64,000 nucleotides of DNA from Leucoraja erinacea (taxonomy: Eukaryota): NCBI RefSeq assembly GCF_028641065.1, contig NC_073410.1, positions 4,340,001 through 4,404,000 on the forward strand, given 5' to 3'. This document shows, one piece after another, positions 1-64,000 of the stretch. Numbering within the stretch: position 1 is the first letter of the stretch; every line of letters starts with the position of its first letter. Both the position numbers and the translations under genes were made by a program. The notes under the pieces are model-generated. The model had not been told where the DNA came from. It saw only the letters and a program-made list of their open reading frames with translations, and did no database searches.

Positions 1-1269
1 TGACAAGGGAGGAATCCACTGCGAACACCAGGAACTCGAACAATAGGAGTCAATACAGTTAATGGGATTACTGTTGACAATTCTTCCCACTGTTTCTAAA
101 GGCCACAAAGAATAAACTAAATACTCTTATTTTCTTATAGCACTGATTTCATCAATCCATCATTTTGTGAAGAGCTTATTTGCAAGATAAAACGACGGCA
201 TCAACAAAATCCATCAATGCCTCTGACTGCATTGTGGTAGCTCTACGAAGTGAAACATCTGCAGTTTTCGAAGCTTCTCTCTGGGTCCGTTTCCACGATG
301 CATTTTGTGTCTGATGGCAGCACGGAGGTCAAACACCACATCTGGAAGCCTTCTCATCATCTCCTTCCATGGAAGCACTCAAGTGCAGGCTGTCAGTTAC
401 ACCTGTTCTGACAGGTTTAACCTGCCTGACCCAAAGATACCCTCGGGGACATTAATTATAGGAAAGAGCATGAGATGTTGGAGAAACAGTGCCAGGCTGG
501 ATGCTGCTCCAGTCCTTGTCACCTACTAATCATGGCGTGTGACACAGGGCTTTAGATGGTCAGGCTTCTCATTAATCATCTGGCCTTAAACTTAAACTGT
601 TTTCCTGAAAGATTAAAGCTTTAGACCATTTCTGTCCAATCCACCTGGCATTTGGAATCTTGTAAGTTCCCTGCACTATAATTTAGATCCCCAGAGACTA
701 GTAAAACCTATTCATTTACCATGGCCTTGGCTTAGAATAGTTTGCTGCACGCAAGGCACTTTGAAACTCTGCAAATAAAATTCTTCAAGGACTTCAAAGA
801 AAGTGACTGATGGAATTGTTTGGGTTTGGTAACTGGCTTTGAAAGCAAACTGTTCAGTTTTATTTTGCACAGCAATTATGGAAAACAAGTTTAATATTTG
901 CACTTAAAATCATGAAACGCAAATATTTCATCAGTAACAAAATCATCTGTCATCCTGTCAGGCAAACGGCAAAGCTTTCAGTCATCGAGTACAGACGAGT
1001 GCCCGCTAGAACTTGACCTACAACATGGGCCAAACAAGTTAAAACAGTGGCTTAAATCTTGCCAATGACTCGTTACCAGGTTACCAAACAAAAAGTTCTT
1101 GTTAACTGCGTCAGAACTGAGCCACAACAATGTCTGTCTCTGCACACAAAGAGCAGTGGAGGGCTACTTTTTACTGTTGGTTGTATTTATTTCTATTCAC
1201 AGATACTGTGTTGCTGGTCTGGACTGACAGTAGGTGGAAATGCTATCTTTCATTACAGAAAGTATAAAT

Positions 1270-1325
1270 AGTGTAATCTATCAACACTGTCAATCAAGAT
1301 GATTGATTATATGCTGTCATGAACG
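1270..1325. promoter_or_regulatory. Candidate PBX/HOX/MEIS enhancer motif cluster
   Basis: TGATAGAT (minus, 1276-1283), TGATTGACAG (minus, 1287-1296), TGATTGAT (1300-1307) and CTGTCA (1314-1319) within 45 nt of non-repeat sequence. Confidence 0.45.
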
Positions 1326-2523
1326 AGAGTGACATATTAGAAAAGTTTTGTTAACAATGCCTATTGCTAGTCCTCCTGCCACAGAAGCTGGTGATTAATG
1401 TGTTGTCAGGCTGTAATCCCACACCCCTGGCTAATGAGGCAGGAATTTATCATCTTTACAGAGTGGCAGATGTCAGAAGGAAAGGAATCCAAGTGCTGGA
1501 AACAATATACTTTTTCTTACCACGTCTGACAAGTCTGACAGGCCCAAACCACAAAGAACCTTTGTGTAAGCACATACTCAATGAGGGACTTTCAACTTCG
1601 TCATTTTTTTTTTTTGTAGTGTACCGCAAAGAAGCAACTATTGCTCAAACAACACATAATAAGGAAGTACTGTGAACTGTGAACTCCCTTCTCCCAAATT
1701 CGGAAAGGGAAAAAAAAAATTACACAAAGCCACTTAGAAGGAATCATATGACCTGGATCTGTCAAGTAAGCAAATATCTTCAAAGGGTTTTGGGGTGGAA
1801 CAGAAAGTGCCAAAAGCAGGGCCTGAGAGGCATTGCTTGCAGATAGCGCTGCTCCCTATCAACAAGGCCCACAGGCAAAATGTGCCACAAACATTAACAA
1901 AGTAATTTAATATGAACAGTGCTGGCATTCCAGAGTTAAAGGTTCCTGTTTATGAGCAGCTGGAACTTTCCTGATCATGAACACTGAAAGATGAAGTTAC
2001 AGTGTGGGCTGAAGCAGGCAAGTGAGTAATGAAGTGTGAAGTGCTTGCACTACAGTCCCCATTGCCAACAGTCACATGATATTTCACAGCGACTGGACCC
2101 CCATGTCAAAAATAAACCTTCCACAACCGCAACGTTGTACAAACTTCCAGCAGAGCTGGCACACAGTGCAGGAAGAATATCTACTTTAGTTTGCAACTGC
2201 TTGAAAAGATCAGCCTGTTGAGAGCAATATGTAAAAAATTCCGAGAATTTTACTATCTTTTCTTACGATCATTTTACTGCTCTTCGGAAACAAAGGCAAA
2301 GGATAACAAATAATTTTTCTGGAAGAGCAACATAGTTTGGACTCTTATCTGTAAGTCTCAAACTAAAACTTCCCACTGTGTTAACCATCTTGTACATGAC
2401 CCAGTTTGAGAGAGTCATGAAGTTATACAGCATGAAAACCGGCCCTTTGGCCTAACTCAACCATGCTGATCAAGTTGCCTAACTGAGCTACTCGCACTTG
2501 CCTGCGCTGAGCCATATACTTCT

Positions 2524-3340
2524 TCATTGATGGAGGGTGTGGTCTCTGCCGAAGGTGGAATGGGGTGGGGATGAGGAGATATGACTGGTGGTGGGATCAC
2601 GTTGAAGATGGCAGAGAACGATTGTTGGAGACGGAGTTTGGTGGAAGGGCAAAGGTGAAGACCAGGTGAACTCTATCCTTGCTCCATCTGGGGGGAGGGA
2701 GTGCAACAGCAGATCTACTGGATACAGAGGAGAGGGATTTATCCATGACAGCAAGAGGGGGAAACCATGTTTACTAAAGAAAGAAGACATCTCTTTCATA
2801 TTTCAGGACTTTCATATGAAGAAAGACTGGATAGACTCGGCTTGTACTCGCTAGAATTTAGAAGATTGAGGGGGGATCTTATAGAAACTTACAAAATTCT
2901 TAAGAGGTTGGACAGGCTAGATGCAGGAAGATTATTTCCGATGTTGGGGAAGTCCAGAACAAGGGGTCACAGTTTAAGGATAAGAGGGAAGTCTTTTCGG
3001 ACCGAGATGAGAATATCATTTTTTACACAGAGAGTGGTGAATCTGTGGAATTCTCTGCCACAAAAGGTAGTTGAGGCCAGTTCATTGTCTATATTTAAGA
3101 GGGAGTTAGATGTGGCCCTTGTGGCTAAAGGGATCAGGGGGTATGGAGAGAAAGCAGGTACAGGATACTGAGTTGGGTGATCAGCCATGATCATATTGAA
3201 TGGCGGTGCAGGCTCGAAGGGCCAAATGGCCTACTCCTGCACGTATTTTCTATGTTTCTATCTCGGATGTCCTAGATAGAAAGGCCTCATCTTGAGAACT
3301 GAGGTGGCAGTGATGGAGAAATAGAGAATAGGGGATAGAG
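2524..3340 (-). mobile_element. Penelope-like retroelement ORF remnant (RT C-terminus/linker), split by a CR1 insertion
   Basis: Minus strand reads IPYSLFL..SSQDEAFLSRTSE (3340-3262), continuing as MSSFFSKHGFP...HLQRDPTTSHI...FGRDHTL (2793-2524). Resembles the Penelope post-RT region; frameshifted. Confidence 0.75.
2794..3259 (+). mobile_element. CR1 (HER1-like) LINE 3' fragment
   Basis: ORF2 C-terminus LSYEERLDRLGLYSLEFRRLRGDLIETYK...VVNLWNSLP...GYGEKAG, 3' UTR hairpin, ctatgttt tail; ATCTC duplicated on both flanks. Confidence 0.93.
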
Positions 3341-4530
3341 TCACCTTGCTGTGTTCTTCAGAGATGCTGCCTGACCTGCTGAGTTATACCAGCACTTTGT
3401 GGCTTTTTGTAAACCACCATCTGCAGTTCATTGTTTCTCAATGTGGATGGCCATCTATCCCTCTCAACAACAACCCATTCAACGGTGAGATTCTGACATA
3501 AAGTCAAGCTGCTGGAAGACCCAACAGCAATTTGGCCAGCTTTATGTTCACCCATAGAAATATGAAACCTGATCAGAACTGCGCTGTTTTAAAATATAAT
3601 GGCTGACGTATTAAAAGGTCTTGCAGTAAATCATCGGATCTACAGGAATTATTAATTCCTTTGCAAGGCTCAGATTCGCAAAAATCTAAAAAAAATCTGG
3701 GTTACTGGGTAAAAATTCAGAAATGCTTGTGCTCACAGAAATAATATTCAGTTACTTTAACAAGATTGCAACATATGCAAGTCAAATTTGTGGAGAAAGT
3801 AGTACAAATGCTGCTCAATATAGCACTGAATTATTAAATGCATTGGACCAACAAAGGCCAAGTTAATAAATCATTGCCATATTGTAGAATATAAACAGTG
3901 CAGTTGTTTTACATACCACCCAGTATATATAATAAATGATCACATTCACAACCACCTTTGGCAAAAAAAATGAGGCTGATGGAGAGACAGGTTTATAACG
4001 CGTATGGCAGCAGCTTTAGTCAAATACTGGATAGCAAGCTGATTCCCAAAATGGAGTCGAGCTTGTCCGTACACGATGCAGAGCATGATTTCATGGCACA
4101 AAATAACATGAGGACATATTGTGGAATTTTAGTGTAAGTCCATTCCCTGATCCAAGAAGCTGAGCTGATAGAAACTAAACAGACTTGGAGGAAATAAAAC
4201 TAGATCTCTCTGCACTTCAATTATCGGTAACTTTAATCATTTGGATGACAGTCCGCCTACAGATTCCTCTTTCTGGGGTGCATGACCTTACACTATCCCA
4301 AATTAAACTCCATTTGTCAAGTTATCATGACATCCTTGTTCAGTAAGAGACCTTCACACGCTGGGGTCATGGAGTTGAAACAGTCCACTTTAGTCCAAAC
4401 AGCCTGCAACTCTCAGGAGGTCAGCTGTGCCCAACATATATGCTCCTCACATCTTACCTCTGGAAGAAGCACCTGCATGGACACATCAGCCAATTTGGGG
4501 CTTCTTCCAACTGTTTCCAGGCAAACTACT

Positions 4531-4816
4531 GGCAGCATGGTGCCGCAGCGGTAGAGTTGCTGCCTTACAGCGCCAGAGACCTGGGTTCGATCCCAACTAC
4601 GGGTGCTGCCTGTACGGAGTTTGTGCGTTCTCACCGTGACCTTGTTGGTTTTCTCCAAGATCTCCGTTTTCCTCCCACATTCCAAAGACATACAGGTTTG
4701 TAGGTAAATTGGCTTGGTGTAAGTATAGATTGTCCCTAGTGTGTAGGGGAGTGTAGGTGTGCAGGGGCCGCTGGTCGGTTCAGTCTTGGTGTTTCCGCAC
4801 TGTATCTCTAAACTAT
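4531..4816 (+). mobile_element. tRNA-derived V-SINE (HE1-like)
   Basis: A-box-like head, B box gggttcgatccc, V-domain (tgtacggagtttg..ttctc..tttcctcccacattccaaagac), ctaaa tail. Confidence 0.88.
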
Positions 4817-5124
4817 TAGTTCTGCTCTAATTAGTTGCCCCTTTTCAGATATTTCTATAGATTTGTACTTCCTTCCATAACTGAAGTACAAACTAACAAA
4901 GTGTGGTTCTGGATTAACATTGGCATCAGAAAGAATATTAGAGTCAGAGTTCACACAGTCATATAGCACTGAAACAGGCCCTTTGGCCCAACTAATCCTT
5001 GCTGACCAAGAAGCCACATCTAAGCTACTCCCATTTGCCCATGTTTGGCCCACATCTCTCTAAACCATTCCAATAATTAAAAGACATTTGGAGCAGTACA
5101 TGGAAAGGGAAGGTGCACAATTAA

Positions 5125-5470
5125 CATAGAAACAGAAACATAGAAAATAGGTGCAGGAGGAGGCCATTTGACCTTTCGAGCCAGCACCACCATTCATTGT
5201 GATCATGGCTGATCATCCATAATCAGTACCCCATGCCTGCCTTCTCCCCATATTCCTCGATTCCGCTAGCACCTAGACCTCCATCTAACTCTCTTTTAAA
5301 TTCATCCAGTGAATTGGCCTCTACTGCCTTCTGTGGCAGAGAATTCCACAAATTCACAAATCTTTGGGTGAAAACGTTTTTTCTCATCGCAGTTTTAAAT
5401 GGCCTCCCCTTTATTCTTAGACTGTGCCCCCCTGGTTTTGGACTCTCCCAACATTGGGAACATTTTTCCT
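5125..5470 (-). mobile_element. CR1 LINE 3' fragment
   Basis: GHSLRIKGRPFKTAMRKNVFTQRFVNLWNSLPQKAVEA on minus strand, plus CR1 3' UTR and tail. Confidence 0.9.
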
Positions 5471-5471
5471 G

Positions 5472-5762
5472 TAATTTAGATTTAGATTTAGGGGTGCAGA
5501 GTGGATAAGGGCCATTTGGCCCATCGAGTCCATGCTGGCCACAGATCCTCCACATATTGGTCTATCCTGCTCACAGGGAACAATGTACAGAAGTCAATTA
5601 ACCTACAAATCTGCACATCTTTGCAATCTGGGGGGAAACCAAAGCACCCCGAGAAAGCCTACGCCGTCACAGGGAGAACATACAAACTCCATACAGACAG
5701 CACCCACAGTCTGGATCAAACCCAGGTCTCTGGAGCTGTACGGCATAACAGCCATGCCTCCG
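5472..5762 (-). mobile_element. V-SINE (HE1-like), diverged
   Basis: Reverse complement of V-domain and tRNA-like head; (tctaaa)n tail. Confidence 0.8.
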
Positions 5763-6829
5763 GTTAGAGGATCAGGTTGGGCTGAAGGCTGCATTTCCAT
5801 GCTGTATGACTTTGACTCTATTTCTACCAGTCTACTTGCTTCAACCAATTCCAACAAAACAAAGAGGACAAACCATATATTTATTAAACATTAGAGGCAC
5901 TGAACTGCTGCCACATTTACCTAAATAACAGCAGTCACCACACTACAAGAGTCATTCACTGTGTGTAGTGCTTAGACAATTCAATAAGATGAGGCAATAA
6001 ATATCTACAATTGTTATATTTGGCAAGTGTAAATTTTGTGTTTACACGTGTTTGGCAAACAAATCAAATTTACAGCAAATATATATTTATATACATTTAA
6101 CCAGAATCAAACTGCTAGGTGTTATCTTACCCCTGGTTTGTCATTTTATTACTAAATTGCTTCATGAAAACGCTGAACATTCCAGCGGATAGTAGTAAGT
6201 GAATCCAGACTTTTGAACAAGCACAAGGCAATGCAGAACAATGTAAGTGATGTGCACTATAATATTACACAGACCTGTCATCTCACTCATTTTGGTGTAA
6301 AAATATAATCTATGTGGATGTATCCCATACGAAAACACAAATACCCAATGATTTGTTCAAATAGATTGTGATTTGTCACGCTCCTTTTGGATATTAATCT
6401 GAATCTGACTAAGGGGAAACTCTTTCACATTTTGGATTAACATCAGTTATGCATCAAGAAGGAGAAATAGTGCAAGTAGTCAAGACACATATCAATTGCA
6501 ACCTATTGGGACAGATGCATCTCCAGATTTTATTCATACGACTCAAGGCAGCACATTACGTTAGTTACCATTCTTGTTATTTTGTATAAAAATTCTGAAT
6601 GAAATGTCTCTGAAGTACAAAAAAATAATTTTGAACCACAGATAATAATCATAAGCTCGTTAGTACGTATGATAAGAATGGAACTCAATGTCCAGACAAC
6701 TTATTGTTTCTGGACAATCTCCTGCATAAGATTGAGTTGTCCATCCTGCTATTGGTCATGAACAACAAAAGTCTCAAAATCCCAATCAGATACAATTAAA
6801 AAATAAATTAGCCTGGAGTTTGATTCTGT

Positions 6830-7195
6830 GAATGCAGAACAGCAAAGCACAGGAATAGGCCCATCGTTCCACAACATCCATGCCGAACATGATGCAAGAT
6901 AAACTAATCTCATCGGCCTGCACATAATGCATACTTCTATTCCCTGCATATACATGTAGCTGTCAAAAAGCCTCTTAAATGCTACAATCGTATCTGCTTT
7001 TACCACCACCTCTGACCGAGTTCCAGCAACTCATCATTTTCTGTGCAAAAAACTTGCTCTGCACATCTCCTTTAAATGTTGCCACTCCCACCTTAGAGCT
7101 ATGCCCTCTAGTCTTTTGACATTTCCACCCTGGGAGAAAAGCTGTGACTGTCTACCATATATATGCCTCTCATAACTTTCTATATTTTTATCAGG
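6830..7195 (-). mobile_element. Older CR1 LINE 3' fragment
   Basis: VVKADTIVAFKRLFDSYM-like CR1 C-terminus and 3' UTR. Confidence 0.8.
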
Positions 7196-7214
7196 GCTCC
7201 AGCAATTTGTCATG

Positions 7215-8075
7215 AACCCGCCACAACAAAGAAACGGCCAAGAAAGCACACCAATGCCTCGAGTTCTTAGAAAGCTTAGGAAGTTCAGCATGTCCCCAAC
7301 AAACCTCACCAACCTCTACAGATGTGTCACAGAAAGCATCTTATCAGATGCATCACAACCAGGTTGGGAATAAGTCCATCCAAGACCGCAAGCATTTGCA
7401 GACAGTTGTGGACGTAGCCCAGACCATCACACACACCAGCCTCCCTTCCACTGACTTCATCTACACTTCACTCTACCTTGGCAAGGCCACTAACATAATC
7501 AAGGACCAGTCTCACCCTGGTCACTCCCTCTTCTCCCCTCTCCCATCGGGTGGAGGTACAGATGTTTGAAAATGCATACCTCCAGATTCAGGAAGAATTC
7601 ATTCCCGACTGTTATCAGGCAACTGAATGGTCCTCTTATTAGCCAGAATGTGGGCCTCAACTCCCACCTACCTCATTAGAGACATTTGAACTATCTTTAT
7701 TCAGACTTTATCGGACTACAATGTTATATCTTTGCACTAAATGTTGTATCCTTTGTCTGTACATTGTGGACAGTTTGATTTAATTCATGTGTAGTTTAGT
7801 TTATTGATACGTGTGTGGAGTTACAGTGAAAAGCTTTATGTTGTGTGCCTTCCAGTCAGCGTAGAGACATTGCATTGAGCCGTCCACAGTGTACATGTAC
7901 AAGATAAAAGGAATCATATTTTGTGCAAGATAAAGTCCAGTAAACTCCGATTAAAGATAGCCTGGGTATCTCCAATGAGGTAATGGTATAGCCTTTTCTT
8001 TGACTGGATAGCACAGAAACAAAAACTTCTCACTGTACCTCGCGACACGTTGCAAAAATAATGAACTGAACTAAA
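7215..8075 (+). mobile_element. Rex1/Babar-type LINE 3' fragment with a partly inverted 3' UTR
   Basis: QDRKHLQTVVDVAQTIT...IIKDQSHPGHSLFSPLPSG motif. Segment ~7795-7985 is the reverse complement of the same family's UTR. Confidence 0.8.
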
Positions 8076-8311
8076 TCTATGGCTCTCCAGAGAAAATAAT
8101 CCAAATCTGTCCAACCTCTTGTAGCCAATACCCCCTCACCCAGTCAATATTCTATCCTTGTCATCCAACCCCAACAAACTACAGGGTTATTTCAAGTTTA
8201 ATATATAAATCAAAAGGGGAATTATCCTAACGAACACTTATAGTGCAATATATGCAATATATACAATATAATGACTGCACCCCACCCCCCCCCCCCCCCC
8301 CCCCCCCAATA

Positions 8312-8600
8312 CAGGAGCTTGCACGCCCCGATGAGGAGGCCCGCCACCGACTACGGGAGTAAGGTCATCCCGTCAACGGAAGGTTAGAGGCCGCTGACTG
8401 CTGGAGGACAAAGAAGGGAGAGATTTAACTTTTTTTCGCCTTCCATCACAGTGAGGAATGTGGAGGAGTCCCTGTGGTGGATGTTTATGTTAAAATGTGT
8501 TTTGTGTGTTCTGTTGCTTTTTATTAGTATGACTGTTTGGCAAATCAAATTCCTCGTATGTTACAAAAAAAAGTTGGCTAATATAGTATGATTATGATGA
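8312..8600 (+). mobile_element. Non-autonomous retroelement/SINE-like 3' portion (related to 33262-33475 and 39030-39745)
   Basis: Shared ccatcacag...ctgtg(a/g)tggatgtt hairpin, 3' stem-loop and (atgatt)n tail. Confidence 0.6.
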
Positions 8601-9209
8601 ATGCAAATTAGACCAAACTGGGCCACTAAAAATGAGAGTTTTACATCAATGTCAACACTGACATTGTCAGAGCAGATAACACATACTTACGTCCACAGTT
8701 CTTCCCAACTACTTATCCAACCCCTCTCCTAGGAAAATTAAGAAAGGGACATCAGGAGCATGCGTTCTGTCTGAATTTCCCTTTTCTGGACTAGTACTAT
8801 TTCGAATCAAATGAAATCGACTGTGTTAAACCCATGTTGGAGTTCAAAACTCTAATTTCTCCCACCAATGCATAAACCACTTTGGAATAAAGTATTGGAA
8901 CATTTGAAAAAGGCTTTTATTAATGATTCCTTCATTTTTGCATGCGATGAAGAAAAGAAAGAACTTATGTGGCACTTTTGTTGCCAGTTGCTACACAGCC
9001 AAGGGAGAATATTCGAAGTGTGGTCATTTTTGCAACATTTTGCAATGTTGCCATTTTCTTTCTGCATTAAAATAAAAATGGATATGTAGCATTTAATTTT
9101 GCAGTGGAAATAAATACACTCACAGCAGGTCATGCTTTCATTTATTCCCTGTAGGAAATCTAGCTTTTGCTGCCTGAGATTCTGGACGGCAGAATTTGAT
9201 GAACCAATT

Positions 9210-9560
9210 TACAGCAGAACAGAAACAAGCCCTTTGACCCAACCATCAATGACAACCAAAATGCTCCATCTAAGTTAGTTGCATTTGCCCGTGTTTGGTT
9301 CACGTTTCTCTAAACTTTTCCTATCCATGTACCTGTCTAAATGTCTTTTAAATGTTGTTATATTACTTGCATCAATGACTTCCTCTGGCTGCTCGTTCCA
9401 TACACCAGTTATCCTCTGATTTGCCCCCAATTACATCATCCCCTCACTCCTTATACCCCTGTCCTCTGGTTCTTGATTCCCCTACCCTGGGGAAATACTG
9501 TAACTCTCTACATCCACCCTATTCCCTCAAGATTTTATACACCTTGATAAGATCATCTCT
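9210..9560 (-). mobile_element. Older CR1 LINE 3' fragment
   Basis: Similar to other CR1 3' ends in the window (tgtctaaatgtcttttaaatg, cctctggttcttgattcc). Confidence 0.75.
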
Positions 9561-9595
9561 CTACTACTGCAGAAATTATGAATTCACGAATTGTG

Positions 9596-9780
9596 CAAAA
9601 CACAGTGCTGCAGAAACTTAGCTGGACAGTCGGCATCTGGAGAGGGAATGGGCAGGTGAGATTTTGGGTTGCAAACCTCCTTCAGAATGGCGAATGTTTG
9701 AAGAAGGATTCCAACCTGAAACATCGCCTGTTCATTTCCCCCCACAGATGCTGCCTGACCTGCTGAGTTCCTCTGGCAGT
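9596..9780. mobile_element. Penelope-derived fold-back element with degenerate hammerhead cores
   Basis: Two inverted arms (gcatctgg.../...cagatgctgc) with decayed tgaagaagg..tgaaac motifs at the centre. Confidence 0.65.
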
Positions 9781-10319
9781 TTAACAAGCACAAAATAAGC
9801 ATTAAAATGTATGATTTCCAAGTCTGTACAATGCTGACAATGTGTCAACTTCTGGCACAGGGAAAATAGACACTATTTCGGAATACCTCAAAGGTTTTCC
9901 AAGTAACAGCTGCTTAGCTTGTGTGCATTGCTGATCTACAGAGTATACTGCTCTCAATGATTGATACAATTATTATCTGCAACATTGCCCTATATTGAAA
10001 TAAAACCTAAAGATGGTTGGTGTCAAGCTTGTGCTTTGCATCTTATACTTCGATGGATATCCAGACTTATTGTAGTAAATTAAACATTGCTTTTAAGCAA
10101 AGCTAGACTTTGGATTTTAGCTATGCATAAAAATAAGATGGTATTTCAGGAAGGAGCGTGCATGAGTAAAGTTTTGCTTCATAGTTAGTGTATGAGTCCA
10201 GAATAGAGGCAGCTTCTACCATCTTTGTTCTTATTGAACCGATTGCTTCCCAATGTTTGTATTTTATTTCTCTATGGCAATTTTTATTTTCACAAATCGC
10301 ACAACATATTAAGTTAATA

Positions 10320-10540
10320 AATTCATAAGTGATAGGAGCAGAATTAAGCCATTCGGCCCATCAAGTCTACTCCCCATTTCAATCATGGCTGATCTAACTT
10401 TCCCTCTCAATCCCATTCTCCTGCCTTCTCCCCATAATCCCTGACAACCGTACTAATCAAGAACCTATCAATCTCCATCTTAAATATACCCATTGACTTG
10501 GCCTCCATAGCTGTCTACGTTAATGAATTCCATATTCCAA
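10320..10540 (-). mobile_element. CR1 LINE 3' fragment
   Basis: aatcatggctgatct..cccattctcctgccttctccccataa is the reverse complement of a CR1 3' end. Confidence 0.8.
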
Positions 10541-11154
10541 CAGGCAAGATCTCCCTTTCACAAAACCATACTGACCTCAGTCTATTTTATCATATTTAAT
10601 CAATAAGAATTTTTGTTGCATCCCATATAGGTGTTTAAACATCTAAAAATCTTACATTCATCCAATGAGACATGTAGCCACCAAACTTTGAGACAACTGG
10701 ATACAGTTTAAAATAGTTTTCTTACATTCTTTGAAAGCAAAATTATCTGCGTAATGTCCCAAACCTTGTACTTGCATTTTTCAGCCGATATTCAACATCA
10801 TATCCAAGTATAACATATACAGCCTGGGGCTGGATATTAAAATGCATGTGTGATCATTTTTTTGCCCATAATTATTATTTTTCCAATCATTACCAATGAT
10901 TACTTTGGCTGCAACCTGATCTGAAAAAAATCTTCAATTCCTTCTAATGAGACTTTTTTTTTTCTCTTGATGTTATTCCGAATTTGATTTATGATAATGC
11001 ACAATATATATAAATGTACCCAGAATACTTGTATAAAAATATTATTTTGAAAAAACTTAGAAAAATAATAGAATTTTGAGTCTAAGTTTGTTTTGGAAGA
11101 TTTGGTAACCAGATGATGTTCTGTGTCAGAAGGACATTCTTTACGTGAGAATAA

Positions 11155-11615
11155 TGGCCCACATCCCTCTAAATCTTTCCCATCCATGGACTTGTCCAAA
11201 TGGCTTTCAAATGTTGTTGTATCTGCCTCAATGACTTCCTCTGGCTGCTCGTTCAATATAGCCACCAACCTCTGAGTGAAAAAGTTGCCTCTCAGGTTCC
11301 TATGAAATCATCCACTCACACTTAAATCCATGTCAGCCACAGAATTGTAAATCTGTGAAATTCTCTGCCACAGAAGGCTGTGGAGGCCAATTCACTGGAT
11401 GTTTTCAAGAGAGAGTTAGATATAGCTCTTAGGGCTAGTGCAATCAAGGGATATGGGGAGAAAGCAGGAACGGGGCACTGATTTTGGATGATCAGCCATG
11501 ATCATATTGAATGGTGGTGCTGGCCAGAAGGGCTGAATGGCCTACTCCTGCATCTATTTTCTATGTTTCTATGTCCTCTGGTTCTTGATTCTCCTACCCT
11601 GGGTAAAATACTTTG
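11155..11615. mobile_element. Nested CR1s: young plus-strand CR1 (11335-11570) inside an older minus-strand CR1
   Basis: Older CR1 sequence resumes after the insert; ATGTC present at 11330-11334 and 11571-11575. Confidence 0.82.
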
Positions 11616-12949
11616 ATAATATCACCCCTCAACTGGTGATTTACTGTGGAATAATCTTTGTAAATAAAAAACTAGTGGACATTAAAAAACAAAAAATATA
11701 AATAGATTTATGCATTTACCTCTTAGTCATGAAGAAAGTCATTTTAATCTACAAATATCACTCACATAATCAGCTGAGAAGAGGTTCTTAAAAATAAGTA
11801 TTTCAAACTACTTTGTAAAATTCCTTGAAGTTATTACAGTGACAAGCAGACTGCAATTGCTCAAACATAATTTCATCAACAAATTAAATTGAAGTCCATG
11901 ATGCATGTTTCACCACACTATGTACCAAGCAACATTACAAGGTCATCTAGGAGACTCAATAATCAAGCGTTACATCTGCGGTGAACCAAACTTGTCACCT
12001 CTCTGGGTCTTGTGGAAGGGTAAATGCTGGTGACAGGTTTTCAAACTAGATCAATGAGCTCAGTCTAATGTACCCCTGGTGAATAACCTGCCATCACTTG
12101 CTCAGACACAACTAATGGCCACTTGAGTGAGACACAAGAAGGTTATAGATATGGAGGGGAAAGTTGAAAATCAATGTAATCGGGAGAGAAGAGAATTAAC
12201 ACACTAAAGATATCTGAAAGGTTGTCCACCAACACTGGTTTTCATGTGCCATTAATTAAAGAAAGCTGGCTTCATTGGACTAGCACCTCAGTTAGTTTGT
12301 TCATCATGAAATGACCTTATTACAAATGCTTCCAAGAATGTAATGAATAATTTGTTTGCATCACACACTATTTCAGGCACAAATCTGCCTATGTGGATTT
12401 GATGCCATAAAATTAATTTGATGTCATCAATCTGAACGCACAGGAACTTGAATGCAAAACACCGGAAAGACTTTGAGAGACAAGCTGTTCGATTTTGACA
12501 GTGACTTCTCCCAGAATCTGCCCATGTAAAAAACACACATTGTGGTGTCTAAATACAGAGATGTGATGTAGAATTACAAAAGATTTAAAAAACTGAGCCT
12601 TTGCTCGCAAAATATAAAATATCTCATACAAAAATTCTTAAGGAACATGATAGATGCAGAGTCAATGTTTCCCCCAGCTGGGATGCCTAGATTCCACAAA
12701 TCATCTCAATGCTTTGCGTACTGACAAAAAGATGCCTGTACACCCGATTAATAAACATACTTGATGCATGGACGGAAAACTATATGATGATTAACTTTTT
12801 AATGGTGTAAGGTGTATGGTGTACTGGCATGGACCATCACAGGAATAAAGGCACTGGATTTTCTATACTCTGGACTTTATCCACCCATTTTGCTTAATTT
12901 CTCCTTATACAAAAATCAGCTTATCTCAGGGGCCAACATAGCGAACCTT

Positions 12950-13205
12950 CACGGCTCTCCCGCTATTGCAAGTTTATTCTTACTAAACAGGGACAGTAGA
13001 CCTGTACACAACATTCAATCTGCAGTCTCTAAGGTCCTAGATAATTTGAGCAATGGATCTCCACTCTCGCCCTGAAATCTTTTATTAACGGCTACCATAC
13101 CGTTTGCCATCCTAATTGCTCGTTGCACTGCATGTAAATTTTCAGTGATTCATGTGTACAAGGACACCTAGGTCCCACGGAACACCAATTCTCACCACTT
13201 ATAAA
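12950..13205 (-). mobile_element. Decayed CR1 ORF2 internal fragment
   Basis: Resembles CR1 ORF2 (gacctgtacacaacattc..., tcatgtgtacaaggacacctaggtcc), as at 55680-55870. Confidence 0.55.
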
Positions 13206-13996
13206 ACACTCTGGCTCTCGATTCCCACTAGCTCAATTCCTACTGAGACATCACTGATATAACATTACTTTGCAGTTAATCAACAGATATGGAAGGACAG
13301 TAAAATACAGCATGGAAACAGAAATCCTTGATGGACATCCAACTTCCTGTTCCAAACATAACATGCACAAATCTTGTCCCCCTGACATCATGGAGCCACT
13401 TTATGACAGCGATGACCACAGCCAATAAATCTCATGAAAATCACAGTCAATGGGCCAAATTATTCCACGTTGCTTTTCTGGATAACTTTACATCTGAGTA
13501 AGCAATTCCTTTCAGGAGAGTGGGAAAACAGTTGAAAAAGATGCAAGAAAGGGCATTGGGTGATAAACGTTGGCTGTGCGAGGTTAATGACAGAGTGGAG
13601 ACTTGTTTTGTTGATGATTGTCTGGATCAACAAAAGGACTGTCTCTACATACAAGCTGCATGCCGAGGTAATTCCTACACCAGGAAAACTGAAATGAACC
13701 TTGGTCAAAGACAATAATGCTTTAAGTACTAAATCACAGGCAGCAATAGGGTGAACCATGCAATTATGAGTTTAATATAGATAGCTAATTTGAAGATTGT
13801 ACTCCTCATTTGGCAAGCATAAGTATATGGGTGGGAATGGAAATTTGCCAGATTTTTGGGGGTACGCAAATGTTTTGTGACCAACGGATTTGTGAGTATT
13901 TACATATTCATGCTCAGATGGTCATGGGGTGGTGGCTGGCGGGAGATTGAGATTGGTTTATTGTCATTTACCCCCTGTGAAATTCCTAGTGTGCAT

Positions 13997-14379
13997 TTTT
14001 CTTCTTCTTCTGTCGTGTATCTTTTAGACCTGCAGCTCCATTGAGGCGAGCCAGGCCAACGTGTCATCGTCCAGGTCAATCAGACCTCGTTCACCATTCG
14101 GTGGCCGGTGTTTGGGGCAACTGGTGACTATGTGCTCCACTGTCTGTGTTGGGTCCCCACACTCGCAGGAGGCGCTGTCCACGAGGCCCCACCTCTTCAT
14201 CGCTACTCCATAGCGTCCGATGTCTGTCCTCAAGCGGTTGAGGGTTGTCCACTGCTTTTGGGGCAAGTCCTGGCTAGGGACGTCCATGGGGTCATCGATG
14301 TAATGGTGTAGCCTAGATGGTTCAGCTGACTACCACTGGTCTCTCCATCTCGTCTTGACCCAGGCGGCCTTGGAAGTGG
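13997..14379 (-). mobile_element. 5'-truncated Vingi/Ingi (I-group)-like LINE
   Basis: WTTLNRLRT..RWGL..CECG..QTVEHIVTSCP (CCHC knuckle), (GAA)n tail, 12-bp TSD CCTAGTGTGCAT (13985-13996, 14380-14391). Confidence 0.8.
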
Positions 14380-14559
14380 CCTAGTGTGCATGAAGCTTAG
14401 GCTATACAAGCTAGACAGCAAGTTCAACAATGAATGCACACAACAAATGCTGAGCAGCAGGATGGTGCAAAGACTGTTGTATAATCTAAGGTAAATCCAA
14501 ACATATGGCAGAGTGGCAACAGTGGAAAAACCAAGTGAGGTATAGTTAAGAGTAAGATT

Positions 14560-14760
14560 ATGGGGCAACATGTACGAGAAAGGAGGAAGAAGAATGCAAT
14601 TGGTTCAAATGGATGAGAGCCATGGAAAGGAAGTTCTTCTTGTGACTGGATTCTGGGTATGCAAGCTCCTGTGTCTTCTCCTTGTAGGTAGAAGAGAGGA
14701 ATGGAGGTGAACAGGTTGGCAGGCTTCCTTGGCGATACATCCAGCCTTCCTGATGCAGAC
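14560..14760 (-). mobile_element. Decayed Rex1/Babar-like LINE fragment
   Basis: SSLLPTRRRHRSL..TSF-like translation resembles the LLPSGRRYRSL motif. Confidence 0.45.
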
Positions 14761-16667
14761 GACTATCAAAGTCTGTGCCCTACTTGTCTTCAGTTGCACA
14801 CTCTTGGACAGACACCTCATAGTTGTCACCTTGCAGACCCTTCCTCATTCTCTCAGAATTTTAACCCTATCATCTCCCTGGCAGAGCCACATCCTCCGAG
14901 GGAGACCGATTCACTTTATCAATCGTATGGAATTAAAGGCAGGTTGCGGAATCACTTTGCTCAACAATTTTGTCCATTTCAGTCAATCATTTTCTGTTTG
15001 AATCAGAATTGATGTTGCTTTTTCATTTTCACATTTCATGGAATCACTTATTATTGACTGTTAATACTCTAATTCCTGAGGAATGTGGATTTTACATGAC
15101 CAGTTTTCTTTCAATTCAGTCAAAGCATGATCCTGTTTACCTGATTGAAGTACCACCAGCTACTGGTTCTATTCCAGCTCCATTTGATGCGGAGCATTGA
15201 TTACATCCTGAGCAAATGCACTTACAAAAAAAAAAAAAATTCTACTAAACCCTTAGTTGCACTAAATAAACGAGGAAGCATACGGGGGAGTCTAGTCTCA
15301 GGCCACCTGTTCTTTACAGTCCACGTTCCCCAGACTTGTAGAGTTTTAAAACATCTGAGATTTCATTCTACTCACACCAACAACATCATAATCATATATT
15401 TATATAGATTATTCTACGAGGCAAAATATCCTGAACAGTTTCACAGAAAAAATAGCCAAACTTCAACAAAGATCCATTTAACATAAACGATATTATTTTT
15501 ACTTCCTGGCTTGTTGCCTTTAAGACCAATTTCATTTGAATGATTAGACTTCCTTGCAACATTACTCTTGCCAGATGCAGCAAATGGCCTTGAGGGAACA
15601 CCATATTCAAAGCTGCATGTGGATAGAGGATAGAGGAAACCCCAGTTCTAAACCATTGATAATTATCCCTTGGTTGGTGACAGTCAAATTGAGGTGCAAA
15701 ACTTCTCATTATTCCTTTCACTCATGAGAATTGAGAGCGGCTGCTTTCTCCATCAGGAATAAATGTAGTTAATGCTCTTTCAACTGTCCTATCATCACTA
15801 TATACATCACATTTTGGGTCACACAGCAAGGAAACAGGCCCTTCAAGCCCATACTGAGCATCACACACCCATTCACACCCATTTTATGCTCCATTGAGTG
15901 TTCGAACATCTCAACCTGAGGAACTCTCCAAGTGGTCCACCTGCAAAGTGAAGCAGCGCTAATGGACCAGGTAACACTTATGCCTCGCAATGCAATGGAC
16001 TCTGTTGAGAAGCTGCAGTGTGCACAGCGGCCGATAATGCACATTTACATCTGTGCACAGCTGGAGGCAGAAAATCCACCCATGACCTCACCTCTGCATC
16101 CAGCTGCTACACTGTTACACCGAGACCAATGGAACAGATCCCAAAGACGTGCGGGGTTGCAGGTTAATAGGTCACTGTAAACTGTGCCAGTGTGAGGGGA
16201 GTGGATGAGAAAGTGGGATACCATAGAACTAGTTGAACATGCTTGCCTTGGACTTGGTGGGCCGAAGGGCCTGTTTCCATGATGCATCTGTCAATGAGTC
16301 AATGAGATGTACTTTGTACCTGTTCCCTAAACTCTCCCAGAGACTCTCCCTGGTGCATCTGAGCCGATATGGTCCCATTTATTTGAATAGGATGATCGAC
16401 TTGGACTGTAAAGATAAGCAAAGATAATTGACTTTGCTTTTTAAGTTGATTTTAATTAATATTTTTAATCCATTTACACAAGGTGAATGTGGTTTTAAAT
16501 GAACATATTATTTTTAAAGTGTTTTAATTAATATTTAATTTTTTTCAAGTTTCTAGCTCTCTCTGCCTATCGGGGACATATAGAAACAAACGAAGGTAAA
16601 GGTCTTTGCGAATGAGAACAGTCCATTGGTCATCAGGGCAGTCTGATGGAGCAGCATAGTGCATCCA

Positions 16668-16795
16668 CTGAAGAAGGGTTTCGGCCCGAAACGTTGCCTA
16701 TTTCCTTCGCTCCATAGATGCTGCCTCGCCCGCTGAGTTTCTCCAGCACTTTTGTCTACCTTCGATTTTCCAGCATCTGCAGTTCCTTCTTGAAA
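16668..16795 (+). mobile_element. Penelope-derived short element starting at an intact minimal hammerhead core
   Basis: CTGAAGA-A-GGGT TTCG GCCC-GAAAC-GTT at 16668-16695; ATCCACT repeated at 16663-16669 and 16796-16802. Confidence 0.75.
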
Positions 16796-16809
16796 ATCCA
16801 CTTCACCAT

Positions 16810-17095
16810 CTCTGCGACCCAATTTGATCCTGACCTTCGGTGCTGTTTATCTAGTTTGCACGTTCTCCCTGTGACTACATGGGCTTCCCCTCCCTGCATC
16901 ATTCCAAAAACACATGGCCCGATTTGTTAACAGGTCACACTGTAAATAGCTCTTGGTGTGCAGGTGAGCAGCAGAATTTGAGAGGAGTTGACGGGATGCA
17001 GGGAGAATAAAATGGGATTAGTGTAAATTTAGCACAGAAGCGTGCATGCTTGGAGGGCTGAAGGGCTCGTTCCCTTGCTGTACGACTGTGACTCT
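16810..17095 (+). mobile_element. V-SINE, diverged
   Basis: Degenerate B box, V-domain (agtttgcacgttctccctgtgac) and CR1-like tail. Confidence 0.7.
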
Positions 17096-17097
17096 AA

Positions 17098-17323
17098 TAC
17101 CCCTGACCCACTTAGGAAACCTGAACGGAAACCTCTGGAGACTTTGCGCCCCACCCAAGGTTTCCGTGCGGTTCCCGGGGATTGCAGGTGGTTGCCAGAG
17201 GTTGCAGGTAGTGGAAGCAGGTAGGGAGACTGACACATACCTCCGGGAACCGCACGGAAACCTTGGGTGGGGCACAAAGTCTCCAGAGGTTTCCGTTCAG
17301 GTTTCCTAAGTGGGACGGGGGCA
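17098..17323. mobile_element. PIF/Harbinger-type MITE with ~80-bp TIRs
   Basis: Near-perfect inverted arms (cccacttaggaaacctgaacggaaacctctggagactttg...), flanked by TAA/TTA. Confidence 0.82.
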
Positions 17324-18406
17324 TTACTTTCCACAAGTTGGCAGAAGGCTTCACCTCACATAACGATCCAAGCATGATTTGAGGAGCCAAGCGCTGGATA
17401 AGGTGAGTGTGACTGTCGACATTGCAAAAAATATAAATGCAAACCACAAAACGGATAACACTTGCTCCGACCAATGTCGTTTACATCATTGTGGTAATAG
17501 ATATATTAAATGCATCTTTTTTTTTTACACAGTCTTTGCACTGGATATTCAACCTCTGTGCACTGTCAACTGTTTGGATTTGGAAGTTTAACGTATAAAC
17601 AAGGATCAGCAAGAATATATACCCTTTGTCTCATAAATGCCACAATGTCACACGGAGGATAAAACGGCGAAGTTTGTCAACAAACAGCAAAAAAATATCC
17701 AATTATGCTCTGCCAGAGAAATCCAATTACCTGCAGGTTTGGACACAGCTGCAGTAATTGGTGATCTGCACTTTTGGTCAGCAGACAATTGGGATGATGA
17801 AGGCAATTAAACACAAAGACTACACATGCCCTGCAGAGGTTATTGTGGCTGCCGTATCAAAGCTCATCAATTTCAAAATAAGACGAATGGAAGCTGCCTC
17901 CCAATCTCTTCAGCCGCGGAGGCAACCAAAATATTAGTGAGGTGATCATAAGGTAAATTATGTCAATGGAATGACAAATGAAGGCTTTGCAAAAAATGGA
18001 GAGGAATAATTACAGGCCCAGAATATAATTGAGCAATTTGATGGTCCTGTACGTGAGCTGTCGTTTTGATGTGAAGTGCTGTCACGGCCTGTAACACTAC
18101 TGGAATCAGACAGGCCTCGTCCACTTTGATCTACGCTTAGGCAAATGAAATGAGGTCAAAATCTGGTCATTAAAATCTCCCTTGTGTGATTAAAGTTTTT
18201 TTTTAAACTTAAACAGGAGATTTAATTTTTTTTTTAAATCAGACGTCGTGAAGCACAAATTGTCAGCACGATAATAAAGAACAGGAGGCAACAAGCTGGA
18301 AAGGTGGACTAACGGGATGAAGATGTTCTTAAAGCTAGGCATAATTCAACAAAAGACCATATCAATTAAATAAGAGAACACATGTACATTTATGCGACTT
18401 GATATC

Positions 18407-18426
18407 GTGTGTGTGTGTGTGTGTGT
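18407..18426. repeat. (GT)n microsatellite
   Basis: Direct observation. Confidence 0.9.
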
Positions 18427-18634
18427 ATATATCGTTTTACGTAGGGATTCGCAGGTTAACAGAGGTGTAAGTAATATTGATAAATATAGGTAGCAATTTT
18501 TCCTGAACTGTTTTTAGTATTTGCATGCAGCAATTAAGAAAGATTACAAGATATCCTTGTACAAACGTTACTAATAAAATAAATTAAAAAAAGAAAAAAA
18601 AAAAGATTACATTGTCTAATTCTGAATATTTTAC

Positions 18635-18758
18635 CAGTTCTTTGGGTTTCACCACTTTCATGAAGACGCCACGAGTGCTTGCTTCTCTTTGTTCTTTTTG
18701 GGTTACCTTCCTTGCATCCAAGAACTTCAGGTTTGGCATCTTATGAAGAATGAAGAAC
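18635..18758 (-). CDS. LRMDA: LRMDA internal coding exon (124 nt): (R)[41 protein letters not shown]
   Basis: Matches LRMDA LRR-cap region ([13 protein letters not shown]...[11 protein letters not shown]). Acceptor ttccttttccag, donor CTG|GTAAAA. In frame with the previous exon across a ~22-kb intron. Confidence 0.94.
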
Positions 18759-19199
18759 CTGGAAAAGGAATCACGAGAGAGGTCTCAGTTAATAACCGTC
18801 ATTCTTCTCCCAGTAGCTGGCCCGACGGGAGAGCTACACCCGATGAAGGAAAACAATATATTAGAAAGAAAGCAGTGGCAAACAGGTCCACACTGGATGG
18901 TACAGAATACACACAGGAAATTGGACACAAAAGATACAAAATGGAACCTGCAAAGAAACCCTTGGCATCAAGCCTCCTTAAAATATGGGGAAAAAAGCCA
19001 TTGAAACGTTGCCTTTATCGACACCAGGACACCCCAAAGGACATTCTTTTCATTGAAGAACATTTGAAGCATGATATTGTGACAATACAGGAACACAGTG
19101 AAGAATCTCTACATAGCAAGAGCCCAGAGCATTGGGGAAAAAAAACAAGATAACAGTTCTGATTGAGGAACAAACAAATACAAAATTAAAAAAATAGTG

Positions 19200-19370
19200 A
19201 ATTCCCTGAGTAGTACCATGGGATGATTGTTCCCTGCCAGAGGAGGAACTTGGAGTTTTTGTTAAGCATCGCGTCCAGAAATCAGACCTCAGACAGTGCT
19301 GTGTGGTCTTGGTACTGCACTGCATGGTTAGTTAATTCAGATCATAAACCACAGCTCTCTGACCCAGACT
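19200..19370 (-). mobile_element. Decayed DeuSINE/SacSINE-like remnant
   Basis: Minus strand resembles the Deu domain (agtgcagtac...cactgtctgaggtc...tcccatggtacta). Similar remnants near 5900-6000 and 54075-54185. Confidence 0.5.
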
Positions 19371-20096
19371 TAAGAAGGTAACCTTAAATCTAACATCAAC
19401 TTCAAAAAGAAAAATATCTAAAATTCTGGTAAGATAACTATTAACAACACAAGTAGGGAGCAAAGTCACATTGCAGATGTAGTTGTAAACTGTTTTATTT
19501 CACAAAACCATGAGCAGTCGAAATTTGACGAGAGTTTGGCTACAAGCAGAATAATACTATAATTTTCCCTGTAATTTGTTGATGAAACGATGTCAGCAAA
19601 GCTTGCTGAGAAGTCACAGCAAGGCTAACACGATACCTGAGGCAGGGAAGGCAACTGTGTCTCCTCATTCCTTTATCAGTTCATATGATGATTAACCACT
19701 CAACTCTCCTTAAACAGGTTGCATATTCTAACATTTGTAGCAAAGAACTGCGGATTAAGTGCAGGTGTATTCAACTTAATAACAGGCAAGGAATACATGA
19801 TATGAGAAATCAGAGTCGGAAAGAAGTAGTCAGCAACAAGTCTTTCAGCCCCATAGTGTTTGCACTGACCATCAAACACCAAAAATCATAAGAGATACAG
19901 TCAGAGCAGTATTAGACCATTCAGCGAATCAAGTCTACTCTGCCATTCAATCATGGCTGATCTTTCTCTCCCTCCTGACCCCATTCTCCTGCCTTCTCCC
20001 CATAACTCTGATGTCGTCCCAGACTAACTCAGCGGGTCAGGCAGCATTTCTGAAGAAAAGGAATCCGTGATGTTTCAGGTCTCGTTCCTGGTTTAA

Positions 20097-20314
20097 GAAG
20101 ACATTATTTTGAGAGGTAATTAGGCCTTTCTGTCAAGCCAGTCATTCCGTCGGATGGGTGTGTTGCCACATGCCTCTGCAGTTTAATTTTGTACTTAAGC
20201 GAGGAACACGTTTGAAGTGGCTGTCTGACGCTGGCAGAACGCCAGGCACCAAGACAACAATCCTGAAGAATTTCTGCTGATTCAAGCTTCTGATTATATT
20301 TAGTTTAAAAACTC
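20097..20314. repeat. Local duplication, copy 1 (non-TE-like block)
   Basis: About 10 mismatches over ~210 nt versus 24291-24510 (manual count). Confidence 0.93.
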
Positions 20315-20315
20315 A

Positions 20316-20822
20316 AGATAGACACAAAGTGCTGATGTTACTCAACAAGCCAGATAATATCTCTGGAGAAGATGGATAGGTGATGTTTTGGGTCGGGACC
20401 CTTCTTCAGCCTTGAAACGTCACCTATCCTTCTTCTCCAGATATGCAGCCTGAGGGGTCACAGTTTAAGGATAAGGGGGAAATCCTTTAAAACCGAGATG
20501 AGGAGAACTTTTTTCACACAGAGAGTAGTGAATCTCTGGAACTCTCTGCCACAGAGGGTAGTTGAGGCCAGTTCATTGGCTATATTTAAGAGGGAGTTAG
20601 ATGTGGCCCTTGTGGCCAAGGGGATCAGAGGGTATGGAGAGAAGGCAGGTACGGGATACTGAGTTGGATGATCAGCCATGATCATATTGAATGGCGGTGC
20701 AGGCTCGAAGGGCCAAATGGCCTACTCCTGCACCTAATTTCTATGTTCTATGTTTCTATGAGTTACTCCAGCATTTAGTGCCTTTATTCAGTGTAAACCA
20801 GCATCTTCACTTTCTTCCTACT
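20316..20822. mobile_element. Penelope-derived fold-back element interrupted by a CR1 3' fragment (+, ~20453-20760)
   Basis: Right arm resumes as tgagttactccagc after the CR1 ctatgttt tail. Confidence 0.8.
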
Positions 20823-21037
20823 CATTTGCACTCATTTTATATTAAATTATTCCACCACTTATAGGCATTGAGAAAAACGTCCAGCTGGTCAAATAACCAC
20901 CCAACCCATTGGTCTTTGGGATATGGGTGGAAACTGGAGAATCTTGAGGATGCTCTCTTATCAGATGAAGAATTTTAAAACAGCACACAATCAACACTGG
21001 AGGGCAGGATTAAACCTAGATTTAGTTTAGACTGATG

Positions 21038-21632
21038 ATAGACAAAAAAAGTTGGAGTAACTCAGCGAGACAGGCAACATCTCTGGAGAGAAGGAATTGG
21101 GGATAATAAACAACAGACCATAGGTGCAGGAGTAGGCCAATTCGACCCTTCGAGCCAGCACCGCCATTCACAGTGATCATGGCTGATCATGCACAATCAG
21201 TACCCCGTTCCTGCCTTCTCCCCTTATCCCCTGACTCAGCTACCTTTAAGATCTCTATCTAACTCTCTCTTGAAAGCATCCAGAGAATTGGCCTCCACCG
21301 CCCTCTGAGGCAGAGAATTCTACAGATTCACAACTCTGTGTGAAAAAGCTTTTCCTCATCTCCGTTCTAAATGGCTTACCCCTTATTCTTAAACTGTGTC
21401 CCCTGGTTCTGGACTCCACCAACAATGGGAAACATTTCTCCTGCCTCTAGCGTGTCCAAACCCTTAATAATCTTATTTGTTTCGATAAGATCCCTCTCAT
21501 CCTTCTAAATTCCAGAGTATACAATGTTTCGGGTCTAGACCCTTCTTCAGACTGGTTAGGGATAAGGGAAACAAGAGATATAGACAGTGATGTGGAGAGA
21601 TAAAGAACAATGAACAAAAGATATGCAAAAAA
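21038..21632 (-). mobile_element. Penelope-derived element interrupted by CR1 (-, ~21115-21522)
   Basis: Arm at 21038-21100 continues at 21523 with gtttcgggtctagacccttcttcag (minus-strand hammerhead-like core). Confidence 0.75.
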
Positions 21633-21633
21633 A

Positions 21634-21902
21634 GTTTAGTTTAGATTAATGTATTGTCATATGTACTGAGTAACAGTAAAAAAAATATTTGTTGCATGCT
21701 ATCCAGATAGCGGAAAATACTATACGTGATTACAATCGAGCCATCCACAGTGTACAGATACAGGGTAAAGGGAATAATGTTCAGTGCTCGAAAAAGTCCA
21801 GCAACGTCCGATTAATGATAGTCCGAGGGTTTGCAATGTGGTAGATGGTAGGTCAGAAATGCTGCCTAGTTGGCGATAGGGTGGTTCAGTTGCCTGATAA
21901 AG
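21634..21902 (-). mobile_element. Rex1/Babar-type 3' UTR fragment
   Basis: Reverse complement of the UTR seen at 7610-7790; (ctaaa)n tail. Confidence 0.7.
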
Positions 21903-22995
21903 GCTTAGAATAAATTGTTGGGGAGAGTTGGCAAGGTCGCTGGAGCTGTGAGATTGACACACTCCTCCTGTGCCATCATACTCGTCAAAGTCAAATGCTG
22001 GACTAGGAATTTTGCATTGTATGCATTTGCAGCTAATACCAGCTTACAAAATGAGAATGCGCTCCGGTTTTAGAAATTACCAGGCAGGAATTCACACATG
22101 TTGGGAAAATGAACGGGAGACTCAAATAAAAAATATTTAATATTCTGTGATGCAATTGGTTCATACATTGCTTACAAGTAAATCATCTACGCTTGAGGGA
22201 GCCAGCGAGACTATTCCTTGAAATAAATGGCAGGTTGTTATTTCTTGGAGAGAAACTTGTGGCTTTCTGTGTCTCATCTCACCTTAAGTGCTGCAGTGAT
22301 TGCACATAAATATCAGTGCCTGCCCATTAGTCTCACCAAGATCTTGACAACAAATTATGGCCCTTTGTGTTCGGTTCAGTCAGTCAGTCACACTCTGCCA
22401 AAAACTACAGTTCTTCAACTACCATTTAGATATAATGGATGTCTTTTTAAAAAGAAACACAAAGAAAATAGTTTTCCCCACAAAATAAATAAGAGTAAAT
22501 GCACTCAATGGATTTCTTGAACCTTTCACTTTAGCTGCAATGTAGTCAAAGTTGGGATTCATATAAAATACAAGGGACCAGGAGAAATCCATTATTGGGG
22601 CTCAACACTTCTACTGCTTTCAGTGAATTCTGTTACTCGATATTTTTATTTCCCAAAGAATCTCCCGTTACTGCGGTCATCATTTCCTTTAACCCCTAAT
22701 TTTATTTGTATATACTGTATTTTCCAGCAAACACTATTGCAGGTAACATACTATTGACTGTAAGCCTGGCTGAGATTGCACAGTCTTACTAAATCTGAGA
22801 TTGAAAGTTTTAATATGTTGGTGACTGTTCCTTAATGAATGGCACAAATGCAAAATATCAAAAGATGCTGGGAATCTGAAATATAGACAGAAAACTCTGG
22901 AAAACAGACAAAGATGCATTTGCGGAAAGGAAAACAGAGATAATATTTTATGATAATATCAAATACTGGACTCAGTGCTTCTTAAACTGGTGAAT

Positions 22996-23569
22996 AATAA
23001 TAATAATTTTAATAAACTTTATTACGGACTCAAGGTCCAGACAAGGGGCAACATTACATAAAAATGCATTGCATATTAAAAAAATATCAGAAAGTACATA
23101 TAAAATCTTAGTATATCACTTATAAAAGCATAAATTATATATTAAAAAAAACAATACATGAATTAAAAATCCAGATTAAAAGAATGATCAATGTCCTACA
23201 ACGAGACAATGATACCAGTGTCTCCACAGCTGGGATTCGTAGCGTGTAGGGCTAACCCTTATGTTTGACAAGGCAACAATAATTACATTTTTAGAGTCAT
23301 TTATCCTGCAAGTGAATTTATACATATGATTTCTTAGGATAGCTTCTAAAGTACTGACTCCTGCAGTCACAAACATGTTACTAGCACTGCACCATCTAGG
23401 TTTCCTTAGCAGTGTTCTCATGGCATCATTATATGCCACCTTTAGTCTCTGCAAACTTGTCTTTCCATAGTTTGACCACAGGTGCGCAGTGTAGAGTGGT
23501 GTGCAGTGTGCTCCAAATAGCGACATCTTCACCACATCTGCACATGCACCAAATTTACGCAAGGGAATG
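22996..23569 (-). mobile_element. 5'-truncated RTE-X-like LINE
   Basis: Open frame LF..CTPLY..LW...LKVAYNDAMR.LL..PRWCSASNMF; AATAAA and (TAT)n tail; GGTGAAT on both flanks. Confidence 0.75.
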
Positions 23570-23779
23570 ATTCACCCAAGGGTGAATTAAATTATTTTGG
23601 GGTGAATTAAACTACAGGGGTGAATAAAGGGTGAATTACTTAATTTATTCAGATATAATACATAAGGTAGAATAAGAGGAAAATTACCAAAAAACATAAG
23701 ACAATTTAGTCGAGGGTGACTGCAATTTTGTGATAAAGACTCAAGGGGGAATGACACTGAAATAGTTTAAGAGGCACTG

Positions 23780-24070
23780 CACTGGAGGATACAGGTTCAA
23801 GGTGAGGGGCAAAATTGAAAGGAGATGTGCGGGAGGAACAATTATCTTTACAGAGGGTGGTGAGGGCTGGAAGAGTGAGGGGGTGGAGGTGGAAGCAGAT
23901 ATGTTAGTGGCATTTAAAAGAGTTTTGGATAAACTTATGGACGTGCAGTAAATGGCGGGGTGTGGATTATTTACAGGGACATAAGAGTGATTTTGGCATC
24001 ATGTTGGGCACAGACATGGTGGGCTGAAGAACCTGTTCCTGAGCTGTACTGTTCTATGTTCTATGTTATG
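23780..24070 (+). mobile_element. Older CR1 3' fragment
   Basis: aaggtgaggggc..ggagatgtgc..cagagggtggtg..tgttctatgttctatg tail. Confidence 0.78.
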
Positions 24071-24290
24071 CTGATGGCCCAACGTATTTACTCTTTTTCC
24101 CTCCCCACAGATGCCGAGTATTTCTGGCACTGTCTGTTTTATTTACTGTCACGAATATGTCACACCTCAATACCAGGCAAGCCATGAATAAATTCCGCAA
24201 AACTTAATTCCATTTCGTTCTCATCTTGTTCACCGCCGTGAATTGGTGGATCAAAATTTTTGAGAGAAATAGGGAGAAGCAGTGGTTTGG

Positions 24291-24510
24291 GAAGACATTA
24301 TTTTGAGAGATAATTAGGCCTTTCTGTCAAGCCAGTCATTCTGTAGGATGGGTGTGTTGCCACATGCCTCTGCAGTTTAATTTTGTACTTATGCGAGGAA
24401 CACGTTTGAAGTGGCTGTCTGACGCTGGCAGAACGCCAGGCACCAAGACAATGATCTTAAAGAATTTCTGCTGATTCAAGCTTCTGAGTACATTTAGTTT
24501 TAAAATTCTC
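24291..24510. repeat. Local duplication, copy 2
   Basis: Direct repeat of 20097-20314 at an offset of 4194 nt. Confidence 0.93.
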
Positions 24511-24720
24511 GACACAAAGTGCTGGAGTTACTCAACGGCACAGGCAACAACTCTGGAGAAGATGGATAGCATAGGTGACATTTTGGGTCGGAACTCTTCT
24601 CCACACCCGAAACTTCACCTGTCCTTCTTCTCCAGAGATGCTGCCCGACCCGTTGAGTTACTCCAGCACTTTGTGTCTATATTTGGCCTAAACCAGCATC
24701 TGCAGTATCTTGTTTCTACT
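24511..24720. mobile_element. Penelope-derived fold-back element
   Basis: Inverted arms gacacaaagtgctggagt(t)actcaac / gttgagttactccagcactttgtgtc. Confidence 0.78.
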
Positions 24721-24949
24721 TTTAAAACTCAGCAGTCCTCTCCAGTGGTTTGACACATGCTGGTTGTGTAAGAAGGAAGGAGGGAGGGAGGGGAGGGAGG
24801 GGAGGGCAGATGATTTCAGGAACTCTGCGATGGCAGTGTTTGCCACCTGCAGTTTACAAAATTAACAAGAAAAAAATCCAAACGGAAGATGGAATTCAGA
24901 AAAACTTTACCAAAGGATGAATGCTATATGGCTCATAAAGTGTTTATAT

Positions 24950-25250
24950 GTACAGTGGTGCAGCTGGTAGAGCTGCTGCCTCACAGCTCCAGAGACCCAG
25001 CTTTGATTCTGACCTTAGGTGCTGTCTGTGCGGAGTTTGCACGTTCTCTTTGGGACAGTGTGGGTTTCTATGGGTGCTCCGGTTTTCCCCCACATCCCAA
25101 AGTTGTGCGGGTTTGGAGATTATTTGCCTTCTGTAAATTGCCCCGAGAGTGTAGGGAGTGAATGGGAAAGTGGGGGAACAGAGCGATTGTGAACGGGATG
25201 GTTGGCATGGTCTCTGGGCCGAAGGGCCTGTTGCCTTCCTACAGCTTTCA
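24950..25250 (+). mobile_element. V-SINE (HE1-like)
   Basis: tRNA-like head, V-domain, gggccgaagggcctgtt tail. Confidence 0.85.
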
Positions 25251-25534
25251 GTCAATCTATGCCATAAACATGATTCTTAAACCATTGCTGACCAAAACCT
25301 TAGTGAAAGCAATTAGTCAATTTTAATAAAGACTGTAAATAAAATATCTTCCCTGCTGCATAATTGACAGTTCAAATTTCTCCAGATGTTCTGGAAACCT
25401 AATCATGCACATCTAAGGTTCCACTCATGCAACCAACATTTATGGTCATTTATTCAATATCATCCTGAACGGGTTAGTTTGTTGTGCTTGATTTTACTCC
25501 AATGGAGGATCTTTAGAAGTTTAACAATGATAAA

Positions 25535-25892
25535 GTCTGGCAGCATCATCAAGGACCCACACAATCCGGGCCATACACTCATCTCCCCACTACCTTCAGG
25601 TAGAAGGTACAAGAGCCTGAAGACTGCAACGACCAGGTTCAGGAATAGCTCCTTCCCCACAGCCAACAGGCTATTAAACTCAGCTCAGTTAAAACACTGA
25701 ACATTAATAGCCCATTATCTGTTTATTTGCATTTTATCAGTTCATTTATTCATGTGTGTATATATTTATACAATGGTATATGGACACACTGATCTGTTCT
25801 GTATTCGTGCCTACTATGTTCTGTTGTGCTAAAGCAAAGCAAGAATTGCATTGTCCTATCAGGGACACATAACAATAAACTCTCTTGAATTT
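25535..25892 (+). mobile_element. Rex1/Babar LINE 3' fragment
   Basis: IIKDPHNPGHTLISPLPSGRRYKSLKTATTRFRNSSFP, followed by 3' UTR and aataaa. Confidence 0.85.
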
Positions 25893-26199
25893 GAGACTTT
25901 CAGATTGGCAATGAACTATGGAGAGGCAAAAGTGGAAAAGTGCAAGGACAGGCACGAACTGGGATTTAAAAGACACCAAGAAAGTTGCTATTGGAACCAC
26001 ACTCAATGAGCCTTGATATTAACTGACATGGGCGACCTGGTTCCTTTCTAACTCAGAGGCACACATGTAGACACATTAATAAATGGGTTTCTTTTACCGA
26101 ACGCTGTCATAATGCAAAGACCAAGTTTACCCAATCACACCCTCCGAGGTAAAATAACACAGATGGAGGCAATTCAAAATTGAAATGAGAGCAGATGGA

Positions 26200-26545
26200 A
26201 GTGCATGACATTACGAGAGACATAGATTAGGTATACTGTCAGAACCTATTTTCCAGGATGAAAATATTAAATACTAAAGGGCATAGCTTTTTGGTGAGAG
26301 GGGCCAAGTTTAAGGGAGATGTTTGAAGCAATCTTGTTTTTACACAGAGGGTGGTGAATACCTGTAACACTGCCCTAGGGGTGGTGGTGGAAGCAGATAC
26401 GATAGCAGCATTTAGGTATGTGGATTTGCAGGGAATAGGGGAATATAGATTAAGTGCGGACAGATGAGTCGGTCTTGGCAGCATGTTCGGTATAAACATT
26501 GTGGGCCAAAGGGCCTTTTTCTGCACTGTACTGTTGTATGTTATA
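26200..26545 (+). mobile_element. Older CR1 3' fragment
   Basis: CR1 ORF2 end and gggccaaagggcc tail. Confidence 0.78.
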
Positions 26546-26667
26546 TAACTATTGGAAAAGACTTACAGTTCAATGTTGCGGATTATTTTGTGCACCTATT
26601 GTGCAAGGTGGTTTCTGAAAGTGAGGACGGAGGATTCTTCTGGTCTGCGTGCAACAAAGAGCCTCTA

Positions 26668-26876
26668 AGGGCCTTTCCCACTTTCACGACCTAATTCACG
26701 ACCTCTGCCGAGTTTGCCCTTGACTCATATTCGCAGCATGGTCGTAGGCAGGTCGTAGCAGGCCGTGATGCTAGTCGTAGGTACTCATCAAGTGGCATCA
26801 AGTATGTTGGGGCATTTTTCTAGCTTGATGAAAAATGTCCACGAGTAAAAAAGGTCGTGAAAGTGGGTCAGGCCCT
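26668..26876. mobile_element. PIF/Harbinger-type MITE
   Basis: TIRs agggcctttcccactttcacgacct / aggtcgtgaaagtgggtcaggccct with TA-containing 3-nt flanks. Confidence 0.78.
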
Positions 26877-27114
26877 TTAATGTTCTTCCATCCCTGGCAA
26901 ATAATAAACACGCCCAAAATTAAAGCAGCCCCAATTTGTAAAATGATATTGTCTCATTCAGAAGAATTTCTCCCCACCCATGCTTAACATGAGCTAAATG
27001 GTGCAGGCAGTGACTGACACTTCCAAAAGGCATTCAGCTGCTGACATTCAGCTGCTTGTAGGTAAACCCACCCTGTCATTTTCTAGCCCAGGGCAAGCAT
27101 AGTGACAGATGTAA

Positions 27115-27642
27115 CAACAAGGAATTACAGATGCTGGTTTACACAAAAGGACACAAAGTGCTGTAGTAACTCAGCAGGTTGGGCAGCATTTCTGGAGAAC
27201 AAGTGACATTTCGGTTCGGGATCCTTCAGCAGACTGATTGTAATGGAGGGGTGGGGTGGGGGGGGGAAGAAAGCAGGAAGAGAGGAGGGGCAGGACAAAG
27301 CCTAGCAAGTAGTAGGTGGATACACGTGAGGGGAGTTATTGATAGGCAGATGGGTGGACAAAGGCCAGAGATGCAAAGGCAGAAAGTATGAGGCAAAAGG
27401 GTTGAAGAATTGCAAATTGTGAAGTGAGAAGCAGAATTGTAGGGGGGGAGAAATGGGTGTGAGTCCTTGTGGAGAGACTGGGGATGAGGGGGGGGGGGTG
27501 GTAAGATGGTGGGAAAAGGAAAGAGTGGTGGAGAAAAATAGTATTTTCCAAACATACACTGGATCTCCATTTTAATTCCTCTCCCACTCCCATATTGACA
27601 TTTCTGTCCTGGGCCTCCTCCAGATTCAGATTCCAGAGTGAA
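27115..27642. mobile_element. Penelope pLTR-like segment (-) plus an endonuclease C-terminal remnant (+, ~27569-27640)
   Basis: Same terminal arm as the fold-backs, extended by a purine-rich tract. HFNS..HSHIDISVLGLL-like translation resembles the end of the Penelope GIY-YIG domain. Confidence 0.65.
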
Positions 27643-28440
27643 ACCCCTTTCTGTTTTGCTGCTTTTATCTATAAGCCGGACAATACATTATGAATTTACA
27701 TCAAACTTAACATATGGTAGCAGCAGGATTTGCTACCTTTCCCATGGTGAGTGTGTTGCATTGCAGAGAATTGAGTAATAAACTCTGGAAGTGAAACCAA
27801 ACATTACCTGAAAGGGCTGAATGGAGGGAACAGGCTCGTCGTCAAAGATTAATTATGAGGTCGTAAAGGAAACGTTATTGTTGCTCTCAACTTTGGATAA
27901 AAATTTGGCGAAATTGCTGCAGCTTCTAACCGACAATAACCGTGAAAGCATTTATTATTTCTCGGTTTCACTGGAAGAAATAGCCAGTCCACATTCTAAA
28001 ACATACCATTACCTCTGGGAGAAATAAAGGAAAGGGAAAGCTCGGAGTGTGTAAAGTTGAAATGTAATGAAGGTGTTGTTGGGAATGGGTATTTCATAAG
28101 AAATGGATTGATATTTTCATTGGTGTATGGAGAAAATCTGTTGTTATCTTCCTTCACAAATCCACCTCGGTAACCATTCCGCACTCAGTGATTGTTATTT
28201 TACCATGAATTGGCCTCCCCCTGTTCCGTATATTTCTACTATTCTATGAAAAACCATGATGGGTAAACAGGACCAATGTGCCTCGACAAACAAGCAAAAA
28301 TGGAATTCACTTTACATTGGAACAAAGCTTGCCACATATAATAGTCCCACCAAACGTTGCCATACCTGGTCATTCATACTTGCATGTAATTGATTCAAGT
28401 ATTACATCAACATAATTGGAGAAAATTATCTGAATTAATT

Positions 28441-28815
28441 GGGCGGCACAGTGGCGCAGCGGTAGAGCTACTGCCTTACAGCGCCAGTGACCCGGGTTCA
28501 ATCCTGACTACGTGTGCTAGTCTGTACGGATTTTGTACATTCTCCCCACACCCGCATGGGTTTTCTCCTAGACCTTTGGGTTCGTCCCACTTTCCAAAGA
28601 TGTACAGGTTTGTAGGTTAATTGGATTGGTATAAATGTAAATTGTCCTTTGTGTCTGTAGGATAGTGTAAAGGGCCTGTCCCACTTACATGTCCTTGGCA
28701 CGCAAATTACGCAACCAAGAACACGTAAGTGGGACAGGCCCTTTACTATTCGGAGATCACTGGTCAGTGAGGACTCGGTGGGCCGAAGGGCCTGTTTCTG
28801 TGCTGCCTCTTTAAC
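28441..28815 (+). mobile_element. V-SINE (HE1-like) carrying a nested MITE
   Basis: gggcggcacagtggcgcagcggtagag head, B box gggttcaatcc, V-domain. Confidence 0.88.
28671..28742. mobile_element. 72-bp Harbinger-type mini-MITE
   Basis: Perfect TIRs agggcctgtcccacttac / gtaagtgggacaggccct, flanked by TAA/TTA. Confidence 0.85.
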
Positions 28816-28923
28816 CATTGAACAGGGGACATTTGATGATGCTCTCCAAGGATAGGAGCAAGTGATTTGAAATTAGTGCCAACCTACTGTATATTCAAAT
28901 TTTTGTTAACAAGTACATCTAAC

Positions 28924-29052
28924 GTACTGAAGAAGGGTTTCAGCCCGAAACGTTGCCTATTTCCTTCGCTCCACAGATGCTGCTGCACCCGCTGAGTTTT
29001 TCCAGCACTTTTGTCTACCTTCGATTTTCCAGCATCTGCATTTCGTTCTTGA
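28924..29052 (+). mobile_element. Penelope-derived short element with hammerhead core
   Basis: CTGAAGA-A-GGGTTTCAGCCC-GAAAC-GTT at 28927-28954; 9-bp TSD ACATCTAAC (28915-28923, 29053-29061). Confidence 0.78.
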
Positions 29053-29994
29053 ACATCTAACCAAACACTGGTTTATAATTCCCAACTTTAATTAAGCAAC
29101 AGTACCCTGTGTGTTCCATCATACAAAGTATGTGTTAGTAAAAAAAAGAGCAGCACATCCTCCCAATTTACTGTGAGCAAAGCCAGAGGAGATGGGCTAA
29201 TTCTAAATAAATATAGCATTAATTAAATGCTCCATTAGTTTTCCTTCCAACAAAAAAATGTCAGCATCATATACAAAATAAGTACCAGCCATGAAAGCAA
29301 TAATATATTTCATCTTTATTGCTATAGCTCCAAGGTAAATCAATTTGAGTTAAGCATTTGGAACTAATTTGAATCCCAATATTTTTTCAGTTTTAACAGC
29401 ACCAGGCAAGGCATGCAATCTTGCAGCAAAAAAACAGCAGCAATCATGATCTATCCAACCACACGCAGATTTTTTTTTCCCGTCAAAGTCCAGGTCAAAC
29501 ACAAAATAATTTCTAATTATGAACTCACTTTTAAATAAAGATGTCATGCAAAAACAACCTGCTGATATGTATTGCTTCTCACACTGGGTGCAAAGGCAAC
29601 GCAAGGGATCGGCTGGAAGTATTTGTCAGGAGAAAGTGAGCTACATTTAGGGAGAGGATTACAGGTTGCAATAATGAAGCATAAAAACAGGCCCTTCGGC
29701 CCAACTCATCCATGCTGAGCAAGACACCCTATCTACGCTATGTTTGCCCGCATTTGGCCAATATCCGTCTGAACCTTTCCTTTCCAATACCTGGCCAAGT
29801 CTCTTTTACATGCTATTATCGTATCTGCCTCTAGTACCTCCTCTGGTAGCTTGTTCCATATACCAACTACCATCTATATGAAAAAGTTGAGATGCACAAG
29901 GTCTAAGTCACAAGGGACTCTAAGCATGAGGGTGAGTTGTGTGGGACCCAATCAAGTGGTGACCACTGCAGAAGATGACATGTAGGATGATTTG

Positions 29995-30127
29995 GTGTGT
30001 AGGAAGGAACTGCAGATGCTGGTTTACACCAAAGACAGACACAACAAGCTGGAGTAACTCAGCGGGTCAGGCAGCATCTCTGGAAAAGGGGAACAGGTGA
30101 CGCTTCAAGTCAAGACCCTTCTTCAGG
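29995..30127 (-). mobile_element. Penelope-derived short element with degenerate core
   Basis: aggaaggaactgcagatgctgg...gacccttcttcag. Confidence 0.7.
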
Positions 30128-30159
30128 TTTGTTTACAGACAAGATATGAATGGAGGATA

Positions 30160-30660
30160 AACATAGAAACATAGAAAATAGGTGCAGGAGTAGGGCATTC
30201 GGCCCTTCGAGCCTGCACCGCCATCCAATATGATCATGGCTGATCATCCAACTCAGTATCCTGTACCTGCCGTCTCTCCATACCCCCTGATCCCTTTAGC
30301 CACAAGGGCCACATCTAACTCCCTCTTAAATATAGCCAATGAACTGGCCTCAACTACCTTTTGTGGCAGAGAATTCCAGAAATTCACCACTCTCTGTGTG
30401 AAAAATGTTTTCCTCATCTCGGTCCTAAAAGATTTCCCCCTTATCCTTAAACTGTGACCCCTTGTTCTGGACGTCCCCAACATCGGGAACAATCTTCCTG
30501 CATCTAGCTTGTCCAACCCCTTAAGAATTTTGTAAGTTTCTATAAGATCCCCCCTCCATCTACTAAATTCTAGCGAGTACAAACCGAGTCTATCCAGTCT
30601 TTCTTCATATGAAAGCCCTGACATCCCAGGAATCATCCCAGGAATCATCCCAGGAATCCC
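30160..30660 (-). mobile_element. Young CR1 LINE 3' fragment
   Basis: Open ORF2 C-terminus (30253-30630), nearly identical to 2794-3259. Confidence 0.93.
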
Positions 30661-31090
30661 AGTAAAGATGATATGCAACCTAAACTTGAGTAAAAATCCT
30701 CAGGAAATACGAAGTGCTGAGATTTCACCAACTTGCTCTGAGCGGAAGCTAAACATTTGACACAAAATTTATCTATGTCCCCAAGGTGAAACCAGGAGGC
30801 AGCAAGGGAAAGCAACTACAAGTAGACAGAAACACATCTGCAGCACCTCATTTACATTCCTTGTCATTTCAGATCATTTTATGATGTTGCCAATGGCTTG
30901 GATTTTGCAGGAAAATAATGGTTATGCTATCAGTTCCCTGGCATTACAGAGCTAATGTGAAGTTGAAAACAGAAATGTACAAGATCTACTTTGATTTGCC
31001 CTAGACTTCTACAAAACCTCAGTAGACTGGTACCTTATGGAGACATTTGTCACTGAAACTTATGAATGGATGTCTATCATTGGCATATAT

Positions 31091-31240
31091 AGTCTGAGGA
31101 AGGGTCTCGACCCGAAACGGGGTCTGAAGAAGGGTCTCGACCCGAAGCATCACCAGAGATGCTCCCTGTCCCACTGAGTTACTCCAGCTTTTTGTGTCTA
31201 TCTTTGGTTTAAGCCAGCATCTGCAGTTCCTTCTTACACA
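31091..31240 (+). mobile_element. Penelope-derived element with a tandemly duplicated hammerhead core
   Basis: Two cores at a 30-nt period, 31094-31119 and 31124-31151. Confidence 0.75.
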
Positions 31241-31510
31241 GATGGACAAGACATTGGTGAGGCTACATTTAGAGTATTTTGCTCAGTTTTCGTCACCTTC
31301 GTTCTGTTATAGGAAAGAAGTTGTTAAGTTGGAAAGGGTGCAAAAAAGATCTATGAGGATATTGCCAGGACTTGAGGACCAGTGCTATAGGGAGCGGTTG
31401 AACAGACTAGGACTCTATTCCTTGGAGCGTTGAGGATGAATGGTAATGTTATAGAGGTGTACAAGATTATGAAAGGTACATAGATGAGGTAAATGCACAG
31501 TCTTTTTTTC
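31240..31510 (+). mobile_element. CR1 ORF2 fragment
   Basis: KTLVRLHLEY.AQF.SP..YRKEVVKLERVQKR...LGLYSLER. Confidence 0.85.
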
Positions 31511-31645
31511 CAAAATGATCAAAATTACATATCCTTTTTGGACATGTTCAATCACAAAAAAAAGGGTATCCAATCAAATATCCAAGATAAATGGATCAGT
31601 ATTAATTTTTTGAACTGTTTACTTAAGGGGACTTTGGTGTTTTCC

Positions 31646-31821
31646 CTGAAGATAGACACAAAAAGTTGGATTAACTCAGCAGGTCAGGTAGCATCTCTGG
31701 AGGAAAGGAATAGATGACATCACCTGTTCCTTTTCTCCAGAGATGCTGCCTGACCCTCTGAGTTAGTCCAGCATTCTGTGTCTATAGTCAGTGTAAACCA
31801 CTGCAGCTCCTTCTTATGCAC
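31646..31821. mobile_element. Penelope-derived fold-back element
   Basis: Inverted arms; flanking direct repeat TTG(G/T)TGTTTTCC (31634-31645, 31822-31833). Confidence 0.78.
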
Positions 31822-32419
31822 TTGTTGTTTTCCAAGTTATCACACAATTCCTTATCGACTGTAGCGTTGGTGTCACGGAATTGGCCTTCTCTTTTATAAA
31901 TGGCCACCCAAAAGGCTGCACAAAACTCAGTTGGCAGATTTCAGCTCAATAACTGAGGGACTTGTCGATTGTAAATCGATGCCGATTGTAAAATGTGGGC
32001 TACTATGTTTATTTTAAGAATGTTGCAGTAGATTTGGAATTGAAGATTTAAAATCCGAAGTCACATACAATAAATATATTACAGGAAACTATTAATAAAT
32101 AGTTGGTTCACGAGTCTGCAATTTCCATTCAGGGTTGTTATGTAATTTCCACTATGACCTATCACAAGGGTCCATTGATGACTAAACTGGGGCTGCATAA
32201 ATAGCATGGACATTTTATAGCTTGAACATTGATCCTGTTGGACTATTCCATTAATAAGAAAGCACTACATGCCACTAATTGTAGGAGGCAGCATCCACAA
32301 AGCAGGAAACCAGATGGCATAGTTTCCTTGCAATAATGGGCTGGTCATTTAGTGCGAGTCATGTGTCATTGTTTAAAATGATAATTTGTCGTTCGTATAC
32401 AATTTTGAGAGGAATTAAA

Positions 32420-32975
32420 CGTAGAAACATAGAAAATAGGTGTAGGAGTAGGCCATTCGGCCCTTCGATCAACTGATCATCCAGAGTCAGTAGGAAAGAA
32501 CTGAAGAAAGGTCTTGACCCGAAAAATGTCACCCATTCCTTCTCTCCTGATATGCTGCCTGTCCTGCTGAGTTACTCTAGCATTTTCTGTCTACCATCCA
32601 GAATCAGTACCCTGTTCCTGCATTTCCCCCATATCCCTTGATTCCGTTAGCCCTAAGAGCGATATCTAACTCACTCTTGAATACATCTAGTGAATTGGCT
32701 CCACTGCCTTCTGTGGCAGAGAATTCCACAGATTCACAACTCTTTGGGTGAAAAAGTGTTTCCTCATCTCAGTCCTAAATGGCCTACCCCTTATTTTTAA
32801 ATTGTAACCCCTGGTTCTGGACTCCCCCAAAATGGGGAACAATTTTTCTGCATCTAGTCCAACCCCTTAAGAATTTTCTATGTTTCTATGATCCCCTCTT
32901 ATCCTTCTAAGTTCTAATGAATACAAGCACAGTTGATCCATTTTTTCATCATATGCCAGTCCCACCATCCCGGGA
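32420..32975 (-). mobile_element. CR1 3' fragment with a nested hammerhead-type short element (32493-32594)
   Basis: Insert is flanked by CATCCAGA(G/A)TCAGTA (32478-32492, 32595-32609). Confidence 0.82.
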
Positions 32976-32984
32976 TGATAGCGA

Positions 32985-33545
32985 ATTGATAGGGTGTATA
33001 GTCAGAACCTTTTGCCCAAAGTGGTAATGTCCAACACTAGAGAGCGCAGATAAAAGGTGAGAGGGGGAAGTTTAAGAAAGATGTGCATTTTTTAGTTTTT
33101 AACGAAGAGTGTAGTGGGGGCCTGGAACATATTGTCTGGTGTGGTGGTGGTGGTGGGATGTATAACAGTGGTGGTCGAGGCTGTTAGATGGGCATATGGC
33201 AGTGCAGGAAATAGAGGGATATGAATCATGTACAGGCAGGTGAGACCAGTTCAGCACGAGAGTCAAGAGTCAATTTAATTGTCATTTGGACCCCTAGAGG
33301 TCCAAACGAAATGCCGTTTCTGCAGCCATACATTACACACAAATAGACCCCAGACACAACATAATTACATTTTACATAAACATCCATCACATAGCTGTGA
33401 TGGAAGGCCAAAAAAACCTTATCTCTCCACTGCACTCTCCCCCCCCCCGATGTCAGAGTCAAAGTCAAAGCCCCCAGCACAAAGACGTTGTGGGCCGAAG
33501 GACCTGTTCCTGTGCTATATTGTTTTATGTCTACGTTCTATTTTT
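32985..33545 (+). mobile_element. Older CR1 3' fragment with a nested minus-strand non-autonomous element (~33262-33475)
   Basis: CR1 UTR resumes after the insert; CAGCAC on both sides. Confidence 0.72.
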
Positions 33546-33617
33546 GCTTTCAATATATATATATTAGAAAATGACATCAAGACAAAAAATAATACCAAAA
33601 CATTATTACAATATTGT

Positions 33618-33781
33618 GTTTAAGAAGGAACTGCAGATGCTGGAAAATCAAAGGTGGACAAAAATGCTGGAGAAACTCAGAGGGTGCAGCAGCATCTATG
33701 GAGCGAAGGAAATAGGCAACGTTTCGGGCCGATTTCCTTTGCCCCATAGATGCTGCCTCACCCACTGAATTTCTCCAGCAC
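33618..33781. mobile_element. Penelope-derived fold-back element with a 14-bp TSD
   Basis: TATTACAATATTGT at 33604-33617 and 33782-33795; inverted arms. Confidence 0.82.
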
Positions 33782-35699
33782 TATTACAATATTGTTCTAA
33801 GTTTATTTTTGCAGATGGGACCAGGAAGAAAATCAAGTTGGGGATATGTAAGTATTTTAATTTTCCAATGTGTGCTAAATCACCTGGAACTGCTACTTGT
33901 TTGTAAGAGTCACCTCCATTGTCTCCTTGCGTGACTTTTCCCATAATCAGTCATCATCAGGGTTCAAGAAACAGAGACATAACTGCATAACGCCCTCAAT
34001 ATACTGGACATTATCCAAGATATTTTCTTCTTCTGAGGCTAGTAATTGTGAAAGGCAAAACGTTGACACGCAAGAAAAGGGTTGGTGGCAGTTTCTATTA
34101 TTTGTCCCATTGTGGGCAAATGTGGAATAACTATCACTTGCACATAGGCTTAGGGAAGCAATCCTACCAACATGAAATTCATGCCGATTTATCATGACCA
34201 TACAAAGGTACAGACAACATAACTCCTTTTTGATAAATCCTTTCACCACTCTTACACATACACACTCAAGATCATTTTAAACATGAAATATGAGCAAATT
34301 CCTAGATACTGAGTTTAACTGTTAGAGTAGAATGATTTCCTTTAAAATATATGGCAGTCTAAACAACCAAATGAATTGGATCGCCAGGTCACAGCAATAA
34401 TCATTTATTGCCCTCGATCGCTGTAATTCCCAAACAAGTGAATACAGTCCACTTAACAATAACTTTTCACCATAACGGAAAATGCTGGAAATTCTCAGCA
34501 GGCCAGGCAGCACCTGTGTTAAGAGAAATAGTCGACAGATCACAATGAGTTGCAGAGCCAATATGTTGACTCTTTCTTGTTGCACAGATGCTGGCCTTAC
34601 CTGGTGATCTTTTTAAACGTTTTCTGTTTTAGTTTCAGAGTGGCCGGCTGGCTTGAAGGAGTGAGGGAAAATAATCATCACAAACCAATCAGTTTTTGTT
34701 TTGGCCTCACAGCCAATAACAATATGGTTATCCATTTAAAACCAATGATTGGTGCCATGGACTTTGATGTTGCAGCTTTGAAGATCATATTGTTGACCTT
34801 TCTCCTCTGCCAAATAGTCCTCAGTTAGCACTATGGGATGAAAATAAGTCTACCGTTTCTCAGTTAAAGACGAGATCTTACCCAGGTTCTGTGCCAGGTT
34901 AGAGTTTTGTTGCGTTATTGGAAGTGACGTGACTCCAATTGCACAATGTGGAATCCGTGGACAACAGTTCCATTCCTGACCAAATCTTGAACGTAAATTC
35001 ATTGTTACCATTCACAAATGGCTGGAAAGTGGACATATTTATGGGGTGTCTACATGAGGGGTTCAAACAAATGACGAGCATTTCACTTTGCGTTCATTTT
35101 CACACCTTGATACATACGGCAGAGCTGAAAGATTTTGCCCTCCTTGATTTGGTTCCAATTCTACTAGTCTGGGCTGAGGTCTGGTGTTTTAAGCAGGCTA
35201 TGTGACAACTTCACTCACTTCATACCTCCTTCAGATGATCACTATGGCTGTCGATTGAACAGGTTAATGACAGACTGATGGCTGGAGCAAGGATGAATTT
35301 GGAATTTGAAAATGGTGCCGGGTCATGTTTTCCGTGATGGAAGGTGGGAGCAGTGTTTGGATGTATTGAACAAGATGTTCACTGTACTTCAGGTGCAGTT
35401 TAACTACAGCTATTGCTAAACCTCTATTCCTTGAGCTCTCTTGATAAGGTTAGCATTCTATTAACCTCTTTAATTAATTTTTCTACCTGACCATAATCAA
35501 GGTGCATGGACCTTTAAATCTCTTTGGACATTCTTTGCATCTCACACTTTATTGCTCAGAACATATTTTGTTTGTTGGTTGGTTCAATCAGGCCACATCA
35601 CATTTTGGGACCCTTATTCAGATCCATCCATTCCTTCCACTGCTGCCTGAGCAGGTTTTAATAATTATTAGGTAAATCTACACGGAGAGAGAATAGTAG

Positions 35700-35880
35700 G
35701 CTTATAGAAACATACAGCTTGGAAAGAAGCCCTTCAGCCAACATGACCGTGCCAACCAAGATGCCTTATCTACACTAGTCCTACCTGCCAGCATCTGGCC
35801 CATATCCCTCTAAACCTTTGCTATTCATATACACGTCCAAATGTCTTTTAAACATTGTTAAAGTACCTCCTAAACTACCT
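35700..35880 (-). mobile_element. CR1 3' end fragment
   Basis: Same UTR as 60090-60300. Confidence 0.7.
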
Positions 35881-37057
35881 GTTGGTTCACATGCTTGATC
35901 AATGGTGTTTTATCATTAATGTTTTATTATTATTAATATTTAGTGTTTTCTGAATCATCCGTAACTGTCACTGTATGCCATGTTGTTACTTGTGGGCAGA
36001 GCACCAAGGCAAATTCCTTGTATGTGAATACTTGGCCAATAAACTTACTTACTTACTTATTATCAAGATGCTGGAAATGCTGGAATCCTGAGCAAACAAA
36101 CAAGGTGCAAGAGAAACAAATCGATTGGGACATCATCAGCTGGAGCGAATGGACAGGAGGCGTTTTCAGTCGGAATCCTTCTTCACTGATTGAGCAAAAG
36201 CGTAACAAGTGGATAGTTATGATGGTTTTTCACCATCAATATACCACAGATGCTGCCTGGCCAATGAGTTCCTCCAGCACTTTAACTTTTGTTCAAATCT
36301 TTATTATCAGCACAGATATTTTCAGCCAAAAGGCTGCTCTTTTGCTGTACTGTTGTGTGTTCTTCATGTACTTTAACACCATCCACCGAATATGGTTCAT
36401 TGCTAATCTCATAAAGACTGCTCGCTTTTTGCATGGATATCGTCCCGATAAAACACTCATGACTACAATGATCATTCTTCTCCTGTCCCAATTTAGGGAT
36501 ATTTTGTAAACTGCTGTTCAACTACAGGCAAGCATTTATGAGTGCTTTAAGCATTGTCCAATTATTCTCGTTGGAGGTTTATTACTTTTTCAAGCAATGT
36601 GTTGCAGAATAATTCCATATTATGTTCAACCTGTACACTTCTGCAAAGCTTAATGCTTTTAATTAAGGCCCCCAGTGCAATAATACCATTTCATAGATCA
36701 TTCAGCATCAAGCACAGCCCATCAGTACTGCTTTAAGTATTTGGGGAATCAATTAGAACCAACAAAACCATCTCCTTTAACTGATATCAAGTGGCTTCGT
36801 CTATTGGGTCTCTGCTGCAGCAGAACAGAGCGTGTGTGTTCAGTTACATCGCTTGCAAGGAACTGATATGGGGGGGTTTGTTTCCATGACTCAGCAGAGG
36901 TTAGAAGCATTTGAGGGAGCAATTTACCATTAATTAACAAAACTACCTTCCTTGAGAAAGTAACTTGCAAAACACGGAGGTACTGATGTGTAGTAATAGT
37001 ACTGAGGGAGCCCAGCTATCTGGAACATGGGCCAATAGATTTTTGAGAGCAAATATC

Positions 37058-37485
37058 CAATAGACAATATCCAATAGGCAATAGAGAATAGGCGCAGGAG
37101 TAGGCCATTCGGCCCTTCGAGCCAACAATGTGATCATGGCTGATCATCCCAAATCAGTACCCCGCTCCTGCCTTCTCCCCATATCCCCTGACTGCTATTT
37201 TTAAGAGCCCTATCCAGCTCTCTCTTGAAAGCATCCAGAGAACCTGCCTCCACCGCCCTCTGAGGCGGAGAATTCCACACTCATCACTCACTATGTTTCC
37301 TCGTCTTCATTCTAAATGGCTTACTCCTTATACTTAAACTGTGGCCCCTGGTTCTGGACTCCCCCAACATCGGGAACATGTTTCCATCCTCTAGCGTGTC
37401 CAAACCCTTACCAATCTTATATGTTTCAATGAGATCCCCTCTCATCCTTCTAAACTCCAGAGTGTACAAGCCCAGCCGCTCCATG
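37058..37485 (-). mobile_element. CR1 3' fragment ((ctattgt)n-tail subfamily)
   Basis: MERLGLYTLEFRRMRGDLIETYKI...GHSL. Confidence 0.9.
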
Positions 37486-37504
37486 GTGTATCCAGGTGTA
37501 AAAT

Positions 37505-37695
37505 AGTTTAGATTAGTTTACTTTAGAGATATAGCACGGAAATAGGCCCTATGGCCCCTCGAGTCCACGCCGACCAGCGATCTCCGCACCCTAACACTAT
37601 CCTACACACTCTAGGGACAATTTAGATTTATACCACGCCAATTAATCTATAAACCTGTAGCAGTAGCTCTACTGCTGCACCTCCATGCCACCCTT
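37505..37695 (-). mobile_element. Internally deleted V-SINE
   Basis: SINE tail joined directly to the tRNA-like head. Confidence 0.7.
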
Positions 37696-38299
37696 CCACC
37701 ATAAATGGTCAAATAGCTTAGGATGTTTATTTTGGGGTCATTCTACTCATTTCCATTTCAGGTTATAATTTCCTAGATAGATAAAACTCAAAAATTTCAT
37801 CTACTCTTTTAATCGAGTATACATTCAAATTTTTATTTGGTGAAATAAATCAGCTCATATTTAATAAGTGAAATTTGGGTGCCTCTTGTTTTAAAGCTCC
37901 TTTGGTCCTTACTGTTGTGTTATTGCCTTCAAATTTGTAAACCTGTCATGCTAGTGATGGTGATAATGAACAGAAGTGGTTTCAGAATTGGCCATCGTGG
38001 ACAAAGTTCATCATACCAATCCTCTTGGAGAAAATGCCCTCAATTTCTAGTCTCTTGCCAGTTTTTAAGTGCTATTTGTAACTGTCCTCTTAATTTCTTC
38101 CCTTTTATCTGCTCGGTGGGGATTTTGTCAAAACTGAAAATACCACTCTCAGAAAAATGACAATCAGAAAACATAAGATAGAACATTACAGCATATAAAC
38201 AGATCCTTCAGCACATGGTATCTGTGAAGTCCATGATACCAATTTAAACTGTATATGGTATTTACCCCAATGGCCTTCCTTCCCACGACAATATCACCA

Positions 38300-38430
38300 T
38301 CTATATCTCTTTCCCTTTCCCCTGACTCTCAGTCTGAAGAAGGGTCTCAACTCAAAATGTCACCTATCCATTTTCTCTGGAGATGCTGCATGACTCACTG
38401 AGGTATTCAAACATTTTGTGTTTATCTATG
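38300..38430 (+). mobile_element. Penelope-derived short element with degenerate core
   Basis: agtctgaagaagggtctcaactcaaaatgtcacc. Confidence 0.7.
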
Positions 38431-39029
38431 GTCTCTACTCATCATATTTTCTGCCTGTCTAAATGCCTCCTAAAATAATTTTCAATATGGATATCAAGTT
38501 CTACTTTCTCTCATAATGTTTAACACTTTTCTCGTTCCATTGGTACTTTCCTCTCCCTGCAGTTCTCCCACACGTCACTGCATCTCCGCAGGTGAGAGAT
38601 ATCATTCAAGAGTTTGCCTCCATGGTCATTAGTCAAGTGGCAGCCAGGATTGCCTTAGCCACTTATTCACCCACAGCGAGATGGTCCACCCAAGGTCTTT
38701 CCTAGTAACTGCTACCACAGGAGTTGGCACCGATATCAAACAGCAATCAAAAATAAGGAATCCTGGCTGACTTCCCCGGACATAACTGTTGGAATCCTGA
38801 AACCAATTTTTAATATGCTACCATTAACATAAAATCAGCAAGCTCAGCAAAAATCCAAACAACCTGGAGTTGTAAGTTGCGGCTTACATCTACAACTGAC
38901 TAGATTTTAGGCAGTTAATTTTTGTTGAAGGAGAAAAATCAAACCTCCTGATGATCACAAGAAAGATAAAATAATTTGCATATGACATTCTTCAGGACTT
39001 AAATCCTGTTGCATTTAAAAGAGTGGGTT

Positions 39030-39745
39030 CTTGGGTGGGCGGCACAGTGGCCTCTGCAGTCTGTCTGTGTATTTTTTATTTTTTTTATCCCGTTGAGGGT
39101 TTAGTTTGTAGCGGGTTTTTAAATGTGTATGTGTGGGGGGTGGGTGGGGAAAACTTTTAAATCTCTTCCCTGCATGCAGACCCGTCCTTTTACTTGTCGG
39201 GTCTCCGTTGCCGTTGGGGCCTAGCGCCGTGGAGCGGCCTCCAACCGGAATGACCTGGAGGCTCAAGTCACAGAGCCGCGGAGCTGTGGAGCTGCGGACT
39301 TACCATCGTGGAGCTAGCCGGCTTCGGAACGTGGAGAGCTGCGGTGGTGCGGGGGTGCGACCCGACTCCGGTGGATGGCGACACCGGGAGCCCGCGGGTC
39401 CCCACTGGAAGACGGCACCGGCAACGGCGACTTCTCCCGCTCGAATTGCGGGGTTGAGAGTGACCTGGAGTGGGGCCTTACATCGCCAGCCGTGGCTTTG
39501 AGTGGCCGCGGACTTCCTAGCGCCCGTCAGGGGCTTTGACCTCGACTTCAGGAGAGGAATGGAGAGCAGGGGAGAGATAAGACTTTGCCTCCCATCACAG
39601 TGAGGAGGAGATTCACTGTGATGGATGTTTGTGTGAATTGTATTGGTGTGTGTCTTGGTTCTTTTCTTGTTTGGCTGCAGAAACCAAATTTCGTTTGAAC
39701 CTCATGTGAGGTTCAAATGACAAATAAAAGGTATGGTATTGTAGG
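39030..39745 (+). mobile_element. GC/CpG-rich non-autonomous retroelement
   Basis: CpG-rich body, 12-bp hairpin ccatcacagtga/tcactgtgatgg, 3' stem-loop tttgaacctca/tgaggttcaaa, aataaa and short repeat tail. Confidence 0.65.
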
Positions 39746-39764
39746 TAAACAGTAATATTGCATG

Positions 39765-40100
39765 TTCATAAGTTATAGGAGAATAATTAGGTCATACGGC
39801 CCAACACGTCTACTCTGCCATTCAATCGCGGCTGATCCACCTTCCGCCTCTCAATCCCATTCTCCTGCCTTCTCTCCATAGCCCCTGACACCCACACTAA
39901 TCAAGAATTTGTCAATCTCCGCCTTCAAAATATCCATTGACTTAGCCTCCACAGACTTCTGCCGCAATGAATTCCACAGATTCACCAACTTCTTACTGAA
40001 GAAATTCCTCCTCATCTTTCTTAAGGAATGTCCTTTTATTCTGAGGCTATGGCCTCTGGTCCAAGACTCCCCCACTAGTGGAAACATCCTCTCCACATTC
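39765..40100 (-). mobile_element. CR1 3' fragment
   Basis: ERMFPLVGES.TRGHSLRIKG...VNLWNSL...GYGEKAGEW. Confidence 0.9.
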
Positions 40101-40852
40101 AGCTAAAATATGGTGATGGTCTGGTAATTGTGCATGAAATAATGGTGACTATAGCAGTGGAAATAAAATAAGGAGAATATCAAAGAAAAACGTAGATACA
40201 TTTGTTTCCAGTTTCTTCTCAGGAATTGCAAACTGTGAAGACACAGATGACTATCAAGAGGACATTACCTTAACACAAAATTCTAACAGGTTAATACAAA
40301 TTTCACTGGATATAGGCCCAATATAGGGTCATATAAAAACATAATTTACAAAGCAGAAATGCTGATTAAATAGATTTATCCCACATCTGTTTTTTGTCAG
40401 TAAATTCAAATTATGGAACAAATGTTTACCTCCTGTATTAAAACTAAGACCACAGTCCAACTGTGATTTAAGCAAAAAAGATTTGGATCACTTTTTACAC
40501 TTAAGCAAGTCCAAAGTACAATGTTTATTATTAATCGCAATATTTTAGATATATCCCTTCTGAACTATTGCTCTATATTACGTTATAAATATTATATCAC
40601 GGACTGCAAAAGATGTCAGTCACATGTCTTTTTGACAGTTCTAAATGAACTGCTGAACAACTTCCTGAAGTTACTTTAATCATTTAAGTGATTAATAACT
40701 GGGACATTATGAATAAATGTGCCTGTTAGTTAAAGAACATTAAGCCAATAAAGAATAGTACTTTATAAAGGCAAATCAGCTGCAAACAAGTGGAAGACAT
40801 TTATCTGAAATGAGTAACTACAACAAATTTCTTAGCAGAAAGCAAAACTGAC

Positions 40853-40992
40853 CTGTATCGTTGATAGTCATTTTCATCGTTGTCCAAATTAACAAGTTCA
40901 TTGGGACAGGCTACATTTCCAAGGAGGCTGAGGTACTTAAGTGAAGGGACTACTTCAGCCAAATGATCCAAAAGGCTGTCTAATTCAGTTAT
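40853..40992 (-). CDS. LRMDA: LRMDA internal coding exon (140 nt): [46 protein letters not shown](R)
   Basis: Matches [35 protein letters not shown]...DY.RYR. Preceded by an AC acceptor, followed by donor CAG|GTCAGT. Phase is consistent with both neighbouring exons. Confidence 0.96.
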
Positions 40993-42118
40993 GTGTCAAA
41001 GGTTATGGTTAAGGATTCAATCACATTAATGAAAAGGCATTTATAAAGAAGCATAGGTAAAATATAATTTACATCAGGGGCTGGCCATCAAAATTTACTA
41101 CTGCACTCAGGACTTGTCAAAGTTATTGTTGAAGGGCAATTCACTGCTAACATATGTCAGAATTCTGGCATATATTGAAAGAATCTGCTTCCTTTTAGTT
41201 CACTCGCTTTCTTTCAAAGGTGGTTCAGTTTCAAACATTTAAAAACTTTGACAAAATGATGGATGTTGTGTGGCCAAATGGTAAGCAATTGTTGAAACTG
41301 AAACTTTTCCAAGGAGGAAACAAACAGCCACTTCACACTACATCCATCATGAATATATTCAAGTCATTGTAAAATGAGTCCACAGTGGCAAACAATAACA
41401 GCCATTTTGCCCCAAGTACATAAACGTTGGGTTAAGATGTTAGTATAGTCAGAATTATGTCTCCAGTAAATTGCAAGATACATTGTTTCTGCACTTTCAC
41501 TCTAAAATCTTGATTTAAACGTTTGTCAGTACCCCACTTTCCATGTACATATTATAAAACCTTGCCCAGAAATGATACAATACATAGTGTTTAACTTAGT
41601 ATGCAGAAAAAGTGTGGTTAATGTGAGTTTATCCAAACACAACATTAGCTTTGTCAGTCCTTTAAGAATTATTCAATAGATGCTGCATACACATATTTTA
41701 GAACACCATTCCAAATTGTATTTATCTCAATTTGATTAAGCATGCATTGCAGTAAACACTATTTACACCCAACTCTGCCAGTTATTTATTTTGTTTCCCC
41801 CTCATTTAACAGTTTGCAAGGGCCTGATTCTATCATGTACAATAATTATTCCAGCAGAGGGCCCTATTCCATCCTGCACAAACCATTCCCCATCTTCCTT
41901 TAAAATCAGATGTTATTCCTTCCCCCTCCCTCAGCCCCACCTCCCCACCATCCTTAATGCGTTGACGGGAATTCTGAACAAGACTTGGATCGGTGCTGCT
42001 AAATAACTTCTGGCCTGCCCTTCATTCAAGGGAACAGGCTCGTGCATAAACAAAATTTCAAATGATTCCCTTCAAATTAGTTGCTACATAATTTAACACA
42101 CCGCTGTGCAAAGGATAT
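40993..42118 (-). other. U12-type (minor spliceosome) AT-AC intron of LRMDA, 1126 nt
   Basis: 5' splice site ATATCCTTT at 42118-42110, branch site TCCTTAAC at 41015-41008, terminal AC at 40994-40993. Splicing restores a continuous LRMDA frame (..NKNQ|ITEL..). Confidence 0.95.
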
Positions 42119-42245
42119 TTGGTTCTTGTTGATCGTCAGGGTATGAAGGTATGGTAACCTAGGCAACTGTAGGTCACTTCTGAGAAGATTGTTGTCCAGG
42201 ATTAGTTCTTCCAGGCAGACAAATTCTTCAAGTCCTTCTAGTGAC
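42119..42245 (-). CDS. LRMDA: LRMDA internal coding exon (127 nt): (R)[42 protein letters not shown]
   Basis: Manual translation gives leucine-rich repeats matching recalled human LRMDA ([31 protein letters not shown]). Acceptor is ctcttattgtttcag; the exon is followed by the U12 donor ATATCCTTT. Confidence 0.96.
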
Positions 42246-45029
42246 CTGAAACAATAAGAGAACAGGAAAAATGATATGCTACTAAATCAGGAAGACCATT
42301 ATCCACGGAAATAAATATTTCACCCTTCCCTTTCACAAGCTGCAAAGTTTAAGTTCGGACTTGACAAGCCAGTGAATGACAAGAATTAGTGGCAGAGGGA
42401 ACACTGGCTCAGGCTCACATTTTTCACACACTGGCAGAATGAAGAATGAGGGTCACTTAGTGAGTAGCCAGGATCTAAAACAAAAGGCTTCAGATATGGG
42501 GCCTGGAGGATGAATTTGTCAATGTCTTGTACCTTGAGGCACCCAGCCTCCATTGACCCAAACCTTCATTCCCAAGATAAATAACTCTGTCACAGTTCAC
42601 CTTCATTCCCTGAACACAAATTTAAGTTGTCATCCATCATTCAGTCCAAATATCATATTCTGGTGCAGCTAATGAATATAGGTTTGCCATCACGCTCAGA
42701 TGTGACCACTGTGCAATCTGAAGAGATGACAGAATAAAATTAAACGTGATATTTATCATACGGGGCTTGTGCTTCCACCAAAAAAAATCTCAGCTGCCAA
42801 CTGCTCCCAAGAACTGTGCGTGGTTTACTCCTCTGTACCTGGGAAGTCTGTCAGGGAACTAGGGGGGGGGAGAGAGAAAAACAGCCGGTGTCTGGTATAT
42901 TTAACAATGGAAAACGTTGTTTTTGAATAATGGTGTATAAATAGAAAATTCTTATCATGAGAATCAGCAAATGGATTGCAACTGGCAAACAGGAAAAAAA
43001 ACACACGCACACATCTAAACGCTTCAGGGGATGCATAAAACAAAATGACAGACCATGAAGTGGGACAAAGAGTCTGGAACACTAGAGGGAGTTGCCCATT
43101 GAAACAGACCCGCTCACTACTAAAGCCTGATTTAGTTTCAGAAACAGGCAGAGAAAATTTCTGCACAAATCCCCTTACACCTGTCTGATTTTGATAATTT
43201 TGCCATGTAATTTTATTAACTGCTCAGTTTAAAAAAAAGGTAGCTGCATCACACAAGGGCTTGCTTATTAATTGCTGTTTTTCTTGTCATCAGCTTGATG
43301 TGCACTGTGTGATTTAATCAGTGAAATTTACAAGTGTAGGCGCAAAGGGGATGGTTGGGGGGGGGGGGGGGGAGGAGGAGGAGGGGTTGGGAAGGAAGGG
43401 ACAGAGGGCGTTGAAAAGTGGCTCTTATTTAAATGTCTTCTGCTTCTTAATGTTTTTTGTACACACTTTCCCACCCCACGCTTGAAGCAAATAGCAAATT
43501 GAATAGTTATGCTCAGCAGTCGGTGTTTTTTTCCCCGTAGTTTTGTTGAAAGCTGATGAACAATGTCACAACGCCTACTGTGTTTACCTATTACACGGCT
43601 CTAATGACCTGCAACTGCCCATTATCTCACCCACAGGTACCATCTCCTTTACCTCACTGCAGGGCTCAGCACACTCCCAAAGGAATCCCAACACAGCCGA
43701 GAGATTTACATTGCAATTTCCGAAGTCACATCAAGATGACAAAACATCAAAATGCATTTCATTCTGCCCGACTCAAATGGAGAGAACTTTTAAGTTTCCA
43801 CTGTAATTAACCCTATCCTCGTTAAGATAATTATGATCAAGCTCTCTGTCACCGCTAATATCCCAGAATCATTGCCTATGGCTCACACCTCACCCTCATT
43901 ATCTTACAGAAATGTAGCATACAACACGCGGTGGCGGCTGGCTGCCCCACTGAGAATCAAGGCGGCTTTCTTTTGAAGGGAGTTGGGGAGACATTTTTGA
44001 GGGGAGGGTGATGGGGACTGTGTTATAAGGATAGGTCCACAACACCAGTGTGAAAAGGCAATGTTTAGATTCAAACAAAGCAGCACAGACTTGGGAGTGA
44101 CAGGCAAATTGACATGCTGTTCAGAGGGCATATGATAAATGTTTGATGAATTGGCAAAAGCTGAAGGAGTGATGGGCTTCATATGTTCATAATGGACTAG
44201 CTGCCTTTCAGTTCTGATTGCCTGCCAAGATAAGAGAACATAATGAATGGGCAAACAGAGCCCTGCTATATAAAAAAAAAAGTGGGATTCAACTGGTTTT
44301 AATAAACTTAATAAAAGTGCAGAAGCTAAGAGACGGCAGTTGAAATGAGATGTGAGAAAAGAAGGGAGATTAGATCAACTTTAAAAATCTTGTCGGCAAA
44401 GTTGCAGGATGAGAAGGAAGTCGGAATTAAAACAAAGTTCTGTCACAGAGGCTGTGAGACAGAGAGCCTCCGAGAGCTCTGGGTGAATTATACACTGCCT
44501 CTCAAGATTCACAGCCCTTCGTGGTAGGAGGTTAATATTCTCACATGTCATTAGGTCTGCTGGCTCCACTGATGGCTCATTGAATCAGGCAGCAAATTAT
44601 TTCCTCATGCTGGAAAGGACACCACACTTCAAAGGGAAGGAGCCAGGGTCAGACTGGCTCTGCAGTTTGATTAATGACTCAGGATCAGCAGAGGTTGCCT
44701 GTAGGTATGAATGTGACTGAGTCTTTTGACAAGACTGACTTTAGAGCGCGGCTTGACCTGGGCTCTTACCAACTTTGCTTCTAACTATGCTTTTGACCAA
44801 CCTGATCGGGACTGTCAGTTTAATTTTCTGACCCTTTACACCATGTTCCCAAGGATGGGAGTCATTGCCGGCACAGCTTGATATCTTCTTTAAAAATGTG
44901 TAATATTCTTACCAAGTGAACCTTTAATTTAGTGATCCGACTCAAAATGCTGCATCTGCAGTTTTACTCCATTTCATAAACTGTGCCTTTACATTTGGCC
45001 GAGCTTGTTCCGACAGATAAGGCAGCATT

Positions 45030-45135
45030 ACTATTGACAGTCTGTTTGAGTGTCAAAATACCACACTAAATTATCATTAAGTGTCTGTCACTTCTACTTC
45101 TTCTGATCAATCGCATTTGATGGATGTCATTGATG
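45030..45135. promoter_or_regulatory. Candidate PBX-HOX/MEIS enhancer motif cluster
   Basis: TGACAG 45035-45040, CTGTCA 45085-45090, TGATCAAT 45104-45111 and TGATGGAT 45118-45125, inside a TE-free block. Confidence 0.5.
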
Positions 45136-46459
45136 CAACTATGCCAATGACCCCCTTATTCAGCCACTCCCTGCATCAAGAGCACATCAAAGCAATCCAA
45201 GCGGCCCACACCTCACCCATTTCCCTGCTCCCCCATACATCTCACAGATAAGCACTTTAAACCAACAAAGCACCATTACAGAAGTTAGACATCAATGCCA
45301 AATCAAAGGCTTTCCCTATCGCTACCAGCACTCACACTCCTTTAGGCAAGAGGAAAAATCTCAATATTTGAACATGAAGTTGAAATAAAAATGGCTGATT
45401 GTATGATGTGAGACTGAGACCTTTGCAGCAAAGTAGGGATTAAAGTCCCTGCCACCTGTGTTGTCAATCTCATGGGCCCCATTACCTCCATCTTCTTCAT
45501 AATTTTTAGCCAACAGATTAAAATACTAGTCCTACAATCTTTGATCTTTCATTCAGCGACATAAATCCATTGAAGCCTCTAACAATTTCTGCTGTGGTAA
45601 TTAGTACTTATTAAAAGTTTTCAGCAGTCCTTGCAGTATTTTTTCCCCCTAAGAAATTGCCTTTATAAGTACCTTCCATCTTTGAAATGTCCGCATGACT
45701 CGCTTTCTTCTTAAACTAATTCATGCAGATCAAGTAGATTAGTGACTCTATTATTTCAAAGAACAAGGGAAAACAACAGGTTTTTATAATCTACCTGACC
45801 CAGGGATGGTGGAGTTCTGATTAGGATTTAGATACATCATTACAAACATCTGTGTGACTGGGCACTTAATTCAGACATTTAAACAATGTGAAATAAATTT
45901 TCATAAACCTCAGAGACTTTCTCTATGAAACCATCAATTTGTACCCATTGCCATTTGTTTGGAAAACATTTAAAATTGGTTGTATATTTTAAATTATTTA
46001 GTTGACATCTCACTCGTGTGTATTCCAGTACACATAAGCCATAAATTCTTTCACATTTAACAAGAGTTCTTTGAGGTGTTGTATAAATAATGTGAAGGTG
46101 GTTATTTATTGATGCTCATTGCATTACTTTCTTTTTTATTTCTAACAGTGCATCAAAGGCAATGATTAGACATGCAAGTAGAAGCACATCACTGAACTTA
46201 TGAAAGTAGTAAATCAAATACCGCATTTACATTGGGCAACAAACTACTACTGTGTATTTAAAATGGACACTTTTCCCTAAATTACTCCATTCACTTTATC
46301 AAAACATAGTTTTTGTCAAACAAAACACACAAAATCAACACAAACTACACTTTCCAGTGTGGTAAATCAGTGCAGAAATCCGTGCACTATTAAAATATTT
46401 AGCATAATACTTTAATAAGCACATTGCCTAAGATAAAATATAAATTGCTGATTTAGTGG

Positions 46460-47103
46460 AGTCAGCATGGAAATAAGTCCTTCAGCCCAACTTGTTTCTT
46501 GCCAACCAAGATGCCCTATCAAAACTAGTCCCATTTGCCTTGTACACCTTTTCTCTCCATGTACCTGTCGTTTTACCTAAGTACCTATCTTTTAAATGCC
46601 GTCATTGTACTTTCTGGCAGCTCCTTCCAGAAACCCACCACCCTCTGTGAAAAATATTCCACTCGGGTTCTGACAAAATCTTTCCCCTCTCACCTTAGAC
46701 AGATACCCGCTAGTTCTTGATTCCTCTATATTGTAAAAAGACTCTCATGCATTCAGCTTTATCTGTTCCCATGATTTTACGCACCTCTTTAAGATCACCC
46801 ATTAGCCTCCTGCACTTCAAAGAATAAACCTAGCCTGCCCAACCTCTCCCTACAGCTCAACCCTTGAGTCAATAGACAAAAGATGCAGGAGTAGGCCGTT
46901 CGGCCCTTCGAGCCAGCACTGCCATTCAATGTGATCATGGCTGATCATCCCCGATCAGTACCCCATTCCTGCCTTCTCCCCATATCTCCTGACTCCGCTA
47001 TCTTCAAGAGCCCTATCTAGCTCTCTCTTGAAAGGATCCAGAGAACCTGCCTCTACCGCCCTCTGAGGCAGAGAATTTCACTGGCTCATAACTCTCTGTG
47101 TGA
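46460..47103 (-). mobile_element. Two adjacent CR1 3' fragments (older 46460-46870, younger 46870-47103)
   Basis: CR1 UTR and ORF2-end similarity to other copies in the window. Confidence 0.82.
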
Positions 47104-50100
47104 AGGGTGGGGAGAGGGAGATGTGACACTGAATCTGGTGGAAGTCGGAGAATGATGTGTTGGGATGCGGATTTACTAATCCTCAAAGAATCTATCACCT
47201 CATCTTTTCCCAGGATTATATTTTATCTGCCACTGTTTTGCCCATTTTATTCTCATCACCATTTTCCCATAGCTGAAGAATTCCCTCCACATTGACAACA
47301 CTACGGCATATTTTTGTGTCCTCCATGGACTTAGTAATTATATCCCCTGGACTCACAAACTGCAATTAGGTGCAGTGCCCTAGGGTTAGGGAGGCAAAGT
47401 ATTGTCTCATACTCCCAATGATAATCTGGTGACTGTCCCTGCCGGTTTACATTTGCACTTTGGTTAAGAACAAGACTGTATTCAACTATGCCGCCTCAGT
47501 GATTAAATAAACCTTCTTCCACCTGCTAGCACTTCTCGTAGCACTGACCTACTCCCACTTTAAAAGGGCAACAGAGATGGAGGCTAGGTGGAGGAGAAGG
47601 TCAAAGAGATGAGAGATAAGCAACTAAAATTTTTTTCTTTCTCTCCAGAGATGCTGCCTGATGCTAACATTTTTCTTGTCTATCTTGCCATCAACTGCAG
47701 TTCCTTTTTATTACATTAAAAAAAATATTTTGTTTTAAATATCAACATGGTAACAGAATGTAGAGTTGTAGAGAATTACACTGCATACAGCATGGCACAT
47801 GGCCCCAAATAAACCATTGTTGTTTATGCTCTACTCCTACATGTTTGGCTCAGCCACTGTGGTGTAGTAGAACCCATATTCATGCCACTCTTAAGCTAGA
47901 GCAACTTCCAAACAGAGCAGACAAAAACATACATTTTAATCATATTAAAAGCCAACAAATATATACTGTAAACTGTGGATGCTGGTGTCCCGCTGAGTTA
48001 CTCCAGCATTTTGTGTCTACACTGTAAAGGCATTGCTAAAACAGAAAGGCACCTTAACAAACTTATTTATTGTTGAAAAGTCTAAATACTTGCAAGTTCT
48101 AAACTTTAAATTAGGGCAAGTGATTAAGTTTTGCTAAATAATTTTACAGATATGAATATTTATCAGGATATTATGTCATGAGCAAATATAAAAATACACT
48201 TAACAAATAACAGAGTCTTATTTTAAGTAAATAGTTAAAACTATGTTTCCACTCTGTTATAGTGTTACTTAAACACAAAGCTGTAACAGAGCAAATTAAA
48301 ATGGTTCACAAGGTTGGATTTATTTAATAAGCTGCTGTTTTTTGGTGGTTGAGGATCAAATCTCACAAGACCCAGCAAGTCTAAGACACCCTTTTACATT
48401 CGAGCTGTCCAAACCGCTGTCAACATCATTAAGTGTTATTCTGCAGTCAATCCATTTAATTAACATTTTTCTTTATGGTGTAATCAACCAAAACTTTTAA
48501 GATTGCCACATCAAAGATTTGTGTTGGAGCCTGTGCTCCCAAATGGGTCTCTGATCTTGCCTATAAAAATGACATACCCTCTATAATTAATTTTGTTGTG
48601 AAATGGATGTTAAGTTAACACTTAACAATGCTGTTGCTTTGTCAACTGTTCTACAGGGTACACACTTCGATATCAACAGGAAAAATCCTTAAACGACAAT
48701 ACCAGTGATAGAGGGGGTGGAAGTTGATTAGGGAAGGGGAGCTGGGGTGAATTCAGGAGTGCCAGAGTACAAAAGACAGACTTGTCTTTTTGTTTAAACA
48801 ACAGGCCCATCCCAAGGTTACCCTTCTGCTAATTCACCATAAACACTGTTTACCATTGTGTAAGATGCACCCGGGTGAAACAGCAACACTACATTCCACC
48901 CAAGCCTGTGCATATTCAAGAACAAAATATGGCAGGACATATCAGCAACACACACGCAGACAGATGCCCGCCATCTGCACTTACTTAAACAGCCCAAAAT
49001 GTCACCTAATAGCCAATATTCTAAACCACTTTAAAAGATCATGACAGAGAAAAATACAGACATACTCTTAACAAAAATCTAAGCACTGCTTTACAAGGCA
49101 ACTCGAGTTAGTTACAAACATTTACTGTAGTAAGTATATTTTTAAGGGCTCATTATCATTATGCATCGCAAAATTGCCGCTGGATTTTTTTTTTTGATAA
49201 AAGCACAATTATTTTTGCATTACGGTAAAATGAAGTAGTACAAATGGGTTGGAGCTTTCCTCTGGAACGTTAAGGTTTATCAGGTTAATACTTTCCAAAA
49301 AATGTACATTAACCTAATTTTCAAATGGTGCCACTTCCCACCATCAGCAGTAAAATGTGTAATGATCCAAAATAGAATGAATTAAGCTTTTAGAATAACT
49401 TCATGGGTATCAATTTTGGACAAGCATTTTTTTATGATCTACTATTATTTGTAATTTGAGCCGTGATTTATACCAAGCTTATATTTTATCATTAAGAAGT
49501 GTTTTGGAATATTTTAACCAATTAACATTGTTATAACATTATTTAAATGGCTTTGCAAATTAATTTCATAGTAAATTAGTTTGGAAATTGCTCTAATTGT
49601 TACGCTAGAAGATGTCCTCTACATCTCGCTGGGAAAAGATTTTTTTGTCTGGTGCCATTATGTGTCATCTTGGCTGAGATTTCTGCCTACAAGGGACATT
49701 TAAACTGTGCAGCAGGAACAGCACCACGGATTAGCCAGAGCTGTTTCTCAGGGTTTAAGAACTACAGTAAATCTTCAAACAATTTATCCAAACAAAACCC
49801 AATGTGTGGAAAAAGACACTGGAAACAGATGAATAAGCAACATCAATTACCAGGGTTTGACCTTCAGTGGCCCACACTATGGCACAGATTTCACACCAAA
49901 TCGGAGCAGATTGAAGTTGACAAGCCTGTAGTGAAAACACTGGCCCTCACAAGGTTGCACTCTACAATCAAACCGCCAGGCAAGGGGCCTGCAAACAGGC
50001 TGGTGAATAAGGAATCACGCATAATGTGCCTGGGTTTATTTTAAAGTGAAGAAAATGGCTCAATTTGAGCACTTAGTCTGCAGAAATTGACCAGTCTGAG

Positions 50101-50574
50101 ATACGCCAGGAACATCCGAAAGGACAGCAGAGACTGCCTGCAGATAACTGCACTGGAAGCGCGTACAATGGCTGCCTCCAATGAGCTTTAATGATTCCAA
50201 CCCCACCTCCATCTCCTCTGGTTGACATCAACTTGCCTCCTTTGAAAAAAACGCAATGAGGGCCCCAACCAATATGATGTACATATGATGCACTGTAACA
50301 TTTTCTATCAAATGACAACACCTTCTATTTGGATATCCAGAGGGTGTTATTTGACTGTAAAGTAATTGAGATTATCGAGCCCTCTGGCAAAGTTTTTTCA
50401 TAAAGTTATACTTTACCACACTAGTTCGTTTCTGAAGCTCGGACATGGATTGCAAAAAGGTAAATCCCCACCAAAACAAAACAGGCACATAGATATTTAG
50501 GTTTTGGTTTATTATTGTCACATATATTGAGTTACAGTGGAAGGCTTTGTTTTGCATGCTCTCTAATCAGATCA

Positions 50575-51176
50575 TAAGGTCATAAGTGATACGAGCAGAA
50601 TTAGGTCATTAGGCCCATCAAGTTGACTCCCCTCCATTGAATCTTCCCTGATGTAACACTCACTCCTAACCCCATTCTCCTGCCTTCTCCCCATAACCCC
50701 TGACACCCGTACTAATCATATGACTGTCATATGCTGAGAGAATGGAGCAGCTGGGATTGCACACTCTGGAATTTAGAAGGATGAGAGGGTGTCTCATTGA
50801 AACATATAAGATTGTTAAGGGCTTGGACACGCTAGAGGCAGGAAACATGTTCCCGATGTTGGGGGAGTCCAGAACCAGGGGCCACAGTTTCAGAATAAGG
50901 AGTAAGCCATTTAGAACGGAGACGAGGAAACACCTTTTCTCACAGAGAGTGGTGAGTCTATGGAATTCTCTGCCTCAGAGGGCAGTGGAGGCGGGTTCTC
51001 TGGATGCTTTCAAGAGAGAGCTAGATAGGGCTCTTAAAAATAGCAAAGTCAGGGGATATGGGGAGAAGGCAGGAACGGGATACTGATTGGGGATGATTAG
51101 CCATGATCACATTGAATGGCGGTGCTGGCACGAAGGGCCGAATGGCCTACTCATGCACCTTTTGTCTATTGTCTAT
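50575..51176. mobile_element. Back-to-back CR1 fragments (- 50575-50718; + 50720-51176)
   Basis: The plus copy encodes MEQLGLHTLEFRRMRG...GYGEKAGTGY with a ctattgt tail. Confidence 0.9.
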
Positions 51177-51786
51177 AATCAAGAAGGTAAGAAAATAATA
51201 CAATACATAAATGGAATCGAGTCAAACTCCAGTACAACAGGTAGAGCAAAGGGGAAGATACTGAGTGCAGAATATATTTATTCATCAATATATCCCAAAC
51301 AGTTTTTTTTGTCCATTCAATTTTCTGAGTTAGCTATGAACATAAGTGGGGTTAGAAGTAGCATTTGTTACAGAGCTACTGGGTCACTAAAGGCTGGAAC
51401 ATTCTGCCTGTGGTGTACTGTTTACACTCTTTACTGACCTTTGTATGAAGTAGAAACCTACTTTTTGTGGATTTCTGCTGAGAATTTGCTCTCCCATGCA
51501 ATGCCAATTCCAAACAGGCTTGTACTACATAATTCCATCAGGAATGTTGAGTGGATCAAATCCTGCCTGCAAACCGCTGATAAAAAAAAGCTTTGCGGAA
51601 ATGTTGAATTTGTTCAAAGGAACATGAGAAATACAAGCAAGTCATTCTGCCCCTCGTTCCTGCCCCACTATTCAATAAGATCATGGCTCATCTTTTACCT
51701 CCATGCCATGTTTGTCCACTGACACCATGTCTCTTGCTTAGTTTAAACATACAGCATGGAAACAGGCCCTTCGGCCCATTGACTCA

Positions 51787-52062
51787 GAGGGACAGGCAGC
51801 ATCTCTGGAGAGAAGGAGTGGATGACGTTTCGGGTCGAGACCCTGCATATCTTTCATATCTTTCATTTATTTGTTCTATATCTCTGTACATCAGCGTTTA
51901 TATCTCTCGTTTCCCTTTGTCGTGTCCCTCAGTCTGAAGAAGGGTCTTGACCCGAAACATCACCCATTCCTTGTCTCCAGAGATGCTGCCTGTCTCGCTG
52001 AGTTACTCCAGCATTTTGTGTCTATATTTGGTTTAAACCACCATCTGCAGTTCCTTCCTACA
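51787..52062. mobile_element. Penelope-derived fold-back element inserted in a V-SINE tail
   Basis: Inverted arms; core ctgaagaagggtcttgacccgaaacatc at 51934-51961; imperfect ~18-bp flanking repeat (51769-51786, 52063-52080). Confidence 0.8.
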
Positions 52063-52322
52063 CCTTTGGCCCACTGAGTCCATGTGGAACATCGATCGCC
52101 TGCTAACGCTAGTTCTGTTGTCCAACTTTCTCATCCACTCCCTACACATTACGGGTAATTTAAAGAGGCCAACACACTGACATGCCTTTGAGAGGTGGGA
52201 AGAAACTGGAGCACCTGGATGAAACTCACATGGTCTCAGGAGAAGGTGCAAACTCCACACGGACAGCACTCAAAGTCAGATCTCTGCCCTGTGATGGAGT
52301 GATGTGTCACAGTGCTGCACAT
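52063..52322 (-). mobile_element. V-SINE, diverged
   Basis: Reverse-complement V-domain (gtgggaagaaactggagcac...gcaaactccacac). Confidence 0.75.
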
Positions 52323-53351
52323 TTGATTCCCTTTGGTGGCAATGAAGTAGAGAAATCAATACTGAGCTGTTGGGAATGCCAACAAGTTTCTGCCCAACAT
52401 CTTCCATCATAAAAGTTAATGATGGCATCCTTCAGCAGATAATGGTGAATTCATTTCGTAAAAGCTATTAGAATTGCTTCTATAAATCACTGGAGACCAG
52501 CAATGCTAAACGGGCTGCATAGGCATATAATTGCGTCTGAGATTCAATTTGGTGCAGAGTGCAATGTGCAACCCCGCCAATGCGGTGTGATTAGCACTGG
52601 CAAAGATGGACGAATTTCCAGATCCACAAACCTCAGCCATAAATGTAATAATGTTGAAGAATCACGTCTTCCATTCACAATTGCACAGTATAGGAATTTT
52701 TATTGAGTCACTGCTAATAAAGAAAAACGAGGCATAAGAAACATTCTTAATCCTTATAACTTTTGTCACAAAAATGTTATTGCAGAGGATGCAATTTTGT
52801 TCTTCCATCTTTTCTGATTTGGTGTCTTTACAATGCAGCAGAGGGGAAAGTTATCAATCAGTAGCAAGTGGAATCATCTGAATACAGTCATAGAGCCATG
52901 GACATGTGCTGCATGGGAAAAGGCCCTTCGTCCCATCAAGTCCATGCTGATCAAAAAACTACTCCAAACCATATTTGTCTTGTTGTTCCCAACAATGTAC
53001 CTACACTTCCCTCTTAACCCCCCCCCCCCCCCCCCCCCACCCCACCCTTCCACACACACACTTCCTGATTCAACTACTCATCTGAAAATTAGGGGCAATT
53101 TGTAAAGGCCAGTTAACGTACCAGTGAAGTGCTTCTGTCCAAGTATGGTCACTGAAGAAAATTTACATGCAATGAGATCCCATACACAGCCATCATAAAG
53201 ACTCCAGATGTTTAATGAGGGGGATACAATTGGGTGAGATAGGTGGAAAACTTCCTTTTCTCTGCTGGCATTTGGTTTTTGCAAGGTTCGGATAAAGTTT
53301 TGGTTTAACATTTCACGACAAAGATGCCATCGACAGCCTCAATTGAATGGG

Positions 53352-53460
53352 AAGCACAAGAAGCTGGAGTAATTCAGCGGGACAGGCAGCATTTCCGGAG
53401 AGAAGGAATGCGTTACGTTTCGGGTTAAGACCCTTCTTCAGACTGAAAGTCACGGGAAAA
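53352..53460 (-). mobile_element. Penelope-derived short element with an intact hammerhead core in LRMDA-sense orientation
   Basis: Minus strand CTGAAGA-A-GGGT CTTA ACCC-GAAAC-GTA at 53441-53414. Confidence 0.75.
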
Positions 53461-53759
53461 CAATTGAATGGTGACTGAACCACTTTAGCTTTCAAATCAG
53501 GAGTCAGAATGGTATCATTGAGGCAAGGCTTTATCTGCATAAAACTCTTGCCCATATGATGCTCTAGTTTGCTTTAAACTTACGTCTCATTTTCAACTTT
53601 TTCTACAACTCTTCCATTATTGCATGAGTGAATTTTGCCATGTCAGTGATCAACTTCAACTGACAAAGCATTCTCAACTCTGCTGCAAAAGATTGTGGGT
53701 CACATTCTGATCCAGGTATTTCTGCAATTTGCCCAGGCTGGTAACCCATGCACTATTGA

Positions 53760-54070
53760 AGAAATACCACCAGATTCAGGAACAGTTTCTTCACTTCTGT
53801 TATTGGGCTTCTGTACGTTCCTTCCACAATTTCCGGTACTGTCTGATTCACTTCTACCCCATTGCGGACATTGGACATTATCTCTGGAACTGATGGCTAC
53901 ATTGTTGAAAACTATATTCTGCACTCTGTATTTTCCCCTTTGCTCTACCTATTGTACTTGAGTTTGACTTTATTTATATTTACGTATGGTATATCTGATC
54001 CGATCAGTTAGCATTCCAAATATAGATGTACACTGTACCTCAGTACACATGACAATGATAAACCTAAACC
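53760..54070 (+). mobile_element. Rex1/Babar-type 3' end
   Basis: accaccagattcaggaacagtttctt...; ends tgacaatgataaacctaaacc. Confidence 0.65.
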
Positions 54071-54574
54071 GTAGCAATGTTTGGATAAGAATGCCTCTCC
54101 GATCGCTGCAGAAAGTTCAATAGTTCTATCTACGAAAAGAGCAGAAAAGACTCTGTGAAGTTCTGGCCAAAATTTATCTTCAATGAGCAAAGATATTCCT
54201 GGTGCAGTCCAGCACTCAAATTGACTGCAAGATCAGCACAGTGACTACAAAACATTAGTGGCTCCACACTACATCATTGGTTGTTAACTATTTTGCCAAG
54301 CCCTGAATTTGTGTAATGCACTTTTCCTTGTCTCTTTTCTTCTTCCCACATAGTGATGGGTATTTGCCAGCAGTGCTGCTAAGTTGAACCCAACTGCAAG
54401 TAATCTGCATTCTATGCCTGCCCAGTATGTTGCAAACGCATACCCCTTTCTCCACAGTCAGAACCAAAGTAACTTTCCACAACAGTTTGAGTGCAGTTCG
54501 AACTCCTGGCCCAGAATCAACAGACCCAATTAATAAATTAAAAGAATACCACAGTTTAGAGGAATATTTTCCTT

Positions 54575-54860
54575 TAGTTTAATTTAGTTTAGCTTAGAGA
54601 TACAGCGTGCAGACAGGCCCTTCAGCCCACCGAGTTCGCGCCGACCAGGGATCACCCCGTACGCTAGCACCATCCTACACATGAGGGACAATTTACAATT
54701 CTTACCGAATCCAATTAACCTGCAAACCTGTACGTCTTTGTAGTGTGGGAGGAAAGCAGATCACCCGGAGAAAACCCATGCAGGTCACAGGGAGAACGTA
54801 CAGACTCCGTGCAGACAGCACCCGTAGACAGGATCGAACCTGCGTCTCAAGCGCTGTAGG
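54575..54860 (-). mobile_element. V-SINE (HE1-like)
   Basis: Reverse complement of B box (ggatcgaacc), V-domain and (ctaaa)n tail. Confidence 0.87.
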
Positions 54861-55062
54861 ATGGGTGAATCACCAAAGCTGAGGTACATATAAAGTTGGT
54901 CTTGTAGGCGGCGGTGAATCTCTAGACTTCTTTAGCCTGACAGGTTGTGGAAGCAGTTTCATTAGACCCTGTGTCTACGAGAACAACTTTATATGTACCT
55001 CAGCTTTAAATGACCAGCCTCTTATCTTGTAGTTATGGTCCTTCTTTGATGATTCTCCCACT

Positions 55063-55460
55063 AATGGGCTTGTACACGCTGGAGTTTAGAGGATATCTTA
55101 TTGAAACATATAAATGGGTTAAAGGTTTGGACACGCTAGAGGCAGGAAACATGTCCCCAATGTTGGGGGATTCTGGAACCAGGGGCCACAGTTTAAGAAT
55201 AAGGGGTAAGCCATTTAGAACGGAGACGAGGAAACACTTTTGTGAGTCTGTGGAATTCACTTCCTCAGAGGGCGGTGGAGGCCGGTTCTCTGGATACTCT
55301 AGTTGGGCTCTTAAAGATAGTGAAGTCAGGGGTTATGGGAAGAAGGCAGGAATGGGGTACTGATTGGGGATGATCAGCCATGATCACATTGAATGGCGAT
55401 GCTGACTCGAAGGGCCGAATGGCCTACTCCTGCACCTATTGTCTAATTGTCTATTGTCTA
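55063..55460 (+). mobile_element. CR1 3' fragment nested in an older minus-strand CR1 (extending to ~56150)
   Basis: GLYTLEFR..LIETYK..GHSLRIRGKPFRTETRK; the older copy gives EWANGCQM..YHLNGERL..QRDL.VLMH. Confidence 0.83.
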
Positions 55461-56445
55461 ATGAAAATATCCCAGCATCTCCCATGTCAAGCCCCCTTAG
55501 AATTTTATATGTTTGAATAAGGATACTCAAACCTTTATTCATTCTTCTAAACTGCAACAAATACAGGCCCAACCAATTTAGTGGCTTTCAGTAAGATAGT
55601 TCTCCCATTTCTGGAATTAGCCTGAGAATCCCCTTTGTTTTGCCTCACCTGTTACTCTATCTTTGCTTAGGTAAGAGGACTAAAACTGTATGCAGTATTC
55701 CAGCTGAGGCCTCATCAACATCCTGAAAAATTGCAACAAAACGGGTCTATTTGTAAACTCAATGCCTTTGCAATGAAGGACATAATGCCACTGGCCTTCT
55801 CATCTAATATATGGATCTGCCAGCTAGATTTTTGTGATTGATGCATTAGAACATTTAGATCCCTCTGTACTTCATTCCTTTGCAGTCTCTCTCCATTTAG
55901 ATGATAATCTGCCTTTTGGATTTCTCTTACCACGGTGCATCTTGACCACTCCATTTGACAGCCATTCGCCCACTCACTCAACCCAAATCCTTTTGTAGAA
56001 ATACAATATCCTTATCACGTATTTATGTGTCATTGGAAAATGTGGAAGCCTTACGTCCTGTTCACTTCCTCCAGTTAATTTAATATAAATAACGAACAAA
56101 TACAGGCTAAGAACTGATCCCTCCAGTACTCCATTACGTCTTTCCAAATGTACTCTATTCAGGATCACATACACTCTTTCCCAAACTGTCCATTCAGTTT
56201 CAAATAACTAAGTACATTTACCCACAAAGCATTTTGTAATGGATCATCTAATTAATCTTGTCATTTCTCATTCCTCTAACTGAAAGATTATACTTATCAT
56301 TTCTCAGCACTACATTTCATTTATGAAGATATATCCATTATACCCTCTTATTAGTTCATTATATCTTCCAACTTTTTGCCACGTACACATTTGAAAACCA
56401 AGTTGAAGTAATTGTATACATGAAGAAAGGTAGCCCCGTCATTAA

Positions 56446-57055
56446 TGGGCCTGTCCCACTTATGTAACATTTTCGGCGACTGCCGGCACCCGTCATAGGT
56501 TGTTGCAGATCTCCGAAAATTTTCAACGTTGAAAATCCAGCGGTGACCAGAACAAGGTACGACTTTTTGGGCAAAATCTACGAAACGACAAGACGATTGT
56601 TAATTTTTATAGCGATAATATGTAAGTTTTAAAATTATTCTCTGTTTCGCAACCTCTCGCAGAGGTGTTTTATAAAGCAAACAATTAAAGGTATGTACCT
56701 TATTTTTACATTAAATGGGTTATATATAACCCTGAATTCAAGGAATCTATAACGAATAGTTCATTTTGGGCTTTTTATATCCCGCAGTATTTTTCTCGGC
56801 ATTTGAGGGCACTAATCCAGTTAGTTAGTTCTAAACCAGCATACATTGGCCGATTTAAATGGGCATTTATAAACTAAATAGGTTCCAGTAAATTAGATAT
56901 GAATATGCAAAATTATTTGGCATAATTTTGGACACTGGGTTGTGGAAGATTTTCTGTTTCTATCATCTGTAATGTGAAAATCTATGGGAACAAGATGCTA
57001 ATTTCGAGTGAAAATGGTCGCTGGTGAATTTGGTGTCAATAAAATCATCTGATGG
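56446..57055. mobile_element. Truncated Harbinger-type MITE end plus a probable unclassified transposon fragment
   Basis: taa-tgggcctgtcccactta TIR at ~56446 with no partner TIR seen; the following sequence retains more CpG than its flanks. Confidence 0.45.
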
Positions 57056-57239
57056 GATAAATTGCATTTTTGTACACACAATTTGGGAGAGGATGAATGC
57101 AAATGCAGACGCTGGAATTTTTGGGGCAAAAATAAACTACAGGAGGAACTCTGTAAGTCCATCATCTTCCCTTATCCTGGCTGCACTTATCACTTTCCAG
57201 ACTCTGTCTGTACATTCCCCTCCTCTTTCCCGCTTATCC

Positions 57240-57512
57240 ACCATTGTTTCTTACTGATCCCTTTTCATATATCACTGACCAGTCTCTGCTTCTAAAGCTC
57301 CCTCCATCTGTCTATCATCCCCCCCAACCCATTCAATTCCATCCATCACCTTCTAGCCCCTGCCAACCCCCTCCCTCTCTATTGCATATGTGGGATACCT
57401 CCCCTCCACATGCTCAGTCCTGATGCAGGGACTCAAACCAAAATGTTGACCAAACCTGTCTCCACAGATGCTGCTTAAACCATTGAGTTTCTCCAGCAGT
57501 TTTCCTTTTTTT
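57240..57512 (+). mobile_element. Old Penelope pLTR-like segment with a decayed hammerhead
   Basis: gtc-CTGATGC-agggactcaaacc-AAAAT-GTT-gac at ~57417-57450 retains gtc/gac stem I. Confidence 0.6.
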
Positions 57513-60089
57513 CAGATCAATTTACTTCCGATTTTTAAACAGGAACTATGAGTATCTCTGGCAAGCTGACAAAAGTCAAACTTTTAAATGTGGTAATTGT
57601 TAAATTCTGATTTTTTTAATAAGTTCCGATTTTTTTTAAACTGGCAAAATGTGTCAGTGAATCAGGGCACTTATTGGGGCCACCATTTGATTCCAGTTTT
57701 TCCAATTGGAATGTTTTTAAAACAAAATATGGAGTTTGCTGTAAATATACTTTGGAGAACCTTTGGAGAGAACAGTCACCTATTCCTTTTTTCCAGAGAT
57801 GCTGCATGACCCACTGAGTTACTCCAGCATTTTATGTCTATCTATTCGGTATATACCAGCATGACCAGTTCCTTCCTGTACAATAACTTTATAGTCAATG
57901 CTCTTTTTGGAGACAAATAGGTGCCGGTACACATCTAACAGTTAATGCGACACCACTGGTTGCTGTGCATCAATCTAGTTTTGAAACTTTTTAGAGATCA
58001 CACACAGTGTGAACGGTCACAAAAATACTACTACATATTGTTAAGTGCAAAGGACATTATTCTGCTCTGTTGCAATGCATTCTCGGCTGAAAATTCTGCT
58101 GACAGTCATTGCCAATAATTTTCACACAGAGAATGAGAACCACCAGAAATGTTGGTCTTTCGCTATGACATCAGGCGGAGAGGAAGCGAAAGAAATATTA
58201 GGGAAAAAAACCTCTCCTGCTTTAGCATGAAGAACCAAAAGAAATCAATGGCCTTTTTGCAATATTAATAACATCTCGAGTTATATATTTTCCGATACTT
58301 TCTCATCAAGGTCATAGACATTAGGAAGGTTTTACGTATTATTTATACTACTTATCTGATACTTTCCAAACCATTTATTAAATTATGTCAATGAAATATT
58401 GGAGCTGTTCTAACTGCATTTATAAATAGGTGTTTATGTGTACACTTGAACCATTTCCCAGCCAAAGGCACTGTGTCACTAGGCTCTTATAGGCCCCAGT
58501 GAAAATACATTTAGCTCATTATAAACTTCCAGCAGCCAGCAATAACTTTAGTTATTGTCAAAAATGATGAACTACAGTACGATTAATGCAATGAACTATG
58601 ATTACTGAAAAAATGGAACTCCGTGCACCAAGTGTAGCTCAGCTCTAAAATATTAGAATCTACTATGTCACTGTAAGGGGGACTAGAAGCAAAATGCTGA
58701 GCACTCAGAATTATATAATTTATGCTTATTCAAAAAATTGCTCGTGATGCTTTTAGTGTCAGCATCACACTTGTGTTACTTCTCATCACAGAAATACATT
58801 AGATGAGATGCATGCTAAAGACAAAGCTATTTCCATAACCATCAATGCAATCTCAAAGACTTGGCACATCTACCAATTAATTCCAGAACAAATATTAGAT
58901 ATTAATTTATTCCTCTTACCTCCTCATTAGACGTTAGCAGTTAGACTAATAGCAGAAATGGAGCATAGCTCCAAAGTAATTTTCAAATCAAATGAGATTT
59001 TTTTTTCAAATTCCAAAAGTAGCATTTTTAATCTGTAAATGTTCATTTGTGCAGCAACTTCATTTAGACGTTGAAATGATTTAAATGATAAAAATCCTCT
59101 TTTCTATTTCTATTAGAATCAGACAGTAACAGAAAACTCGTCCCTGCATTATTTGACAGTCAAATTACCGAACAAAATGAAAAATGTCATTAAGCCCATA
59201 GGTTAAAAAGTGTCATGAACACTTTAAAGAGATATCCCATTTAACTTCAATATATGCATTAAATGTCACTAATGTGTTATTTATCATCTGTAATCAGACA
59301 AAGAAATCAAAGAAACACTGAAGTACTCCAGCATTCAGCACCTAACATCTCCCAAGAAATCAATGTTATTAATAATTGCAATGATAAAGCTCATATACTT
59401 GCTCCAATGTAAATCTCTTCATGAGAATGAATGATTTCCCCGTGGTTAAATATGGCTCCAGTTTGAAATCTAAACAGACAAAAGTTTGTCAGTTCACCTA
59501 CATTTGGCCTTTCTTTAAAGACAGATATCTCCTAAACTTCCCGCAGGGAAGAACTATTATTGACCTGGTAAGCTTAAATATACCACACTGTCAAAACAAA
59601 ATCTTGACTAATACAAAAGTAAAGTGAAGGCCGCCTGACAGATATTACGTTGACTGTTATATTTGGGTATTGGCAGCAGCATCATATTTGCACTACAGCT
59701 GAAAAATCTGTCCAACATAATACACACATGGGAAATTACGTCTCAACAGATATTCACATTGAATATCTGTTAAGCTTCCAAGTTCACTTACACTACAGCA
59801 ATGATAGGAAATATGTCAGTTTCAATGTGCCAATTCCCGTATTCTGTGTTGTTAGTGCTAGGGGAACTGTACGAGGTGTAACAATCTCCACTTTGTGCAT
59901 GGATACAAAACCTTTATTTTTCAGATGCAAAGTAAAAGTAAATTTCAGCCTCCAACAGCAGATGTAATCCAAGCCACCAACGTCAACCCAATTATAAAGC
60001 AGCCTTTCAACAGGACAGTCCTTGTCCTCATCCATACTGATCAAATGGAGCAGGGGATATTATTTACAAGGAGTGATTGAACAAACTTA

Positions 60090-61115
60090 GTCATAAAGTT
60101 ATACAGCATGGAAACAGGTGCTTTGGCCCAACTTGCCCATGCCAACCCAAGTGCTCCATCTACACTGGTCCCAACTGCCTGCGTTTAGCCTATATATATA
60201 TATCCCTCTATACCTTTCCTATCCATGTATCTGTCCAAATGTCTTCCTAATGTTGTTATAGTACCTGCCTCAACTACCTCCTCTGGCACCTTGTTCCTAA
60301 TACCACCCGCACATACTGTGTGAAAAAGTTGTCCTCCAGGTTCCTATTAAATCTTTCCCCTCTCACTTTGAAACTGTGACCTCTAGTTCTTGATTCCCCA
60401 ACTCTGGGTAAAGGACCCTGTGCAGTGGTGGACTGGCCAGGGTGTCAGCTTGCCCAATGGCAAGTCGGCCCCTATATCAAGTGGGCCCCTGATGGTGGGC
60501 CCCCTTTGTCTCCTGGCAACCTCATATTTTTAGACCCAGTCCGCCACTGACCCTGTGCATCTAGCCTATCTGTTCCCCCTCATGATCTTATCCACCTCTA
60601 TAAGATCACCCCTCATTCTCCAGCGGTCCAAAGAATAAAGTTGTAGCCTAATCAAACTCTCCCTATGGGTCAGGCCCTGAAGTCCTGACAACATAAATTT
60701 TATCGGAGGTACACCATCTGCAATTCCTTCTTAACCACTTTGTTGTGTACCTTCGATTTTCCAGCATCTGCAGCTCCTTCTTAAACAAATACATTTTATC
60801 TGGACTCTTTCCAGCTTAACAACATCATTCTGAAAACAGGATGATGGAATCTGAATACAATACTCCAAATACGACCTCACCAATGTCTAGCACAACTGTG
60901 ACATAACATCTTACTTCACTTGCTAACCTGACTGATGAAGGTATATGTGCTGAAAGCCTTCCTGACCACCTTATCTACTTGAGACGCCACTTTCAAGGAT
61001 CTATGGACCTGCCCTCCTAGATCCCTCTGCTTTACAACACTCCCCAGAGCCTTGCCATTCACTGTGAAGGTCCTGCCCTGGTTTTGACTTCCCAAAATGG
61101 AACACCTCACACTTA
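60090..61115 (-). mobile_element. ~1-kb CR1 fragment with nested insertions
   Basis: GRTFTVNGKALGSVVKQRDLG.QVH.SLKVASQVDKVVRKA, running through to the 3' UTR. Confidence 0.87.
60423..60549. mobile_element. 127-bp hAT-type MITE
   Basis: TIRs cagtggtggactgg / ccagtccgccactg; perfect 8-bp TSD ACCCTGTG (60415-60422, 60550-60557). Confidence 0.9.
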
Positions 61116-61127
61116 GACACATAATCA

Positions 61128-61340
61128 AAAGTAGACATAAAATGCTGGAGTTACTCACCAGGATAGGCAGCATCTCTGGATAGAAAGATATTTTGGGTGA
61201 AGACCCTTCTTCAGACTGAAACTCAACCCAAAACATCAACCATCCTTTCTATCCAGGGATGCTGCCTGTCCCGCTGAGTTATTCCAGCATTTTGTGTCTA
61301 TCTTTGGTGTAAACCAGCAACTGCAGTTCCATCCTACACA
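61128..61340. mobile_element. Penelope-derived fold-back element
   Basis: Inverted arms around a central gacccttcttcagac. Confidence 0.75.
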
Positions 61341-64000
61341 TTTTATCTGCATTATCAAAGTAGCCTACAGTATTCTGTGCGCCTTTCATTAAGTCATATC
61401 ATAGAGTCATAGAGTGATACAGTGTGGAAACAGGCCCTTCGGCCCAACTTGCCCACACCAACCAACATGTCCCAGCTACACAAGTCCCATCTGCCAGCAT
61501 TTGTTGGTCCATATCCCTCCAAACCTGTCCTATCCAAGTATTTTGGGATGCCACATGATCAGATTATACTTGTGGACAATCCTGATGCTGCACAGTACAG
61601 ATCTTATAATGAAGGTGGGGATTTCACCCACTGTAACTTCACTGAAATCAACCAAGGTCAATGGCTGCATCCAGTGGAAGAATTGTGCAGCAGCCATTCT
61701 AATTGATTGTGTTCTTTGTTGACATGGGAGTGTCCTTGCGATTATATTCATTATATCATTTGTCTGGGGGCTCTGTGATAGCAATGTCTGATGCAATAAA
61801 TAAAAAAGGTTGATGGTTGGTGCTTGCTTATTGTTAATGGTTGCCATTAACGCTGGTCTCTAACTCCACTTCCCCTACACTCCCGAACAGAACAACACAT
61901 AACTCCATGTACATGACTTTGACATAAGTGCTTTCCTGGTAGTCAGTGGGGTTTTTTTAATCACAGGAGATAACCAGCTGAATTCACTGATGCATTCCAC
62001 ATTTTCTTATTGCTTCTGAGGTGCTGTGATTAGCCTCATAGGTGACAATGGTCAGGCCTCTTGGTGAAGTACCAGCAGCCGACTAGCCTCTGTGGTGCCA
62101 TAAAAGAGTAAGAAGTCAGTGTCGTGAGGTGGAGGGGCAGAAAATTAACAGCGACTTAAACAAAAATGTTATGTTCCTTTCGATTTAGACAAAAATCGAT
62201 TAAAAAGGGTGTAAGCAATAAAGATAATTTAAAAAATGATTTTCATAATTTTGGATTATGTTAAACAGAAGAAAAATAGATTGACAGTTACATGTAGGAT
62301 AAGGAATAATTAAATTAAATCCCAAAAATAAAATATAATTGTCTAGATGGATCCTGAACCTCTAAGTTCACAGCTGTCATTATTCTCACTTTCTTATATT
62401 CAAACGGGTTATTTATGTTTTGTTACATAGCTTTAAGTCTGCTTTACAAGATCTTCCAAATCAAAGTCAACATTCTTTTTAAAATATGTGCCATCAATTA
62501 TTGGGGGAAAAAAACTTTGTTCCATACCACTAAAAATAAAATTTGCAGATTCAAAATCCAATGAGTTGTAATATTTGCAATAATTCATTAATTTTGAGTG
62601 TTAGAGTCAACCACAATAGCATTGCTTTGGGATAAGATGAGTATAAAGATCAGGTCTTGTGCATTTCACTCAAGAATCTCAGCATCATCTCTAACAAGAT
62701 ATCAAGTTCCCACTAGATAAATTAATCATTTGCAGTGTCGACCTTACCTATAACAACTTCTGAATGGTTGACAATATTCCAGACTTATTTATCCAAGTAT
62801 ACTTAAATGACTGGAGAAGAACATTTATAAACATATTCAGCCTTTTTTTTGCAACAAATGCAACATTTCTACTTTATGTAATACCATAACCAAATATTCC
62901 TTACAAAGTATGTTGCATTTGCTTTCTCAGTCAGCTGTCTAAGATTCATTTCAGTCGCGTTTTTGTCCATATTTTAAATTACCAACTGTCTCTCTCTTCT
63001 TCCTCCCTCATCTCCACGAACATGTGTTTACCTGTCCCCTTTGCCCTCTCACTACACAGGAAGTTGCCAGTTTCTCATTTGACTCTTTCTTGTCAAAAGG
63101 GATACGAGTTGAGCTGCCAATTAAACTGTCTATGATCCCCTAGTGGAAGCCTCCTAATAAACTATTGCTTGCTGTGTTCAAAATGAACAGCTTAGTCCTA
63201 ATGCCACATGGCTGGTTATTTAGCGGCATTGAATAACTGGGCCTCCATTATCTCAGCTGAAGATAGCCTGTAGATTCGTACAACTTGATTGAGTAAATAT
63301 ATTTCCCAATATTTGAGGAGGAAATGTCAATGTGAGTTAAATTTAAATTCATATTTCACATGTATAATATTAAAATACATCTTCAAAATGGGCTAGAAAT
63401 TCTGATAGCTGAATGAAATATAAAAGGCCAAAAGGGAAAAAGTATTATGTGACAAATAGTGTGCTTGCAAATATGAACCAGATACAACAATGAAACATGA
63501 TGGGAAAAACACATGCTGCAATACTGCATATTGAAACTGAACGCATTCCACTTCATGAGCATATCCAAAAATGCAATATGTTTGTATAAAGTGCACACAT
63601 TTGTATCTTTGAATAGAGATTGTGGAAATAATTGTAAAGCACTTCTTGATTTATGCACAGGGTCCTTTGTAGTTTAGTTTGGTATGTGATTTGCACTTCT
63701 ATTCTATGATTTATTTATATAAAGTCTGTCTAAGAAAACTGAAATATCTCCATGGCTGGAAAATAAGTTACAGCTGCTGGCTTTCAGTCCATGAAAGCAA
63801 AAATCTCCTTGTGCTTTCAATAGTGAAGGCTTTTCCAATGAAGTTAACATTACAAAAGTCATTATACATATCATTTAAAGCCATTAGCAACAAATATTGA
63901 GAACATAATTTTTGTCCTAATGTCAAAAATAAATCAAATCCAATACACTGACAAGCATTCAGAGTAAAAATGGCAAAATTATGTGTTGATATTATATAAT

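Follow-up and report, generated by a model that had tools for sequence, protein, structure and literature searches.

The repeats dispersed over the 64,000-nt stretch of Leucoraja erinacea DNA analyzed here (the window) are the hammerhead-bearing terminal repeats (pLTRs) of a Penelope-like element (PLE), probably left as dead-on-arrival by-products of its reverse transcription and not as members of a separate family. The window holds 37 HMM segments in ~27 insertion units, a larger family than the more than a dozen repeats counted in an earlier note, and the HMM gave no matches on reversed sample stretches. Sixty 10-kb stretches, used as unbiased samples, contain 281 repeat segments, which extrapolates to ~1.0 million segments genome-wide. 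Judged from sequence, the repeat is the pLTR of a young RT and GIY-YIG element with a Neptune-type linker. The homology to Penelope termini that the earlier note had expected is present, as the repeat sits at the end of the coding element: it shares 91% identity with the terminus of the youngest one, and in 55 of 56 ORF-linked copies it lies in sense 78–388 nt past the ORF C-terminus. Of the 281 segments in the unbiased samples, 29 have an upstream ORF end in sense and 4 have one in antisense. Two tandem loci (L143 and L147) show the order ORF-UTR-repeat-ATG-ORF-UTR-repeat, and partial tandems forming pLTRs occur at these and at L130, L132, and L144. Open frames of 750–1085 amino acids at many loci combine RT with GIY-YIG at the C-terminus in a single frame (Pfam RVT_1, E 5e-7 to 1.5e-6; GIY-YIG, E 5e-4 to 6e-3 with scores under the curated cut-off). 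The linker CGRSRCNTC, situated between YIDD and YIGET, fits the Neptune CX2-5CxxC pattern, a type described as common to Neptune and Nematis (PMC8557442); the single frame and the C-x4-C-x2-C linker are as reported for endonuclease-bearing PLEs (PMC8557442; PMC3846280). The features of the window are the following, with a point in place of the strand for pairs.

2524..2802 (-) Penelope ORF remnant, 3' piece, RT thumb/linker region
2800..3261 (+) 3' end of another retroelement, which we take to be a CR1-type LINE, inserted into the Penelope remnant
3262..3340 (-) Penelope ORF remnant, 5' piece (DSIPYSLFL...SSQDEAFLSRTSE)
3341..3432 (+) inverted partial pLTR without hammerhead core, head-to-head with the truncated ORF
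9599..9782 (.) old head-to-head pLTR pair, cores of both arms mutated
16668..16794 (+) solo pLTR, repeat positions 5-133 (long end), intact core, no stem I strand
20022..20083 (-) pLTR fragment, repeat positions 18-79
20309..20453 (.) head-to-head pair, right arm split by a LINE 3' end and resuming at 20759-20821
21023..21103 (-) pLTR fragment, repeat positions 31-111
21518..21632 (-) Penelope 3' UTR (78 nt) and hammerhead core, ending after position 37; palindrome gone
24507..24712 (.) head-to-head pair, short and long ends
27116..27630 (-) 5'-truncated Penelope: decayed ORF end, 3' UTR, mutated-core pLTR
28927..29054 (+) solo pLTR, positions 5-134, intact core, no stem I strand
29997..30127 (-) solo pLTR, positions 4-134, mutated core (GAAG)
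31091..31239 (+) pLTR whose core is doubled locally (positions 2-30 followed by 3-134, both defective)
31641..31817 (.) head-to-head pair, truncation within the core
32501..32607 (+) solo pLTR, positions 5-118, core letters intact, stem II short of one pair
33618..33784 (.) head-to-head pair, long and short ends, exact 14-nt target duplication
34476..34532 (-) pLTR fragment, repeat positions 34-91
36065..36296 (.) head-to-head pair, old and loose
38291..38435 (+) pLTR joined to 39 nt of 3' UTR; short end, mutated G12
47636..47709 (+) pLTR fragment without core
47977..48021 (+) 45-nt pLTR fragment (positions 52-97), 8-nt duplication
51780..52063 (.) head-to-head pair, 11-nt duplication with one mismatch; right arm with ~83 nt of 3' UTR, core letters intact, palindrome lost, long end
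53352..53463 (-) solo pLTR, short end, 11-nt duplication
57099..57172 (-) pLTR fragment, old and weak (E 0.009)
57414..57503 (+) old pLTR, CTGATG variant, mutated core
57769..57881 (+) pLTR, repeat positions 24-134
60742..60786 (+) fragment of the tail region, positions 87-134
61123..61339 (.) head-to-head pair, short and long ends

The Penelope ORF remnants noticed earlier were recovered at 3262–3340 and 2524–2802 on the minus strand, split by the retroelement, and at ~27568–27630. tblastn with the first two gave E values of 0.001 and 0.25, respectively, and the 2524–2802 peptide connects to RT-GIY-YIG ORFs at other genomic loci. Pfam assigned no family to the 2800–3261 piece. The pairs at 20309–20453 and 24507–24712 are parts of one local duplication.

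The six hammerhead-like cores cited in the earlier note (16668–16695, 28927–28954, 31094–31151, and 51934–51961 on the plus strand; 21523–21550 and 53414–53441 on the minus strand) are all present there as CTGA(A/G)GA-A-[4-5 bp stem II]-GAAAC. A strict descriptor comprising core, bulged base, 4-bp stem II, GAAA, and UH matched five times in the window compared with 0.01 times per shuffle (100 shuffles). Taken by itself, the loose motif carries little weight, with six matches against a shuffle mean of 1.9 and a maximum of 5. The description of these cores as the best preserved needs correction: the two cores at 31094–31151 are both defective, the first lacking UH and the second reading GAAG, the C15.2-G16.2 palindrome is gone from 51934 and 21550 (CG to CA), and the copies at 16668 and 28927 lack the element's stem I strand because they start at the C of CUGA. 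Within the window, only 53352–53463 combines the core with stem II, the palindrome, and both pairs of stem I. The earlier assignment to the minimal type-I hammerhead of the Penelope kind is right, the motif having a bulged extra A, a palindrome (ACGU) for the helix III of a dimer, and a 2-bp stem I. The CUGANGA...GAAA...UH core is present in the young element and in all four subfamily consensuses; among copies that cover it, 46 of 134 from the samples and 6 of 17 from the window have it. The base between 9 and 10.1 is A in 146 of 152 copies, and the 10.1-11.1 pair is G-C in 98 copies and, by CpG decay, G-T in 21. The palindrome at 15.2-16.2 is ACGT in every subfamily consensus and is missing from many copies because of CpG decay (CG in 78, CA in 30, TG in 28). 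Helix I consists of two pairs only (T-A or T-G, and G-C), the third position being A-C in 79 copies. An Rfam search up to E 10 gave no match to the hammerhead model. The stem II variation pointed out earlier is subfamily difference plus CpG decay, and the commonest pair types show no compensatory change on both sides.

In fish, minimal PLE hammerheads are known from elements of the Xena, Poseidon, and Neptune groups (Cervera and de la Pena 2014, PMC4209133). The motifs described there share the CUGANGA/GAAA/NUH core, the single base between 9 and 10.1, G10.1-C11.1, the palindromic 15.2-16.2, and the place in the pLTR; they too are mostly single, tied to truncated elements, and found as opposite-strand pairs 100–700 bp apart. 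Stem I is shorter here (2 bp) than the 4–5 bp given there as usual, though it is 2 bp in D. virilis, and stem II has 4–5 bp compared with 7–8. The ~1.0 million segments, ~1/6 with an intact core, compare with 4,000–9,000 motifs in coelacanth and Xenopus, obtained by a different search method (PMC4209133).

The cores of inserted copies appear to decay neutrally. Their conservation is 0.91 compared with 0.89 at other positions, with G12 decaying like any CpG, and the excess that the earlier note had looked for is thus missing. Of the copies covering the core, 18 of 134 from the samples and 1 of 17 from the window keep all pairings. When six copies were folded, a competing hairpin or other fold beat stem II in all six (P(stem II) 0.00–0.21), and the hammerhead fold is predicted to be disfavored in free RNA. 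Among the joints listed from three RNA runs there is no self-cleavage monomer or circle joint, poly(A) cDNA libraries being unsuited to these, and the raw reads, from fragmented cDNA, show no site of piled-up molecule starts or ends. Thousands of RNA reads hold the repeat within other transcripts, with 60–94% continuing into unlike sequence, and ~65,000 genome copies keep all pairings (extrapolated from 18 of 281 segments), both of which would fit hammerheads kept to cut or regulate host transcripts. This is very improbable, however, as the core has no excess conservation, stem I is at most 2 bp with the fold out-competed, and the minimal PLE hammerheads of the published accounts are described as inactive as monomers, requiring protein or a partner (PMC4209133, PMC11167929).

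The repeats bear hallmarks known from Penelope: two 3' ends, head-to-head pairs, and target duplications. The 3' ends lie ~35 nt apart, at 97–103 in 72 and at 126–134 in 108 of 281 segments, and delimit a tail known for Penelope (PMC8557442, PMC11167929). Pairs within 30 nt are head-to-head in 51 cases and tail-to-tail in 2, and 29 of the 42 classifiable head-to-head pairs join a long to a short end (p 0.01); other copies are solo or sit behind longer truncated Penelope bodies. Target duplications measure ~8–19 nt overall, reaching at least 9 nt in 9 of 86 solo copies (control 0.8%) and at least 8 nt in 12 of 25 head-to-head pairs (control 2%). Those of 7–18 bp announced for the window are real as exact duplications of 7–14 nt: 14 nt (33618–33784), 11 nt (53352–53463), 9 nt (28927), 8 nt (47977), and 7 nt (16668). 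No 18-nt one was found, the longest being a 17-nt duplication that contains a single mismatch. When one mismatch is tolerated, the duplication has at least 11 nt in 10 of 27 units compared with 6.5% of mispaired flanks, several of these lying off the unit boundary. The earlier view that Penelope machinery inserted the repeats is supported. Accounts of Neptune/Nematis-type PLEs likewise describe partial tandems, head-to-head inversion, an optional ~35-nt tail, 8–10-bp and longer duplications, solo pLTRs, and an Inr-like pLTR motif (PMC8557442; PMC3846280), and endonuclease-bearing PLEs are reported with an inverted 5' copy and an optional 30–40-bp tail (Craig et al. 2021, PMC8557442). In contrast to these elements, solo pLTRs outnumber ORF-bearing ends ~9:1 here, and they often have their own duplication, whereas none is reported for solo pLTRs in Adineta, which are ascribed to recombination (Arkhipova et al. 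2013, PMC3846280; PMC8557442).

The earlier note had instead proposed a separate non-autonomous, retrozyme-like family, in which short ribozyme RNAs would self-cleave, circularize, and be re-inserted by the Penelope protein. Size classes that are discrete and have target duplications of their own would fit this, as would the ~90% of segments that lack an ORF end in the nearest 600 nt. The two oldest clusters of the unbiased samples are almost without ORF-linked members (2 of 27 and 0 of 19), which leaves room for a past non-autonomous burst. Repeat arrays in tandem occur elsewhere in the genome, though not in the window, and a preprint derives animal retrozymes from pLTRs (bioRxiv 10.64898/2026.07.22.740005). 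Animal non-LTR retrozymes, as described, are also non-coding, with a type-I hammerhead, pLTR-related sequence, and long duplications (PMC7229834; bioRxiv 10.64898/2026.07.22.740005). The proposal is nevertheless improbable and was not upheld. The copies have no sequence of their own, as upstream extensions continue into Penelope 3' UTR and ORF end, and ORF-linked members occur in all four subfamilies. Those in the window are scattered as single units or inverted pairs, and their motif is minimal and mostly broken, unlike retrozymes (Cervera and de la Pena 2020, PMC7229834). Tandem 150–450-bp units with at least two consecutive complete hammerheads are absent from the window, where the one doubled core (31091–31146) is defective, and are found at other loci such as L209–L211; arrays of 165–350-nt units elsewhere in the genome would partly fit the definition of Li, Clavereau and Pollet 2026. 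The 6-bp helix I and loop contacts of the canonical retrozyme hammerhead are absent, and unit borders, like copy starts and ends, are not at the cut site (PMC7229834; Li 2026). Unit borders are particular to each array, and the arrays have 91–100% identity to the coding element.

The ends of the copies hint at how the enzyme begins, halts, and resumes synthesis on its RNA. By analogy with PAc, the green anole Poseidon element (Frangieh et al. 2024, PMC11167929), the element protein would bind its RNA downstream of the repeat and nick the target, with cDNA starting within the RNA at either of two fixed points, ~97–101 or 134. Extension of both target strands would then yield a head-to-head pair, mostly of one long and one short end. 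Many cDNAs would pass the uncut hammerhead and halt at its front edge (~-1 to +6), as the junctions suggest, producing solo copies of 95–135 nt. All 10 sampled solos with a duplication of at least 9 nt start at -12 to +6, and the 30 youngest copies start at -1 to +6 in 13 cases and at +7 to +19 in none; 5' ends of sampled segments show no pile-up at the cut site, +33. The front edge carries an initiator-like TCAGT and is likely the 5' end of the element's RNA (+1), against which counts the lack of an end pile-up in the fragmented-cDNA reads. An extra G, expected from cap copying, occurs in 6 of 13 cases, which is suggestive only. Copies ending at 97–134 would lack the downstream stretch probably needed for binding and therefore would not move again, decaying neutrally until most could not fold a hammerhead.

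Random 5' truncation, with the front-edge pile-up due to an enzyme pause or a splice boundary (pyrimidine tract plus CAG), is a possible though unlikely alternative to a halt at the RNA 5' end. The 5' ends are spread without a break between positions within the repeat and others over 1 kb upstream of it, the UTR ahead of the repeat consists of a pyrimidine tract that closes with ctgatCAG, and an intron in D. virilis is reported to end at helix I (PMC4209133). However, 7 of 51 first jump junctions fall exactly at +1, before CAG, five of them without microhomology, compared with one at +4, and no RNA joint ending at this AG is among the joints listed.

With 33 of 51 jump junctions and 17 of the 30 youngest copies beginning upstream of -10, many templates reach into the previous unit. 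The 30 copies that extend at least 290 nt past the tail are also not predicted by a single start at +1, as none of them starts at -12 to +12, eight start at +33 to +92, and one exactly at +33; long templates may be cut. We tentatively propose, at somewhat less than even likelihood for the whole, that reverse transcription starts at two sites, runs to the capped front edge, and jumps back, writing arrays without a ribozyme cut. The jump would target the protein-bound stretch 60–210 nt past the tail, and recopying of the repeat would give arrays of up to ~14 units. The hammerhead would cut only long transcripts with two ribozymes, which would explain why the starts of ORF-reaching copies lie downstream of the cut site, away from +1. 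If so, the genome records the full Penelope cycle and the birth of retrozyme-like arrays a million times over. Of 53 loci that reach past the tail, 49 show a return jump into the repeat, and some of these form tandem arrays. PAc, studied in vitro whereas the present element is known from its sequence, is described as having two internal start sites that define the tail, extension of both target strands, and uncut RNA as main template, with no reads reported to end at the cut site (PMC11167929). It belongs to another clade by its linker motif, and its ATG lies inside the hammerhead and not, as here, at +169, after the tail. PAc requires ~55–60 nt of RNA past the start site (PMC11167929), and the jumps observed here land at +194 or beyond, 60 nt past the long end.

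The hammerhead-bearing repeat is the terminal repeat (pLTR) of a Penelope-like element (PLE). A peptide taken from window positions 2524-2802 identified 150 scored genome loci, at which the repeat sits on the coding strand directly after the stop of a reverse transcriptase (RT) + GIY-YIG frame. In a second subfamily, represented in the window by the copy at 51934, the upstream part enters the same ORF end in 7/10 loci, as read by eye. The Penelope ORF remnants proposed in the earlier note were recovered, the first of them interrupted by a LINE 3' end.

2524-2802, minus strand, Penelope ORF remnant
3262-3340, minus strand, Penelope ORF remnant
3341-3432, inverted repeat copy that caps the 2524-3340 remnant
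27568-27630, Penelope ORF remnant, placed near 27570 in the earlier note

The family is very young in part, with ~150 near-identical matches, many of them within open frames of 600-1085 aa, and the window copies at 16668, 28927 and 33618-33732 share 90-92% identity with the end of the youngest coding copies (the young element). The frame of the young element is open over 1052-1085 aa at two loci elsewhere in the genome (L131 and L132) and split into two at a third (L143), making it longer than the ~840-aa PLE ORFs in the accessible parts of the literature compared. In these copies (L143:3146-6813; L131; L132) the N-terminal part is long and proline-rich. The protein linker is C-x4-C-x2-C, a type known from Neptune and Nematis in the available text of PMC8557442. 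With positions numbered from the C of the CAGT that immediately precedes CUGA (+1) and the predicted cut placed between +32 and +33, the order in tandem copies of the L143 type is ORF, UTR, repeat from +1 to +134, ATG at +169, ORF, UTR and repeat to +98. The open-access literature yielded nothing on this element in cartilaginous fish, for which a named family may exist.

With an HMM made from 14 terminal copies, 37 segments were detected in the window. Sixty 10-kb stretches sampled at round coordinates of contigs C1-C23 (599,900 bases) gave 281, and the same stretches reversed gave none. One head-to-head pair counts as two segments, the samples holding 181 solo copies and 50 pairs. The repeat accounts for 4.2% of the sampled bases, and extrapolation gives a genome total of 1.03 million segments (bootstrap 0.85-1.21 million; sampling from the larger contigs, C1-C23). 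In genomes of this kind, repeat annotation and searches for ribozymes would be swamped by a single end piece making up ~4% of bases.

All six hammerhead-like cores of the earlier note were found where it had placed them. A strict hammerhead descriptor gave 5 matches in the window compared with 0.01 per shuffle, and an Rfam search of the window returned no hammerhead family up to E 10. As far as PMC4209133 is accessible, the motif resembles the minimal PLE hammerhead in its core, bulged base, G10.1-C11.1 and palindrome, and differs from it in that stem I here has only two pairs. The core is retained in 4/4 subfamily consensuses, which is compatible with selection in the source elements. Among inserted copies, non-CpG core positions are kept at 0.91 versus 0.89 for other stable non-CpG positions, a rough comparison because the latter (62 of 94 positions) were picked at a threshold of at least 0.8; G12, C15.2 and G16.2 are down to 0.68-0.71, like other CpG sites. 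The core letters are intact in 46 and all pairings in 18 of the 134 sampled segments that cover the core, and in 6 and 1 (53414-53445), respectively, of 17 such window copies. Covariation was rejected as support for the hammerhead, the changes being one-sided or CpG decay. When the free RNA is folded in silico, the core's purine run is predicted to pair with pyrimidines 3' of the cut site, and stem II has a predicted probability of 0.00-0.21 in the six copies folded. Published minimal PLE hammerheads are described, in the accessible portions of PMC4209133 and PMC11167929, as silent when monomeric, with dimers weak or protein needed.

The earlier note had read the repeats as a separate retrozyme-like family mobilised by Penelope. 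All four sequence clusters contain both short and ORF-linked copies; the ORF-linked set was enriched by directed searches, and in the unbiased samples only, ORF-linked shares are 6/17, 1/7, 2/27, 0/19 and 11/50. In clusters with few ORF-linked members, the copies extend upstream into UTR of Penelope type. No sequence was found that only the short copies carry, and the window contains no tandem of complete repeat units. Taken together, these sequence comparisons indicate that the repeat copies would work like debris of the coding element. On two defining points the window copies also depart from non-LTR retrozymes, as these appear in the available parts of PMC7229834 and a preprint (Li 2026, bioRxiv 10.64898/2026.07.22.740005), the latter of which already links animal retrozymes to pLTRs. 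The earlier reading is partly supported, in its hammerhead and its Penelope origin, and a separate family is unlikely.

The 3' ends of the 281 sampled segments are bimodal, with 72 at +97 to +103 and 108 at +126 to +134. These short (~+97-101) and long (~+134) ends, separated by a tail of ~35 nt, are the optional tail published for PLEs (PMC8557442, accessible part), which in the anole element (PAc, a Poseidon element of the green anole) corresponds to two internal start sites of reverse transcription (PMC11167929, accessible part). Neighboring copies no more than 30 nt apart are arranged head-to-head in 51 cases versus tail-to-tail in 2, and a long end is combined with a short one in 29 of 42 classifiable pairs (p 0.01; 9 further pairs not classifiable). 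Target duplications of at least 9 nt flank 9/86 solo copies (0.8% in the control), those of at least 8 nt flank 12/25 pairs (2%), and a search anchored at the 3' end alone found duplications of at least 11 nt in 30/329 copies (0.3%). The UTR library was cleared of inverted copies and one LINE insertion, which had inflated some upstream lengths (49/56 entries kept; 50 pairs).

The 5' ends are spread continuously and peak at the front edge of the motif, and sampled solo copies with a duplication of at least 9 nt start at -12 to +6 in 10/10 cases. Of 30 copies from contigs C1-C2 that do not differ from the young element over +20 to +133, 13 begin at -1 to +6 and 17 further upstream, with none at +7 to +19. 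A model in which short copies begin at the cut site was ruled out, since 5' ends are not in excess at +33. The sequence at the front-edge start is TCAGT, which we take to be initiator-like, and a transcription start at this site would be the simplest reading. The accessible parts of earlier papers note an Inr-like motif in a pLTR (PMC3846280) and report an internal promoter (PMC2377424). Three raw RNA runs of the species, aligned to the young element, show no position where many molecules begin or end; loose read ends accumulate at +2 to +5, have flanks that are mixed and AT-rich, and are insertion borders within host transcripts rather than RNA ends. Counting against a single start, the 30 copies that extend 290 nt or more beyond the tail include none with a start at -12 to +12: 18 start upstream of -67, 8 at +33 to +92 (one of them at +33 itself) and 4 at +137 to +154. 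One ORF-bearing copy (L165:1400; C12, ~56128390) starts exactly at the predicted cut site (+33), and units of L214 and L208 start at +34 and +36.

The genome has 131 occurrences of a 33-nt motif that lies directly beyond the long end, 100 of which were listed and represent 63 loci; 10 of these, already known to run on into the ORF, were set aside, leaving 53. Among the matches listed, a stretch that ends at +194 to +344 is followed immediately by a new start lying further upstream in 49/53 loci. At the first junctions, again among the matches listed, the new start is exactly +1 in 7/51 (6 loci; two with 6-7-nt microhomology), falls at +1 to +11 in 13/51 and at +34 or +36 in 2/51, and lies upstream of -16 in 33/51; the final unit terminates at +94 to +101 in 30/51 and at +134 to +140 in 14/51. 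No stretch in the examined loci, among the matches listed, ends at +164 to +193, which comes close to the in vitro requirement of the anole protein for 55-60 nt past the start site (PMC11167929, accessible part). We found no account of Penelope jump-back products in the open-access literature.

At several loci the jump-back units form arrays of up to ~14 units.

C1:24092476-24094948, L208 array
C9:41120889-41124430, L209 array, two-armed (inverted)
C23:3112543-3115254, L210 array
L211 array, two-armed (inverted)
L234 array

These five arrays are young and 91-100% identical to the coding element, and their units of 165-290 nt combine the pLTR with the beginning of the ORF. They would partly fall under the published definition of a retrozyme. 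Since the unit borders differ from locus to locus and vary inside one array, repeated template jumps on protein-bound RNA are a better explanation of the arrays than a single circle closed at the cut site. The arrays could also have arisen from a circle with different ends or from subsequent expansion at the DNA level. Beside a Penelope at L024:1811-2465 lie ~ten tandem 66-nt repeat fragments, which lack the hammerhead core and cover the repeat from around the cut site almost to its short end.

Hammerheads in pLTRs, single truncated copies, inverted pairs, tails and duplications are already described in the accessible parts of PMC4209133, PMC11167929, PMC8557442 and PMC3846280, and because motif, host element and insertion shapes are all published, the finding as first stated is ordinary. 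Its value lies in the copy number and in the junction evidence on mechanism. The junctions in very young copies lend in vivo support to the model from in vitro work, in which initiation is internal and takes place on uncut RNA, and this support extends to the minimal downstream stretch. Jump-back products offer a testable path by which a Penelope end could give rise to tandem retrozyme-like arrays without cleavage or a circle, which bears on the role of the Penelope hammerhead and on the regeneration of tandem pLTRs.

Several other features of the window were noted. Two miRNA-like Rfam matches, at 31673-31764 and 28666-28747, were rejected as inverted repeats far below the gathering scores; the latter, 82 nt long and unrelated to the Penelope repeat, is possibly a MITE-like element. 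A local duplication is present in two copies (20089-20453 and 24284-24648), the host part of which (~205 nt) is 95% identical, has no further genome copy and may be constrained or converted, the adjoining Penelope pair being clearly more diverged. Carriage of 20089-20309 as host DNA between pLTRs was ruled out, as it occurs just twice, both times in the window. A block of ~60 codons recurs within open frames of both strands at 17018-17480, suggesting a tandem duplication or a palindromic repeat. Two ORF fragments without a Pfam match presumably resemble the C-termini of other non-LTR retroelements, and there are many LINE 3' fragments, which we take to be CR1-type.

14024-14329, minus strand, ORF fragment
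23188-23571, minus strand, ORF fragment
2800-3261, LINE 3' fragment
5140-5434, LINE 3' fragment
20453-20747, LINE 3' fragment
30163-30624, LINE 3' fragment
50722-51174, LINE 3' fragment (others are present)

The LINE fragments are accompanied by short repeats with AGGCCCTTCGGCCC, and several of these fragments and short repeats interrupt Penelope copies.
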